A program made the position numbers and the translations under genes. The notes beneath the pieces are model-generated. The model was not told where the DNA came from. It was given only the letters and a program-made list of their open reading frames with translations, and searched no databases. 64,000 nt of DNA from Stegostoma tigrinum (lineage: Eukaryota), in NCBI RefSeq assembly GCF_030684315.1, contig NC_081373.1:30419989-30483988 (forward strand), in the 5' to 3' direction. The stretch's first letter is position 1. Every line of letters begins with the position of its first letter. Shown in pieces: positions 1 to 64,000 of the stretch.

Positions 1-125
1 TCAGAGATATGCAGGCTAGGTGGATTAGCCATGGGAAATGCAAGATATGGGTCTGGGTGGCTCTTCACAGGGTCACTGTGGGCTTGTTAGGCCAAATAAC
101 CTGTTTCCACATTATAGGGATTCTA
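1..125 (+). mobile_element. 3' part of HE1-like SINE
   Basis: gtggattagccatgggaaatg...cctgtttccacattatagggattcta matches the SINE 3' half. Confidence 0.6.
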
Positions 126-1499
126 TTAAATTAGGCCTTTGTATTTTAAGAAATTCTGAAAGAAGCTCTCTAACAGACAAGATGTGGAATAGATTAGACT
201 CACTCAACAGCACTTTTTAAATGTGCCATGACATTATTAAATCCTAGCTTTAGAATTTAAAATTAGGGAGAGGATACATGATGTTTCACTCTACAAGAGG
301 GCAGAGGCTGCTTGAGGTGTCTTTTGCTCATCACATTTTCCTCATTTTTTCTTTAATATTTTTCTTTTTGCAACATCATATTGTAGATTACAATAAAACA
401 TGTTCATGGCTGGCAACACAAAAGGTAAAATAGTGCCGAGTCTAGAAATCTAAAATAAAAACAAAATTCTGGAAAATACTCAGCAAAGCAAACAGCATCT
501 GTGAAGAAATAAAGTATGACACTGGAGACTTTTGATGTTATTGCAAAAGGGGGACGACCAACTGCATTGTTCACATTAAGCCAAGAGTGTGGGGAAAAGG
601 TACACTTGGTTTCATTACTCTTTGTAAAGCAAGATGGAATATTTACCATAAAAAGGTTTTTTTTGTATCAAAATTCCTTCATTATAAAAATTGTTGCTCG
701 TTATTACAGAGCTTGATCATTGCTGAAGAGGTACAAGGTCAAAGCTTTTCATCTTTCACTCATCAGGACAAATGCAAAAATATCACTTTCAAAAGCAGCA
801 ACAATTTATGTTGCATGAGAAAATCTTGCAGATTACTTGCAACTTTGCCACAGAGAAGGATTAATTTCTTGAGCGCTAATGAAGCTCCCCACCCTGTACA
901 ACTTAATACCTGGATGCAGTCCTTTGATCAAACCACATTTCTATTACTGCCATTGAATCTCACTTTGCAGTAACATACCAAAGTAACACTTTCCCCACCC
1001 CCAGTGTGATATGGAGTGTATGACAACGCTGTTTATGATAAAACTGAACTTGGTGTGCAGTTGCTCTCCAGGATAATTATTTGCAGAAAATTTGTCAAAC
1101 ATGTTCTTCAGCCAATTAATAACTGCGAGCAATAATATTTGTAAATCACTTTTCAGTTAAATTTAAAATTTAATCAGCCCACATTTGCCTTGTACTGATT
1201 TACAGGCAAACTATTGATTTGTTAACTATTTTCTTTAAAAATGCAAGATATTTATTTAGCCAGGACTTTTTTCTCCTCCAGGTTTTAAAGATCCAGAAAT
1301 ATTGCATTTCAACCATTCCTACTAACTAAGAGTTGAGTTCGTGCAAACTGACTGGATTAAGAATTAACTGTAAGATTGTGGTTGAATCACACACAGGTCT
1401 CAGCATGACAGGTTCAATTCCTTGAAGAAATGTTGACCTTAGCTGAACATTTACAGCAACCTGGTCCTTCAAATTTCACCTGAAAACAACATTACTCAC

Positions 1500-1628
1500 A
1501 GGATACACCCCTCCAGAGAGGGCTTTTCCGAGCATAACAATATCTGGTCTGACATCGTCATGATCACATGCCAAACGCCGCCCTGTCCTGGCCAGACCAG
1601 TCTGCACTTCATCTGCGATGAACAGAAC
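1500..1628 (-). CDS. OAT: Ornithine aminotransferase exon 7 (129 nt), contains the PLP-binding lysine
   Basis: Translates [43 protein letters not shown] (class-III aminotransferase DEVQTG and GKALSGG motifs). AG acceptor at 1629-1630, GTGAGT donor at 1494-1499 (minus strand). Confidence 0.97.
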
Positions 1629-1718
1629 CTGTGTGATAAACAGAATCATGACTAAAGATGCTCTGGTTAAATTTAGTGAACTAGTAATGCTTGTAACTAC
1701 AGCGTCAGTACAACTCAC

Positions 1719-1841
1719 ATTATGCTTCGTACACAATTCTCTCACTCCTTGAAGATAGCCTTTGTCAGGAACAATTACTCCAGCTTCTCCCTGAATTGGT
1801 TCCACCATAAACGCTGCCATATTGGGATCCTGGAATGCACG
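1719..1841 (-). CDS. OAT: Ornithine aminotransferase exon 6 (123 nt)
   Basis: [41 protein letters not shown]; canonical AG/GT boundaries, phase 0. Confidence 0.97.
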
Positions 1842-1944
1842 CTAAAGAGAGTTGTGCTTAGCTAATAGCAATGCTACATACAAAAAAAAGCAGCAAAAAT
1901 GTAATTGAATGCACTGTTTTGTTGCAGTTTACAACTGTTAATAC

Positions 1945-2072
1945 CTCAATCGCTGGCAGATCATTGTATGGAATAATTTCAAACCCAGGCATAAATGGTC
2001 CAAACCCTTCATAACTACTGGGATCTGTTGAACTGGAAACAGCAGACATGGTTCTACCCCAAAAATTACCAG
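1945..2072 (-). CDS. OAT: Ornithine aminotransferase exon 5 (128 nt)
   Basis: (A)[42 protein letters not shown]; AG/GT boundaries; phase fits exons 4 and 6. Confidence 0.97.
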
Positions 2073-2399
2073 CTGATTGAAAAAAAAAGTTAAGAAGCAT
2101 TTTAAAAATGGTTAATACCTCTTGAACCTTAGGCACTTGAAGCTCAACCTCTGATTACAGCCTGTTATATATCTGTTTACACATTTCCTACATGAGCTTA
2201 AGACACATACCACAATTTTGTGACATGCATTTCTCCGGAAAATATCTTGGTTACACAAAACTTATATTTTTCTGATCAGAGGATTTACCAGAATTAGAAT
2301 AAGTTACATAACAACCAAATGAGAAAACAAGAACTATGCATCTTCATTACCAACTAAAATGATCATTAATGGTTCAATCCTAGAGCAACCAAAGTTGTA

Positions 2400-3150
2400 A
2401 GATAATGCAAATGGAGAGTGCCAACGAGGCCAGGGATTACACAATGAATGGCAGGACCCTGAATAATACTTACAATCAGAGGGAGCTTGGTATATACATC
2501 CACAGGTCCTGGAAGATAGCAGGCAAGTAGATGAGACGATTATGAAGGTATATGGAATGCCTGTGTGTTCTATGCCTTGACCAATATATGCACAAGCAAA
2601 ATGCTTATGTTGGAGCTATATAAAATGCTAGTTAGGACAACAGCTGGTGTACTACATATAGTTCTGGTCACCACATAACTGGAAGGATATGATGGTATTA
2701 GAGAGTAGAGGAGATTTGCGAGGCTGCTACATGGAAAGGAGATCTTGAGATACAAGAATTGAATCGTCTGGGGTTGTTTTTCTTGAGGCACAAGTAAGGA
2801 GAGATTTATAAGATTTAGGGGCTAAACAGAATGGCTAGGAAGGCACTGTTTCCGTTAGTGATGGAGTCAATAACCATGGAGCACAAATTTAAGGCCAAGA
2901 GATGGAAGAAAAGGTGGAGGATTTTTTTTTCCCCCACTGAGGGTGGTGACCGTCTGAAAATCACTGCCTTAAAGGGCAACTGAGTTATAAACTCTCAACA
3001 TTCAAGCCATATTTAGATATTGACTTACAATGCCATTGCCCTGGAACTATGGGGCATAAGCCAGAAAAAGGAATTAACACGGTCAGATCTTTGGTGGCAC
3101 AGTCACATGGGCAAAATGAACTCCATTTATGCTGCATACTAAGTGGTCTC
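2400..3150 (+). mobile_element. Degraded CR1 LINE 3' fragment
   Basis: Decayed LYKMLVRxxLxY..FWSP-type CR1 ORF2 C-terminus and 3' UTR. Confidence 0.65.
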
Positions 3151-3264
3151 TTAACCCAGATGTCAAGTATGAAATTTAACACAATCTTGGGTAGTCTGTA
3201 AAATGTGTATGAGTTATGATTCATCTTGAACAGGGTGGATTTCCCACTTTTTATAATATCTTAC

Positions 3265-3360
3265 CTGCAAAAAGGATCTTTGCTTTATATTTAGGAATTC
3301 CTTTAACTTCGTATGCCCATTTGCGAGCCAACTTACAAGCACTTTCTCCTGCTTCCACAC
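3265..3360 (-). CDS. OAT: Ornithine aminotransferase exon 4 (96 nt)
   Basis: (G)[31 protein letters not shown], read manually (below ORF-track cutoff). AG at 3361-3362, GT at 3263-3264. Confidence 0.96.
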
Positions 3361-4103
3361 CTAAAACCAAAATTTGAATTTAAGAATCTGGAAACATATA
3401 GAATTTAAAGAATACCAGAAGTTAAATAGAACTTGGTTAGCAAGCAATTTACTACATTGTTTGGGTAACCAGAGGAAACATTAGGAATGTCAGAAAATTT
3501 TGATATAACCAGAAGAATGTAAAGTCCACACAGTCAAATTTCCAAACATATTCTACCTGCATTACAACTGCACTCTTCAAAACAGGGATGGTTCATTTCC
3601 ATTCTATTGTGTTGGATACTATTTCCCTTCCTTCCTGGGAACAAGCACTCAGCAATCAGAAGTCATGGACAGAAAAATCACAAGATGTGAGAATCTTTCA
3701 AAATGTTGCTTATGGAGTCCGAAGTCAGTATCTACACTGAAAGAGTCTCATTTTAAACAATGACTGGAAAAGAACAGTGATAAGTAAAGATTCAGTAGTA
3801 AGCTATATAAAGTTGCCACTTGATCAAGCTGTAAATTGGGAGAGGGGAGTGTGCAGCAGGACCTGAGCATCTTTGCCCACCAGTCAGTAAAGAAGGCAAA
3901 TGGTACGTCAGCTTTCATTGCAAGAGGTTTTGAGCACAGGAGTATGGCTGAGTTGTTGCAGTTATACAGAGCCTTGGTGAAACCACACCTAGCATACTGT
4001 ATCAGAGATAATGGGAACTGCAGATGCTGGAGATTCCAAGATAATAAAATGTGAGGCTGGATGAACACAGCAGGCGAAGCAGCATCTCAGGAGCACAAAA
4101 GCT

Positions 4104-4131
4104 GACGTTTCGGGCCTAGACCCTTCATCAG
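4104..4131 (-). ncRNA. Minimal hammerhead ribozyme motif (mirror copy, sense to OAT)
   Basis: Exact reverse complement of 7375-7402. Confidence 0.75.
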
Positions 4132-7100
4132 AGAGGGGGATGGGGGGAGGGAACTGGAATAAATAGGGAGAGAGGGGGAGGCGGACCGAAGATGGAGAGC
4201 AAAGAAGATAGGTGGAGAGGGTGTAGGTGGGGAGGTAGGGAGGGGATAGGTCAGTCCAGGGAAGACGGACAGGTCAAGGAGGTGGGATGAGGTTAGTAGG
4301 TAGCTGGGGGTGCGGCTGGGGGTGGGAGGAAGGGATGGGTGAGAGGAAGAACCGGTTAGGGAGGCAGAGACAGGTTGGACTGGTTTTGGGATGCAGTGGG
4401 TGGGGGGGAAGAGCTGGGCTGGTTGTGTGGTGCAGTGGGGGGAGGGGATGAACTGGGCTGGTTTAGGGATGCAGTGGGGGAAGGGGAGATTTTGAAACTG
4501 GTGAAGTCCACATTGATACCATATGGCTGCAGGGTTCCCAGGCGGAATATGAGTTGCTGTTCCTGCAAGCCTTCGGGTGGCATCATTGTGGCAGTGCAGG
4601 AGGCCCATGATGGACATGTCATCAAGAGAATGGGAGGGGGAGTGGAAATGGTTTGCGACTGGGAGGTGCAGTTGTTTGTTGCGAACTGAGCGGAGGTGTT
4701 CTGCAAAGCGGTCCCCAAGCCTCCGCTTGGTTTCCCCAATGTAGAGAAAGCCGCACCGGGTACAGTGGATGCAGTATACCACATTGGCAGATGTGCAGGT
4801 GAACCTCTGCTTAATGTGGAATGTCATCTTGGGGCCTGGGATGGGGGTGAGGGAGGAGGTGTGGGGACAAGTGTAGCATTTCCTGCGGTTGCAGGGGAAG
4901 GTGCCGGGTGTGGTGGGGTTGGAGGGCAGTGTGGAGCGAACAAGGGAGTCACGGAGAGAGTGGTCTCTCCGGAAAGCAGACAGGGGTGGGGATGGAAAAA
5001 TGTCTTGGGTGGTGGGGTCGGATTGTAAATGGCGGAAGTGTCGGAGGATAATGCGTTGTATCCGGAGGTTGGTAGGGTGGTGTGTGAGAACGAGGGGGAT
5101 CCTCTTGGGGCGGTTGTGGCGGGGGCGGGGTGTGAGGGATGTGTCGCGGGAAATGCGGGAGACGCGGTCAAGGGCGTTCTCAATCACCGTGGGGGGGAAG
5201 TTGCGGTCCTTAAAGAACTTGGACATCTGGGATGTGCGGGAGTGGAATGTCTTATCGTGGGAGCAGATGCGGCGGAGGCGGAGGAATTGGGAATAGGGGA
5301 TGGAGTTTTTGCAGGAGGGTGGGTGGGAGGAGGTGTATTCTAGGTAGCTGTGGGAGTCGGTGGGCTTGAAATGGACATCAGTTACAAGCTGGTTGCCTGA
5401 GATGGAGACTGAGAGGTCCAGGAAGGTGAGGGATGTGCTGGAGATGGCCCAGGTGAACTGAAGGTTGGGGTGGAAGGTGTTGGTGAAGTGGATGAACTGT
5501 TCGAGCTCCTCTGGGGAGCAAGAGGCGGCGCCGATACAGTCATCAATGTACCGGAGGAAGAGGTGGGGTTTGGGGCCTGTGTTGGTGCGGAAGATGGACT
5601 GTTCCACGTAACCTACAAAGAGGCAGGCATAGCTGGGGCCCATGCGGGTGCCCATGGCCACCCCCTTAGTCTGTAGGAAGTGGGAGGAGTCAAAAGAGAA
5701 GTTGTTGAGTGTGAGGACGAGTTCCGCTAGGCGGATGATAGTGTCGGTGGAGGGGGCCTGGTCGGGCCTGCGGGACAGGAAGAAGCGGAGGGCCTTGAGG
5801 CCATCTCCATGCGGAATGCAGGTGTACAGGGACTGGACGTCCATGGTGAATATGAGGTGTTGGGGGCCAGGGAATTGGAAGTCCTGGAGGAGGTGGAGGG
5901 CGTGGGTGGTGTCACGGACATAGGTGGGGAGTTCCTGGACCAAAGGGGAGAAAATGGAGTGGAGTGACTGTATCGGCGCCGCCTCTTGCTCCCCAGAGGA
6001 GCTCGAACAGTTCATCCACTTCACCAACACCTTCCACCCCAACCTTCAGTTCACCTGGGCCATCTCCAGCACATCCCTCACCTTCCTGGACCTCTCAGTC
6101 TCCATCTCAGGCAACCAGCTTGTAACTGATGTCCATTTCAAGCCCACCGACTCCCACAGCTACCTAGAATACACCTCCTCCCACCCACCCTCCTGCAAAA
6201 ACTCCATCCCCTATTCCCAATTCCTCCGCCTCCGCCGCATCTGCTCCCACGATAAGACATTCCACTCCCGCACATCCCAGATGTCCAAGTTCTTTAAGGA
6301 CCGCAACTTCCCCCCCACGGTGATTGAGAACGCCCTTGACCGCGTCTCCCGCATTTCCCGCGACACATCCCTCACACCCCGCCCCCGCCACAACCGCCCC
6401 AAGAGGATCCCCCTCGTTCTCACACACCACCCTACCAACCTCCGGATACAACGCATTATCCTCCGACACTTCCGCCATTTACAATCCGACCCCACCACCC
6501 AAGACATTTTTCCATCCCCACCCCTGTCTGCTTTCCGGAGAGACCACTCTCTCCGTGACTCCCTTGTTCGCTCCACACTGCCCTCCAACCCCACCACACC
6601 CGGCACCTTCCCCTGCAACCGCAGGAAATGCTACACTTGTCCCCACACCTCCTCCCTCACCCCCATCCCAGGCCCCAAGATGACATTCCACATTAAGCAG
6701 AGGTTCACCTGCACATCTGCCAATGTGGTATACTGCATCCACTGTACCCGGTGCGGCTTTCTCTACATTGGGGAAACCAAGCGGAGGCTTGGGGACCGCT
6801 TTGCAGAACACCTCCGCTCAGTTCGCAACAAACAACTGCACCTCCCAGTCGCAAACCATTTCCACTCCCCCTCCCATTCTCTTGATGACATGTCCATCAT
6901 GGGCCTCCTGCACTGCCACAATGATGCCACCCGAAGGTTGCAGGAACAGCAACTCATATTCCGCCTGGGAACCCTGCAGCCATATGGTATCAATGTGGAC
7001 TTCACCAGTTTCAAAATCTCCCCTTCCCCCACTGCATCCCTAAACCAGCCCAGTTCATCCCCTCCCCCCACTGCACCACACAACCAGCCCAGCTCTTCCC

Positions 7101-7374
7101 CCCCACCCACTGCATCCCAAAACCAGTCCAACCTGTCTCTGCCTCCCTAACCGGTTCTTCCTCTCACCCATCCCTTCCTCCCACCCCCAGCCGCACCCCC
7201 AGCTACCTACTAACCTCATCCCACCTCCTTGACCTGTCCGTCTTCCCTGGACTGACCTATCCCCTCCCTACCTCCCCACCTACACCCTCTCCACCTATCT
7301 TCTTTGCTCTCCATCTTCGGTCCGCCTCCCCCTCTCTCCCTATTTATTCCAGTTCCCTCCCCCCATCCCCCTCT

Positions 7375-7402
7375 CTGATGAAGGGTCTAGGCCCGAAACG
7401 TC
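7375..7402 (+). ncRNA. Minimal hammerhead ribozyme motif in PLE 3' region
   Basis: CTGATGA-A-GGGT CTAG GCCC-GAAAC-GTC: catalytic core boxes, stem II, short palindromic stem III (ACGT), GUC triplet. Confidence 0.75.
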
Positions 7403-9107
7403 AGCTTTTGTGCTCCTGAGATGCTGCTTGGCCTGCTGTGTTCATCCAGCCTCACATTTTATTACCTAGCATACTGTACGCAGTTTTGGTCTTCTTTTCT
7501 GAAGAAGGATGCTCTTGCTCTCAAGGGAGTGCAGTGAAGGTTTACCAGGCTGATTCCGGGGATGGCGGTCCAGATGCAATAGCAGAGATTGACTAAGTTG
7601 GGATTGATTTTTCTAGAGTTCAGACAAATGAAGGGGTAAATCTCAGACTTAGAATTCTAACAGGACTGGACAGGGTAGATGCAGGGAGAATGTTTCCACT
7701 GGTGGGGATGTTCCCTCAGGGTAGACGATTTAAGATGGAGATGAGGACACATTACTTCATCCAAACAGTGATGAGCTTGCGGAATTCATTACCACAGGAA
7801 GTAGTGGATGCCAAAACACTGAATGATTCAAGAAGCAACTAGACATAGCATTTGGATTAAAGGTTATGGAGAGAAAGCAGGATTAGGCTTTTGAGTTGGA
7901 CAATCAACCATGATCATGATGAATGGCGGAGCAGACTCAAAAAGCCAAATAGCCTCCTCCTGCTCCTATCTTCTATGTTTCTATGTAAACTTGAAATATT
8001 AGACAAGGGAACAAGATCACAATAGGCTGGACTGTAATTATTTAATTAATTTTTGTACAGCTAATAAAAATAAACATTAGATGAAAAAGGAAAGCAGGAG
8101 AAGCAACAAGCCTTAAAATAAAATCAATCTGTTGGTCATTGTCTCAAGGGTCAGAAGTAGCACATTAACTCCCTGTAAGGAACAAGAAATCATACCGTGT
8201 TTACCAAATATTCCAAAGACAGAGAAAATTGGTCTCAAAAAAAAGTACACAAGTTTTTCTTGTAGAGGAAATCAGTGAAAGCAAGCTGCCATGTAAAGCC
8301 CATGACAGGACAAATGCTTATGCACTTATGATTAAGCCCAGGTGGGCTATCAGTAAGATACGGAGGTATACATGTGGCCTGAATACTGACTCGGTAAAAT
8401 TTGCTTGGAAAGCAGGGATTTACTCACTCAACTGTTATCTGGTTCTAAGCCCAAAAAGGAGTTTACTCAAAAAAAAGTATTTTATACTGTTGAAATGTTC
8501 ACCATGCATTCACAGAAGGAACGTGTCATGTACAAAAAGGCAATAATCTGAAGATTGACCTTAAGGTAGTTGAAAATTAAATTTAATTGTTTTTTTACAT
8601 GTTGCTTCAGTCTCTGGGAATGATTGGTTACAACTAGCAGCATCTTACCTGAAAGTCAGATTAACTTCAAAAATTCAAAGAAAAAAACGTAACAAAACTG
8701 GGAGAAATGTTGTCCAAAAAACAGTAGATATTAAGCACTTAAATGATTAATAAATAAAACATGGTTTCCCTTAACATTAGCAAATAAACAGAAAAATTAT
8801 AGAATTAGTCAGGTCAACGTTGCACATGTGAAATAGATCTCCATGTGCCTGATCTTCAACTTTCTACATAATGAGATACTGAACAGAGGACAAACACATC
8901 CTTGCATTCATTCACAAGTATCCCCTATGTACATTCTTATTGAGCTTTTAAAAGATGTGCTTCAGGTATTGATGATATAGTTGCTATAAAGGCACTGATT
9001 CATATGAGTGAAATGGAATAGGATTTCAGCACGCCATAAGAAAAAAGTCTTCAATTTTACAGTTGCACGGTGAAGCCTACAGTAAAAAAAAATCATTGTC
9101 TACTAAC

Positions 9108-9332
9108 CTGTATTCATTGGCAACATCTTCTTGTAGTTGAACAGCTTTGTGACATACTCTTCATATTCTCCCAGTATATTATTATAGAAAGCTCGCGAAG
9201 TGAGAGTCAATTTATCAGCTTGAGTTTTTAGTGCTTCAATGATCTTTGGGTGACAATGGCCTTGATTCACAGCACTGTAAGCACTCAGGAAGTCAAAATA
9301 CCGTCTGCCTTCCACATCCCATACATAAACTC
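9108..9332 (-). CDS. OAT: Ornithine aminotransferase exon 3 (225 nt)
   Basis: (G)[31 protein letters not shown]...MLPMNT; AG/GT boundaries. Confidence 0.97.
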
Positions 9333-10954
9333 CTAAAAAGGTGAGTACAATCTTGTTAAATATGTATTCCAGTTGAATAAACAGATCCAGTTTTTAGTGT
9401 CGATATCAGGAACAAATTCAGAGGCATAAAGTTCCAAATTCTCTCCTCTTGAGCCTATTATGTAAAATATGAATCTTTCCACATGTTTCACAACAACACA
9501 AAAGGAGATCAATTTGAGGATGATACCAAGGTTGGAGATGCTCTGGAATGGAAGCAGGCAGCACAAACATTTATCAAGCAGACTAGCTTTGCAATAGCTG
9601 GGATTAGAATTAGTGGATCTAAAAGCAACAACTGTTTGGGCAAATTGAACACAAACAAAACTAATAACATTAAACAATTGCCAAAAACAGTCTGAAATGA
9701 ATCCAAGGAAGCTATGATAAAACTATGTTTTGCTCTAGCTAGATTATACCAGTGAACTGTGACCAATTCCGATTTCACAAAGATAACAAAACCACAATTA
9801 AAGGCTCTGTATATAGATGTGTTTCATTCATTAAAGTAAACTAATTGATAGCACACATTGAAATAAATAAATATAATCTGATAGCCACTAGAGACATGGT
9901 TCCAGGGTACTAGTATATCCTGAAAATTGAGAAGTATGACATTCAAGAAGAGCAAACAAAGTAAAAGTGGAGCACTTTTAATCAAGGATAGCATGTGTGT
10001 AAAAGTTAGACATGATCTTGGCACAGCAAATGGGAATGCAGCATTAGTTTCCTGGGAGAGGAGAAATAGTACGGGAAAGTAGGAGAGTGGTCCATGCAAT
10101 CCTTCACCATCATTAATCACGGGTGAGGTCCCGGAAGACTGGAGGGTAGCAAATATTGTGCCCTTATTCAAGAAGGACTGCAGAGAAATCTGGGAATTAT
10201 AAACCAGTGGACTTAACATCTGTGGTAGGTTAAATTATTCGAGAAGATTCTGAGGGATAAGATATATGTGCATTTAGAAAGACAGGAGTTTGAAAAAGGA
10301 GTAGTCAACATAGCTTTATGTGTGGGAGATCATGCCTCAAATTTGTTGCCGAGTTCTTGAAATAACCAGGAAAGTTCACGAGGGCAGGGCAGTAGATGTC
10401 ATTTATGTGGATTTCAATAAGGCCTCTGATAAGGTACCACATGGTAAAATGGAATGTTAGATTGCATGGCTTGATGGTAGGAAGCCGAGAGTAATAGTGG
10501 AAAGATGCTTGTTGAACTGGAGACCTGTGACTAGTGGTGTGCATCAGGGGTCAGTGCTGAGCCCATTGCTCTTTTTTGTCTATATCTACAAGTTGGATGA
10601 GAAAAGCACGAGGCATGTTTAGTAAGTTTGCGGATGATGCTAAAATAGGCAGTATCGTGGACAGTGCGGAAGATTAGCAGAAATTGCAGCAGGATGTTGA
10701 TCAGCTGGGGAATTGAACCGAGAAATGGCAAATGGAGTTTGATATAGGTAAGTGTGAGGTGTTGCATTTTGGAAAGTCAAAATCAAGGCAGGGATTTCAT
10801 GGTGAATGATAGAGCCTTCAGCAGTGTAGTGGAACAGAAGGACCTTGGGGTTCAGGTGCACGGTTCTCTGAAAGTGGAATCACAGGTAGACAGGGCAATG
10901 AAGGCAGTTTTGGTCACACTGGCCTTCAGTCAAGGCATCAAGTACAGATGCTGC

Positions 10955-12686
10955 ATAACTTGAAATATCACAATCCTTACCAAAGGACAAATGATTGTGG
11001 TTCTGAACAGAATAGGCTAAATCAAGAAAGCACAGGCACTACTTAGATAGAGGCACATACCAACTGGTGGTGTCAGATCCCTCACCACAGCTAGAGAGCA
11101 GGATAATCCAAACACTCAAGAAATTTAAACATGCTGAAGGAATCATTAACACTGACTACATCAGAATGAAACCAGAATGTTCAAATAACACCCCCACTTC
11201 TACAGACTCCAAGGAACACAAACCTGGAATCCCACTCAGACCAATAGTCTCCTTACCGGACACACCTACACACAAGCTAGCGAGGGAATTACAACAGAGA
11301 TTTGAACACCTAATTAGCAGACCCCCACATGGGATCCATTCAATCCAAAAACTTTTCACATAGCTCAGGGACGCAAAAATTGATGAGGATGAAATCATGA
11401 TCTCCTTCAACGTTACAGAACTATTTATGTCCATTGATATTCTATTTTAATAAATAATAAATAAACAGCTAGCTAGCCAGAGAGAAACTAACCACACTAG
11501 AAGGAGGGCCAGGTGCACGGACCCTGAACACCATCATCAACACCGAAAGCTTGCTGAAACTATTAGATTTGTGCCTCAACACACTTCACATTCAACATCC
11601 AAATATATAATTAGATCAACAGCACAAGATTGGGTTCACTGATCTCAGGTCCCATCACAAACGCAGGGATGGGGAGACTGGAAAACAGTCTTTCCTGTAA
11701 TTCAACCGAAACTGTGGATGAGATACATGGATGACTCATGCATAATAATAAAAAAGAAACCCACTAACACGTTAACAACATCTTCACAAGGAGAGAAAGA
11801 AAACAACAAACAGTTCCCATTGTTAGACTAATGGTAGAGAGACTAACACAAATTCCGGATCCGAGCGTACAAGGAAGCCACACGCATGGACCAAATCAAG
11901 AACTTAACAGCATCCACACCAACATACACAAACTGAGCTGCATTAAGACACTACTCAAACAAGACATATCACATGGCAACATCCCAGAACTCCGGAGAAT
12001 GGAAGAGGTACACCTGCACAAAGTATTTACCAACAATGGATACCCAAGAAGTTTCATCTGCCAATGTCTACAAAACAAATGACTGTCAGAGGGCACAGTA
12101 CAACAGAAGACACAAGTAACACTACCCAACACCAAAAATATATTAGAAATGACAACCAGACTCTTTAGACTGCACAGGATCATGATGACACAGTGATGAT
12201 ATAGGTTTGTGCACAAAATATTTTCAAAGACTAAAGACCCCAGACCGACAGTAAACAGGGCTAACGTGATATACAGAATCCCATGCAGCAAGTGCAATAA
12301 ACATTACACTGGACAAACGAGAATGAAACTGACACCCAGGATACAAAAAACACCAGCTGGCAGTAAAAAGACACGATCAATATTCACTTGTCCCATTACA
12401 CACAATGAAGGCCATCCATTCGACTGGGACAAGCGAACAACAAACATGCAAGGGAATTTCTGGAGGCCTGGTTCTCAACACGGAACTCTGCATACAGACT
12501 GCTGCTTGAAAAAACGCCAAAAAACAGAACAAGGGACAAGACCCACCAAATCACAGGATCGTAAATTCAGATCGGAGCAGAATACCAACACTTCAATTAG
12601 AGGTCACACTGATGTTGCCTAGAGTGGTAACAAATCATCTGCACACCACGGAAAAACCAGCTTGGTGAGCAAACGAACAACTGCAT
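10955..12686 (+). mobile_element. Degenerate Penelope/Poseidon-type PLE nested in a CR1
   Basis: Fragments PGIPLRPIVS, SFNVTELF, WMRYMDDS, FTNNGYP and NVIYRIPCSKCNKHYTGQT (GIY-YIG, no Cys linker seen). Decayed hammerhead-like stretch at ~12609-12640. CR1 sequence resumes on both sides. Confidence 0.8.
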
Positions 12687-12817
12687 AGAAGTTGGGAAGT
12701 TATGTTGGATTTGTACAGGATGTTGGTGAGGCTACACTTGGAGTACTGTGTCCAATTTTCATCACCTTGTTATAGGAAGGATGTTATTAAACAGGAAAGC
12801 AACACAAGAAATTTACA

Positions 12818-13000
12818 GCGATAATGGGAACTGCAGATGCTGGAGAATTCAAGATAATTAAATGAGGCTGGATGAACACAGCAGGCCCAGCAGCATCTCA
12901 GGAGCACCTCTGATGAAGGGTCTAGGCCCGAAACGTCAGCTTTTGTGCTCCTGAGATGCTGCTGGGCCTGCTGTGTTCATCCAGCCTCACATTTCATTAT
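12818..13000. mobile_element. Mini-hairpin formed from two PLE 3' ends
   Basis: Same termini as 4002-7463. 14-bp TSD ACAAGAAATTTACA at 12804-12817 and 13001-13014; inserted in a CR1. Confidence 0.88.
12910..12937 (+). ncRNA. Minimal hammerhead ribozyme motif in mini-hairpin PLE
   Basis: CTGATGAAGGGTCTAGGCCCGAAACGTC. Confidence 0.7.
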
Positions 13001-13439
13001 ACAAGAAATTTACAAGCATGTTTCCAGGACTGAAGGGGCAGTTACAGGAGGAAGTTGGTCAAGTTAAGACTTTTTCTTTATAGCATAGGAGATTGAGGGG
13101 GGATCTTAGAGAAGTGCATAAGATCATGAGAGGCATGGATAGGGTGAATGCACTCAGTTTTTTCCCTGGGTTGGGGCATTAAGGTAAGAGGAGAAAGAAT
13201 ACATGGGTACATGAGGAGCATTTTTAAAAATAAAAACAGGATGGTAAGCATATGGAATGAACTGACAGCAGAAGTGGTTGAGGCAGGTACAGTAACATGT
13301 AAAAGGCATTTGAACAAATACATGGTTAAGATTTAGAAGGACATGGGCCAAAGACAGGGAAGTAGCATTGGCGGTGATGGGCATTTTGGTCGTCTGAACG
13401 GTCTGTCTCTATGCTGAGAGATTCTAGGACTCTAAGTAA

Positions 13440-15065
13440 ACAGAGCATAGGACAAAGTACATGAAAAATATTGGACAGTTGTGAAAAAAGGACTGCAATG
13501 ACCATGGGTGATTTTGATCTACACATCAACAGCAGAATAAAAATCAGAGATTGGTAGGGGTGTCCTGGAAGAGGAATTCAAAGAATGTTTGAGACAGTGA
13601 GAGCAACAAATTCAAGTACCAAAAACTTGTTACTGTGCAGTGAGAGAATTAATAACCCTAAAGCACCTCTAGGTAGCAACAACTATAATAATGACAGAGT
13701 TTTACATCCCATTTTAAAAGGGAGAAGATTGGATCTAAAACTAGTATTTCAAATTTAATTAAGGGAAATGAAAACCTCAGCCAGCAGAACTGAACTGACA
13801 TACTCTATTGATTCGTCCTCTTTGTATCTATGGTAGACACTAAAGGGATCTTTCTGAAGAAGTATACACCTGCTACAAAGGAAACTTCCATAGTAAAATT
13901 AAGCACTAAACAACAAGGAAAAAGCATACCGATGAGAAAAGGGCGTGGCAGATTACAGTACTGATCAGAATATAAAGAATGGCTGTGTATGGCTGAAAAG
14001 TCAATTAGGAGGGAGAAATTACAGTGCAAAGGAAAGCAAGCTAGAAATTTTAAAATGGACAGTAAGTATCTTACAGATCATTTAAAAAGGACAATAAATA
14101 TTGCTCCGCTACAAAGAGAATGGGCGGTTAAATAATGGATAATAAGCAAATGGTAGAATACATGATTCAATATTTTGCTTTCTTCATAGGGCAGAATTTT
14201 AAAAAGTGTCCAACAATGGCTATAAATCAGGAGGAGCAGTAGGTGGAAAAGTACTTTGTGAAAATATAAGGAATGCAGATAAAAAAAAGTTTATGCAAAT
14301 AAATAAAATTTGGCAGAGGGAGAATAATGAGAGAAAATCGGCAGGTACAATGAAAACCCAGACATCATTCAAATAAGACCTACTGAAGAATTCCAAAATG
14401 CAGATGGATTTAGCTATAGCGCAGGAGGCACAAAATGTCAGTATGCTGCTTTGTATTTAATTGAAAAAGCAAATGAGATACTATGATTTATCACAAGAAG
14501 AATTAAACATGAAAGGATGTTGTTTCAGTGATAGGCGGCCTTCATGAGACCACATCAAAAAATATATGCAGTTTTTATCTCCTTAAAGGGGAGAAAGAAA
14601 CTGCATTAGAATAGTTCAGAACAGATTTGCTAGACCAATACATAAAGTGAATACACCACCTGAATGAGGATAGGTTAGACACACTGGACACATTTTCATT
14701 TGCCTTTCAGATTAAGAAATGACTTGACTGAAGTGTTTATGATCCTGAATGATCTTAAAAAAAGTGAATCAGAAGCGGAGTTTCTCCTTGTAGCTGAGTC
14801 CAGAACTAGGAGGCACTGTTTTAAAGTTAACATTCATCCTTCCAAGGCAAATGAAAAGAAAAGAACTTTCTTTTTCCTCCCAGAAGTTTGTGCAACCTTG
14901 GAACACTGGAGGTTGGATCATCTAACTTTAAAAGCAGAGAAGGATTCAAAAGGTTATCAGGAATAAAAGGGAATGTGGAATTTCAAACGTGAATAGATCA
15001 ACCATGAACATACTGTACAGCAGAACAAAAGGCCAAATGGTCTACTATGGCCCCTAAGTCTATGT
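13440..15065 (+). mobile_element. Highly degraded CR1-like fragments
   Basis: Remnant EN motif (MGDFD) and C-terminal DLTEVFMI/ESRTRRHCFK segments. Confidence 0.5.
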
Positions 15066-15195
15066 ATATTTATAACATGAAATAAGCAACATCCACTGTA
15101 TTTCATTTAAAAGCAGTGCTCTGGAGGGATTTGCTTCGGGCACTTAATTGTAGAATCAATTACAATGTTAAATTCAAGCGTTCAGAAATGCATAC

Positions 15196-15394
15196 CTTCC
15201 CCTTTGGCCAATGCTACAGGCAGTGGACTATAATTATGTGCACCATACTTTTCTTCACGTGCAAAGACTTCTTCGGAAGTAAGTGACTTTTCAATTTTTA
15301 ATGTTGTTTCTGTGGCAGAGTAAGCTACTGTCTTGAGTCTTCGTTTTAAAGTCGAAGTACTTGAATTTATGCATCGTGAGAATCGGGACAGCAT
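15196..15394 (-). CDS. OAT: Ornithine aminotransferase first coding exon (exon 2, 199 coding nt; exon starts ~15419), with mitochondrial presequence
   Basis: [26 protein letters not shown]...[23 protein letters not shown]-rich N-terminus lacking acidic residues; pyrimidine tract plus AG at 15420-15421; GT at 15194-15195. Confidence 0.96.
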
Positions 15395-15734
15395 TTTTTA
15401 AAAAGTGTTCCAAGCTTGGCTATACAAAATGAAAGAAACAGTTAGTTATCTTTTAAAATGTTATTCAATTTAAGTAGCACAGCCTTGGTCTCAACTCATT
15501 TCACCTTAATGCTTCAGCTACAATGCTGAAACATTCAATATGTTTTAAAGTAACAGCGAAGTAACATGAAGATGGACCATCCATTCAGAATATGAATCAC
15601 TTCCCAATTCCCACAGAACAGGAACGTTACCATGAGCCAACTTAGTTTCTGGTATATCAGAACACTTCTCGCATAATAAAATTGCACAAGGACCACAGCT
15701 AGAAGATGCTGCAAATAATCAGCATGTAAAATTT

Positions 15735-16045
15735 AGGGGCAGCACGGTGGCTCAGTGGTTAGCACTGCTGCCTCACAGCACCAGGGACCCAAGTTTGATT
15801 CCACCCTAGGGCAACTATCTGTGTGGAGTTTGCACATTCTCCCAGTATTTGCGTGGGTTTCCTCTGGGTGCTCGAGTTTCCTCCCATAATCCAAAGATGA
15901 GCAGGCTAGGAGGACTGGCCATACTAAATTGCCCATAGTGTTCAGGGATGTGTAATTAGATGGGTTATGGGGAATGAATCTGGGAGGTGTAGTGTGAACT
16001 TGTTGGGCCGAAGGGCCCGTTTCCACACTGCAGTGATTTCTATGA
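15735..16045 (+). mobile_element. tRNA-derived SINE (HE1-like) with CR1-type 3' tail
   Basis: A-box TGGCTCAGTGG, decayed B-box GTTTGATTCC, core gtgtggagtttgcacattctccc, tail gggccgaagggcccgtttccacactg. Confidence 0.85.
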
Positions 16046-17616
16046 AAAGAGGAAAAAATGATTGACAGACTCACATTTCCTACTTGGTATGCATGATGTC
16101 GTTGCTGCCAGAATTCCTACACAATCTAGGCAATGCACAACATTTGCCTAATTCTTCAATTATATCCCAGAGAAGGCAAAATCTTAACATATTACATATC
16201 CAGAATGCAATCTGCTGTCTGACATCACAATCACATTGTATCACACCCAAGAAGTGCCTCTCCCCATACAACTATGCAACCAACTAAATGCAGTGTATTT
16301 GTCTGAAGTAACCATGCAAGTTAGCTCACAAGCATACATGTTTAGGATAACTTCTCATGAAGAACAAAAATCAAAAAGTGAACGAGTAATGCAAGATTGA
16401 ACAAATTCAAATAATGTCATTATGTATACAGAATTCATGTAATAAAGTCTGCATAACTGCTAATTTCAGTGCCAATAGAAACTTGGAACATATTGTATTC
16501 TGAAAGGCTGTTATACTTTCAGATGATGCAACATTCAGGAACTATTGCTCTATTTAACAGAGGATTAGTTTATACAGCCAAGGATGAACACCTCTCACCC
16601 AAACAGCGACGTACAAATATTTACAGAAACTGATTTTATTGTATTTTGAAACAGACTAAGCCACAAGGTAATCAACTGGAAGGCAATTTATTTTCTGGTT
16701 TATTCCATTCTCGCTCCAGAGGTTAGCCCCAAATGATTATTCTGTGAAGCCTCAGTTTGCAATTTTAATAAAATCCTATTGTGAACCAAACAATACCATT
16801 GCAGACATGTAAACCAAAATTGCATTTGTGGAAAATCTAAAACAAAGAGATAATGCTGTAAATACTAAACTAAAACAGCATCTGTAAACACAAAAACAAC
16901 TTAGGTCAGGAGGTGTAACCATAAAATATTGTTTTGCTCTACAAATGCTGACTCATTTCCAGCATTTCAGTTATTATGTTATTGTATTTACAAGCACTTT
17001 GGTTCAAACCTGAAATTATAAACTATTCCTCTTGCTGACATCAAAAAGCATTTACACAAAAAGGTTTTACTTTGTAATCAAACCCCCAATTAAAACAAAA
17101 AATGTTGCTTGTTAAACTACACACAAACCCAAAGATGGGTATTATTTTACATTTGACATGTTACAAAGTGATCTGCGAACATTCAATTTTTTAAAAATCT
17201 AAGAATTGGGACTTGAAAAATTTCAATTAAAATCTTTGACATTTAGAATGTGCTAAGGCTAAATCGAATAGATTGAGGTACAAAGGCTGTAGCTGGACTG
17301 AAATGTTATGTGTGCATAATTTATAATTCACAAGTTGAGTCTTAGTTAAACATCATTCCTCCTTTTGAAATCAGATTGGAAAATATCTGATAAAAAGATT
17401 GATGAAAGATCAATTCAAATCAAATCAAAAACCAAAGTCTGATCAGGTTTGTTTCTACTGTATTTTAGCTTCTTATGATGAAATCAGAACTGAAACCATC
17501 ACTACATTTCACACCAAAATGCAAAATATCGCCATTAGCAAAATCAAGTTTGCTTCACCTCAGTAGTTAGGATTTGGCAGAATCACCCGAATAAACCAGG
17601 CAGAGTCAGTCAGCAT

Positions 17617-17835
17617 AATAAAATGTGAGGCTGGATGAACACAGCAGGCCAAGCAGCATCTCAGGAGCGCAAAAGCTGACGTTTCGGGCCTAGACCCTTC
17701 AAGGGTCTAGGCCCGAAACGTCAGCTTTTGTGCTGCTGAGATGCTGCTTGGCCTGCTGTGTTCATCCAGCCTCACATTTTATTATCTTGGAATTCTCCAG
17801 CATCTGCAGTTCCCATTATCTCTGATACTATTTTA
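17617..17835. mobile_element. Mini-hairpin formed from two PLE 3' ends (near-perfect palindrome centred at 17700)
   Basis: Arms ~17615-17699 and 17701-17785, tail to 17835. TSD AGAGTCA(G/C)TCAGCAT at 17602-17616 and 17836-17850. Confidence 0.88.
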
Positions 17836-18516
17836 AGAGTCACTCAGCATGTCAGTTGCTGATTGGTTAGCAAGTACTGACCCACTGCAACACCCCTCAC
17901 CATAAAAGGAAAGTGTTTCTAAACAAAACATGACATTTGCAACCTTCAAGCAACATCCAAAATAATTTTGCATTCAATACACATTTGATAAATAGTCATA
18001 CAAATAGCACCTTAAAAATCAAACAAGAGTAAAATTTGTCAATTAAAAAAACAAACAAAAAATGCTTTAAAATGCCCCTAAACATAGGCATTTTTTTAAA
18101 TTTCAAAAATACACTTTTCATAAAATCACCTTTGTATACATATAGTCACTAATGCAATTCAATTCTGTACAGCAGTACACGAAGAAACAAACACAGAAGA
18201 TTGACCGATCCAGCAAACAAACCAAAGGCATTTCTTGTGTGAGATTATATTCCAATGTAACCAATACGGCATTTATAAATTCTCCAAATGGTGCAGCAAA
18301 ACCAAGTGGGATAGATATTTGTTGAGGAATATTTTTGGCAGTTCAGCAACTCATGGGCAAGTCCTGTGCGGGCTAATCACCAGCTCCCTCTCTATCGAGG
18401 AGCTTGTGACTCCAAACTTATGTTTTTCGTTGAACATGTTGCAAACTGAAGACAAAAGAAACACCTTCCCCACCCACAACATGTATGCAATCTCATCAGA
18501 ACGCTCGAAGAACTTC

Positions 18517-19905
18517 AGAGACAAGAAGGTGGACAGCTGGATGAACACAGCAGACCAAGCAGCATCAGAGCAGCACGAAGGCTGACATTTCAGGCCGAGA
18601 CCCTTCTTCAAAAATGGGGAAAGGGTAAGGGGGTTCTGAAATAAATTGGGACAGAGGGGGAGGCGGATAGAAGATGGATAGAGGAGAAGATTGGTCGAGA
18701 GGAGACAGACAGGTCAAGGAAGCAAGGATGGAGCCAGTAAAGGTGAGTGTAGGTGGGGAGGTAGGAAGGAGATAGGTGCGGGATGAGGTTAGCAGTTAGG
18801 AGATGGAGGTGGGGCTTGAGGTGGGAGAAAGGACAGATTGCGGAGGCAGGGACAAGCTGGGCTGGTTTTGGGATGCAGTAGGAGGAGGGGGGATTTTGAA
18901 GCTTGTGAAATCCACATTGATAACATTGGGCTGCAGGGTTCCCAAGCGGAATATGAGTTGCTGTTCCTGCAACATTCGGGTGGCATCGTTGTGGCAATGC
19001 AGGAAGCCCAGGATGGAGATGCCGTCTGCAGAATGGGAGGGGGAGTTGAAATAGTTCACAACTGGGAGGTGCAGTTGTTGAGTGTGAACAGAGCATAGGT
19101 TTTCTGCAAAGCGGCCCCCAAGCCTCTGCTTGGTTTCCCAGATGGAGAGGGGGCCACAACAGGGAACAGTGGATGCAGTATATCAAATGTTCACTAAGCA
19201 AATGTTCACCTGCACATCTGCTAATGCAGAAAAAGTCTTCTTGGGGCCTGGGATAGGGGTGAGGGAGAAGGTTTAGGGACAGGTGTAGCACTTCCTGCAG
19301 TTGCAGGGAAAAGTGCCACGTGAAGTGGGGCTGGAGGGGAGTGTGGAGCGGACGAGGGAGTCATGGAGAGAGTAGTCTCTCTGGAAAGCAGATAAGGGTT
19401 GGTAGGGAAAAAATGTCTTTGCTGGTGGGGTCAGATTGCAGGTGGCGGTAGTGTCAGGAGATGATGCATTGGATCCGGAGGCTGGTGGGGTGGTATGTGA
19501 GGATGAGGGGATTCTGTTTTGGTTGTTATAGTGGAGAGGGGGTGTGAGGGATAAGTTGTGGGAGACACAGTCGAGAGCTTCTCGGCCACGGTTGGGTGGG
19601 GGGGGGGGTTGCAGTCCTTGAAAAATGAGGACATCTGAGAAGTATGGGAGTGGAATGTCTCATCCTGTGGCAGAGGCAATGGAATTGGGAACAGGGGCTG
19701 GAATTTTTGCAGTAAGGTGGGTGGGAGATGGTGTATTCTAGGTAACTGTGGGAGTCAGTGGGCTTGAAATGGATATCGGCCTGTAGGTGGCTGCCAGAGA
19801 CGGTGACAGGGGTGTCCAGGAAGGTGAGGGAGGTATTAGAGATGATCCAAGTGAACTTAAGGTTGGGGTGGAAGGTATTGGTGAAGTGGATGAACTGTTC
19901 AGCTC
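18517..19905 (-). mobile_element. Older degraded Neptune-type PLE, 5'-truncated
   Basis: Frameshifted fragments EQFIHFTNTFHPNLKFTW, FKPTDSHSYLEY and EQQLIFRLGTLQPN, homologous to 4002-5964. Confidence 0.88.
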
Positions 19906-19939
19906 CCCAGATAACGGTCAGCCCACCCTCTCCGATTAA

Positions 19940-20450
19940 CAGGCCGGACGCTGCTCTATTTGCCCAGAACTGACACATCGGTCGTTTGCAGCGCGAGGCG
20001 GATTTCCCAATGTTCCCCACCATACGGATTAACAGGGACACGAGTGGCTGGGCTTGAACAGGGGACAGCCGCAGTGCGAGATGGAGGTGGATATGACCCG
20101 GTCTCCCTCCAGCTACCCACACGCTTCTTCCCACCAACCACCCCTCTCCCCCGCGAGCTGCAGCTACAGGAGGTTCGTATAATTGTCATACGTTGACTGC
20201 ACGGGCCCCAAAGTCCCGGCTAATATCGATCGACCGATTTCCGGCCACCCGATTCTCCGGAGGGCGAGGGGGGGGGGGGGGGGTGAATAAGAATTCTCAC
20301 CTTCCGCGCCTCCGATACGGCTGGTCTGATTTGAGCTCCAATCCTGTACAGGCACGCCCGCCCCCGAAACGACCGTTTTCTTGGGGGCGCGCACCACGTG
20401 TCGTGCCACGTCTTCACGCGCGAGTTGTGGTCTGCGTTATCATTGGTTGT
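19940..20450 (-). promoter_or_regulatory. CpG island / OAT promoter
   Basis: Dense CpGs in a CpG-poor window; GC box (cccgcccc ~20357-20364), E-box CACGTG 20395-20400, CCAAT on minus strand 20442-20446. Confidence 0.7.
20301..20350 (-). other. OAT: Putative non-coding exon 1 of OAT (5' end approximate)
   Basis: AG|GTGAG donor at 20301/20300 inside the only CpG-dense patch upstream of the OAT coding exons. The first coding exon has a splice acceptor before its ATG, so an upstream exon is required. Confidence 0.65.
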
Positions 20451-22121
20451 GGAGGAAGGTGTTGTGTGTGTTGTATTACTTATGTTCTTATTCACCTCAA
20501 GTCCTCTTTGTCCATTTTTCCATTAGTTGGAGCCAACACATCACGAGCAAACTTTAATAATTATCCCAAGTCGTGTTGGTATGTGATTTTAGAGGGTAAT
20601 TTTCAGGTGGTGGTGTGTGCATATGCTCTTACTGTTTATCATTCGTTTGGGAGGTGTTATCTTAATAATTAGTTGGTAATTAGTTCGTAATAGTAGGCAC
20701 TAGTCCATTGCTCTGAGGTAACAGATGAAATGCAAATGAAACAATCTGATCTCATCTGGGCAAGTGGAGAATATTCTCAATCACAACACTCCTGCTTTGT
20801 ACCTTGTAGCTGGTGAAAAAGATTTTGGAGAGTCAGAAGTTGAGACGCTCGCTCTAAAATTTCAGACCTCTGATCAACTTTGTACTCATTATTTTCATAA
20901 AAAGTCCAATTAAGTTTGTGGTCAAAGGTGATCTCCATGAATTTGATGGTAGGAGATTTTATGATGATAACATTACTAGTGTCAAGTTAAGGTGGTTAAA
21001 CTCTCTTGTTGGAATTAGTCATTGTTTGGCACTTGCATTGCACAAATTCAGCTTGTCACGTATCAATCTCAAATTTTGCCCCGTGTGCACATTGTTACCA
21101 TTGTGGTAATTATTTGAACACATAGGGGCAGTTACCATCCATCATCTGGTTGTCATACCCAAACACCTTTTATGCATTAAAATTATCTTTTGGGGAAGAA
21201 ACATGATCCTACAAAGACTACAGTTGTTACTTAATCATACATTGAGACCCACATGGGATAAACAAAATTGCCTGCAATTAAATTGCTATTTTTAACTAAA
21301 ATTTTAGAAACTAGCCAATTGGATCACTGTCAAGAAATTCACAATTCCTGTTTTAAATCACACGTTATAATAGTTTCACATATTAGGAGATAAAAGATTC
21401 ACCTACCATTTAACTAGTTTTATCAGGTAATGAAACCGTCCTCAGGAATACACACCAGACTACATTTCAAGCTGCTGCTTTGTAGAGCAGCAGAAAGAAA
21501 GAACATAGATTATTAACAACAACGATTTGCCCCAGAGGTGTGCCATAACATGTACAAATGGGTTAATAAAAATAATTTCCTGTCCTAGGACGCAGTGATA
21601 GTGACCCTATCTATGGGTTAGAAGGTCCAGATTTCACTTTTCCTGCAGAAAACTTGGATCTTAAACAGGGGTGGATGTCAAGCTTGAAACGTCCTTCTAC
21701 TAAGGCTGCTCTCTTACTGTTCCACTGATCTGCCTTATTTGTGGGAGTGCATAACAGATATCAGTCCAACAGTTTTTCCTCAAACTCTTATCACTTCAAA
21801 AGAACTGCAGCAGAAGACAGATCTCACAATAATCCTCCAAGACTTTGTGGAAAGGATAATTGTGCCAGGGCGAGTATTATATCCCTTTTCAAAAAGTACT
21901 GGAATAAACCAGGAAATTATAGACCTATTGGTCTTCAGGTATTGGTAAATTAATTACTTTTAACGCGATTACATTTCTAAACATTTGGAAAAACAGGTTA
22001 ATCAATTACTGAATATTAATTTCTAAAGGTCCTGAAGATTATAAGAGAGATATGATGAGAACATGAGAGTGTTCTTACTCAATAGTAAAAACATGATTAG
22101 AGGACAAAGGTTGAAGATAAT

Positions 22122-25100
22122 TGAAATAACTCCAGAGACTGATATCTCACCACCAAGTCACCCTTCATGTACTTTGCATAGTACTTTGACTCTGATTCAG
22201 CTTCCTCAGAGCCAGCTCCTAGAGTGAACAGAACCGCTGACACTGCTGTCTGTATCCGTTAGCCAAGGCTGTCCGACTGGACTGTTAACCTGGTCTAATC
22301 AGGGTACGCAAATTCTGAAAGGTCCACCTGGCTGACCTTGTTACAATCACTACCTCCCTCCCAAGTCTAAGGACACAGCCCTGTTCTTTTTCCTGTAGCC
22401 TCTTCTGGGGCATTTTCACACCAGCTCTGGTTCCTCAGACTTAGACTCGTACTAGTGCAGCATGTATCGGACCACATCCCACCTTTTGCGTCTGGAGCAT
22501 CTCAGAAAAAATTCACCCTCTTCAGGCAGTAAAGGCATCAAGGCAGCAATGTTCGCTGTGTCTATCTCAGACTCGCAGATTTCCTTAACGCTTGATGAAG
22601 GGGGGAAAACCACATGTTTTGTCAGCCTTTCAGGCTGTTCAGAGGGGATAGTATGTTTAGCTCCTACCCCATTTGCAAGTTTGCAGCTTTCTTGTCCACA
22701 TGCTTTTCAGGACCACCTCACATACCAGGCCTTTGTACGTCTTGTGACTGAATCTTGCATTGACCTTTCATCTTACCCATCAAGGGCTATTTCTGTGGTT
22801 TCAGCACGAAACTTCATTCCCTGAGGTAAACTGTTTTTCTAACTTAGAGGAGTCTTGTGTCCAGCATTGACGTTCCTGATGCCATTTCACCTTCCCTCAC
22901 CCCAGGTTCAGATAGATCAGATTTAACTTGGTGTGGAGTTTTCTCCCCATTAGCAATTCTGCTGGAACTGTCCCTGTAGTTTTATGATGGATAGTCTTAA
23001 TAATCAAATAGGAGCTGGAAAAGTTTGGTATCAAGTGAAACTGTTTCGTTAAGCCTGCTTCAAAGTTTGCACTGCTCTTTCTACCAGATCATTGGACAAC
23101 GGGTAGAATGAAGCTGTCCTTACATGTTGAATGTCTTTTGACTTTAGGAAGTGCTTGAATTTTTTGTTGGTAAATGATGGCCCACTTACTGTGACCAGCA
23201 CTTCTGGGGGCACCATGTATTGCCACAAAGATGCTCACAGCTTTATCGTCATCCCCATGTTTGACGAATAGTTAACTCAACCACTTTAAGTAGGCGTCCA
23301 CAATGACTAAGATCATCGAGTCCACGAAAGGATCAGCATAAATCGACATGTAACTGAGTCCAGGGTTAACCCGTCCATTCCCATAAATGTGGGAGATCTG
23401 CTGGTGGTAACTTTTGTCCTTGTTGGCAGTCTGGGCACTGCCCCACCAATGCACCTGTGTCTGCACCCAATCCTAGCCACCAGACATAACTTCTCAGCAA
23501 CATCTTCATTTTAGACACACCTGGATGACTCTGGTTAAGTTTAGCCAGCATCTGATAACAACCTTTGCTCGGGACAATCTCTCTTGCTCCCCGTAATAAA
23601 ATTCCATCCTCTATTGTGATCTGGTCTCACCAGGTCCAGAAAGGTTTCATTTATGGTTAAGGTGGCCCGTTTGTTTTCCTCATCATCACCAGCTGTTTTA
23701 ATTTTGCCAAGACAGGATATTTTTTGTATCCACAGTCCAATATTGTCAGCAGTGACTGGGAGAGTGTCCATGAGGTTTCAAACTGGAAAGGACTCTCAGT
23801 GGTGGCACCACCAGTGGTTTATCTGCCAGTGGGAGCTGGCTCAAGGCATCCACATTTGCTACTTGGCCTCCCAGACGATATTCCAACTTGTGTCTATTCG
23901 CACTTAGAATAAGAGCCCACCAGTGAATTCGATCTGAAGCTATGTGTGGCACAGTCTTGTCCTCTTTGAGTAGCCCTAGCAGTGATTTGTGGCCAGTTAC
24001 TGTTACAAATTTACACCTGTAAAGGCATTGATGGAACTTTCTCACACCAAAGATAAATGCCAAACCTTCTCTGTCTGGGTGTATTTGTACTCTGCATTAG
24101 CCAAGGTTCAGGAAGCATATACTATTGGGTATTCCTCTCCATTGAGCCATCTGGAAGCCAACACTACCAAATACCATATGGGGAAGCATCACATGTCAGC
24201 ACCAGATCTCGCTTGGGATTATAGTCTGCCAGCATCTTAGACGATGATAACTGCTTCTTCACTTCCCTAAAGAAAACATCTTGGCTACAAGACCATTTCC
24301 AAGCTTGACCCTTTTTCAACAGGAGAAGTAAAGGTGCCAGTATGAAGGCCAGATTACATATGAATTTTTCATAATAATTCACCATTCCAAGGAAAGACCA
24401 ATGCTCAAGCGCAGGCACAGAAGCTGGGGCACCTTTGATTGCTTTCAGTTTAACTTCCAACAGGTGGGACTCAATCTTGTCGGTTCTGTAGCCAAAGTAG
24501 GTTACTTGGGGTGCCGGGAACAATTTTTCCCTTCTCAGGCATTCATCCACCTTGGAGAAACTTCTAAAAACTGTGTTCAAGTTTTCTTAGTGCTGTTTAT
24601 TTGTGTTCCACATGATTAGCACATCATCCAGATAACTGGGTAGATGTTGTAAAATGTTCTCCATTGTCTGTTGAAAAATGGCTCAGGCTGATGATACCCC
24701 AAATGGCAGTTTCAAATTGGGATAAACCCTTACGTGTATTAATTGTAGCATACATATGGAAATCCTCATCTAATCACAATTGCAGGTATGCATGGCACGT
24801 GTCCAGCTTTGTGAAAGACAGCCACCCTGCCAGCTTTGCATACAAGTCCTTTTTGCTAGAATTGGGTATTTATCCAACTGCGAGAAATAATTTACTATTT
24901 GTTTAAAATCCCCACAAAAACGAATTGACCTGTTGGGCTTCACAGTCAATACGACTGGTGCTGCCCATTTCTGCAAACTGTATTGGTTTGATGATTCCTT
25001 CACTTTCCAGCCTCCTGATTTCCACCGCTACTTTTATCTATAAGGCAAACAGTACTGGGCAGGCCTTGCACAATCATGGAATTGCTTCCTGGTCAACATG

Positions 25101-26205
25101 GAGGGTGGCCTTGGCTCCTTTGATAGTTGCTAGACCTTCCTGAAAACTTGCAGGTATTTAATTAGGATTTCACTCAGTCAGCCATTTTCTCATCAAAAAA
25201 TGTTGAGCTAAATCATGATGAACGTTTTCAACTAATTTCACCCCATCAGGCTTGGGCCTGATCCTTTTACTACAGTAGTGGTAACTGAATCAGCTGCTTC
25301 TCATACGAGACTGAAACTAAGGTTGTAGATCCACAAAAAGTTCCTGGTATGGGTTCTCAGTCTTGCTGAGGTCTCACACAGACTTAAGGGTTGGAGTCCA
25401 GAGCAAATTGTGCAAAAGAATAGTTCTGCAATCACTGATACAGCCATGCCTGCAACAATCTCCAATAGAACCAAGTGGCCATTTAACCACACATTTATTT
25501 TGATTGGTTCTGATATGGAAGTTGCTAAGAAATTGAACAATATACGTTGGCTGTCCAGAGCATGCAGTCTCCTATTTACTGGCCAATAAGTTCTCTTACC
25601 CAATTTAAGTCTAAATCGTAGAATCCCTGGTGTGAAAGCAGGCCATTCATCCCATCGAGTCCACAGTAGCCCTCTGAAGAGCATCCCACACAGACCCACC
25701 CATCCCTGTAACGCTTGCATTTCACATGGCCCATCCACCTAACCGCACATCTTTGGACCTCCTAGTGGGACTGTTTTGCACTCTAAGTCAGAAGCAGCAA
25801 CTGCAATGGCCTGCTGGCCCAGATCCTGAAGAAAGTTTTAGCAGTTTGATTGAGTTTTGGCTTTGTTTTGGGGCTTTGAATGAATCAAGCTTCCCAAATA
25901 ATTTCATGATGCCAGAAATACTTACCTCAAAGCTGACTGTTGAGCAAATTTCTTCAAGGGTGTGTTTCTTTCTCTTGTCATCACTGAAATAACTCCACAG
26001 AGACCAATATCCTGTCGTCAAGCCTCCCTTTATTTACATGTACATAGTACTTGACACTGTCCAGCTTCTTCAGAGCCAGCTCTCAGAATGAACAGAACTC
26101 TGATTCTTCTGTTTAAATCTGTCCCTGATTGGGCCAGGTTAACAGCCTCACTTGGGGATCTCATATTGTATTGGTCCACCTGAGTGACCTGTTACAATTA
26201 CTATA
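22122..26205 (-). mobile_element. Degenerate Gypsy/Ty3 LTR retrotransposon
   Basis: LTRs at 22122-22354 and 25985-26205; 5-bp TSD ATAAT at 22117-22121 and 26206-26210; PPT next to the 3' LTR (~22354-22362). Domain order PR, RT (WAAPVV..IRFCGDFK), RNase H (LTCDASPYG), IN (HPGVSKMK..YVWW, LVIVDAY). Confidence 0.9.
25620..25760 (-). mobile_element. SINE fragment nested in the Gypsy gag region
   Basis: ggccattcatcccatcgagtcc...ccatccacctaaccgcacatctttggac matches the reverse complement of the SINE 3' half. Confidence 0.7.
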
Positions 26206-26304
26206 ATAATCATGCAAGATGACTAGAACATGGAATTGTCTGTCAAAGGCTCTAATTGAAGCGGAATCCATAAATTATTCTGATAGATTATTTGTTAGTC
26301 AAAA

Positions 26305-26720
26305 AGAAAAGAAATTTTACATTGTACTTTGTATAGCTTCTGGATGTTTCAAAGCACTTTACAGCCAATGAAGTAACTTTCAAAGTGTAATAACTGTAAT
26401 AATGTAGGAAATATGGCAGCATGAATACACATTGCAAATTCCCACAACAGGAATTCCAAAATGACCAAATAGTCTGCTTTGTGATTGATGGATAGTGATT
26501 GGGCTGGACACCAGGATCCCCAACTCCTCTTCAAAATAATGCCGAGGGCTCTTTTATATCCATCTAGCGAGGTAGTTTGAGCTGCAGTTTAATGTTTCAT
26601 CAGAAAGATAATGCCTCAAACACGCAGTCCTTCTGCGATACTGTATCGGATTGTCAACCCCAATTTTTATCCTAGAGCACTGACGTGAGATGTGAATCTC
26701 AGAGGTGGGCTGCAACCTTT
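26305..26720 (-). mobile_element. Old SINE (DeuSINE/SacSINE1-like)
   Basis: aaagcactttacagccaatgaagtaactttcaaagtg...aatgtaggaaa block. A related plus-strand remnant lies at ~40130-40340. Confidence 0.5.
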
Positions 26721-29700
26721 TGAGTCAGAGATGACATTTGTAAAAATTATTTAATGAGATCAATATTACAGGAGATAAAAGAGTAATGAAGTTCAGACAA
26801 GGTAACTTGGATGGCAAAAAAAAAACCGAATGGGATGAATGTTTCTGAGCTGTAATGTCAGTGTTTATAGAATAAATAAAATCTCAACCTTGGCTGACCC
26901 ATGGCCTGTTTAAATGTTATGAGTGTGAAATATACTGATTGATTTGTAGTGACAGTTCACAGTGCAAATATGGACTTCTGACCCTATCCCCTGTGCACTA
27001 CTGATTCTACCTTTTGAAGTGTTTTTTTAAAACCGACAAAACAGCAAGACATTTCAGGTGATAAATGTTAGCTGTACATTTGTTTCTCTATCTACAGATG
27101 CTGCCAGACTTGCTGATTTTCTCCAGCACATTCTATTTCTGTTTGTATGAGTTTTTGCTCTGTTTTGACCAGCATTGTCTAACATCTTAGGTAATGCTGC
27201 ATGCGTCCTTCGTGCTTCCGGGGCATCTGACACGGACCATCATCACCATATCTTGGAACATCTCCAACTCACTCATAGTACAGTTTACTGCTTCAATACT
27301 GCATTTCGGAGCGCTCTGATATCATGCATTACAATGCTGCTTTGTGTTGTTGGCCAGGAGTTGCTCACACATAAAGACAGTAGCTGTGAACTGAAGTCCC
27401 CTGAGCCCTCACTGCCAGCTCAAGTCAGATTGAGCTGGCTCAGCTCTGAGGGATGACGTAAGAGGAAAATCCTTATTTGATGGATGCGTAATGAGGTAAT
27501 CCCAAAGTTGTCCTTGGAATGAGCCTATAGTGGAAAGACACCACTCTGAGATGAGCTGAGGAGCCAACAAGAACAAGACACCACAGTTTGGGAAGATAAG
27601 GAAAAAGGATAAAATTGAAGGATTTCAGTATATCATCAGCAAAAACTTCAGAGAGCAACCTTTGTGAAGTGCAACACTTGGAAGTATGGGGAAGACCTGG
27701 AAGAGAAGCCCAGCCAGCGTAAGCTTCTATTTTTGGGTATTAGCTTGTGTTGACTGTTTTGGGAATGTCAAATCTATTGGATTCTACATTTGGATTTTAT
27801 CCGTGTATAAATTGCACGCTTGCTGTTAACCTATTTCTAACCAAATGGTGTAAATTGTATGTCTGTTTTAACTAAACTAATAAAGGTAGTGGTCAGTTTT
27901 TATAGACTTGACTCTTGTCCTCTTTGTGCCAAGCCAATAACAGTTGTCGAGGAAGGCAACCGCGCAACATTATGCAACGACAGACACGTATCTCAGTACA
28001 TCTCAGGACACTTTGCTTGCATTTTTAGTTCTCACTGACTTTAAGCTGACCTGGATGCCTGCAGCATATGTTTTGCCTCGTATTTTTGTAGAATCCTACC
28101 TTGTTAAGACCTAGCAGGCTCATCATACTAATGCCTTAGCTTGCCTTTTAGCACAGACAGAAAGCCGGGTAGCTTGTCACATTTGCCAGCAATAATCAGA
28201 GAAGGGGACAAACATGTTGTTGCATGGCACATTGCTACATCAATTTCATGCTGAAACGTGCCATCAGCTTCAGCGGCAAACAAAATAAATATGCTTCAAC
28301 CAAATGGCCATGTTGCAAAGTCTCAGAGGAGTAGCCCTCAGTCAGGTTCAAGGAGTCTGTCTTCAGTCAGGGGTTGTCACTACAATAAATGAAAGACACA
28401 GTCTGATACCAGTTCAAGAGATTGGACACAGTCAGCTGCTTCAAGGTTGGGGTTGCATGTAATTGTAGTCTAGAAAGTGGGCCAGCAACTGGCCTGCAGG
28501 TCCAGTGCTTTTAGTCTGGTGGTAAGCAATGTCATTCAGGGAGCTGAATAGGAATCTGTCGGATCTGGTCACTCATCAGTTGAGGTTATCTTTGCAAGTT
28601 GGCCAGGGAAGTGGACCACAATAAATCCTATTCACTGAGAGTCAAGGGAGTTATCAGGGGCTACTGCTGTTGGCAAAGTCAGTTGGGACGATTGAAGGTA
28701 GTATATAGAGAGGACAACAATTAGGAATTGGGGATCCCAACATACAAGGATAGAAGACAATACAACATTGGAGAGCAAGGGCACTGCAGGAGGAGGGTCA
28801 CTGACTATCCCCACCACCCTGGCTTTAATGGGGGTAACAGTAAATACTGATGGCTTTCATAACAAACCTGTATGCCTGAGGTTCAAAGTAAAGTGGGATG
28901 TGAAAACTTAACTAAAAGATATTGATCGGAACATGTGGAAGCTCAAGCCTGAGGAGGTCAGTTGGAAATGTAAGGGAGGAAGGGACATGAAAGTTTGGGC
29001 ATCACCTAGATTGAAAGGTGAACCTGCAACTCAGTCAGTAGAAATGCTACCTGTGTTATCCTCTACCCTCAATCTCAATCATAAATATATAGTAGATATG
29101 AAAAAGGGGTCTACCGCATCCACAATGTATGAAATATTTTATTTTGTCTGAGGGAATGAGCTCTACTTGTTAGCAACCATGTGGTCATTCAAGGGACAAT
29201 GGCATTAATCAGGCAATTTTACAGTACGGATTAAAGACAGTTTTATTCTCAGTGTTCTGCATTTGAGCCACATACAATGACCAACTATGTGAAAAATAAA
29301 TCTTGTCCGCAAGTAATCTTGACCATATCATTTCAAATTATTCACAGTCATCTGTTTTGTAGCAGAAATAACCAGAGTCACTTGAGGGACATAGTTCACA
29401 AAGACACCCCAAGGTTTAATTGGCAACAGAAGGGCATAGAGCTATACTCTTCCCACATTGAATTGTATTTATTTGATCATTGCTATGAAATGCAATATTG
29501 CCCCTTTTGGATGATATGGGGGAGGGGGGCCACGTGGGAGAAGTGGTTGTGAGGAGACAAGGATCAAGAAATCCTACATCACTTTGAATCTCCAACTGCA
29601 TTTGTGTGACATGTCTTGTGCTGCATACATCAGAATAAGGTATATTATGGCAAAAGTCCATGTACAGGCATTCAATTGTCCACCTTGTTGGACTCCTCCA

Positions 29701-30129
29701 TGTTCCACTTTATCAAGCTCAATGGCAAGCTGTAACTTGTCTGTAATCCGACTGCTGACTGTTCACATTATGAAGGAGCTACTTTGTTTCTGATATTCCC
29801 CACATGGGCTCATTGGAACTGTGAGCAATAGATCCAGCCTTAGTAGATGCTACAGTTGCTGTGGCCACTGCACAACAAGGAGAAATTAAGAAAGAACTAA
29901 TGTGTCTGCCTCTTTAGGACTAGCAGCAAACTCCAGCAGCTACCAAACAGGCTCCAGATGAAGAAGCTCCAGCAGAAAGTCCCCTCAGGGTGCGGAAATG
30001 AAACAGGATGCCCAATGTCTATTGCCCTCCACGTACTTTCCTCTAGGCAAGTAAAACACAGGGCTCACTGCCAAATGAGGATATTCAGGGACACCATCAC
30101 TAAACTGTGTTATCTGCTGGAGTGGAACC

Positions 30130-30900
30130 TGTAATCTGAAAGGGTAGGTGGCCATTAAGGTGACAGCTGAGTTCATTTTTTTGTGCATCTGACTGTTTCC
30201 AAGGATCCCTCAGAACTGAACCCATGGTTACATCAAGACCAATCCGATACATTTTGAGCAAAATCACACTGGTTCAGCTCATTTCTCCATGACAAGTTCA
30301 GGCTTAGGCTTTGCGAATATATCTGGTTCCCCCCAGGTGCCATGTGTTGCAGATTGTACACACATTACAGAGTGCTACATCATAATAAAACTGACATTAT
30401 TCAATGAAAAAGGATCTCTTGAGTAAACGTACAAGCCATTTCTGATTACTTCACCTCATCTTAGAGGTTTGTACCTGGTTTCTCACCCAGAAGTTGCCTA
30501 CATCCCTAGAGAACACACAGGTTCCTAGTGGAATTCAAGGGCTGGATGCCTTACAAGGATTGCTGCTTGGAGACAAAGGCAAACGTCTGCAACTTTGGCT
30601 CATGACTCCTTTACACAATCCCTGTCTGAGTTTAGCCATTGATAAAATGCAGTGCATTCTTTAACTAGCACCATCATGGAACACACTATAGGCATCCTAA
30701 AGGTGCAGGATCAGTCAGGTGGGGATGGGACTGAATACCTTGGGATATTCTCAAGATAGAGTCTGCTGCATAATCCATTCATGCTGTGCTCTGCACAACT
30801 GGACAGCCAGTGATGCGATGTGATGAACTCTGAGGAGTCCAGAGAGTGGCAGCAGTCTTCAGACGAGGAAGATGAACACATTGAGCATTAAGAACATACA
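30130..30900 (+). mobile_element. Decayed PIF/Harbinger DDE transposase
   Basis: Manually read motifs in the expected order: DCTHI (30352-30366), LLGDKG...WLMTP (30551-30610), IMEHTIGILK (~30673-30702), CCALHN (30782-30799). Broken by frameshifts and stops. Confidence 0.75.
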
Positions 30901-31946
30901 AGCATAAACTTCAATATGAGGGAGTTATGCATTATTGGGTGCATCAAGCCAGACAGGACTTAATTGACCTGCAGTTACAGTAGACCTGAGTTGGGTGAAG
31001 TCATCATTTTTTGATTATAAACTGATTATTACTCAACAGGCAACAGCCATGTTTATTCCAAGAGATAAATGCAGCTTTTTCTTTTGTTTGTTGTTTCTCG
31101 ATTTTCTTGTTGTCAGTAGTGTTTGAAGGCTTTACAATGTGTGATGTTTCCAAAATTGAACAATGATTATGATGCACGTTGGGGAGAGAGCAGTGGAGCA
31201 AAGGATAGGTAGCTCTGTGATTTCATTCTGATAGTTGGAGCCGATCAGAGGGTGATGATTTCGTTAGCCAATATGTTTGCAGATGTGAAACTCTATTTTC
31301 AATGAATTGTTATCTGTGTGCCATCATAGCTTTTCTTTTTCAATTCCCTCCCTCAATATCTGCTGTGAATCACTATTCCTGGCTGGCAGTATTTGTCCTG
31401 CTGCACAGCTGGGGTTCAAATATAATGCTAGCCGCAGGAAACCCAGAAATTTATGACAGCAACAAGCATTTCCAATACTATTCAGCATAAGATAGCACAA
31501 AAGTAAGGCCTGTAAGAGACCTGGTGCATTCTTAATGAGGCAAACAGCAGAGAATTGCACAAGAATACACAGTAGAGCTTAGAGAGAAACAGACCACCAC
31601 CCCCCCACCATGAAATTCCCCAAAATTTACCCTGAAGTGCCCAGAACCATATACAATATTCTAACTGTAGAATGTATTTCAACATTGCATAGGCCTGACA
31701 CGTAGCTTTTTCCAATATTCTGCTTAATTTCTAACTTCTGAGCTCCTCCACAACAATAATTTTTAAAGTTGTGAAATCAGGTTTTGCTGTGTTTTACACA
31801 CTATTAAATCCATCATGCTTTGTTCAAATATGGCCTCACTGAACAGCTGTGCAACATTTGAATAACTTGTCATTATAGCATTTCAAGTTCCATACCAACA
31901 TTTCAAAATTAACTTTCCATAACCAGCAAATACTTACTAATTCCTT

Positions 31947-32153
31947 AGAGATAGTAGGATCTGCCGATGCTGGAGAATCTGAGATAACAAGGCAGAGAGC
32001 TGAATGAACACAGCAGGCCAGGCAGCATCAGAGGAGCAGGAAAGCTGACATTTTGAGTCTCCAGAGAAGGGTCCAGACCCAAAACGTCAGCTTTCCTGCT
32101 CCTCTGATGCTGCCTGGCCTGCTGTGTTCATCCAGCTCTACACCTTGTTATCT
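31947..32153. mobile_element. Mini-hairpin from PLE 3' ends (related, older subfamily)
   Basis: Inverted arms; 14-bp TSD CTTACTAATTCCTT at 31933-31946 and 32154-32167. Confidence 0.85.
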
Positions 32154-32202
32154 CTTACTAATTCCTTTTCTGCTTTTACCAATGGACACTGACATTTTAT
32201 GA

Positions 32203-32434
32203 GAAATAATTCCACAGAGACAAGTATCCCATCACCACATCATCCTTTATTTACACATGGAGAGTACTTAACACTGATCCAACTCCCTCAGTGCCAACTC
32301 TCAGAGTGATCAGGATGTCTGACACTCCTGTTTATAACTGACAGCCATGGCTCCCTGATTGGACCAGATTAATAGCCCCAATCAGGAAAGTCATATTCAA
32401 TGAGCTACAGGCTGACCTCAGTACAATCACAGTG
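32203..32434 (-). mobile_element. Solo LTR related to the Gypsy LTRs
   Basis: Shares aaataa-tccacagaga, cctttatttaca, gcca-ctctcagagtga and gctgacct...tacaatcac with 22122-22354 and 25985-26205. Confidence 0.78.
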
Positions 32435-32526
32435 ATAGCTAAGAAATAACTGTGAAATAAAACTTCCTTCCAATGCATATGATGTATTTATAATTGTGTT
32501 ATCAAATTAAAATGTTAGTAAAGTGC

Positions 32527-34130
32527 ATTGACTGATTGATTGATTGATTTATTGTCATGTATATCAAGGTACAGTGAAAAGCTTTGTTTATGAGCAGTAA
32601 AGGCAGATCAGTAAGCAAGGATGTACAGATCAAAGAAACTTAGAGGCATGCAGGTTAAATTGCACGTGGTGTGCACGAGGCAAAATCAGTGTTAGCAAAA
32701 TCAGAATTATTTGAGGCTAGAGAGTCCATTCGTAAGTCTCATAATGTCTAGGAAGAAGCTGTTCCTGAACCTGCTAGTGCATATTTCCAGGCTTCTGTAC
32801 CTTCTGCCTGACGGAAGAGATTGTAGGAGATCATTACTGGGATATTATTAGTCTTTGATGATCTTGGCATCCTTTCAGTGGCAGTGGGCTGCGCAAATAG
32901 AGTCCATGGATGGAAGGTTGGATTCCACGATGGTTTGCACTATAGTTTTTTATAGTTCAGCACACTAGTTGCCATACCAGGCCATTATGTACCTGGAAAA
33001 TATGCTTTCAATTGCACATTTGTAGAAGTTGGTAGTGTCCATATGGACGTGCCAAATTTCCTGAGCTGCCTGAGGAAGAAGATGTGTTGTTGTGCCTTCT
33101 TGATTGCGGCATCTACATGGGAAGTCCAGGACAGCTGTTAGTTATTGTCAGTCTGAGAAATGTGATATTCTCCAACCTCTCAACCTCAGTTCTATTGACA
33201 TAAATGGGGACGTGTTCTCCTCCTTTCTTTCTGAAGTCAATGATCAGTTCTTTAGCTTTGTCGACGTTGAGAGAGAGAAGTTGTTCTCATTGCAACACAT
33301 CACCAAGCCCTCTATCTCCCTTCTGTGTTTTGACTTATCGTTATATATCCATCCTACTGCAGTGGTGTTGTAACCAAACTTGTAGGTGGCATTCATTCAG
33401 AATTTGGCAACACAGTCATGGGTGTACAAGAAGTAGGGGGCCAAGGACACATCCTTGGGGGTCTCCAAGTGTTGAGTGCTATTGTGGAGGAGGTGCAGTT
33501 ACCTATCCTCACTGATTGCTGCCTGTGGGTCAGAAAGCTGAAGATCCAGTTGCAGAGGCTAGAACCAAGACCAAGGTGATTATGGTGTTGAAAGCAGAGC
33601 TGAAGTCAATGAGCAAGTGTCTGACATAGCTGTATTTATTGTCCAGATGTTGCAGGGATGAGTGCAGGGCTAGGGCTATGGCATCCACTGTGGACCTGTT
33701 ACATCAGTAGGCAAATTGTAGGGGGTCGATGCAGACTGCCAAAGTGGAGTTAATGAGGGCTATGACCAGCTTTTCAAAGCACTTCATGAGTAATGAGGTC
33801 AGAACCACTGGGCAGTAGTCATTAAGACACATTACATTTGCTTTCTTAGGCACAGGGGTGATGGTGGTCTTCCTGAAGTAGATGGAGACTTAAGCTTGTA
33901 GAAGGGAGAGACTGAAGACGTTGGTGAATACCTCTGGCAGTTGGTACACACAGGATCTGAGTGCTTGGCCGGAGACACCATCTGGGCCCATCACTTTCCT
34001 TTGGTTGACACCCCAGGAAGACCAGTCTGACATCTGTAGCCATGACCAAGGGAACAGGTGTGTCCAGGACTTTAAACAGCGACTCACTGATAGGTCCACA
34101 AAACAAATCTGTTCTTAAGTCTTTTGGCAA
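32527..34130 (-). mobile_element. Rex1/Babar-type LINE, degraded, with (ATCA)n tail
   Basis: Minus-strand motifs GPDGVSGQALRSC, NDYCPVVLTSLLMKCFEKL and [11 protein letters not shown]; TGAT repeats at ~32527-32550. Confidence 0.75.
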
Positions 34131-36313
34131 CCAAACATTACTGTTAATTGGAATTTCCTGATATCAGTTGGAATTAGAAAAATATTGAAATATCAACCAG
34201 CTTGCTAAATAAGTCATATTGAAGGTAAACCACTTTATCAGTCAAAAAAAAATGTACTATGTTGAGCTGCGTTCATTTGAAGATGGTGAATGTGAAGTAA
34301 ACAACACTATAATGACTGGAGTTTGCAAGTAGACAAAAAAACTGTTGTCAAGTGCTAACCCACAGCTGTGATAGTTGAAAGGTCAATTTGTTAAAACAGT
34401 TAAGAAAAAAAACAAGCAGAACATTATCTTTAATCAAACTGAGGAAGTGAAAAGTGGAATCCATTCTTCTCAACAACCGAAGGTTTAGTTTGATTTAGTT
34501 TAATTAAAAATAATAAAATTGAAGACCTGTTAGATTGAACATTAAACAACATTTATTAAATTGTAGGTAAAGGCCAAGTTCACAGCAATGTCCATTTCTT
34601 ACAATTTACCATTATATTCTACTTAATTTCACTTTCAACCACTTATGTTACAAAGCTACTGCAGCAAAATCGCTATTGGTTTCTGAAAGTCCTGATGTGT
34701 GTACTTGCACCATATGTACAAATATATATTTATGTGCATGTTCTCACATCTATTATATGTTGTTTATTATGTTAGAATGATGTACTTTAATGTAAGAAAG
34801 AAAAGTAGAAGCATTCAGTCACATTGGATATGACTCAATAATAAAACTACAAGCAGTAAATTATGTTATACAGTAACTCACATTAAAGCATATTTTACAA
34901 TTGCATGAGTTTTTGATTTTATAAGAACTCGTAAATTTAATGTAATTTTGATATTTCTTATTTTTCATTAACTATATTTTAGCTCCCTCATAAATGCTAA
35001 TTTACTCTCAACTGCAAATATTTACAAGCTCCTGAAGACTCCATTTACTAATTTCCAGAAGTAATTAAATACAGCAAATTGTTGCTATTTTACCAGAAAA
35101 AATGGCTATTACAAGCATGCAATAAATAAGAAAGTTATATAAATCTGATGACATGGGCAAGAAACCTTGGAAAACCCTTCTGCATCCCAAAATTCATGAT
35201 AACTATTCCAACTTGTTCACTCAAAAAGATTCCTCATCAATAATAAAAACATGTAAACTTATATTATCGTTTCCAGTCATACTTAAAACCTTACTGACAG
35301 TAGATTTCAACAACAGCAGATCCAGTAACATTATTGCTCATTACAAGCAGTTACATTTGTTACATTTGTGCATTTGTTCTCTCATCTGGCAAGGAAATAT
35401 TATACCATTATATGAAACGTATCTTTCATAAATAAATGTCATTTTTTTGTATTGTAAACTTTCCTCTTATTGATGTTGCTGTCATCATAAATCTAATTGA
35501 CATTTTTAGTGTTATTTGTGTTTCAATTTTTTAGATCCATTTATTTCAATACTTGATACAAAGACAAGAAATCATAAATGTAGGAAATAGAGTTATCATT
35601 CCAAGCATTTCTGTTACTTAGTAGGTGACCCTAGTAACAATCAATGTCAATATATGGCTCTGTACATTTGGTGGAGATAGTCAGTCTCCTATTTAATTTC
35701 TCATCAAACTGGACTTTCTTAATATACAACAACTTAGTTTCCCATTGCAGAACCTAAGTCTATTAAGCATTCCAGAATGGATTGTTTATTGCAACTAAAC
35801 TTAGAAAAAGGAAATTATTTTTTAAAAAAACCACAAGGAGCATGTGGAAACATAGTGTATGCTCTGTGATGATGAGACCCTGATGTTTATATTAGCCATT
35901 AGATATCTTCCACTCTTTCTTATTAGCCAAATGATGATGACTGCACATGATATTAATATAATTTCATTTCTGCCATTAATTCATCAATTGATTATTTTTA
36001 TCAGAGTCCAGAATAAATAGTTTCAAGTATGCTGAATGTCAAACTTCTGGAATAATTTCTATGTCAGTACATTGTGCAAGAACTAAAACTAACCAAAGCC
36101 TCCCCATCTACGTTGTCTTCTTCACCAAGCCATCCTTCTCTCTCACTTTTGTTTGATTTCTCATAATTTCACAATAAAAATCATATATTTTAACTAATGA
36201 GATATGTATTTTTCCACATATATAAAACATTCATAAGTTAGTGTCAATAATTGCATGCTCAAAAGGACAGAACTTAAACATTAATAGAAGGAGACAAGAA
36301 GTTGAAGCTTTTT

Positions 36314-36827
36314 AAGATAATAAAATGTGAGGCTGGATGAACACAGCAGGCCAAGCAGCATCTCAGGAGCACAAAAGCTGACGTTTCGGGCCTAGACCCT
36401 TCATCAGAGAGGGGGATGGGGAGAGGGAACTGGAATAAATAGGGAGAGAGGGGGAGGCGGACCGAAGATGGAGAGTAAAGAAGATAAGTGGACAGAGTAT
36501 AGGTGGGGAGGTAGGGAGGGGATAGGTCAGTCCAGGGAAGACGGACAGGTCAAGGAGGTGGGATGAGGTTAGTAGGTAGATGGGGGTGCGGCTTGGGGTG
36601 GGAGGAAGGGATAGGTGAGAGGAAGAACCGGTTAGGGAGGCAGAGACAGGTTGGACTGGTTTTGGGATGCAGTGGGTGGGGGGGAAGAGCTGGGCTGGTT
36701 GTGTGGTGCGGTGGGGGGAGGGGACGAACTGGGCTGGTTTAGGGATGCGGTGGGGGAAGGGGAGATTTTGAAACTGGTGAAGTCCACATTGATACCATTA
36801 GGCTGCAGGGTTCCCAGGCGGACTATG
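36314..36827 (-). mobile_element. Single-armed 5'-truncated copy of the young PLE
   Basis: Near-identical to ~4038-4556; 14-bp TSD AGTTGAAGCTTTTT at 36300-36313 and 36828-36841. Confidence 0.88.
36380..36407 (-). ncRNA. Minimal hammerhead ribozyme motif in truncated PLE
   Basis: Reverse complement of CTGATGAAGGGTCTAGGCCCGAAACGTC. Confidence 0.7.
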
Positions 36828-37139
36828 AGTTGAAGCTTTTTGTCTGGCACATATCAGGACCAGAACACCAGGTAATATTTTGAAATAAAAAGGTACCATT
36901 TTATACAGTATGAGAAGTGGTACTAATTGTCTGGGCCATATTTGGCATGGAGATGTAACAAGGACAGGAAACTATCAATCTTAATTCTCAGACCAGGCAG
37001 TTGATTCTCACTGGTCAAAGTATGTGAAATTTAGCTGTCTCCATGACCCCTGTTTTGAAAAGGGAACAAGTAGCTACAAATTCCTTTTGGCTACATAAAA
37101 TAGGATCCTGAATAATAATTCATGCACATACATCACTGC

Positions 37140-37220
37140 AGATAACAAGGTGTGGAGCTGGAGGAACACAGCAGGCCAGGCAGCAGCAGAGGAGCAGGAA
37201 AGCTAATGTTTTGGGTTGCT
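37140..37220 (-). mobile_element. Short PLE 3'-end fragment
   Basis: gataacaaggtgtggagctggaggaacacagcaggccaggcagc resembles one arm of the mini-hairpins. Confidence 0.65.
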
Positions 37221-38212
37221 CGCTTCTTCTCACTCTGCAGACCTGGTGGATAATCTTAATTGGTTTATGGTGCACCTGTTAGCACAGTCTGTATTTTTTT
37301 ATAAATCATTTCAAATAGCAGAATTATTTCTAATGGTGGATATATTCCTCTTGCAAGCATGAGCTGATCGCATGTGAGTTGTATATTGCCCACTCGGATT
37401 GGTCTATTGAACATGTTGATTGATATGGAGAATCTGTCATTGGGACAGTGATTATTAAATATTTAGTTAATTAATTAGTCTCTAACCAAATGATTATCCT
37501 CAACATCAATACAGCATTTGACCATGTGTAGCACAAAGGATCCCTAAAAATATTGCAATCATCAGAAATGTGTGGTATACACGCCACTGATTGGAGTCAT
37601 ACACAATGCAAATGAAGTTGGCAATGGTTGCTGGAATTAAATCACCTTAGTCCTAGTACAGTTCTGCGGTGTTCATCAACATATTGACCTTGGGCCAACC
37701 ATTTTCAGCTGTTTCATCAAAGATCTGCCCTCCATCATAAAGTCAGAAGTAGGATGCTCACTGAAATGTAGCAAAAAAAAACCTGTGCCACAAAAGGGCC
37801 AGACAATGGTCATCTCCAATGAGAAGGGATCTAATTATCTCCTCTTCATATTCAAAGTCATTAACATGACTGAACTCCCCCTTCAACAACATCCTGGCCC
37901 AAGAATACTGAAATTACAAAAGCATGTCAGAGGATAGACATTGGGAGACAAGAACTCACCTCCTGATCTGACAATACCCTGTACATCACAGACAATACTC
38001 AAGTCAGGAGTATGATGAAATAAATTCCACTTGCTTGGATTAGTGTATCTGCAAAACGCAATTGCAAGTGGGGATGAGCAAAAAATATTGGCCTTTGACA
38101 GTGCTCACATGCTACGAAGTAAAGATATTTAAGAGAATTTTGAAGGAGAAACATGTACTAATGTGAAGGCTTTTTGTAACAGAATACTGAAAGCAATACC
38201 AAGATGATTGAG

Positions 38213-38409
38213 ATAACAAGGTATAGAGCTGGATAAACACAGCAGGCCGAGCAGTATCAGAGGAGCAGGAAGGCTGACATTTCGGAAAGGTCTAGGCCTG
38301 AAACGTCAGCCTTTCTGCTCTTCTGATTCTGCTTGGCCTGCTGTGTTCATCCAATTGTACACCTTGTTATCTCAGATTCTCCAGCATCTGCAGTTTCTGC
38401 TATCTCTGA
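38213..38409. mobile_element. Mini-hairpin from PLE 3' ends (related, older subfamily)
   Basis: Inverted arms plus tail; 15-bp TSD ACCAAGATGATTGAG at 38198-38212 and 38410-38424. Confidence 0.85.
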
Positions 38410-41400
38410 ACCAAGATGATTGAGCCTGCTAATGGAATGGAATTGTGAAATAGGGTAGAATCAGAAGAATTGCACATACAGGCTAAAATATGGATGTGAA
38501 AGAATATTAAAAAGTCATATTTTCTTTAAACATTGATCCAATGAAGATATTTTACAGTTCCAAATGCTTCCATTTTAATTACAATAATGTTCCAAAGATA
38601 CATGACTTTTCCAAGTAAAGCCTACATTGTTAATTATTGCTTGTTGTAAAATGAAAGACAAATGTTGCTGCGTTTTATTTCTGTTTGATATTGCTGAGGA
38701 AATGCTGCATTTTGAAAAATGATCTGGATTAGATTTCCATTCAGAACTCTGCATGTGAGTACTATCTTCATTGTTTGTCCAATGCAAAAATCAAATGTGT
38801 TGTAAAGTACCATTCTTCACTGTTAAACACCAGGACTGACTATCAAATCATGGTGTGATATTCTATTTGCAAACCGTTCCAGTTTGATCACAAAATGCTA
38901 GTGTCTTCTGGATTTTTTATTCAAACTTAGCTATGATTTGAGCGATATCATAAGAGTGGCAGTGGCCAATTCTGGAAGTCCTAGGCGATAAGACTGACAT
39001 ACTTAAAGTGACAGTCTTAGAGTTATCAACTGTGATTTACTGAAATCTCAATGTGAATAGAAAATGATTGCAAGCTTCAGTAATGTACCATAACCCATAC
39101 ATTAGGCCTAATTATTTCACAGGGGCCTGTAGAAAGAATCTTTGTTGAAAGGATTTCAATCACAGTGAAGCTACCATTAAGCATAAGTTTAATTATTCAG
39201 ATATGAACTCATTATTTTTTATATAGAGAGGTACTAATTTAGAAATTGAATTTTAATATTCCTTCGTTAAATGAAAAATGATGGAAGTTAAAAGAAATGA
39301 CAAAAATTATTTTTGTTTTATTTTGCACTTTGAATTATATTGAATCATTTTATGATGTGAAAAGGACTGTATGAATACAAATTTTCATTGCTTTAAACAC
39401 ACATGGATACTTTCTGCTGTTCCAATTCTGTTAATTTGTTTGGTAGCCATCTAATTATTTTTTCTTATTCTCTGTTGGTAATTCTCCTATCCACTTACCC
39501 TCAGATGGCACAGGGTCTTCCAGATGGTAGATTTTCCTGCTCTGCAACCCAAAGAATTAGGCCCACTGCCATTTAGCACTGAGGAATGCCAGTTGTCTGG
39601 AGATGGAACTCCAAACAGCAGCCAGTACTGGGAATGCATGCAGTTCCCTGATTCAGGAAAGTATAGGGCTTTTCATGGTGGAGAGGGAATGTGAAGCCTG
39701 TGTCATGGGAAATGGTGGTAATGGAGAGAGTGTTGATGGAGAAACAAGGGTGGGAGAGTGCACAGGGCCAAACCAGGGAGAGAGCAACAAACATTGAAAG
39801 GTGGCCCTTTCAAGCCGGTTACCTGCTGTACTTAGTCCTCCTGCTGAACTTCTTCCACCAGCCTCATTTTGAGAGAGGACAGGAAGCATCCCTTAAAAGC
39901 ACCTCAATTGTAGCAGAAAGGATGGGCTGCTCTTGGTCTCATGTAACACCATACACTCCCCACCATCCCTGCCCACCAAGCCCTCCACCACAACTGAAAA
40001 ATTGCTGACAATCCAGGGAGAGGAAGGCAGCCAGGAGTCCCCTCTATCTCCTGCAAATGAGCCAACAGGAGATGTTAAAACTTTGCTCATGGATCTGAAA
40101 GGTGCTAGTGATTATTTGACATACAGCAAAGGAACTCTCCCAGTGTTGTGAAATCATTATTCCTTAGCCAACACCGCCAGTAACAGACTATCTGGTCATT
40201 CATCCCATTATTGCAGTTGGGATTCAGATCTACACAACTTTGTTGTCAGGTTTTCTTACTAGACAAAAGTGACAGTATTTCCAAAGTAATACTTATTTTC
40301 GGGTGCTTGGAGATGTGAAGGTTGCTATATAAATGCAACTCCTGATTGTCTATTTAGCATCTTTTAAACCTACTTTCCAACACATTTAATCATCTTGAGG
40401 CTATCAGCATTGTTCCAAGATTTAAGCAGTTATAATGAACATTTTACAAGTATGATATAGTAATATCTGATGGACAATTTTCCAATGCACTAAAAGTAGA
40501 CCAAGATTCAAGGCTTATAATTGTATTTGTAGCTAAGTTTAGAAAATTATTTTCTGCAAGGTTTATTTAGGCAAAACAAATACTCTGATTTCAGCCAGTT
40601 AAAAATTCATCATGTTAAAGTATGGAGTATAGAAGTTGTTTAAACATTGCCTCTGTTCAATGTAAACATGTACAAAACTACATTCTTCCCAAAAATTTGG
40701 ATCATGTAGAGATTGTTTCTTTAGTCCACAATATTGTTTCCAACTTGTGCCTGAAATATGTTAATAATGCACTTACACTAGTTTACATTCATTTCCTATG
40801 GATTCCCAATTTATTTTAATGGTTAATTTATATAAGGATACAATGGTGCAGTCAGACAGTTTCTGTTCTTTTCTAAACTTTATTCTTATATGTTAGTGTT
40901 TTATTTGAATAATTTACAGCATACACATAAACATGGACCATATGTATCTGAAAGCATGTGAAATTTAATATGTATACACTCTCTCAAAGCCAGGAGCCAT
41001 GAAACCAAAGTCATGTTGTTATTGATTTTGCCAGGTTTCAAGTCAGTTATTTGGGCATGGGCGGTTTCGGTGAATTCCCGGTCCAATGGGGTCAAGGGAC
41101 ACTTGAAACTGAAATATACCATTAATGTTAGTGACAAAGCACATAACAAGTGCAACACCTAGCTGAATTGTCCACATGTGTTATTTTTAATTAAAAATTG
41201 ATCAGCATATTTGAGAAAATGTTCAGTTTTTGAATTTTAGACACTTGGTTTAGAGAGATTGTACACGTACTAGGAAACTGAAGTTAAATAACAGTAAAAT
41301 CCAACTAAAAAATTTAATAACTTAATAATATTGCAATGTTCATGGTTTGCCAGTTTTTAACCATTTTATCTTTGGATTATCACAGAGCTTGTCTGGATTG

Positions 41401-42462
41401 TAATGTCAGTTTAAATAATCAACAAATATTTAACTGAAGTGAGAGATCAATAATGGAGTGAGCAATGAGAAGCACTGGGGATCAAGAATCAAGAATCCAA
41501 ATATCTATACCTACAAGATTTCTGCAAATAAGTTTGCTAATGCCTGGACAAAATTTTCAAATCTCTTTGTTTACATATAATGGATTGAAGACAGAATTTT
41601 TTTTCATGATGCTCTGAAAACTGCTGTTACATTATTTTTAAATATATTTTTAATGTAATCCCAGTGATGTCTCATCATCTTTTGGTCAGCTAAAGTATGT
41701 GATTTTATTATAGGGTTCAGAAGACTTCCATGCATAACCAACCTTTCAATATGTCCATAAAGGTCTTTGCATTTCAGGAATTCATTTTTAAAAATCATAC
41801 GCTGCATTAAATGCCAAAGAATGACATGTATGCATCCCTTTAGCTTTGTTACTCATTGAATGGAATTTGCAACATGAATGTTCATTCAATTTGAGAATGA
41901 AAACAGCGTGGATTCCTATCTTTTCTGCTGTTAATATTGGTTGCAAGAAACTGAAATAACTTAATGTGGGTAGCAGTATGTATCTACAAGGTGGACTTTA
42001 ACTACTTCAAGTAATAGAACATTAGTGCCCTTTTCAGTGGCTATTAACACAAATGAGTAACTCGACTATTAGCTTCATAAGTATAGAATCAGAATCTTAA
42101 ACTGAATAATGTTCCACAAGAATCTATTAGATGTTATGAGTCTTCTTTGTAGACCCGACACTGATGGATTTGTTCATTCTCCCATTTTGAGAGGGAGCAG
42201 TAGTATTTGTCTAAAACTTTCGCTGAGACTTTCATAATTGTCACTGTAAAGCAATTGAATTAACCTGACTGTTGAAGACAGAATCTGAAGTATAGACTAT
42301 TACAACCAATTGGTCCCTTAGAAGTGATGTTGCTGCTTACAGTGCCGTTGAATCAAGAAGCACACCAGATGTTGTAGAAAAATGGCAGCTTAAGGAAAAG
42401 GCTAGTTTTCAGTCTACTCACATAATAAAAACTGATGTGGAAAGAAATAAATGACTTTTTCT

Positions 42463-43152
<690 letters not shown>

Positions 43153-46100
43153 TTAACCCCCTGTTTTCACTGCTGCATTAAATGTCCGTGCAAATACAAT
43201 AAATGGTAATTGCTATTCTCAAATTTAAACTTAACCCAAGAAAATAAAGAGGAGCAGGGACGGGCTATTTATTCCTCGAGCCTGGTCTGTCATTCAATAA
43301 GATTGTAACCATCTCTCATTGGTGTACAAGAATATCTAACCTTTCACCGTCACATTATTCTGCAGTCTCTCCACATTTAAATAATATTTTGCTTTTCTAT
43401 TATTTCCTATCAAATGACAAACCTTATATTTTCCACATCTACTACAATTGCTAAATGTTTGTCCATTCACAGAGCTCAGCTGCATCAGACACAAGTCAAA
43501 CTGGACTTGGTTGACATCAGTACTGGTGGATGAGGCCGTGGTGCAGATAGCCATCATGGAAGGCTGATCTGCCATTCGTCATCATTGACATGGGGTTTGA
43601 TTTGTATTGTTGTGGCAAACTCAAGACCCTATCAGTTTTGGTTGTATTCCCTTTAATTTGCCAAATTTAAAAGTTCTTGTGTGAAATTGCCCAATTCCTT
43701 ACCTGCATATGATTTTTCCCCTATTGGACAATGACATGATACAGGAATCTTGGGAACAGAGTAATGGTGACCTAGAGAGGGTGTTTAGTTGGAATGTAGC
43801 TAAGAACAAGCACATGGTGTGGCCGAGGGATCAGTCATCGACTAGGGTGAGCAAATGGAGTTGGATGTGGAAGTGCCAGCCATACTGGCTATGTATTGCA
43901 ATCAGCAAAGCTTTGCAGCTGCTGTGCCATTACTTTTCTAGTGTGGAGCAACACTGGTTTGCTAATACTTGTCCAAGTACACTGGCCTTTAAAGATGCCG
44001 TAAGTACATGAATTGCTGAACTTATAGTGGATATCTGCTGAGTGGTGAGTTGTTCTGAGAACAATGTATGGTTAAATGTGGATAGAATTAGATGTGAGTG
44101 ATGTCACAGAGGCTGGTAGGTAATTAATATTAGGTAAGGTGGGGCAAGAAATTTTACAGGGCCACAGATTCCCTCCAAATATACATCCAGAAAAAGAAAT
44201 GTCAGTATTTCAGCCATTTGATCAGAACTGAAAAGCTACAGAGATCTAACGCAAAAAGGACAGCAGCAGAAAGAGGGGTTGACAATGACATAGTTGGATG
44301 ATGGATGTACCAGAGTGTTTGTAGGTGGGCTAAAATGATTGTATGAGTGTGATACAAGACAGACAAGTATTGCATACCATGACAAATTGATCTCTTGGTA
44401 GGAATTCCTACAAACAGCAGTTTATTCTTATATTCTATTTCCTTTTTTAATTTAGTCATCCTTTCTTAAATTTTCCCAGTCCTCAGGCCTATTACTATTT
44501 TTGCAGTATTGAATACCGTTCAATTTGATCTCATCCTTCCTGCATTAAGAAATGGCCCCTTTGTCTAATAGAGATTTTCTGTTAAATTGAATATCTCATT
44601 ATCGAGATAGTTCCTTAAATGTCTCCTTAAATGCCTGGCATTTCTCAACTGACTCCCTCCACATCATTGCAATTATCTTAATTTAAGTTTAAGAGTCTAG
44701 ATTCAGACCCATATGTCTCACCTTCAACTTGAATGCAATATTAATTATGGTGTAGCCATTTCTCTGATGAGATCATGTATTTATTCAATCTTATTACATT
44801 TCACTAAGTGTAAAAAAAACTTGTTCTTCACTTGGTTCCACTCATGATTATAATAGTAGCTTTCTTCCAGAGCCCCATCATTTACTGAATTATACAGATC
44901 ACACATCACTTAGAGAGCTTATAAATGGTTCCCTTTCTATTTTTGTTTCCACCCAATCATTCTACAGTGCTATCTCTCAAGCCGTATTTACTGTATGAAT
45001 CTCATCCTTGGTTAACAGAGCTACTCCAACTCCTTTTTCTTTGCCTATCTTTCTGAAATATCAAATAGCCTTGAATATTCAATTCCCAGCCTTTGTCAGC
45101 TTGCAAATACTATCAACCAAAGCTCTGTTTAGGTGTAACATGTCATATAAAGTCATCCCAAAGGGAAGAAGATAAAATTGTGTTCAAAAACAGATATAGG
45201 AATAATTGTATAAATTGGGAGGTGTAAAATAGGGACGATATCATTATGCCAGAAAGAGACATAATGTGAGATGGAAGTAAACGTATAAGAGCTATTGAGG
45301 CATATAAAGTCAAAGTTAGCCAGTGATTCAGTGGTTTATATTAACAATTATAAATGTGCGTACACAAACATGCCAAGATAATTGCAAAAGTGGTGATCTA
45401 ATAGGGTAAATTATCAATCGTGATATACTGTCGGAAATGTCTAACAGCATAAACGAAACTTCCATTCTTTTTAATCTCTTGCAGCAACGTGTCTTGTATA
45501 AAATTTAGCTCTTTGCACCCAAGCCCGGCAGCCAGTTACTATAATAAGTACTTTTTCAAGTTCAGATCTGCTTTTTCGTGAGCAAGACATGAAATTAGTA
45601 CGAATTTCACCCCTTGATGTAAAATATCCTCTTTTAACCCACATTGTTGCACGCACAGAATCGAAAGTATTTAACGATAACTAATGAAAAACTAAGCCAT
45701 CTAGGGAAAGCTTGGTCTAGGTCCATGTGGCGGACACTGGCTCTATTTCTCCCATCCAGTCAAATCCTTGCCTATATTTTCGCAGCGCTAACTTTATTAT
45801 ACTCAGTTCGATTGGATTGCTGTCGTACAATCTTATACCAATAACCATTAATAGTTGTGTAAATAGATGTCTGAACTTCTTGTTTTCCCCCATACCATTG
45901 CTCAATCATTGGTCGCTTAGTAACCGTAGCTATTTTGCTGTCTTTCTTACGGTCCTAAAACCTTGAGACCACGGCTCAGTGGAAATACCTGACCCATTTG
46001 TTCCGACTGTAGTGCAATACAGATAGGATAAAATCAAATCAGATCCTACCAAATGCTGAATTATACAAACTGCCAATAAATAATATGAAAATGTGGAGAC

Positions 46101-47759
46101 ATAAACCGGCTACCCCGTGCGTCTTGTAAACAACCTAGCCTTCTCCACGAGTCCTTCTGTGACATTTTAACGTTATTTCTCGCAAATTAGTGACGATTAG
46201 AAAGTACAGTAAAATTTAACAAGCCCGCTTCATACACAGTTTAAAATTGGCCCAACTATATGAGTGTTCTGTATCTCTAGTTCATTTTGGAGAAATGCGA
46301 GTTAGCATTTGTCCAGAAACTTCTCTTTTTGAACAGGGGGGTTGTGCGAGAGAGAGAAATGCTCACGGCTCTGTCATTTCAAGGAAATCGGTTAGAAATC
46401 GTGCAAATCTATGATTAGTGTTGATCCGGTGATTTCACTATCTTGTGCTGTAACGTCTAGAATAGGTACCGTACTTGAGTGAAGGTTCACAGCACTTCTT
46501 GAACATCGTCGTGGAATGCAAGAGCCCTCATTCCCTAAGGTACAAGTGTAAGATTTTAACAGCAACATATTTTATTATCATTTTAATAATTGCATTGGGT
46601 TTTCCTAGGCTCATCACTTATAATAGGTGGTGGGTTTATGATTTTCTTTTGTTATTTGGGGAGGAATGTTAGAAGGATATGCGCACTGGCCGTATCCTGA
46701 TTGGCAGGAAACTGAGAAATACTTAAAGGCAGATGGAAACGTTATGACAGGATCCACGGGGGAAAAATGGTGTCCAATCTACACCAGCCGCGATGTGCAA
46801 TTAGAGTTCCAGATTTTAACAGATCGATAATGCCATCTATTAAAGGTAAGTTTTAATCGAAAAATATTTGGACCTTCGATCTGCTTCAGACTCGTGTTTT
46901 CACGGCTGTACCTGCAAGCTGTTGGAAGGAGATATGCACAAGTCAGTAATAGGATATCGATCATCTGAGCAGCGGCATCCTCCATGGGACGATTTAAACA
47001 ATTACCCAGACTCTCACCCAGTGCCAATCACACCTAGCAAAGAGCTGTTATTGAACAACTGTAATTGTTTTTTCAAGATATGACATGTAGTGTATGTCAT
47101 ATTTATCACTTCTGCGGATTTCGCGATAAAGCACATAAGCGGAACAGCAAATTTAAATGGACTAAATATGGGATGTCGTGGAAGTGGCCGTAGCAAAATA
47201 ATCTTAAATGAAACAAAGTAGTTGTTTCTCATTTCAACACCTGTCTTCCAAAAGTAGATGTGATGGTGCGCACATCAAACAGCAGGTGCATTTGGCGTAA
47301 TCTTAACCAAGTCTCCCGATTTGGAAGAAAATCTGAACTGAACTTATGCTTGTTTATCTGGCTCAAACACACTTTCGGTGACTACAAAATAAATCGCGCT
47401 GTGGAAAGTAAACAAGAAGCAAGGAGTTAGACCTGCGTCAGTAAACAAATACACCTCGTTACTTCCGCAATCAACTCCTTGTCAATTTCATAATATTCAT
47501 AGAATCCGCTTGATTTGCAAAGACTGGGTTAGAAAACAAATAGTCTACTAATTCAAATAATAGAACTTTTCGTGAGGAATTCAAGACAAAATATGCAATA
47601 AAAAGATTTGCATAATTTCTTGATTCAAGACAAAAGCCTACAGGAGGCCCAGCTAAAGACCAGTGTCACTTCGGTGCAGGCAATGCACACGGTTATTGAT
47701 ATTTTGTAATTAAAGTATCGTAACGCTGTATTAAGATGAAATCGTGTAATATTACTCAC

Positions 47760-48000
47760 CGGAATCGGTGTCGATTTGGTCGCTGTTCTTTTCAGCACTT
47801 AGTTTTTCACCTGCCTCCATCAAACTCTGATCTCCACTGCAAGGGACGTGTAAATTACTGCTTTCATTTGGTCCATTCTGTTGCAGCTCAAACGGCTGCG
47901 ACTTGCCTGTGAATTTTTGAGGGTCCAGTATATCTATGATAGAGAAGGAAATCTTATGAGTAGGGGCCATTTCTGCCCCAATGTCCGGGGACTCGAACAT
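47760..48000 (-). CDS. NKX1-2: NK1 homeobox protein exon 1 (241 coding nt) with eh1/TN repressor motif
   Basis: MFESPDIGAEMAPTHKISFSIIDILDPQKF: FSIxDIL eh1 motif; GTGAGT donor at 47754-47759. 241+623=864 nt gives 287 aa plus stop, in frame with exon 2. Confidence 0.93.
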
Positions 48001-50676
48001 TGCCCTCTCGCCCTTTAGACACTGTCCAACGGGCTACAGCTTGCTCCGCAGATCAGGCAAGACAGCGATTCTGTCACAAATTGAGCGGGAACGCGCACAC
48101 GAATTCACTTTGGAGTTAAAACTGACTTTTAAGTCAACGCCAGCCACTTCACACCTGACTCCGAAATTATTAACGAATGCTTTAGATTTATGGTAATCAG
48201 TTTTGTCCGTTTTAAACAGAGATTGCGGGGTATCTACACATTGAAGTAACCACTGCTCCAGTGCTGGTTTTGTGGGGCTCCTTTTCTAGTTTGGAGCTGG
48301 TCTGTTGAACGTCTGGCTACAGTGACAGAGACTAATAATAACAGTGCACGTGGTATAAAGCCCAGCAGCAGATCAGCTATTAACACTACAGAGGCCTTTG
48401 GATATGCATGGGCAGGTTCGCCACGTGTGATTGCAATAATAGTTTAGCTGAACATCAAAGGGATCTCTACTGACATCACAGTATATAGAAAACAAAGGTT
48501 TCTTTTGTTGGAAAATACTTAATTTCAGTTAACTGTTGCAGTAAATGAAGAATCATTTAACAAAAAATACTTCCTACAGCTGTTTTTTGTCTGAATTCTG
48601 CCTACTCTACCAACACATTTGAATGGATCTTCAGGATAGAATATTCTTTAACAAGTTAACCTTTTTATTTACAATGAGATAAACAAGTTTAAATAACAGG
48701 TATAAAGTCATTAATGCATCGGTATTTGGCCATTTTAATTTGCAATCTCAATTCTGAATCAAATTTAGAAAATGTATACCAAATAATTGGAATCAATTAT
48801 TCTACTAACTCTGGCCCTGCTGTTAATTATTTCCCAATCTCAGATTCCATTTGATCTTGCGCTGCATGATGTAATGATGTGCTAAGGACAGAGGTACAGT
48901 ATTTGCAATTCTTTACCCATCTCTTTTTTAGAGCGTTCATGTTTAAACATCGAACAAACACTTTTTGAAACGTTAGTTTCCAGCGCCTTACACAGCTGAG
49001 GAATTCAGCTGCTCTGTAGAGGCTACCCCTCAGGTTAAATCGGAATATTTACACAGTGCTTCAGCACTTTAAAATTGTGCGGGTGTAAATATGATATCGC
49101 CTCTAGTATAAAGGGCACCAAACTAGTCTATCTTTCAGTAAACCGTTCTTTTATCTGCTGGAAAAACCTCAAAAGCAAAACATAGCGTCGTTCACTTTCA
49201 CTAGGGGAGAGCATTTTCGAAATAGCCAACAGAATCATACTTTAATTCGACCACTTTTTTCCTCCATTGTTATTGAAATGACACGAATTTACTTTGGATT
49301 AACCTGTTGTGGATAGCATTTTCAACGTCGAAGAAAATGCTCTAAAACCCATTCGATTCAGTCCATCTGGGACTTCTTGCAAATCAGCAGAACAATTCCT
49401 GTTGCACTTTAACCGTCCATCCGGCACTGCAATTATACCCCATTGTCCGCTCTAATTACATGGATCTTTTAAAAAACATTATGTAGATCAATTCATTTGC
49501 ATCTGTTAATACTTTTAGAGGCGTTCCCAGACTGTGGAAATACAGAGAGCGGGAGGATACATCTCATGTCAATGTTATAGTCATCCTGCACCCAGCTGGC
49601 AATGCAAATAAAGCTTGAACACATCATTACACCCACTTTGGACTAACTTCTCATAAGCCTGTTGTTTTTTCTTCAATTTAACTAGCACTCTGACTTTAAA
49701 AAATAGGACTCAAGTTTTTTTTTCCCTTGGTATTTAATGTGCTGCAAAAAGTCGAATGCCTATCACACATATCAAAGTGACCATTCCTAGCCTTTACTGT
49801 CACCGATCTTTGGGCTCCAACGTGTTTTAAAAATCTTGCGGTTAAATCTGCGACGAAAGACACAGCAGTACTGAACTGTCTAAAAAAATGATACTGAGCT
49901 ATGGCAGCCTCACCTTCTGAAGACAGTAACGAGGCTCCAGCAGATATTTTTAAGATGTTAATTATCTGATATTTATTTGTTTAAATATTGCAGTGGCATT
50001 TAAACATTTATTATCGTGCGATTTGAAAAAGAGTCGGGGCTTTGGTATTTCTTGCATCTGAGTCCAAATTATTTGTAATACAAAAAGAGAAATTGCTGGA
50101 GAAACTCAGCAGGTCAGGCAGTGTCGTCTTGGACTATTTCTGTTTTTGTTTCAGATTCTCGGCATCCGCAGTTTTCTATTTTAGTCCTAGTACACACACA
50201 GGGATGTCTTCCAGACCTGGGATCTTTGCTTGATGCAGCGACAGGAATGCAATTTCAATAAGTGAAACTCATACCAAGCCATATTCAAAGCGTTATGGCA
50301 GTAATGAAATGTAATTTCATGGTAGTCAATTTACGTAATGTACTGATTCACAAATTCTATACAGGTATGTTGTGGCCGAATGATTTTGCTTTATTCCATC
50401 TGCTACCATTACCAGTTTCCTAGTAACTTCTGCAACGCACTTACCTTAGAAATGTCGTCAACAGCAAAAGGCTCGCTTGACTTACTTCCTTAGTATATTG
50501 TTTCTAATGTCTTGCACTTTGAAGTCCATGTTATCAATGGCCTGAGATATCCCACTATTATGGATGGCTGTCATATTGGGTAAATGTTACAATTGAAAAG
50601 TGTTCTCAATTTTGCACAAAAACACAAATTGCTGGAAAATCTCAGCAGGTCTGGCGGCATCAGTGAAGGAAAAAAC

Positions 50677-50714
50677 AGTTAACGTTTCGGGTCCGGAGAC
50701 CCTTCCTCAGAACT
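50677..50714 (-). ncRNA. Minimal type-I hammerhead ribozyme motif of a second, probably PLE-derived family
   Basis: Minus strand AGTT-CTGAGGA-A-GGGTC TCCG GACCC-GAAA-CGTT-AACT: 4-bp stem I, CUGANGA, 5-bp stem II, GAAA, palindromic AACGTT. Confidence 0.72.
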
Positions 50715-52887
50715 CAATGGTCAATTTTGTAGATGTATTTCAGATTTTATATATATTAACAATTTTAAAAATTCTTGCATGGGATGTGGCGGTCATTGGC
50801 AATGCTAGCATTTGTTGCCCGAACTGCCTTTGGGTTAAGTGACTTGCTAGAGCCGTTTCTGTCAGCATTTAAGAGTCGGCCACATTTCTGAGGGTCTGGA
50901 GTAACATCCAGGTCAGTCTAGGTGAGGATGGCAGATTTCCTTACCTCAAGTGAACCAGTTTTTCTTTTTAACCACAGTCACTATTTGACTAACATTTCAA
51001 TACAGCTTTACTGAATTCACATCTCACAATGTAGTCTGATTCGAATCTTTGCCCTCCAGAATATTGGCTTGGACAGTATCCAGTGACATCAACAATTTGC
51101 TACAACCCTCCCTCACCTATAAATGCACTTACGGTACCATTTTATTGGCTGTATTCTGTTCATCCTCCCGTAAATGTTTACGTCCGATCAAACTTTAACA
51201 AACATCTACCATCACAAGCTGAATAATGGAAAAATGCACCGTGAATAAATCCCTATACTGCATGTAAGTTTTTGTTGTGCTTGCAGTGCAGAACTCTAGC
51301 AAAAAAAACTTCCTTATCGCGAACGATGACAAGTACTGTGTCTTTTCCGGAGAATTAGAATGGACTCATTGAAGACTGGACACAAAAAATCATTGGAACC
51401 GACTTCTCATAGGAACTGTATGCTTTCCTCATGAGGCCATCATTCAGTCCCGCCCAAAACCAACTCCAAATGTTCATAATTTCTTTCCTATTATAGAATA
51501 ACTCATACTTTTTAGTTACTGACCAGAATAGTTTGAGTCTGCTGCAACGATCCTATTAAAGTCCTCAAATGGTTAATTTTTAAAGTTATCTTCTACAGAG
51601 TTGTTGTGAAATGTCCTGCCTTTTGGCAGTTTTAAGTGGCTCTGCCAGAGCAACGGATTAGAATTCAATGTGAGTGCTGTCTTTAAATTGCTTTGACGCC
51701 AGGTGGGATTCAGACCTGACCTGTCCTGATGGCAGCTGATGGCTTGAAACAAGCTGGAATCAATATTCACAGCGGGTGTCCTCTGCTGATAAGACTGTCC
51801 AAGACAATGTTCACTATCAAAGTAGACAGCTGAGATATTACACTATTAGTGATGTTGTTTTAAATAACTTGCTCAATCTCTTATTCTAGTTAATGAATTT
51901 TACAGTATAGATACTATCAGCAAGATAGAATCATTGCAAACCAGTAATATCCAAAACACTGTAGGAAATTATATTCAGATTTTCAAAGAAATGGTTGAGA
52001 GGGAAAATTCAAATAGGAAAGCGGTACCACACAAAAATAGGTCATACCCTTTATCGGCTGGAGAGGTTGCCCATCGAAGAGAAAAATCGTTAGTTACTAT
52101 ATAGATTGGTAAGAAACGTTATCTTGGTAATTACCATCAAGTGTGATTAATTACTTATTCATTGGTAAATTAATTAAATTCTGCCCTCCTATCTGGACAG
52201 ACTTTGCGTAATATATAGCTTACCTTCCATTTTCTTTATCATAACTTATGGCACATATTTTACACGTTTCCTTATAATACAAATATTACGCCCTCACTCA
52301 ATGCTGCGAGATTTAGCAGCGCCGATACTTGTGTTCTGTGATAAATTACTGTATTTGAAAATCGCACGTGTTTGAAAATTATAAGAAGAGTCGTCTTTCA
52401 TTGTCTAATGTTTTGAAGGATATTCATACACAATCACTTTAAGGCATCCTTTAGCCACAATGTAATCTCTAAAGGGCACGGAAGACACTGATTCGAACAT
52501 TTATGTCATAAACTGGTATGACTTACTTTTGGATTAATTTTAATACACTGGCAGTATGTACTGAATTGAATAGGTGGATAATAAAATGTCATTCAGATTT
52601 CCATACTATATTCTGTAATCGCTATCGGAAAATATTTCAGTAAATATTATCGCTATTTGCCGGCATTGATTCTTGTGTTGTACGACACAGCCCGGTGCTG
52701 TGGAAATATAGCGCGGATTGGACACTGTGCAGAGTTAAGGTTGTACACCAATTATTGCCTGAGACTTTGGGAAGTAGCACTATCGCGCAGGCTATTGGCA
52801 TGTGTAGTCCACTTCCTCTTGAGCTAAACAACTCGCAGCATCTAACAGACTGCATTTCCCGAAATGCAGCGTGTTGTAATGTCCATG

Positions 52888-53012
52888 ATGGCCGAATGGT
52901 GTAAACCCGCAGAAAGCGTGAGAGGAGTGCTGTTAGATATTAGTGGGGTTCTGTATGACAGTGGGCAAGGAGGAGGGATTCCCATTGCCGGCTCAACAGA
53001 AGCGGTCAGAAG
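52888..53012 (+). CDS. LHPP: Phospholysine phosphohistidine inorganic pyrophosphate phosphatase, coding exon 1 (125 nt from the conserved ATG)
   Basis: Manually read MAEWCKPAESVRGVLLDISGVLYDSGQGGGIPIAGSTEAVR (HAD motif I variant DISGVL typical of LHPP), then AG|GTGAGT donor. Absent from the ORF track in this frame. Confidence 0.93.
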
Positions 53013-53846
53013 GTGAGTGGCAAACCTGCATTGCAAGCACTTTCGCTCAGCCGGGGAGAAGCTCACCTCCAGTTCTCTGTGGAGTGGCACAGCGTCGGTT
53101 CCTTACCAGGCAAACAACAAACACTAGCCTTTTTGAGGATATTGTATATGCCGCTGACTCTCTTAGAATATACAATAGAGTGTGGTGGCCAGCCTCCACC
53201 TCTTTAGTGGCTACTAATGAACCATAAAAACTGGACCGAACAATCGAGTGGTACAAAAACAGAAAGTGCTGGAGAAATAGACTTGCTGAGTTTCTCCGGC
53301 GCTTTCTGTTATTTTGTTTCAGATCGCCAGCAACCGCTTTGTTTTGTTTTAATCAAATAGTTCAGTCTGTTTCTGGCCGAGACACCCAACATATTCACTC
53401 GACTCCTCCATTTATTTTGAAAACCATCTATTATTTAAATTTCCAGAGTTTTCCTTAAAAGCTCCCACTCTTTGTGATATCAGCTGAAAGTGCTGGGGTA
53501 AAACCCGCTGAACACAACATAGCAAAAGCTCATTCCCTTAGATTTCGTACTGCACACCTTCATAACTTTATTGTAGTTGAAACTTAAATAACAATCCCAA
53601 GTGTTTTTCTTTCCCTAAATAGACTCCTTTTTCTATTTTTTTCAAATTGACACTTTGCTTGAAATCACACAGGACGACTGACATTCATTGAGTGTATTGG
53701 GAAATTAGAAAAGCCTCCAATGATTTTATGAAACAGTTCTGTGACCTAAATGATGATAGGGAGGGAAATGTCAGCTAAGATCCAATTCCAGTTTGTTATC
53801 CATCTATTAGATGTGACCTGGGCTTAGAACAATATTAGGCTAGCTA

Positions 53847-54501
53847 GAAAGTTGCCACCCAGGTTGACAGGGCTGTTTAGAAGGCATACAGTGTTTTAGC
53901 TTTTATTAATAGAGGGATCAAGTTCCGGAACCAAGAGGTTATGCTGCAGCTGTACAAAACTCTGGTGCGGCCGCACTTGGAGTATTGTGTACAGTTCTGG
54001 TCACCGCATTATAAGAAGGATGTGGAAGCTTTGGAAAGGGTGCAGAGGAGATTTACTAGGATGTTGCCTGGTATGGAGGGAAGGTCTTATGAGGAAAGGC
54101 TGAGGGACTTGAGACTGTTTTCGTTAGAGAGAAGAAGGTTGAGAGGTGACTTAATTGAGACATATAAAATAATCAGAGGGTTAGATAGGGTGGATAGGGA
54201 GAGCCTTTTTCCTGGGATGGTGACGGCGAGCACGAGGGGGTATAGCTTTAAATTGAGGGGTGAAAGATATAGGACAGATGTCAGAGGTAGTTTCTTTACT
54301 CAGAGAGTAGTAAGGGAATAGAATGCTTTGCTTGCAACTGTAGTAGATTCGCCAACTTTAAGTACATTTAAGTCGTCATTGGATAAGCATATGGACGTAC
54401 ATGGAATAGTGTAGGTTAGATGGGCTTCAGATCGGTATGACAGGTCGGCACAACATCGAGGGCCGAAGGGCCTGTACTGTGCTGTTATGTTCTATGTTCT
54501 A
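53847..54501 (+). mobile_element. Young 5'-truncated CR1 LINE
   Basis: MLQLYKTLVRPHLEYCVQFWSP...FFTQRVV; (TATGTTC)n tail. Confidence 0.92.
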
Positions 54502-54809
54502 GTTGTAGTGATCTCCGTCCTGTCCACTGTCACCCAGAAGAATATAAAATCATACAGCATGGAAACAGACCCTTTGATGCAACCAGTCTGTGCTGAATTA
54601 AACTAGTCCGACCTGCCTGCTCCTGGCGCTATCCCTCCAAACCTATAGATAGGAATATTTATATACCTATCTAAATGTCTTTTGAATGTTGTAATTGTAC
54701 CCACATCTACGACTTCCTTAGGAAGTCCATTCTACCTGTGAACCACCCTCTGGAGCCTCATCCAACAAGTTTACAGGAAGGCGGGCATTACCACCCTGCA
54801 TCTCCCGAC

Positions 54810-55050
54810 TAATCAACCTGTTCTGGAGTAGGTGGAACTTGAACCCTGTACTTTCTGGCACAGAGGTAGGGACACTACCACTGCACCACAAGAGCCATCC
54901 TTCCTATCCTCATCCTTTATTTATGAAAGGCAGTTTTTATGATGTTCTAATCAACCTGTTGAGACGTGTTATCATGCACCTCTGGAGCAGGTAGGACTTG
55001 AATCAGCGTCTCCTGGTTCAGAGGTAGGGACAGTACTGCTGATCCAGAAC
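54810..55050 (-). repeat. Two tandem tRNA-like SINE heads
   Basis: Repeated aatcaacctgtt...ctggag(t/c)aggt..acttgaa...cagaggtagggaca. Minus strand reads tggtgcagtggtagtgtccctacctctg...ggttcaagttcc. Confidence 0.55.
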
Positions 55051-55829
55051 AGCGTTCCTTCCTACCCTTGTCCTATGTTTAGGAACATAGGTGAGGCACC
55101 ACTTTATGCCCACAGCCAAAACAGAAATCGACACAGTATTTAAAGTGCCTAATAAAATACCAGAGTGATTTGTTGATTTGGGAAAAGTAACAGTTGTCTG
55201 TAACAGCATTTCTAGATATGAAAAAAGACAAAACATGAACATTCTTCACCCCCCACCTCATCTTTTGATGGTTTATATCATCTTTAACAGTCTGCATGTA
55301 AATTGTTCACTTGGAAACTCAGTGATTTGTTGGTGGTTAATAGATGGAAAAAAAGTATCACAGATATGGTGATGGGAAAAAATGTCATTTATGTGTAACA
55401 ATACTTCTGGATTTTAAAAAAATAGCTTTAATAAAACTCCTGGGTGAGCTATCATTCTGGTTTCATTCCTTTGCACATACTTCAGAGCCTCAGTCCCTTC
55501 ACATAATGAAGGTACTGAAACTAAACACCTGACAGTGAACATATTGATGATTTCAGGTGTAATTTGACTAGTTGGTGCCCCAGCTCTTTAAACACCCTCA
55601 ACAGAATAGTATATCTTGTTCTAACTATGATATTGGCTTTTATATGGACCAGGACAACTGGATCCTCCTTGGCCCATTCCAAGTTCATTCCAGGTATAGG
55701 AATCCTGGCACCAATCAGACAATGTAACTTGTGCAGCTCTCTGTCATGGTTGCAGAGAGTTGTATCTATTTCCTTAGCTATACTGTCTTCGAACACTACT
55801 ACATTCCTTTTTTACTTCTCAAAGATTTA

Positions 55830-56075
55830 AGAAGGTCATGAGAGACAACTTCTTCATGCAGAGAGTGGTCTGTATATGGAATGGGCTGCTAGAGAAAGAG
55901 TTTGAAGCAGGTACAATAGCAACATTTAAAAAAAAAATTTAGATAGGTACATTGATGGGAAGGGTTTAGAGGGATATGGAACAAATGTGGGCAATTGGAA
56001 CTAGCTGATTGGGCACCATGGCAAGCACGGACCAATTTGGGCTGAAGGGCCCGTTTCCATGCTGTGTTACTCTAT
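55830..56075 (+). mobile_element. CR1 3'-end fragment
   Basis: FFMQRVVCIWNGL plus gggctgaagggcccgtttccatgctgt tail. Confidence 0.7.
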
Positions 56076-58339
56076 GACTTTATTCTCCTTATTTGAGTAG
56101 CTTATACCAAAGTCAGTTTGGTCGTCCACCTTGTAAAGTTTGCTATTGTCGATACCAGCCTCGGGAGCCTTACAGCTATTGGTTAAGGCCAAAGACCAAG
56201 GCCTCTTCAACACTGTACATGGAATTCCCTTACTTGCTTGACTTTTAATCACACTTTCCTATTCTTTACCATTAAACAGACTTGGACTGTCTACTAATGC
56301 ACAAGGTGTTTCAGGCATCCTGAAACAAAAATGTTAAAACAACTGTGTCTTTCCAGTCTGCCCTGAAATGTTTGCACCTCTGACTTAATCTTAATGCGTG
56401 TCAGTTGAAATACCTTGGAAAACAGACATCACTGATGTGATGGTGTAGGTTCACTGTGCTATCAACAGATCCTTACGTATTGCAGTTGCAGCAAACCTCT
56501 GCCACTTTGTTGTAACCTTGACTTAATGAATTAATTAGTCTATATAGTTAATCAACTGTGCTTACAATTATTAGTGTTTAACTAATATTTGATAATAATT
56601 ACATTGACCTATAACTTAATGCTTTTACTCCAATGCAAGTTGATGTAAGTACCAGATCAACAAAAATAAGCTCTTTTTCTCTTTGCAGTAAACTTTTGCA
56701 TTCTAGCAATATTCTATGACTGTTCTGTGCTTTAATAATTAGCATAAAAATGTTATTGAAGTGGTTTTTTAACAACAAGAATTTCAGAAGAGAAAGGATC
56801 ATTTCTGAAGAATGCTTCAGGATCCATTAAGGAGCTTAGCATAATGTTGAAAGTTTACGCTGAGCATTGAAACAGTTGTTCAGTTTCTATCTATAAATGC
56901 CACAGGTAGTTTTGAAAATAAACTTGTTATTTTCTACACCTATTATGTTTGTTGAAGGTCAATACTTTCTAACATTGTAGATAAAAAGTACAACAACTAT
57001 TCAAACTATTCAGTTAACAAGTGCATGTCTTTGATCTGCAGGGGCTATTGTGGGAAGTGGTAATGTCACTGCCTCTTTGTACTAACACGTCTGGACTGGT
57101 TGATGAGAAATAATTGTGGTGTTTTGAAGGAGAGTAGAGTTTTCCTGATGTCCAGATTGAATGAAATGCTTCATCAATTTAAACAAAAAAAAAATTCATG
57201 AAACTTAGTGTTGTGCAGGTGTACCGATAATGTTGTATAGATTTCAGCAGTGACTACATTTTATTGACTGCACAGTGTTTTAGTCATGTTGGGAGCATGA
57301 AATACATCATGGAAATACAAAAATATGTTAAAATCATACTTTTTGTATATGTGCCAAGAGTAGGAAAACCTTGACTTTTGTATAGTTGCAATATTCCAAT
57401 AGTTTTTATGTTACAGTGGGAGGCTTGACCTGATTGCAGGTTTAATCACAGCCTTCTGCTTTAATTAGCTTTAATAATCCCTTTCTTTTCCTACCATCTC
57501 TTGCCCACCCCCCATCCACACTCCTTGACCCCTGCCTGATTCCAGCACAAAGGATTATGGAATTTTCATTATTGTCATTACTAATTGAAATGATTTTATG
57601 TGAATTATGAATGTACAGCATTAGAAATTGTTATTTCTGATGTGATGAGGTTTTTTTTCAGCATGGGTCGTTTGCCACCTGTTCCTGTGGTCAATTACCT
57701 TATTGGACTATAATTAATATTGTATGATAAAAATTAAAGAAATGTGCCTTTAGAGTGTTTCATTAAGCTTAATCTTGTAAATTTGCTCATTTTTGGCTTG
57801 GAGTAGAATTACTTCCACAATCCTCAAAAGGCTAGTTGTCAGTAACAGGAAATTGTTAAGTTGCCAGAATTGTAATTCTACTGGAAGATGTGATTTATGA
57901 TTTCTTTTCTTATTTTGGATTTACAAGATACCTTGAGTCTATTGTGGTTTAATTTATCCAAAAATTGCACTAATTTATTAAATCCAGGTCAAAAATAGGT
58001 AAACACCATGATATTCTTTATTCCTATGAATATTTAATTTACTGTTAGCGGTTATCCTTTCATATTTAAACCAAAATAATAAAAACACATAATGCAGAAT
58101 AAATTGAGTTTTTTTAATTTTAGAAACACATTCTTGACTTTTCTATGTCTCTTCCTGGCTTTAACTGATTAGAATCTGACTGAATTAAAAGCTGGTCAAT
58201 GACTGTAGAGCATGTGATATAGCGAGATTGAATGTTCAGAAAAAATTTACCAAGTATACCGGAAGTATGAAGCCAGAACCCAGTCTGTCACCTGCGAAAG
58301 GAAAATCAGCTAGGGTGCCTGAATCTGATTAGTTTGCTG

Positions 58340-59105
58340 TTTTATTCATTCACGGGTGTGGGCTTTATTGACAGCCAGCATTTATTGCGCATCCCTGAAT
58401 ACCCTTGAGAAGGTAGTGATGTGCTGCCTTTTTGAACAGTTGCACTCTGTTTGGTGTAGGTATACCCACAGTGCTGGTAGGGAAGTAAAGGATTTCCAGG
58501 GTTTTGATGCAGCGACATCAAAGTAATGGAAATATATTTCTAAGAGATGGCGCGTGGCTTGTGAGGAACTTGCAATTGGTGCTGTTCCCATATATCTGCT
58601 GCTCTGATCTTTCTAGATGGCAGTGTTCACGTGATTAGAAGGTGCTATTAAAGCAGCTTTGGGGAATTTCTGAAATGCATATTGTAGATGGTACACAGTG
58701 CTACTACTGAGCTTCAGTGGTGGATGAACTGAACGTGTGTATGTGGCACCAGTCAAGTGGGCTGCTTTGTCCTGTGTGGTGTCAAGCTTTTTGAGTGTTG
58801 CAGGAGCTGAACTCATCCAAGCAAATGAGGTATAATTCAGCTCACTCTTGACTAGTGCCTAGTAGATGGTGGACAAGGAGCCAGAAGGTGAGTCACTTGT
58901 GCAGGGTTCCTGCTCTAATAGGCACAGTATTTATACAGCTAGCCTGGTTCAGTTTTTGGTTCATATTAAATCCTTGGCTGTTAATAGTGCATGATTCAAT
59001 GATGTTACTGTCATTGAATATCTAGGGTCATGGATAGATTTTCTTTTGTTAGAGATGATCATTGCCTGGCAGTTGTGTGACATGAATGCCAGTTGTTAGC
59101 CCAAA
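58340..59105 (-). mobile_element. L2/CR1-group LINE 3' fragment
   Basis: Minus-strand ORF remnant MSSAPATLKKLDTTQDKAAHL; 3' tail shared with the SINE at 59119-59652. Confidence 0.6.
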
Positions 59106-59118
59106 CTGGATATTATTT

Positions 59119-59652
59119 GGCGAAGGCAATGGCCTAATGGTATTATAACTGGACCATTAATCCAGAGACCCAGATACTGTACTAGGGATAACAAAGTGTA
59201 GAGCTGGATGAACACAGCAGGCCAAGCAGCATCAGAGAAGTAGGAAAGCTGACATTTCAGGTCTCGACCCGAAACGTCAGCTTTCCTGCTCCTCTGATGC
59301 TGCTAGGCCTGCTGTATTCATCCAGCTCTGCACCTTGTTAGCTCAGATTCTCCAGCATCAGCAGTTCCTACTATTTCTCTACTACTGTACTAGGGACCCG
59401 GGTTTGAATCCCGCCGTGGCAGATGATGGAATTAAGAGACTAATGATGATTGTGAATCGATTATGGATAGTTGGAAAAACTCCTCTGGTTCACTGATGTC
59501 CTTCAGGGAAGGAAACTGCCATCTTTACCTGATCGGGGCTACATGTGACTCCAGACCCACAGCAATGTGGTTGACTCTCAACTGCCCTATGGGCAATTAG
59601 GGATGGGCAATAAATGCTGCCTAGCCAGTGATGCCCTCATGAATGAATAAAG
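59119..59652 (+). mobile_element. tRNA-derived SINE with L2-type tail, interrupted by a PLE mini-hairpin
   Basis: A-box-like TGGCCTAATGG, B-box GGTTTGAATCC, tail gggcaataaatgctgcctagccag...gaatgaataaa. A related minus-strand copy lies at ~50770-51070. Confidence 0.7.
59189..59382. mobile_element. Mini-hairpin from PLE 3' ends, nested in a SINE
   Basis: Inverted arms plus tail; 14-bp TSD TACTGTACTAGGGA at 59175-59188 and 59383-59396. Confidence 0.85.
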
Positions 59653-59658
59653 AACATA

Positions 59659-60483
59659 GACAAGCTGCAGAGCTGGGCTGAGAGGTGGCAAATGGAGTTT
59701 AATGCAGACAAGTGTGAGGTGATACACTTTGGTAGGAGTAACCGGAATGCAAAGTACTGGGCTAATGGTAAGATTCTTGGTAGTGTAGATTAGCAGAGAG
59801 ATCTCGGTGTTCATGTACACAGATCCTTGAAAGTTGCCACCCAGGTTGACAGGGCTGTTAAGAATGCATACAGTGTTTTGGCTTTTATTAATAGAGGGAT
59901 CAAGTTCCGGAACCAAGAGGTTATGCTGCAGCTGTACAAAACTCTGGTGCGGCCGCACTTGGAGTATTGCGTACAGTTCTGGTCACCGCATTATAAGAAG
60001 GATGCGGAAGCTTTGGAAAGGGTGCAGAGGAGATTTACTAATATGTTGCCTGGTATGTAGGGAAGGTGTTACGAGGAAAGGCTGAGGGACTTGAGGCTGT
60101 TTTCAGTAGAGAGAAGAAGGTTGAGAGGTGACTTAATTGAGACATATAAAATAATCAGAGGGTTAGATAGGGTGGATAGGGAGAGCCTTTTTCCTGGGAT
60201 GGTGACGGCAAGCACGAGGGGGCATAGCTTTAAATTGAGGGGTGAAAGATATAGGACAGATGTCAGAGGTGGTTTCTTTACTCAGAGAGTAGTAAGGGAA
60301 TAGAATGCTTTGCTTGCAACTGTAGTAGATTCGCCAACTTTAAGTACATTTACGTCGTCATTGGACAAGCATATGGCCATACATGGAATAGTGTAGGTTA
60401 GATGGGCTTCAGATCGGTATGACAGGTCGGCACAACATCGAGGGCCGAAGGGCCTGTACTGTGCTGTAATGTTCTATGTTCTA
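59659..60483 (+). mobile_element. Young 5'-truncated CR1 LINE, near-identical to 53847-54501
   Basis: Same ORF2 C-terminus and tail; possible TSD AATAAAG at 59646-59652 and 60483-60489. Confidence 0.92.
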
Positions 60484-61099
60484 ATAAAGCCACATCTTGC
60501 TGCATTTGGCCATAGCCTGCTGGTATCTGGTGGCTTTCCATGAAATGCAAATATAACAGAAACATGTTGCAAATAATTTAAAATGTGTAAAGTGGTATGT
60601 TGCATTATATAGAGGGTTACTTTTTTTTTAAAAATGGGATGTATGTTTGAAATATAATTCAACAAGAAAGCATTAGGAAAGAACTCATCAGACTGTTAAG
60701 CAAACTCAGATTACAGATGAAAGTGTGTTCTAAGTGTGCACAATAGTCACTTTTGGACTACTGCTACTTGTGCATCAATTCAACATAGTCAAAGAAGCAT
60801 GTGTTGGAGGACATATATGTTGCAAAGAGGTTGCAAAGGTCGGTAAGAGGTCGTGGAATGTTTTAAAGATGCTGACAGATATTTGAAATGAAATATAGTG
60901 GCGGACAATATAGACCTATTTGGAAGAAGAAGCATAGAACCTATTGTGGCACATTGTAGTCAGCTGAATTGGAGTCTGTAATGGGTGGTAGATGAGAGGT
61001 CTTTGGAGAACTGAACTTCAGGATTGACATAAAAATGAATAAAGATTTCAGCAGTGGAAGGACTGAGTTAATCCAGATGCTGGCAATGATACTGAAGAA

Positions 61100-64000
61100 C
61101 CTAGAGATTATGTCTGCAGGAAGTGTGTTTGGATGCCAATCCTTTCGGTTTGCATGGAGCGTCAGTTAGAGGCAGTGAGGAATTTACAGGATCCTGGCAT
61201 GGTGTGATAGATGGCAGTTTCAAAAACTTATCTGACTGCATCTGCAGTTTTTCTAGATGGGTTATGTCTAGGACTGGTAGGCAGGTAGTGCAGGAGTCTC
61301 CAGTGGCTATTCCCATCTCAAACAAGTATGCTGTTTTGGATAATGTCAGGGGTGATGTCATCTCAGGGCAATGTGGCATTGACAGCCAGGTTTCTGGACC
61401 TGAGGCTGGCTCCACTACAATTTGGGATACATCAGGTTCCAAGCAATTAATTGTGATAGGGGACTCTCTTGTTGAGGGCATAGGCAGACATTTCTATGGC
61501 CGACAGCAAGGCATCAGAATAGTGTATTGTCTCCCTGGGAGCAGGCTCCAGGATGTCTTGGTGAGGGTGCAGAATATTCTCAAAGGGGAGATGGGCAGCA
61601 GAAGATCATTCTATGTGTTGGTACAAATGATATAGGAAGAGAAAGGGAAAAGGTTCTGCAAAGAGAATATGGGTAATTAGACAGGAGGTTAAGAAGTAGC
61701 TCCTTGCGGTTAGTAATATCTGGATTACTCCCAGTGCCAGGCGCTCGTGAGAATAGAAGTAGGAGGATAGGGCACATGAAAGTGTGGCTGAGGAACTAGA
61801 GCAGGGGGCAGGGATTCACATTTTTGGACATTTCAGATCTCTTCTGGGGTAGCAGTTGGGTGTGTGGGACACAAAGAGAAAAGTCTGAGGCAGGCACTGT
61901 AGAGGAGGAGCAAATTAAATAGTTGAGGCATGCAAGAGCAAGGCAGAGAACAAGGTTAGACTGATGAATAAAACTGCATTTATTTTGATGCAAGAGGCCT
62001 GACTGCTCAGTCAGATAAACTCAGGGCATGTTTGGGACCATGGGACTAGGATATCATAGCTATTACAGTGATTATAGAATCCCTACAGTGTGGAAACAGA
62101 CCCTTCAGCCCATCAAGTCCACACCGACCCTCGGAGCATCCCACCCAGACCCGTTCCCCCTATAATCCACCTAATCTACACATCCCTGAACACTATGAGC
62201 AATTTAGCATAGCCAATCCATCTATCTCCACATCTTTGGACTGTAGGAGGAAACCAGAGCACCTGGAAGAAACCGTGCAGAGACGGGGAGCATGTGAAAA
62301 CTCTACACGGACAGACGCCCAAAGGTGTAATTGAACCTGGGTCCCTAGCTCCATGAGGCAGCAGTGCTACCCACTGAGCCACTGTGCTGCTGTGACTTAG
62401 GGAGGGGCAGGATAGCAGCTTAATGTTGCAGGGTATAAATGTTACAGCCTGGATAGAAAGGGGGGCAAGAGAGGAAGGGGAATGGCATTTTTGGTTAAGG
62501 ATAACATTAGAGCTGTGCTTAGGATATTTCTGGGAGAACATCCAGTGAAGTTAGATGGGTGAAACTGAGAAATAGGAAAGAGATGATCATCTTATTGGGA
62601 TTGTACTCTGGGCCCCCAATAGTCAGCAGAAAAATATATATGGAGATCTTAAATATCTGTAAAAATAACAAAGTTGACATGGGGATTTTAACTTTCCAAA
62701 CATAGATGGGACTGCCATAGTGTTAGGGGTTGGATGGAAAGAAATTTGTGAAGGGTGTACAAGATAAGGTTCTTATTCATAATGGTAATTCACCCACTGG
62801 GAAGAAGCAAAACTTGATCTTCTCTTGGAAAATAAGGCAGGAAAAGTGACTGAGGTGTCAGATGGGAGCACTTTGGGCCTGTAGTTCATAATTATACTGG
62901 TTTCAAAATAGTTATGGAAAAGGAGAGACCTGATCTAAGTTCTAAATTGGAGGAAGGCCATTTTTTCTGATGGTATCGGGCAAGAACATTCAAAACTTGA
63001 GGGCAGATTTTAGCAGGTAAAGGGATGGTTGGAAAGTGGGAGGCCTTTTAAAAATGAGATAATGAGATTTTAGAGACAGTATGCCCCTGTTAGTGTGAAG
63101 GGCAAGGCAGGTAGGTGGAGGATATGCTGAATGACTAATGAAATTGATGCTTTGGCAAGAAAAAGAAGGAGGCATATGTAAGGTATAGACAGTTGAGATC
63201 AACTGAATCCCTAGAGGAGTTTAAAGGCAGTAGGAATAGGCTTAAGAGGGAAATCAGGAAGGCAAAAAGAGGACGTGAGGTGCCTGTAGCAAATAGAGTT
63301 AAGGAGAATTCCAAGAGATTCTACAAACAGGCTCCCTGTTGTGATATTTGTATCATTGATAGTCACAGTGAGGTGCCAGCAGTCAGGACAGTGGCTAATG
63401 TGGTGCCATTATTTAAGAAAGGTGGTAAGGAAAAGTCAGGGAGCTATAGATCAGTGAGCCTGATGTCAGTGGTGGGTAGGTTTTGGAGGGGATTCTGAGG
63501 GACAGGATTGACTTGCATTTAGAAAAACAAGGACTGATTAGGGAGTGTCAACATGGCTTTGCGTGTGGAAATTTGCGTTGCTTTAACTTGACTGAGATTT
63601 TTGAAGAAGTGACGTTGATGAAGGCAGAGTGGTAGACTTTGTCTATATAGACTTCAGTAAGGCGATTGGCAAGGTTCCGCATGGTAGACTGGTTAGCAAG
63701 GTTTGATCATGTGGTATCCTGGGGGAGCTAGCAAATTGGAGTTACACAGTTAATGGTCGGGCCCTGGGGAATAGTGGTGAACAGGGAGACCTAGGTGTCC
63801 AGGTGCGTGGTTTCTTAAAAGTGGAGTCATAGTTAGACAGGGTGATGAAGAAAACATTTGGCACCCTTGCCTTCATTGGTCAGTCCTTCGAGTATCGCAT
63901 TGGGACGGTGTGTTGTGCCTATCCGGGATATTGGTTAGGCCATTTTTAGAACACTGCATTCAATTCTGGTTTCCCTACTATAGCAATGATGCTGTTAAAC
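61100..64000 (+). mobile_element. Degraded long CR1 LINE (ORF1 esterase-like domain plus ORF2 EN/RT), running off the window
   Basis: ISNKYAVLD, VIGDSLV, CLPGSR and GTNDIG (ORF1); GDFNF; ANVVPLFKKGGKEKSGSYRSVSLMSVVG (RT). Confidence 0.85.
62075..62390 (-). mobile_element. HE1-like SINE inserted in CR1
   Basis: Reverse-complement homology to 15735-16045. Confidence 0.82.

Follow-up and report, generated by a model that had tools for sequence, protein, structure and literature searches.

How does a retroelement come to lie in a genome as two head-to-head copies between short direct repeats, with a tail at one end only? The origin of such inverted, one-tailed insertions of Penelope-like retroelements (PLEs) has been stated to be unsettled (PMC8557442), and antisense self-priming is the published proposal (PMC3846280). 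We studied them in a 64-kb stretch of carpet-shark (Stegostoma tigrinum) DNA, the whole of which is called the window here. The answer we favour, and consider probable, is that a Neptune-type PLE inserted de novo at each of these loci, through twin target-primed reverse transcription from a symmetric cut.

Inventory of insertions

A profile scan (21 matches in the window, 0 on the reversed window) combined with manual reading found 14 pLTR loci, 8 two-ended and 6 single-armed. An earlier sequence-only reading had listed six two-ended insertions and one single-armed insertion, and its list was incomplete. All six of its two-ended insertions do have the architecture it described, head-to-head with 3' ends outward and with one tailed and one tailless end. 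Its label of a size series was wrong, as their sizes are bimodal (five of 183-219 bp and one of 3462 bp). A clear target-site duplication (TSD) is present at 7 of the 14 loci. The other 7 appear older or more degraded, and two of these have degraded candidate TSDs. Element ends are numbered with the last tail base of E1 as -1. The loci are as follows.

3987..4001, plus strand: left TSD of E1, apparently 15 bp, or 14 should the base in common with the tailless end come from the element
3979..3985, minus strand: left target half-site of E1, about YDGKTTY, at +3..+9 from the inferred bottom-strand nick
4002..5963, minus strand: tailed arm of E1, with 37-nt tail, pLTR, 3' UTR, GIY-YIG endonuclease (EN), linker and RT; the RT portion starts just upstream of the core motifs, with the 5' end at 5958-5963; 1-nt insertion near 4569 in the EN compared with the tailless arm
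4104..4131, minus strand: motif-scan match to a minimal type I hammerhead core, within the pLTR of the tailed arm of E1
5964..7463, plus strand: tailless arm of E1, with 5'-truncated RT C-terminus, CX4CxxC linker, GIY-YIG with CCHH, stop at 7150, 3' UTR and hammerhead core at 7375-7402
7464..7478, plus strand: right TSD of E1; the target is an old CR1-type LINE piece
7481..7487, plus strand: right target half-site of E1, from motif analysis
12804..13014, two-ended: E2, inside a CR1 piece, with 14-bp TSDs at 12804-12817 and 13001-13014
12818-12907, minus strand: tailed arm of E2, 5' end -95
12908-13000, plus strand: tailless arm of E2, 5' end -132, complete hammerhead core, blunt junction
17602..17850, two-ended: E3, with 15-bp TSDs at 17602-17616 and 17836-17850 (1 mismatch)
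17617-17701, minus strand: tailless arm of E3, 5' end -126
17701-17835, plus strand: tailed arm of E3, 5' end -124, extended by 10 nt beyond its tail, the two arms overlapping by 1 nt at the junction
31933..32167, two-ended: E4, subfamily B, with 14-bp TSDs at 31933-31946 and 32154-32167
31947-~32060, minus strand: tailed arm of E4, 5' end -116
~32065-32153, plus strand: tailless arm of E4, 5' end -126
36300..36841, minus strand: S5, a single tailless arm at 36314-36827, 5' end -554
36300-36313 and 36828-36841: TSDs of S5, 14 bp, with 5-nt microhomology at the 5' junction
38198..38424, two-ended: E6, subfamily B, with TSDs at 38198-38212 and 38410-38424, 15 bp apparent, 14 by motif register
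38213-38284, minus strand: tailless arm of E6, 5' end -112
38284-38409, plus strand: tailed arm of E6, 5' end -125
59175..59396, two-ended: E7, subfamily B, with 14-bp TSDs at 59175-59188 and 59383-59396
59189-~59263 (minus) and ~59260-59382 (plus): tailless and tailed arms of E7, with a 4-5 nt junction overlap in hammerhead stem II
50071..50184, two-ended: E10, older subfamily C, right arm alone tailed, no TSD recognised
53253..53350, two-ended: E12, older subfamily C, right arm alone tailed; degraded candidate TSD (10/14 matching) with motif-like flanks
18514..19906, minus strand: S8, an old single tailless arm, ~79% identical to E1 in the ORF, no TSD found
37140..37216, minus strand: S9, subfamily B, a single tailless arm, 5' end -113, no clear TSD
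50617..50712, minus strand: S11, subfamily C, a single tailless arm that stops at the 5' boundary of the hammerhead core, with a degraded candidate TSD (11/15 matching)
433..515, minus strand: very old single arm, tailed, second arm and TSD not found
27063..27136, plus strand: very old single tailless arm, TSD not found

The element is a probable Neptune-type PLE

Judged from its sequence, the shark element is probably a Neptune-type PLE. It has the C-terminal EN+ layout of an RT domain followed by a C-terminal GIY-YIG endonuclease in a single ORF. The window protein matched RVT_1 (E=6.8e-5) and GIY-YIG (E=9.8e-4), both below the curated cut-off, and 12 of 13 alignment members also matched GIY-YIG. 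A CX4CxxC linker lies between RT and EN (residues 217-225 of the E1 tailless-arm protein), and the GIY-YIG core contains a CCHH motif, as defined in PMC8557442, with the two Cys inside and with C260, C263, H298 and H304 nearly invariant in alignment A2. By definition, the CX2-5CxxC linker is found in Neptune and Nematis and is missing from Penelope and Poseidon. We infer Neptune rather than Nematis from this linker together with the report of Neptune and Poseidon in vertebrates. The (TA)n insertion bias, a tendency ascribed to the linker and not clade-defining, was absent, with none of 7 rebuilt targets being a microsatellite. A PDB sequence search with the alignment returned nothing meaningful (best E=0.02), no full-length named shark protein was found, and a scan of bacterial and archaeal genome contigs with a 20-nt pLTR motif gave 0 matches.

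Canonical EN+ PLEs of the Neptune/Nematis type (PMC8557442 Fig. 2 legend, PMC3846280, PMC2377424) share with the shark element an RT with C-terminal GIY-YIG and CCHH, the CX2-5CxxC linker, a pLTR hammerhead, an inverted 5'-truncated copy at the 5' end, a 30-40-bp tail at one end and a TSD. A head-to-head copy with a one-sided 30-40-nt tail has already been described (PMC8557442, PMC3846280), and the architecture itself is ordinary for PLEs. By contrast, the shark copies have a near-fixed TSD, a symmetric non-microsatellite target motif and are mostly ORF-less hairpins, and the 64-kb window has no partial tandem (pLTR-ORF-pLTR); it has no full-length copies either.

Arm ends and junctions

In the six two-ended insertions the tailless ends lie at -41..-35 and the tailed ends at -4..+3, except in E3, which is 10 nt longer. 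All eight two-ended loci have exactly one tail, of ~34-38 nt (P<=0.004 if ends chose independently). The suggestion that tails are confined to two-ended loci was weakened by the very old copy at 433..515, the one tailed arm among six single arms.

The pLTR contains a putative hammerhead with its core, an extra base between positions 9 and 10.1, a G-C closing pair and a palindromic helix III, features described in PMC4209133; in subfamily A, helix I is 2 bp only. Cleavage in the E1 tailed arm is predicted between -103 and -102. Rfam at gathering threshold gave 0 matches across the window, hammerhead included. The ribozyme at the hairpin centres had been missed in the earlier reading. The 5' ends of 11 of 20 arms fall inside a 21-nt window in the hammerhead, a clustering that stands out strongly from a broad null but modestly from short-biased ones (P=0.001-0.005 per arm, 0.03-0.07 per locus); the test leaves out two later-found loci. 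The core is complete in just one arm of the five hairpins, the tailless arm of E2. Run-off at the 5' end of hammerhead-cleaved RNA was rejected, as no arm ends at -102. The pLTR/tail RNA folded with a stability like that of shuffles (z -0.8 to +0.4, 6 sequences) and its consensus held just a 4-bp hairpin with no two-sided changes; we therefore propose no RNA structure for the RT start sites.

The two arms of E1 have 2 differences in 1500 nt, vs 15 in 514 between E1 and S5, and variants are common to both arms of an insertion. Gene conversion could be an alternative source of these shared variants. Such near-identity also favours fold-back, in which one strand, antisense RNA or the first cDNA, bends back on itself at a palindrome and serves as its own template; endonuclease trimming of one end would then produce the tail, and the hairpin centre would be altered by deletions afterwards. 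The antisense RNA version is the published account of head-to-head PLEs (PMC3846280). The centres of E3 and E7 are near-perfect palindromes, and the E7 junction, within self-complementary stem II, is equally compatible with this origin. However, in 2 of 6 insertions the 5' end of the tailless arm lies beyond that of the tailed arm (E2 by 37 nt, E4 by ~10 nt), which simple fold-back could not give: a one-sided deletion would have had to follow for either arm to be a plain copy of its partner. The young E1 has a 420-nt loop, and no more than 1 nt could pair at its junction, the E2 junction is blunt, and fold-back does not predict the symmetric target motif described below. We consider it unlikely. 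In E1, E6 and E12 it is the tailed arm that extends further 5'.

The hairpins, ~200 bp and flanked by TSDs, resemble MITEs of DNA transposons, and five similar-sized copies in 64 kb could suggest that whole hairpins multiply as a non-autonomous family, by SINE- or retrozyme-like retroposition from hairpin source copies or through a DNA transposase. Non-autonomous pLTR derivatives exist (preprint 10.64898/2026.07.22.740005), and inverted min-HHR pairs lie 100-700 bp apart in Schistosoma (PMC4209133). Like non-LTR retrozymes and solo min-HHR pLTR copies, the shark hairpins are short non-coding pLTR derivatives with a type I hammerhead (PMC4209133; 10.64898/2026.07.22.740005), but retrozymes form head-to-tail tandems with intact ribozymes whereas the hairpins are head-to-head and usually cut within the ribozyme. 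Identical junctions, expected of MITE- or SINE-type amplification, were sought and five hairpins gave five different junctions. Unlike the uniform MITEs with symmetric TIRs, the hairpins have asymmetric ends, one always ~37 nt longer, and consist of retroelement sequence. Both outer ends lie at RT start sites and not at variable truncation points, and the hairpin termini are not those of a DNA transposon but those of the 3.5-kb RT/EN-coding E1, which shares their layout and TSD. The shark TSD is also longer than typical transposase TSDs. Amplification as units is thus very improbable.

Still harder to credit is that the hairpins are long E1-like inverted insertions that collapsed through deletion of the palindrome centre. 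Long palindromes are unstable, and the oldest two-ended copies, E10 and E12, have the shortest arms. Against this, single-armed S9 and S11 have no palindrome that could collapse and yet stop within the same window of the hammerhead, and the young subfamily-A copies E2 and E3 are short already.

Target-site duplications and target motif

All seven TSDs given in the sequence-only reading as a constant 14-15 bp were confirmed (14, 14, 14, 14, 15, 15 and 15 bp). The assignment of 1-4 nt to TSD or element is ambiguous at several ends, and all seven fit a single 14-nt stagger, with a log-likelihood of -6.1 for fixed 14 vs -11.8 for fixed 13 (7 TSDs). The E3 TSD looks like a true 15, against fixed 14. 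For 990 pairs of windows drawn at random, exact repeats typically ran to 5-7 nt at most, and to 14 nt or more in 4 pairs; these may include real loci, as this null was unmasked. A broad spread of TSD lengths was sought within the window and not seen (n=7, 14-15 bp). When empty sites were examined for both direct repeats, CR1 copies paralogous (not orthologous) to the targets held one TSD copy (3 for E1, 2 for E2).

A mirror-image motif, about YDGKTTY, lies 3-9 nt beyond each inferred nick on both strands. It had gone unseen in the earlier reading. For the best 6-nt window, 0 of 5,000 window-wide draws and 0 of 20,000 local-null draws equalled the motif. A profile from one set of 7 nicks predicted the other 7 (0 of 200,000 draws; P=3.5e-5 in the reverse direction). 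With one locus left out at a time, 9 of 14 half-sites scored within the background top 5%, and 5 scored at background level. The motif window was picked post hoc, a choice for which the best-window null corrects and leave-one-out does not. The half-sites of E12, outside the training set, gave P=0.001 and 0.09. A stagger scan by motif score had its maximum at 14 and was discarded as evidence, the peak being too broad.

These data bear on a sequential form of target-primed reverse transcription, in which the second-strand nick is loosely placed, the inverted arm comes from a later, independent priming, and narrow TSDs and asymmetry are small-sample effects. One enzyme cutting twice would give a motif at both nicks, and our statistics rest on n=7 insertions, all from one 64-kb window. 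PLE TSDs have been described as variable (PMC8557442), with 8, 9 and 10 bp in rotifers (PMC3846280). However, a TSD spread as narrow as ours has P=1.6e-5 under uniform 7-20, the same TSD length occurs in two subfamilies and in the single-armed S5, and one tail is found in 8/8 two-ended loci. The sequential route is thus improbable.

A proposed twin-priming route to insertion

The staggered cut with two-strand priming proposed in the sequence-only reading fits all tests, and is backed by the mirror motif, the paralogous one-TSD sites and the five distinct junctions. The idea is supported, but much of it is already published (PMC11167929, PMC8557442, PMC3846280). In twin target-primed reverse transcription, two GIY-YIG domains would bind the two inverted half-sites, as the target statistics suggest, and nick opposite strands 14 nt apart to leave 3' overhangs. 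What the sequence data establish is the geometry of the nicks and not their timing. RT would then start from one overhang at a site inside the RNA (~-39) and from the other where the tail ends (~-2), a step based on the genomic ends of these loci and on two start sites seen in vitro with a related anole element. Exactly one tail would be explained most simply if two RTs, one leading and one trailing, both copied the same RNA; an asymmetric dimer carrying two RNAs is compatible as well. RT would pass the uncleaved hammerhead site and often halt 10-30 nt beyond, in the core or stem II; the stop positions are observed and the ribozyme is their presumed cause. The ends of the two cDNAs would be joined to each other, in most cases with an overlap of 0-1 nt, and fill-in would leave TSD-arm-arm-TSD. 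On this model the MITE-looking hairpins would be dead-end products and not an amplified family. Annealing of the second overhang to the first cDNA would instead leave one arm only, between TSDs of the same 14 bp, as in S5.

We propose only tentatively, and on balance doubt, the fuller version: a two-fold symmetric complex on a spaced palindromic target, a fixed 14-nt 3'-staggered cut, one RNA copied twice by leading and trailing RT starting ~37 nt apart, and the ribozyme fold as the stop. The leading/trailing version expects the tailless arm usually to reach further 5', and E1, E6 and E12 show the opposite. If such a complex is real, a retroelement would be integrating with a target geometry like that of a transposase, the inverted pLTRs and the one-sided tail would be accounted for at once, and many shark MITE-like repeats would be one-off retrotransposition products.

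Comparison with known systems

According to the summary in PMC9148063, L1 twin priming starts RT on the element RNA from the overhangs on both sides of the target and leaves an inverted junction between TSDs, as we propose for the shark element. From that description, the second L1 primer would anneal mid-RNA and the pieces would not overlap, whereas in the shark the two start sites are fixed with ~37 nt between them, and both arms cover one and the same stretch (1500 nt in E1). The shark element also differs in its GIY-YIG nuclease and in having no poly(A). The shark insertions are twin-priming-like in their working, with a geometry different from the L1 type.

Our search, which covered openly accessible papers, found no report of twin priming for PLEs, a near-fixed PLE TSD, a symmetric PLE target motif or an exactly-one-tail rule in two-ended PLE loci, nor of PLE hairpins with all-different junctions mostly ending in the hammerhead. 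The loci suggest symmetric DNA cutting and self-copying from both cut ends. They supply exact numbers for the target motif, the 14-nt 3' stagger, the two RNA start sites and the stop zone, and connect the 2024 in vitro results (PMC11167929) with genomic structure. If true genome-wide, this would define the geometry of PLE integration and guide substrate design for biochemistry and structure work, and would warn that in genomes of this kind a hairpin repeat with a TSD can be mistaken for a MITE.

In PMC11167929, Poseidon_Ac (PAc) in vitro cleaved and extended both strands from two RT start sites bounding the tail, so that two start sites with both-strand extension are already published; uncleaved RNA was the main template and a dimer was predicted. 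The main text reports no stagger, and it derives neither inverted insertions nor a fixed stagger or one-tail rule. PAc belongs to the Poseidon clade, unlike the Neptune-type shark element, and prefers ATT. Both have two start sites bounding the tail, extension of both strands, a hammerhead uncleaved in the template and weak primer-RNA homology. In the shark loci, primer-RNA microhomology came to 15 nt over 11 junctions (null mean 7.3-9.4; P=0.02-0.09), a weak excess.

Insertions and target site duplications

The feature is real; both its family and its layout are already known. In the accessible text of PMC8557442, PMC3846280 and PMC2377424, Penelope-like elements (PLEs) are described as carrying an inverted, 5'-truncated copy and, on one end only, a tail of 30-40 bp. 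All six two-ended insertions proposed by the sequence-only reading were located, as was its single-armed copy, with target site duplications (TSDs) abutting the element ends:

4002-7463, two-ended insertion E1, TSD 15 bp
12818-13000, two-ended insertion E2, TSD 14 bp
17617-17835, two-ended insertion E3, TSD 15 bp (one mismatch)
31947-32153, two-ended insertion E4, TSD 14 bp
36314-36827, single-armed copy S5, TSD 14 bp
38213-38409, two-ended insertion E6, TSD 15 bp
59189-59382, two-ended insertion E7, TSD 14 bp

The proposed near-constancy of the TSDs was thus confirmed. The label "size series" was not, as sizes are bimodal (five of 183-219 bp and one of 3462 bp). When the longest exact repeat was scored in each of 990 random window pairs it was typically 5-7 nt, reaching at least 14 nt in 4/990. 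A fit to the seven TSD lengths, allowing chance extension at each end, favoured a single fixed stagger of 14 (log-likelihood -6.1 vs -11.8 for 13), and a fixed stagger of 15 alone is impossible for the observed TSDs. Seven lengths within 2 nt of each other have a probability of 1.6e-5 under a uniform distribution of 7-20. Loosely placed sequential nicking is a quite unlikely alternative, and the sequence cannot reveal the timing of the nicks. Microhomology of 5 nt, resembling that of LINEs, marks the 5' junction of S5. This single-armed copy has the same 14-bp TSD, indicating that the second nick position is independent of what the second end primes on. In the accessible literature, TSDs of 8, 9 and 10 bp are given (PMC3846280) and PLE TSDs are termed variable (PMC8557442).

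E1 and E2 were inserted into old CR1-type LINE pieces. The expected single TSD copy at empty sites was found in window paralogues, rather than orthologues, aligned across the rebuilt target (three for E1, two for E2). Since these CR1 paralogues carry one repeat copy, the duplications arose at insertion. A 658-bp direct repeat of a CR1-type LINE piece (53844-54501 and 59826-60483, 96.7% identical) served as paralogous empty sites.

A profile scan of the window (21 hits, against zero when the window was reversed) and manual reading gave 14 loci with the pseudo-LTR (pLTR), eight two-ended and six single-armed, representing at least three subfamilies. A clear TSD was present at 7/14; the other seven, older or more degraded in appearance, had no TSD or degraded candidates only.

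Element identity

The element has a CCHH motif and a CX4CxxC linker. In the available text of PMC8557442, such a linker is a feature of Neptune and Nematis that Penelope/Poseidon lack, and from this we infer a Neptune-type element. The nearest matches among named proteins come from Rhincodon typus and Stegostoma tigrinum (88%). The pLTR contains a predicted minimal type I hammerhead, its core starting at -130 (last tail base of E1 = -1) and its cleavage predicted after -103. Its features agree with those described in the accessible part of PMC4209133, which also mentions, for Schistosoma, min-HHRs arranged as inverted pairs with a spacing of 100-700 bp. An Rfam search of the window did not detect the pLTR hammerhead. 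Next to the CR1 piece holding E2, decayed ORF pieces at 11016-12622 (+) show weak similarity (27-33%) to PLE proteins; they appear to belong to a PLE lineage that is distinct and older.

Target motif

Alignment of the 14 inferred nicks revealed a motif, approximately YDGKTTY, that spans +3 to +9 of the nicked strand and lies outside the TSD; it is an addition to the original finding. As it is common to inferred nicks on both strands, the target is mirror-symmetric. The best 6-nt window was equalled by 0/5,000 window-wide and 0/20,000 local draws. A profile from the seven tailless-end nicks predicted the other seven (0/200,000 draws), as did the reverse (P = 3.5e-5). With one locus left out at a time, 9/14 half-sites fell in the top 5% of background and five missed; shifting by one base, a post hoc choice, gives TSDs of 14 and better scores for two of these (E1, E6). 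The older two-ended locus E12, outside the training set, has a degraded candidate TSD (10/14) and half-sites at P = 0.001 and 0.09. Flanks of three further old loci (two-ended E10, single-armed S9 and S11) gave no clear support for the motif, and no insertion target was a (TA)n microsatellite. Our literature search, which covered the text of openly available papers, found no report of a target motif for PLEs or of a TSD of fixed length; neither appears in the accessible text of the retrozyme preprint, PMC8969392, PMC9977147, PMC7599744, PMC9148063 or PMC12910113.

Tails, junctions and 5' ends

Exactly one end is tailed in 8/8 two-ended loci (P at most 0.004 if ends chose independently); the tails of the two oldest differ from random sequence at P = 0.002 and 0.04. 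Five of the six single arms are tailless, and one very old arm is tailed. Tailless ends lie between -41 and -35. Tailed ends lie between -4 and +3, with the exception of E3, which extends 10 nt past the others. These 10 nt (17826-17835) are probably element sequence, the full element being absent from the window, because the first three are identical to the start of the E1 TSD.

The sequence-only reading had treated a shared junction as the mark of hairpins amplified as a unit. All five hairpin junctions in the window differ, which speaks against that improbable origin. The arms overlap by 0-1 nt at every junction but that of E7, where the overlap is 4-5 nt and lies in stem II. We consider a fold-back origin of the second arm unlikely, though E7 is compatible with it equally well, and head-to-head copies are attributed to antisense self-priming in the accessible part of PMC3846280. 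The tailless arms of E2 and E4 reach past the 5' ends of their tailed partners; unless one side was deleted later, neither arm can have arisen as a simple fold-back copy of the other. E1 also argues against fold-back, as it is young (two differences in 1500 nt between arms) and has a 420-nt loop with at most 1 nt of junction pairing. One of the two differences, a 1-nt insertion near 4569 in the tailed arm, shifts the frame near the endonuclease end. Collapse of the palindrome centre, as a source of the hairpins, is very improbable.

In 11/20 arms the 5' end falls between -132 and -112, within the core and stem II of the hammerhead and past the cleavage site by 10-30 nt; not one of the 20 ends at the cleavage site itself. 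When lengths were drawn from a broad null, 0/50,000 draws equalled this clustering. Short-biased nulls gave P of 0.001-0.005 per arm and 0.03-0.07 per locus (two later-found loci excluded). An RT stop zone in the hammerhead is suggestive only; folding or dimerisation of the ribozyme could be the cause, as could an RNA 5' end close by. Each E2 arm ends about 94 nt from its own start site, and the 37-nt spacing of the start sites is therefore kept between the two 5' ends. The pattern is as if two RTs moved in step, in one of six insertions only.

Mechanism of insertion

Symmetric 14-nt-staggered nicks, priming by both overhangs and cDNA joining are the probable mechanism. The nick pair would leave 14-nt 3' overhangs, with RT primed near -39 by one of them and near -2 by the other; the two cDNAs would be joined end to end, followed by fill-in. 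This account builds on coordinates, TSDs, end positions, junctions and motif enrichment observed directly. Strand displacement without RNase H is a property of non-LTR-type RTs, and would be needed if one RNA were copied twice. Such copying would explain most simply the one-tail rule and the variants common to both arms in E2, E4 and E6, which fit one source RNA or later gene conversion. In E1 and E6 the tailed arm is the longer, making a two-RNA version possible. Two start sites, extension of both strands and an uncleaved template are supported, by analogy, by published biochemistry on a related clade. According to the accessible text of PMC11167929, both strands are cleaved and extended by a Poseidon protein of an anole, which begins RT at two adjacent internal sites bounding the tail and takes uncleaved RNA as its template; a dimer is predicted.

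Seven insertions in one window underlie what is new here: a fixed stagger, a target motif that is symmetric, a single tail at every two-ended locus, and hairpins centred on the ribozyme. Together they make an open question about mechanism amenable to specific tests.

Other features in the window

1476-1841, minus strand, class III aminotransferase exons (Pfam Aminotran_3), which we take to resemble ornithine aminotransferase
23746-24586, minus strand, decayed LTR-retrotransposon pol fragment (RT_RNaseH_2)
42463-43152, minus strand, homeodomain exon, presumably resembling the NK1 class

No TSD was found for the old single tailless arm S8 on its 5' side, where a GC-rich, CpG-island-like stretch (19906-20670) adjoins it. 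Directly 5' of an old arm at 27063, a stretch at about 27040-27062 resembles the reverse complement of the hammerhead region and is possibly a second-arm remnant.
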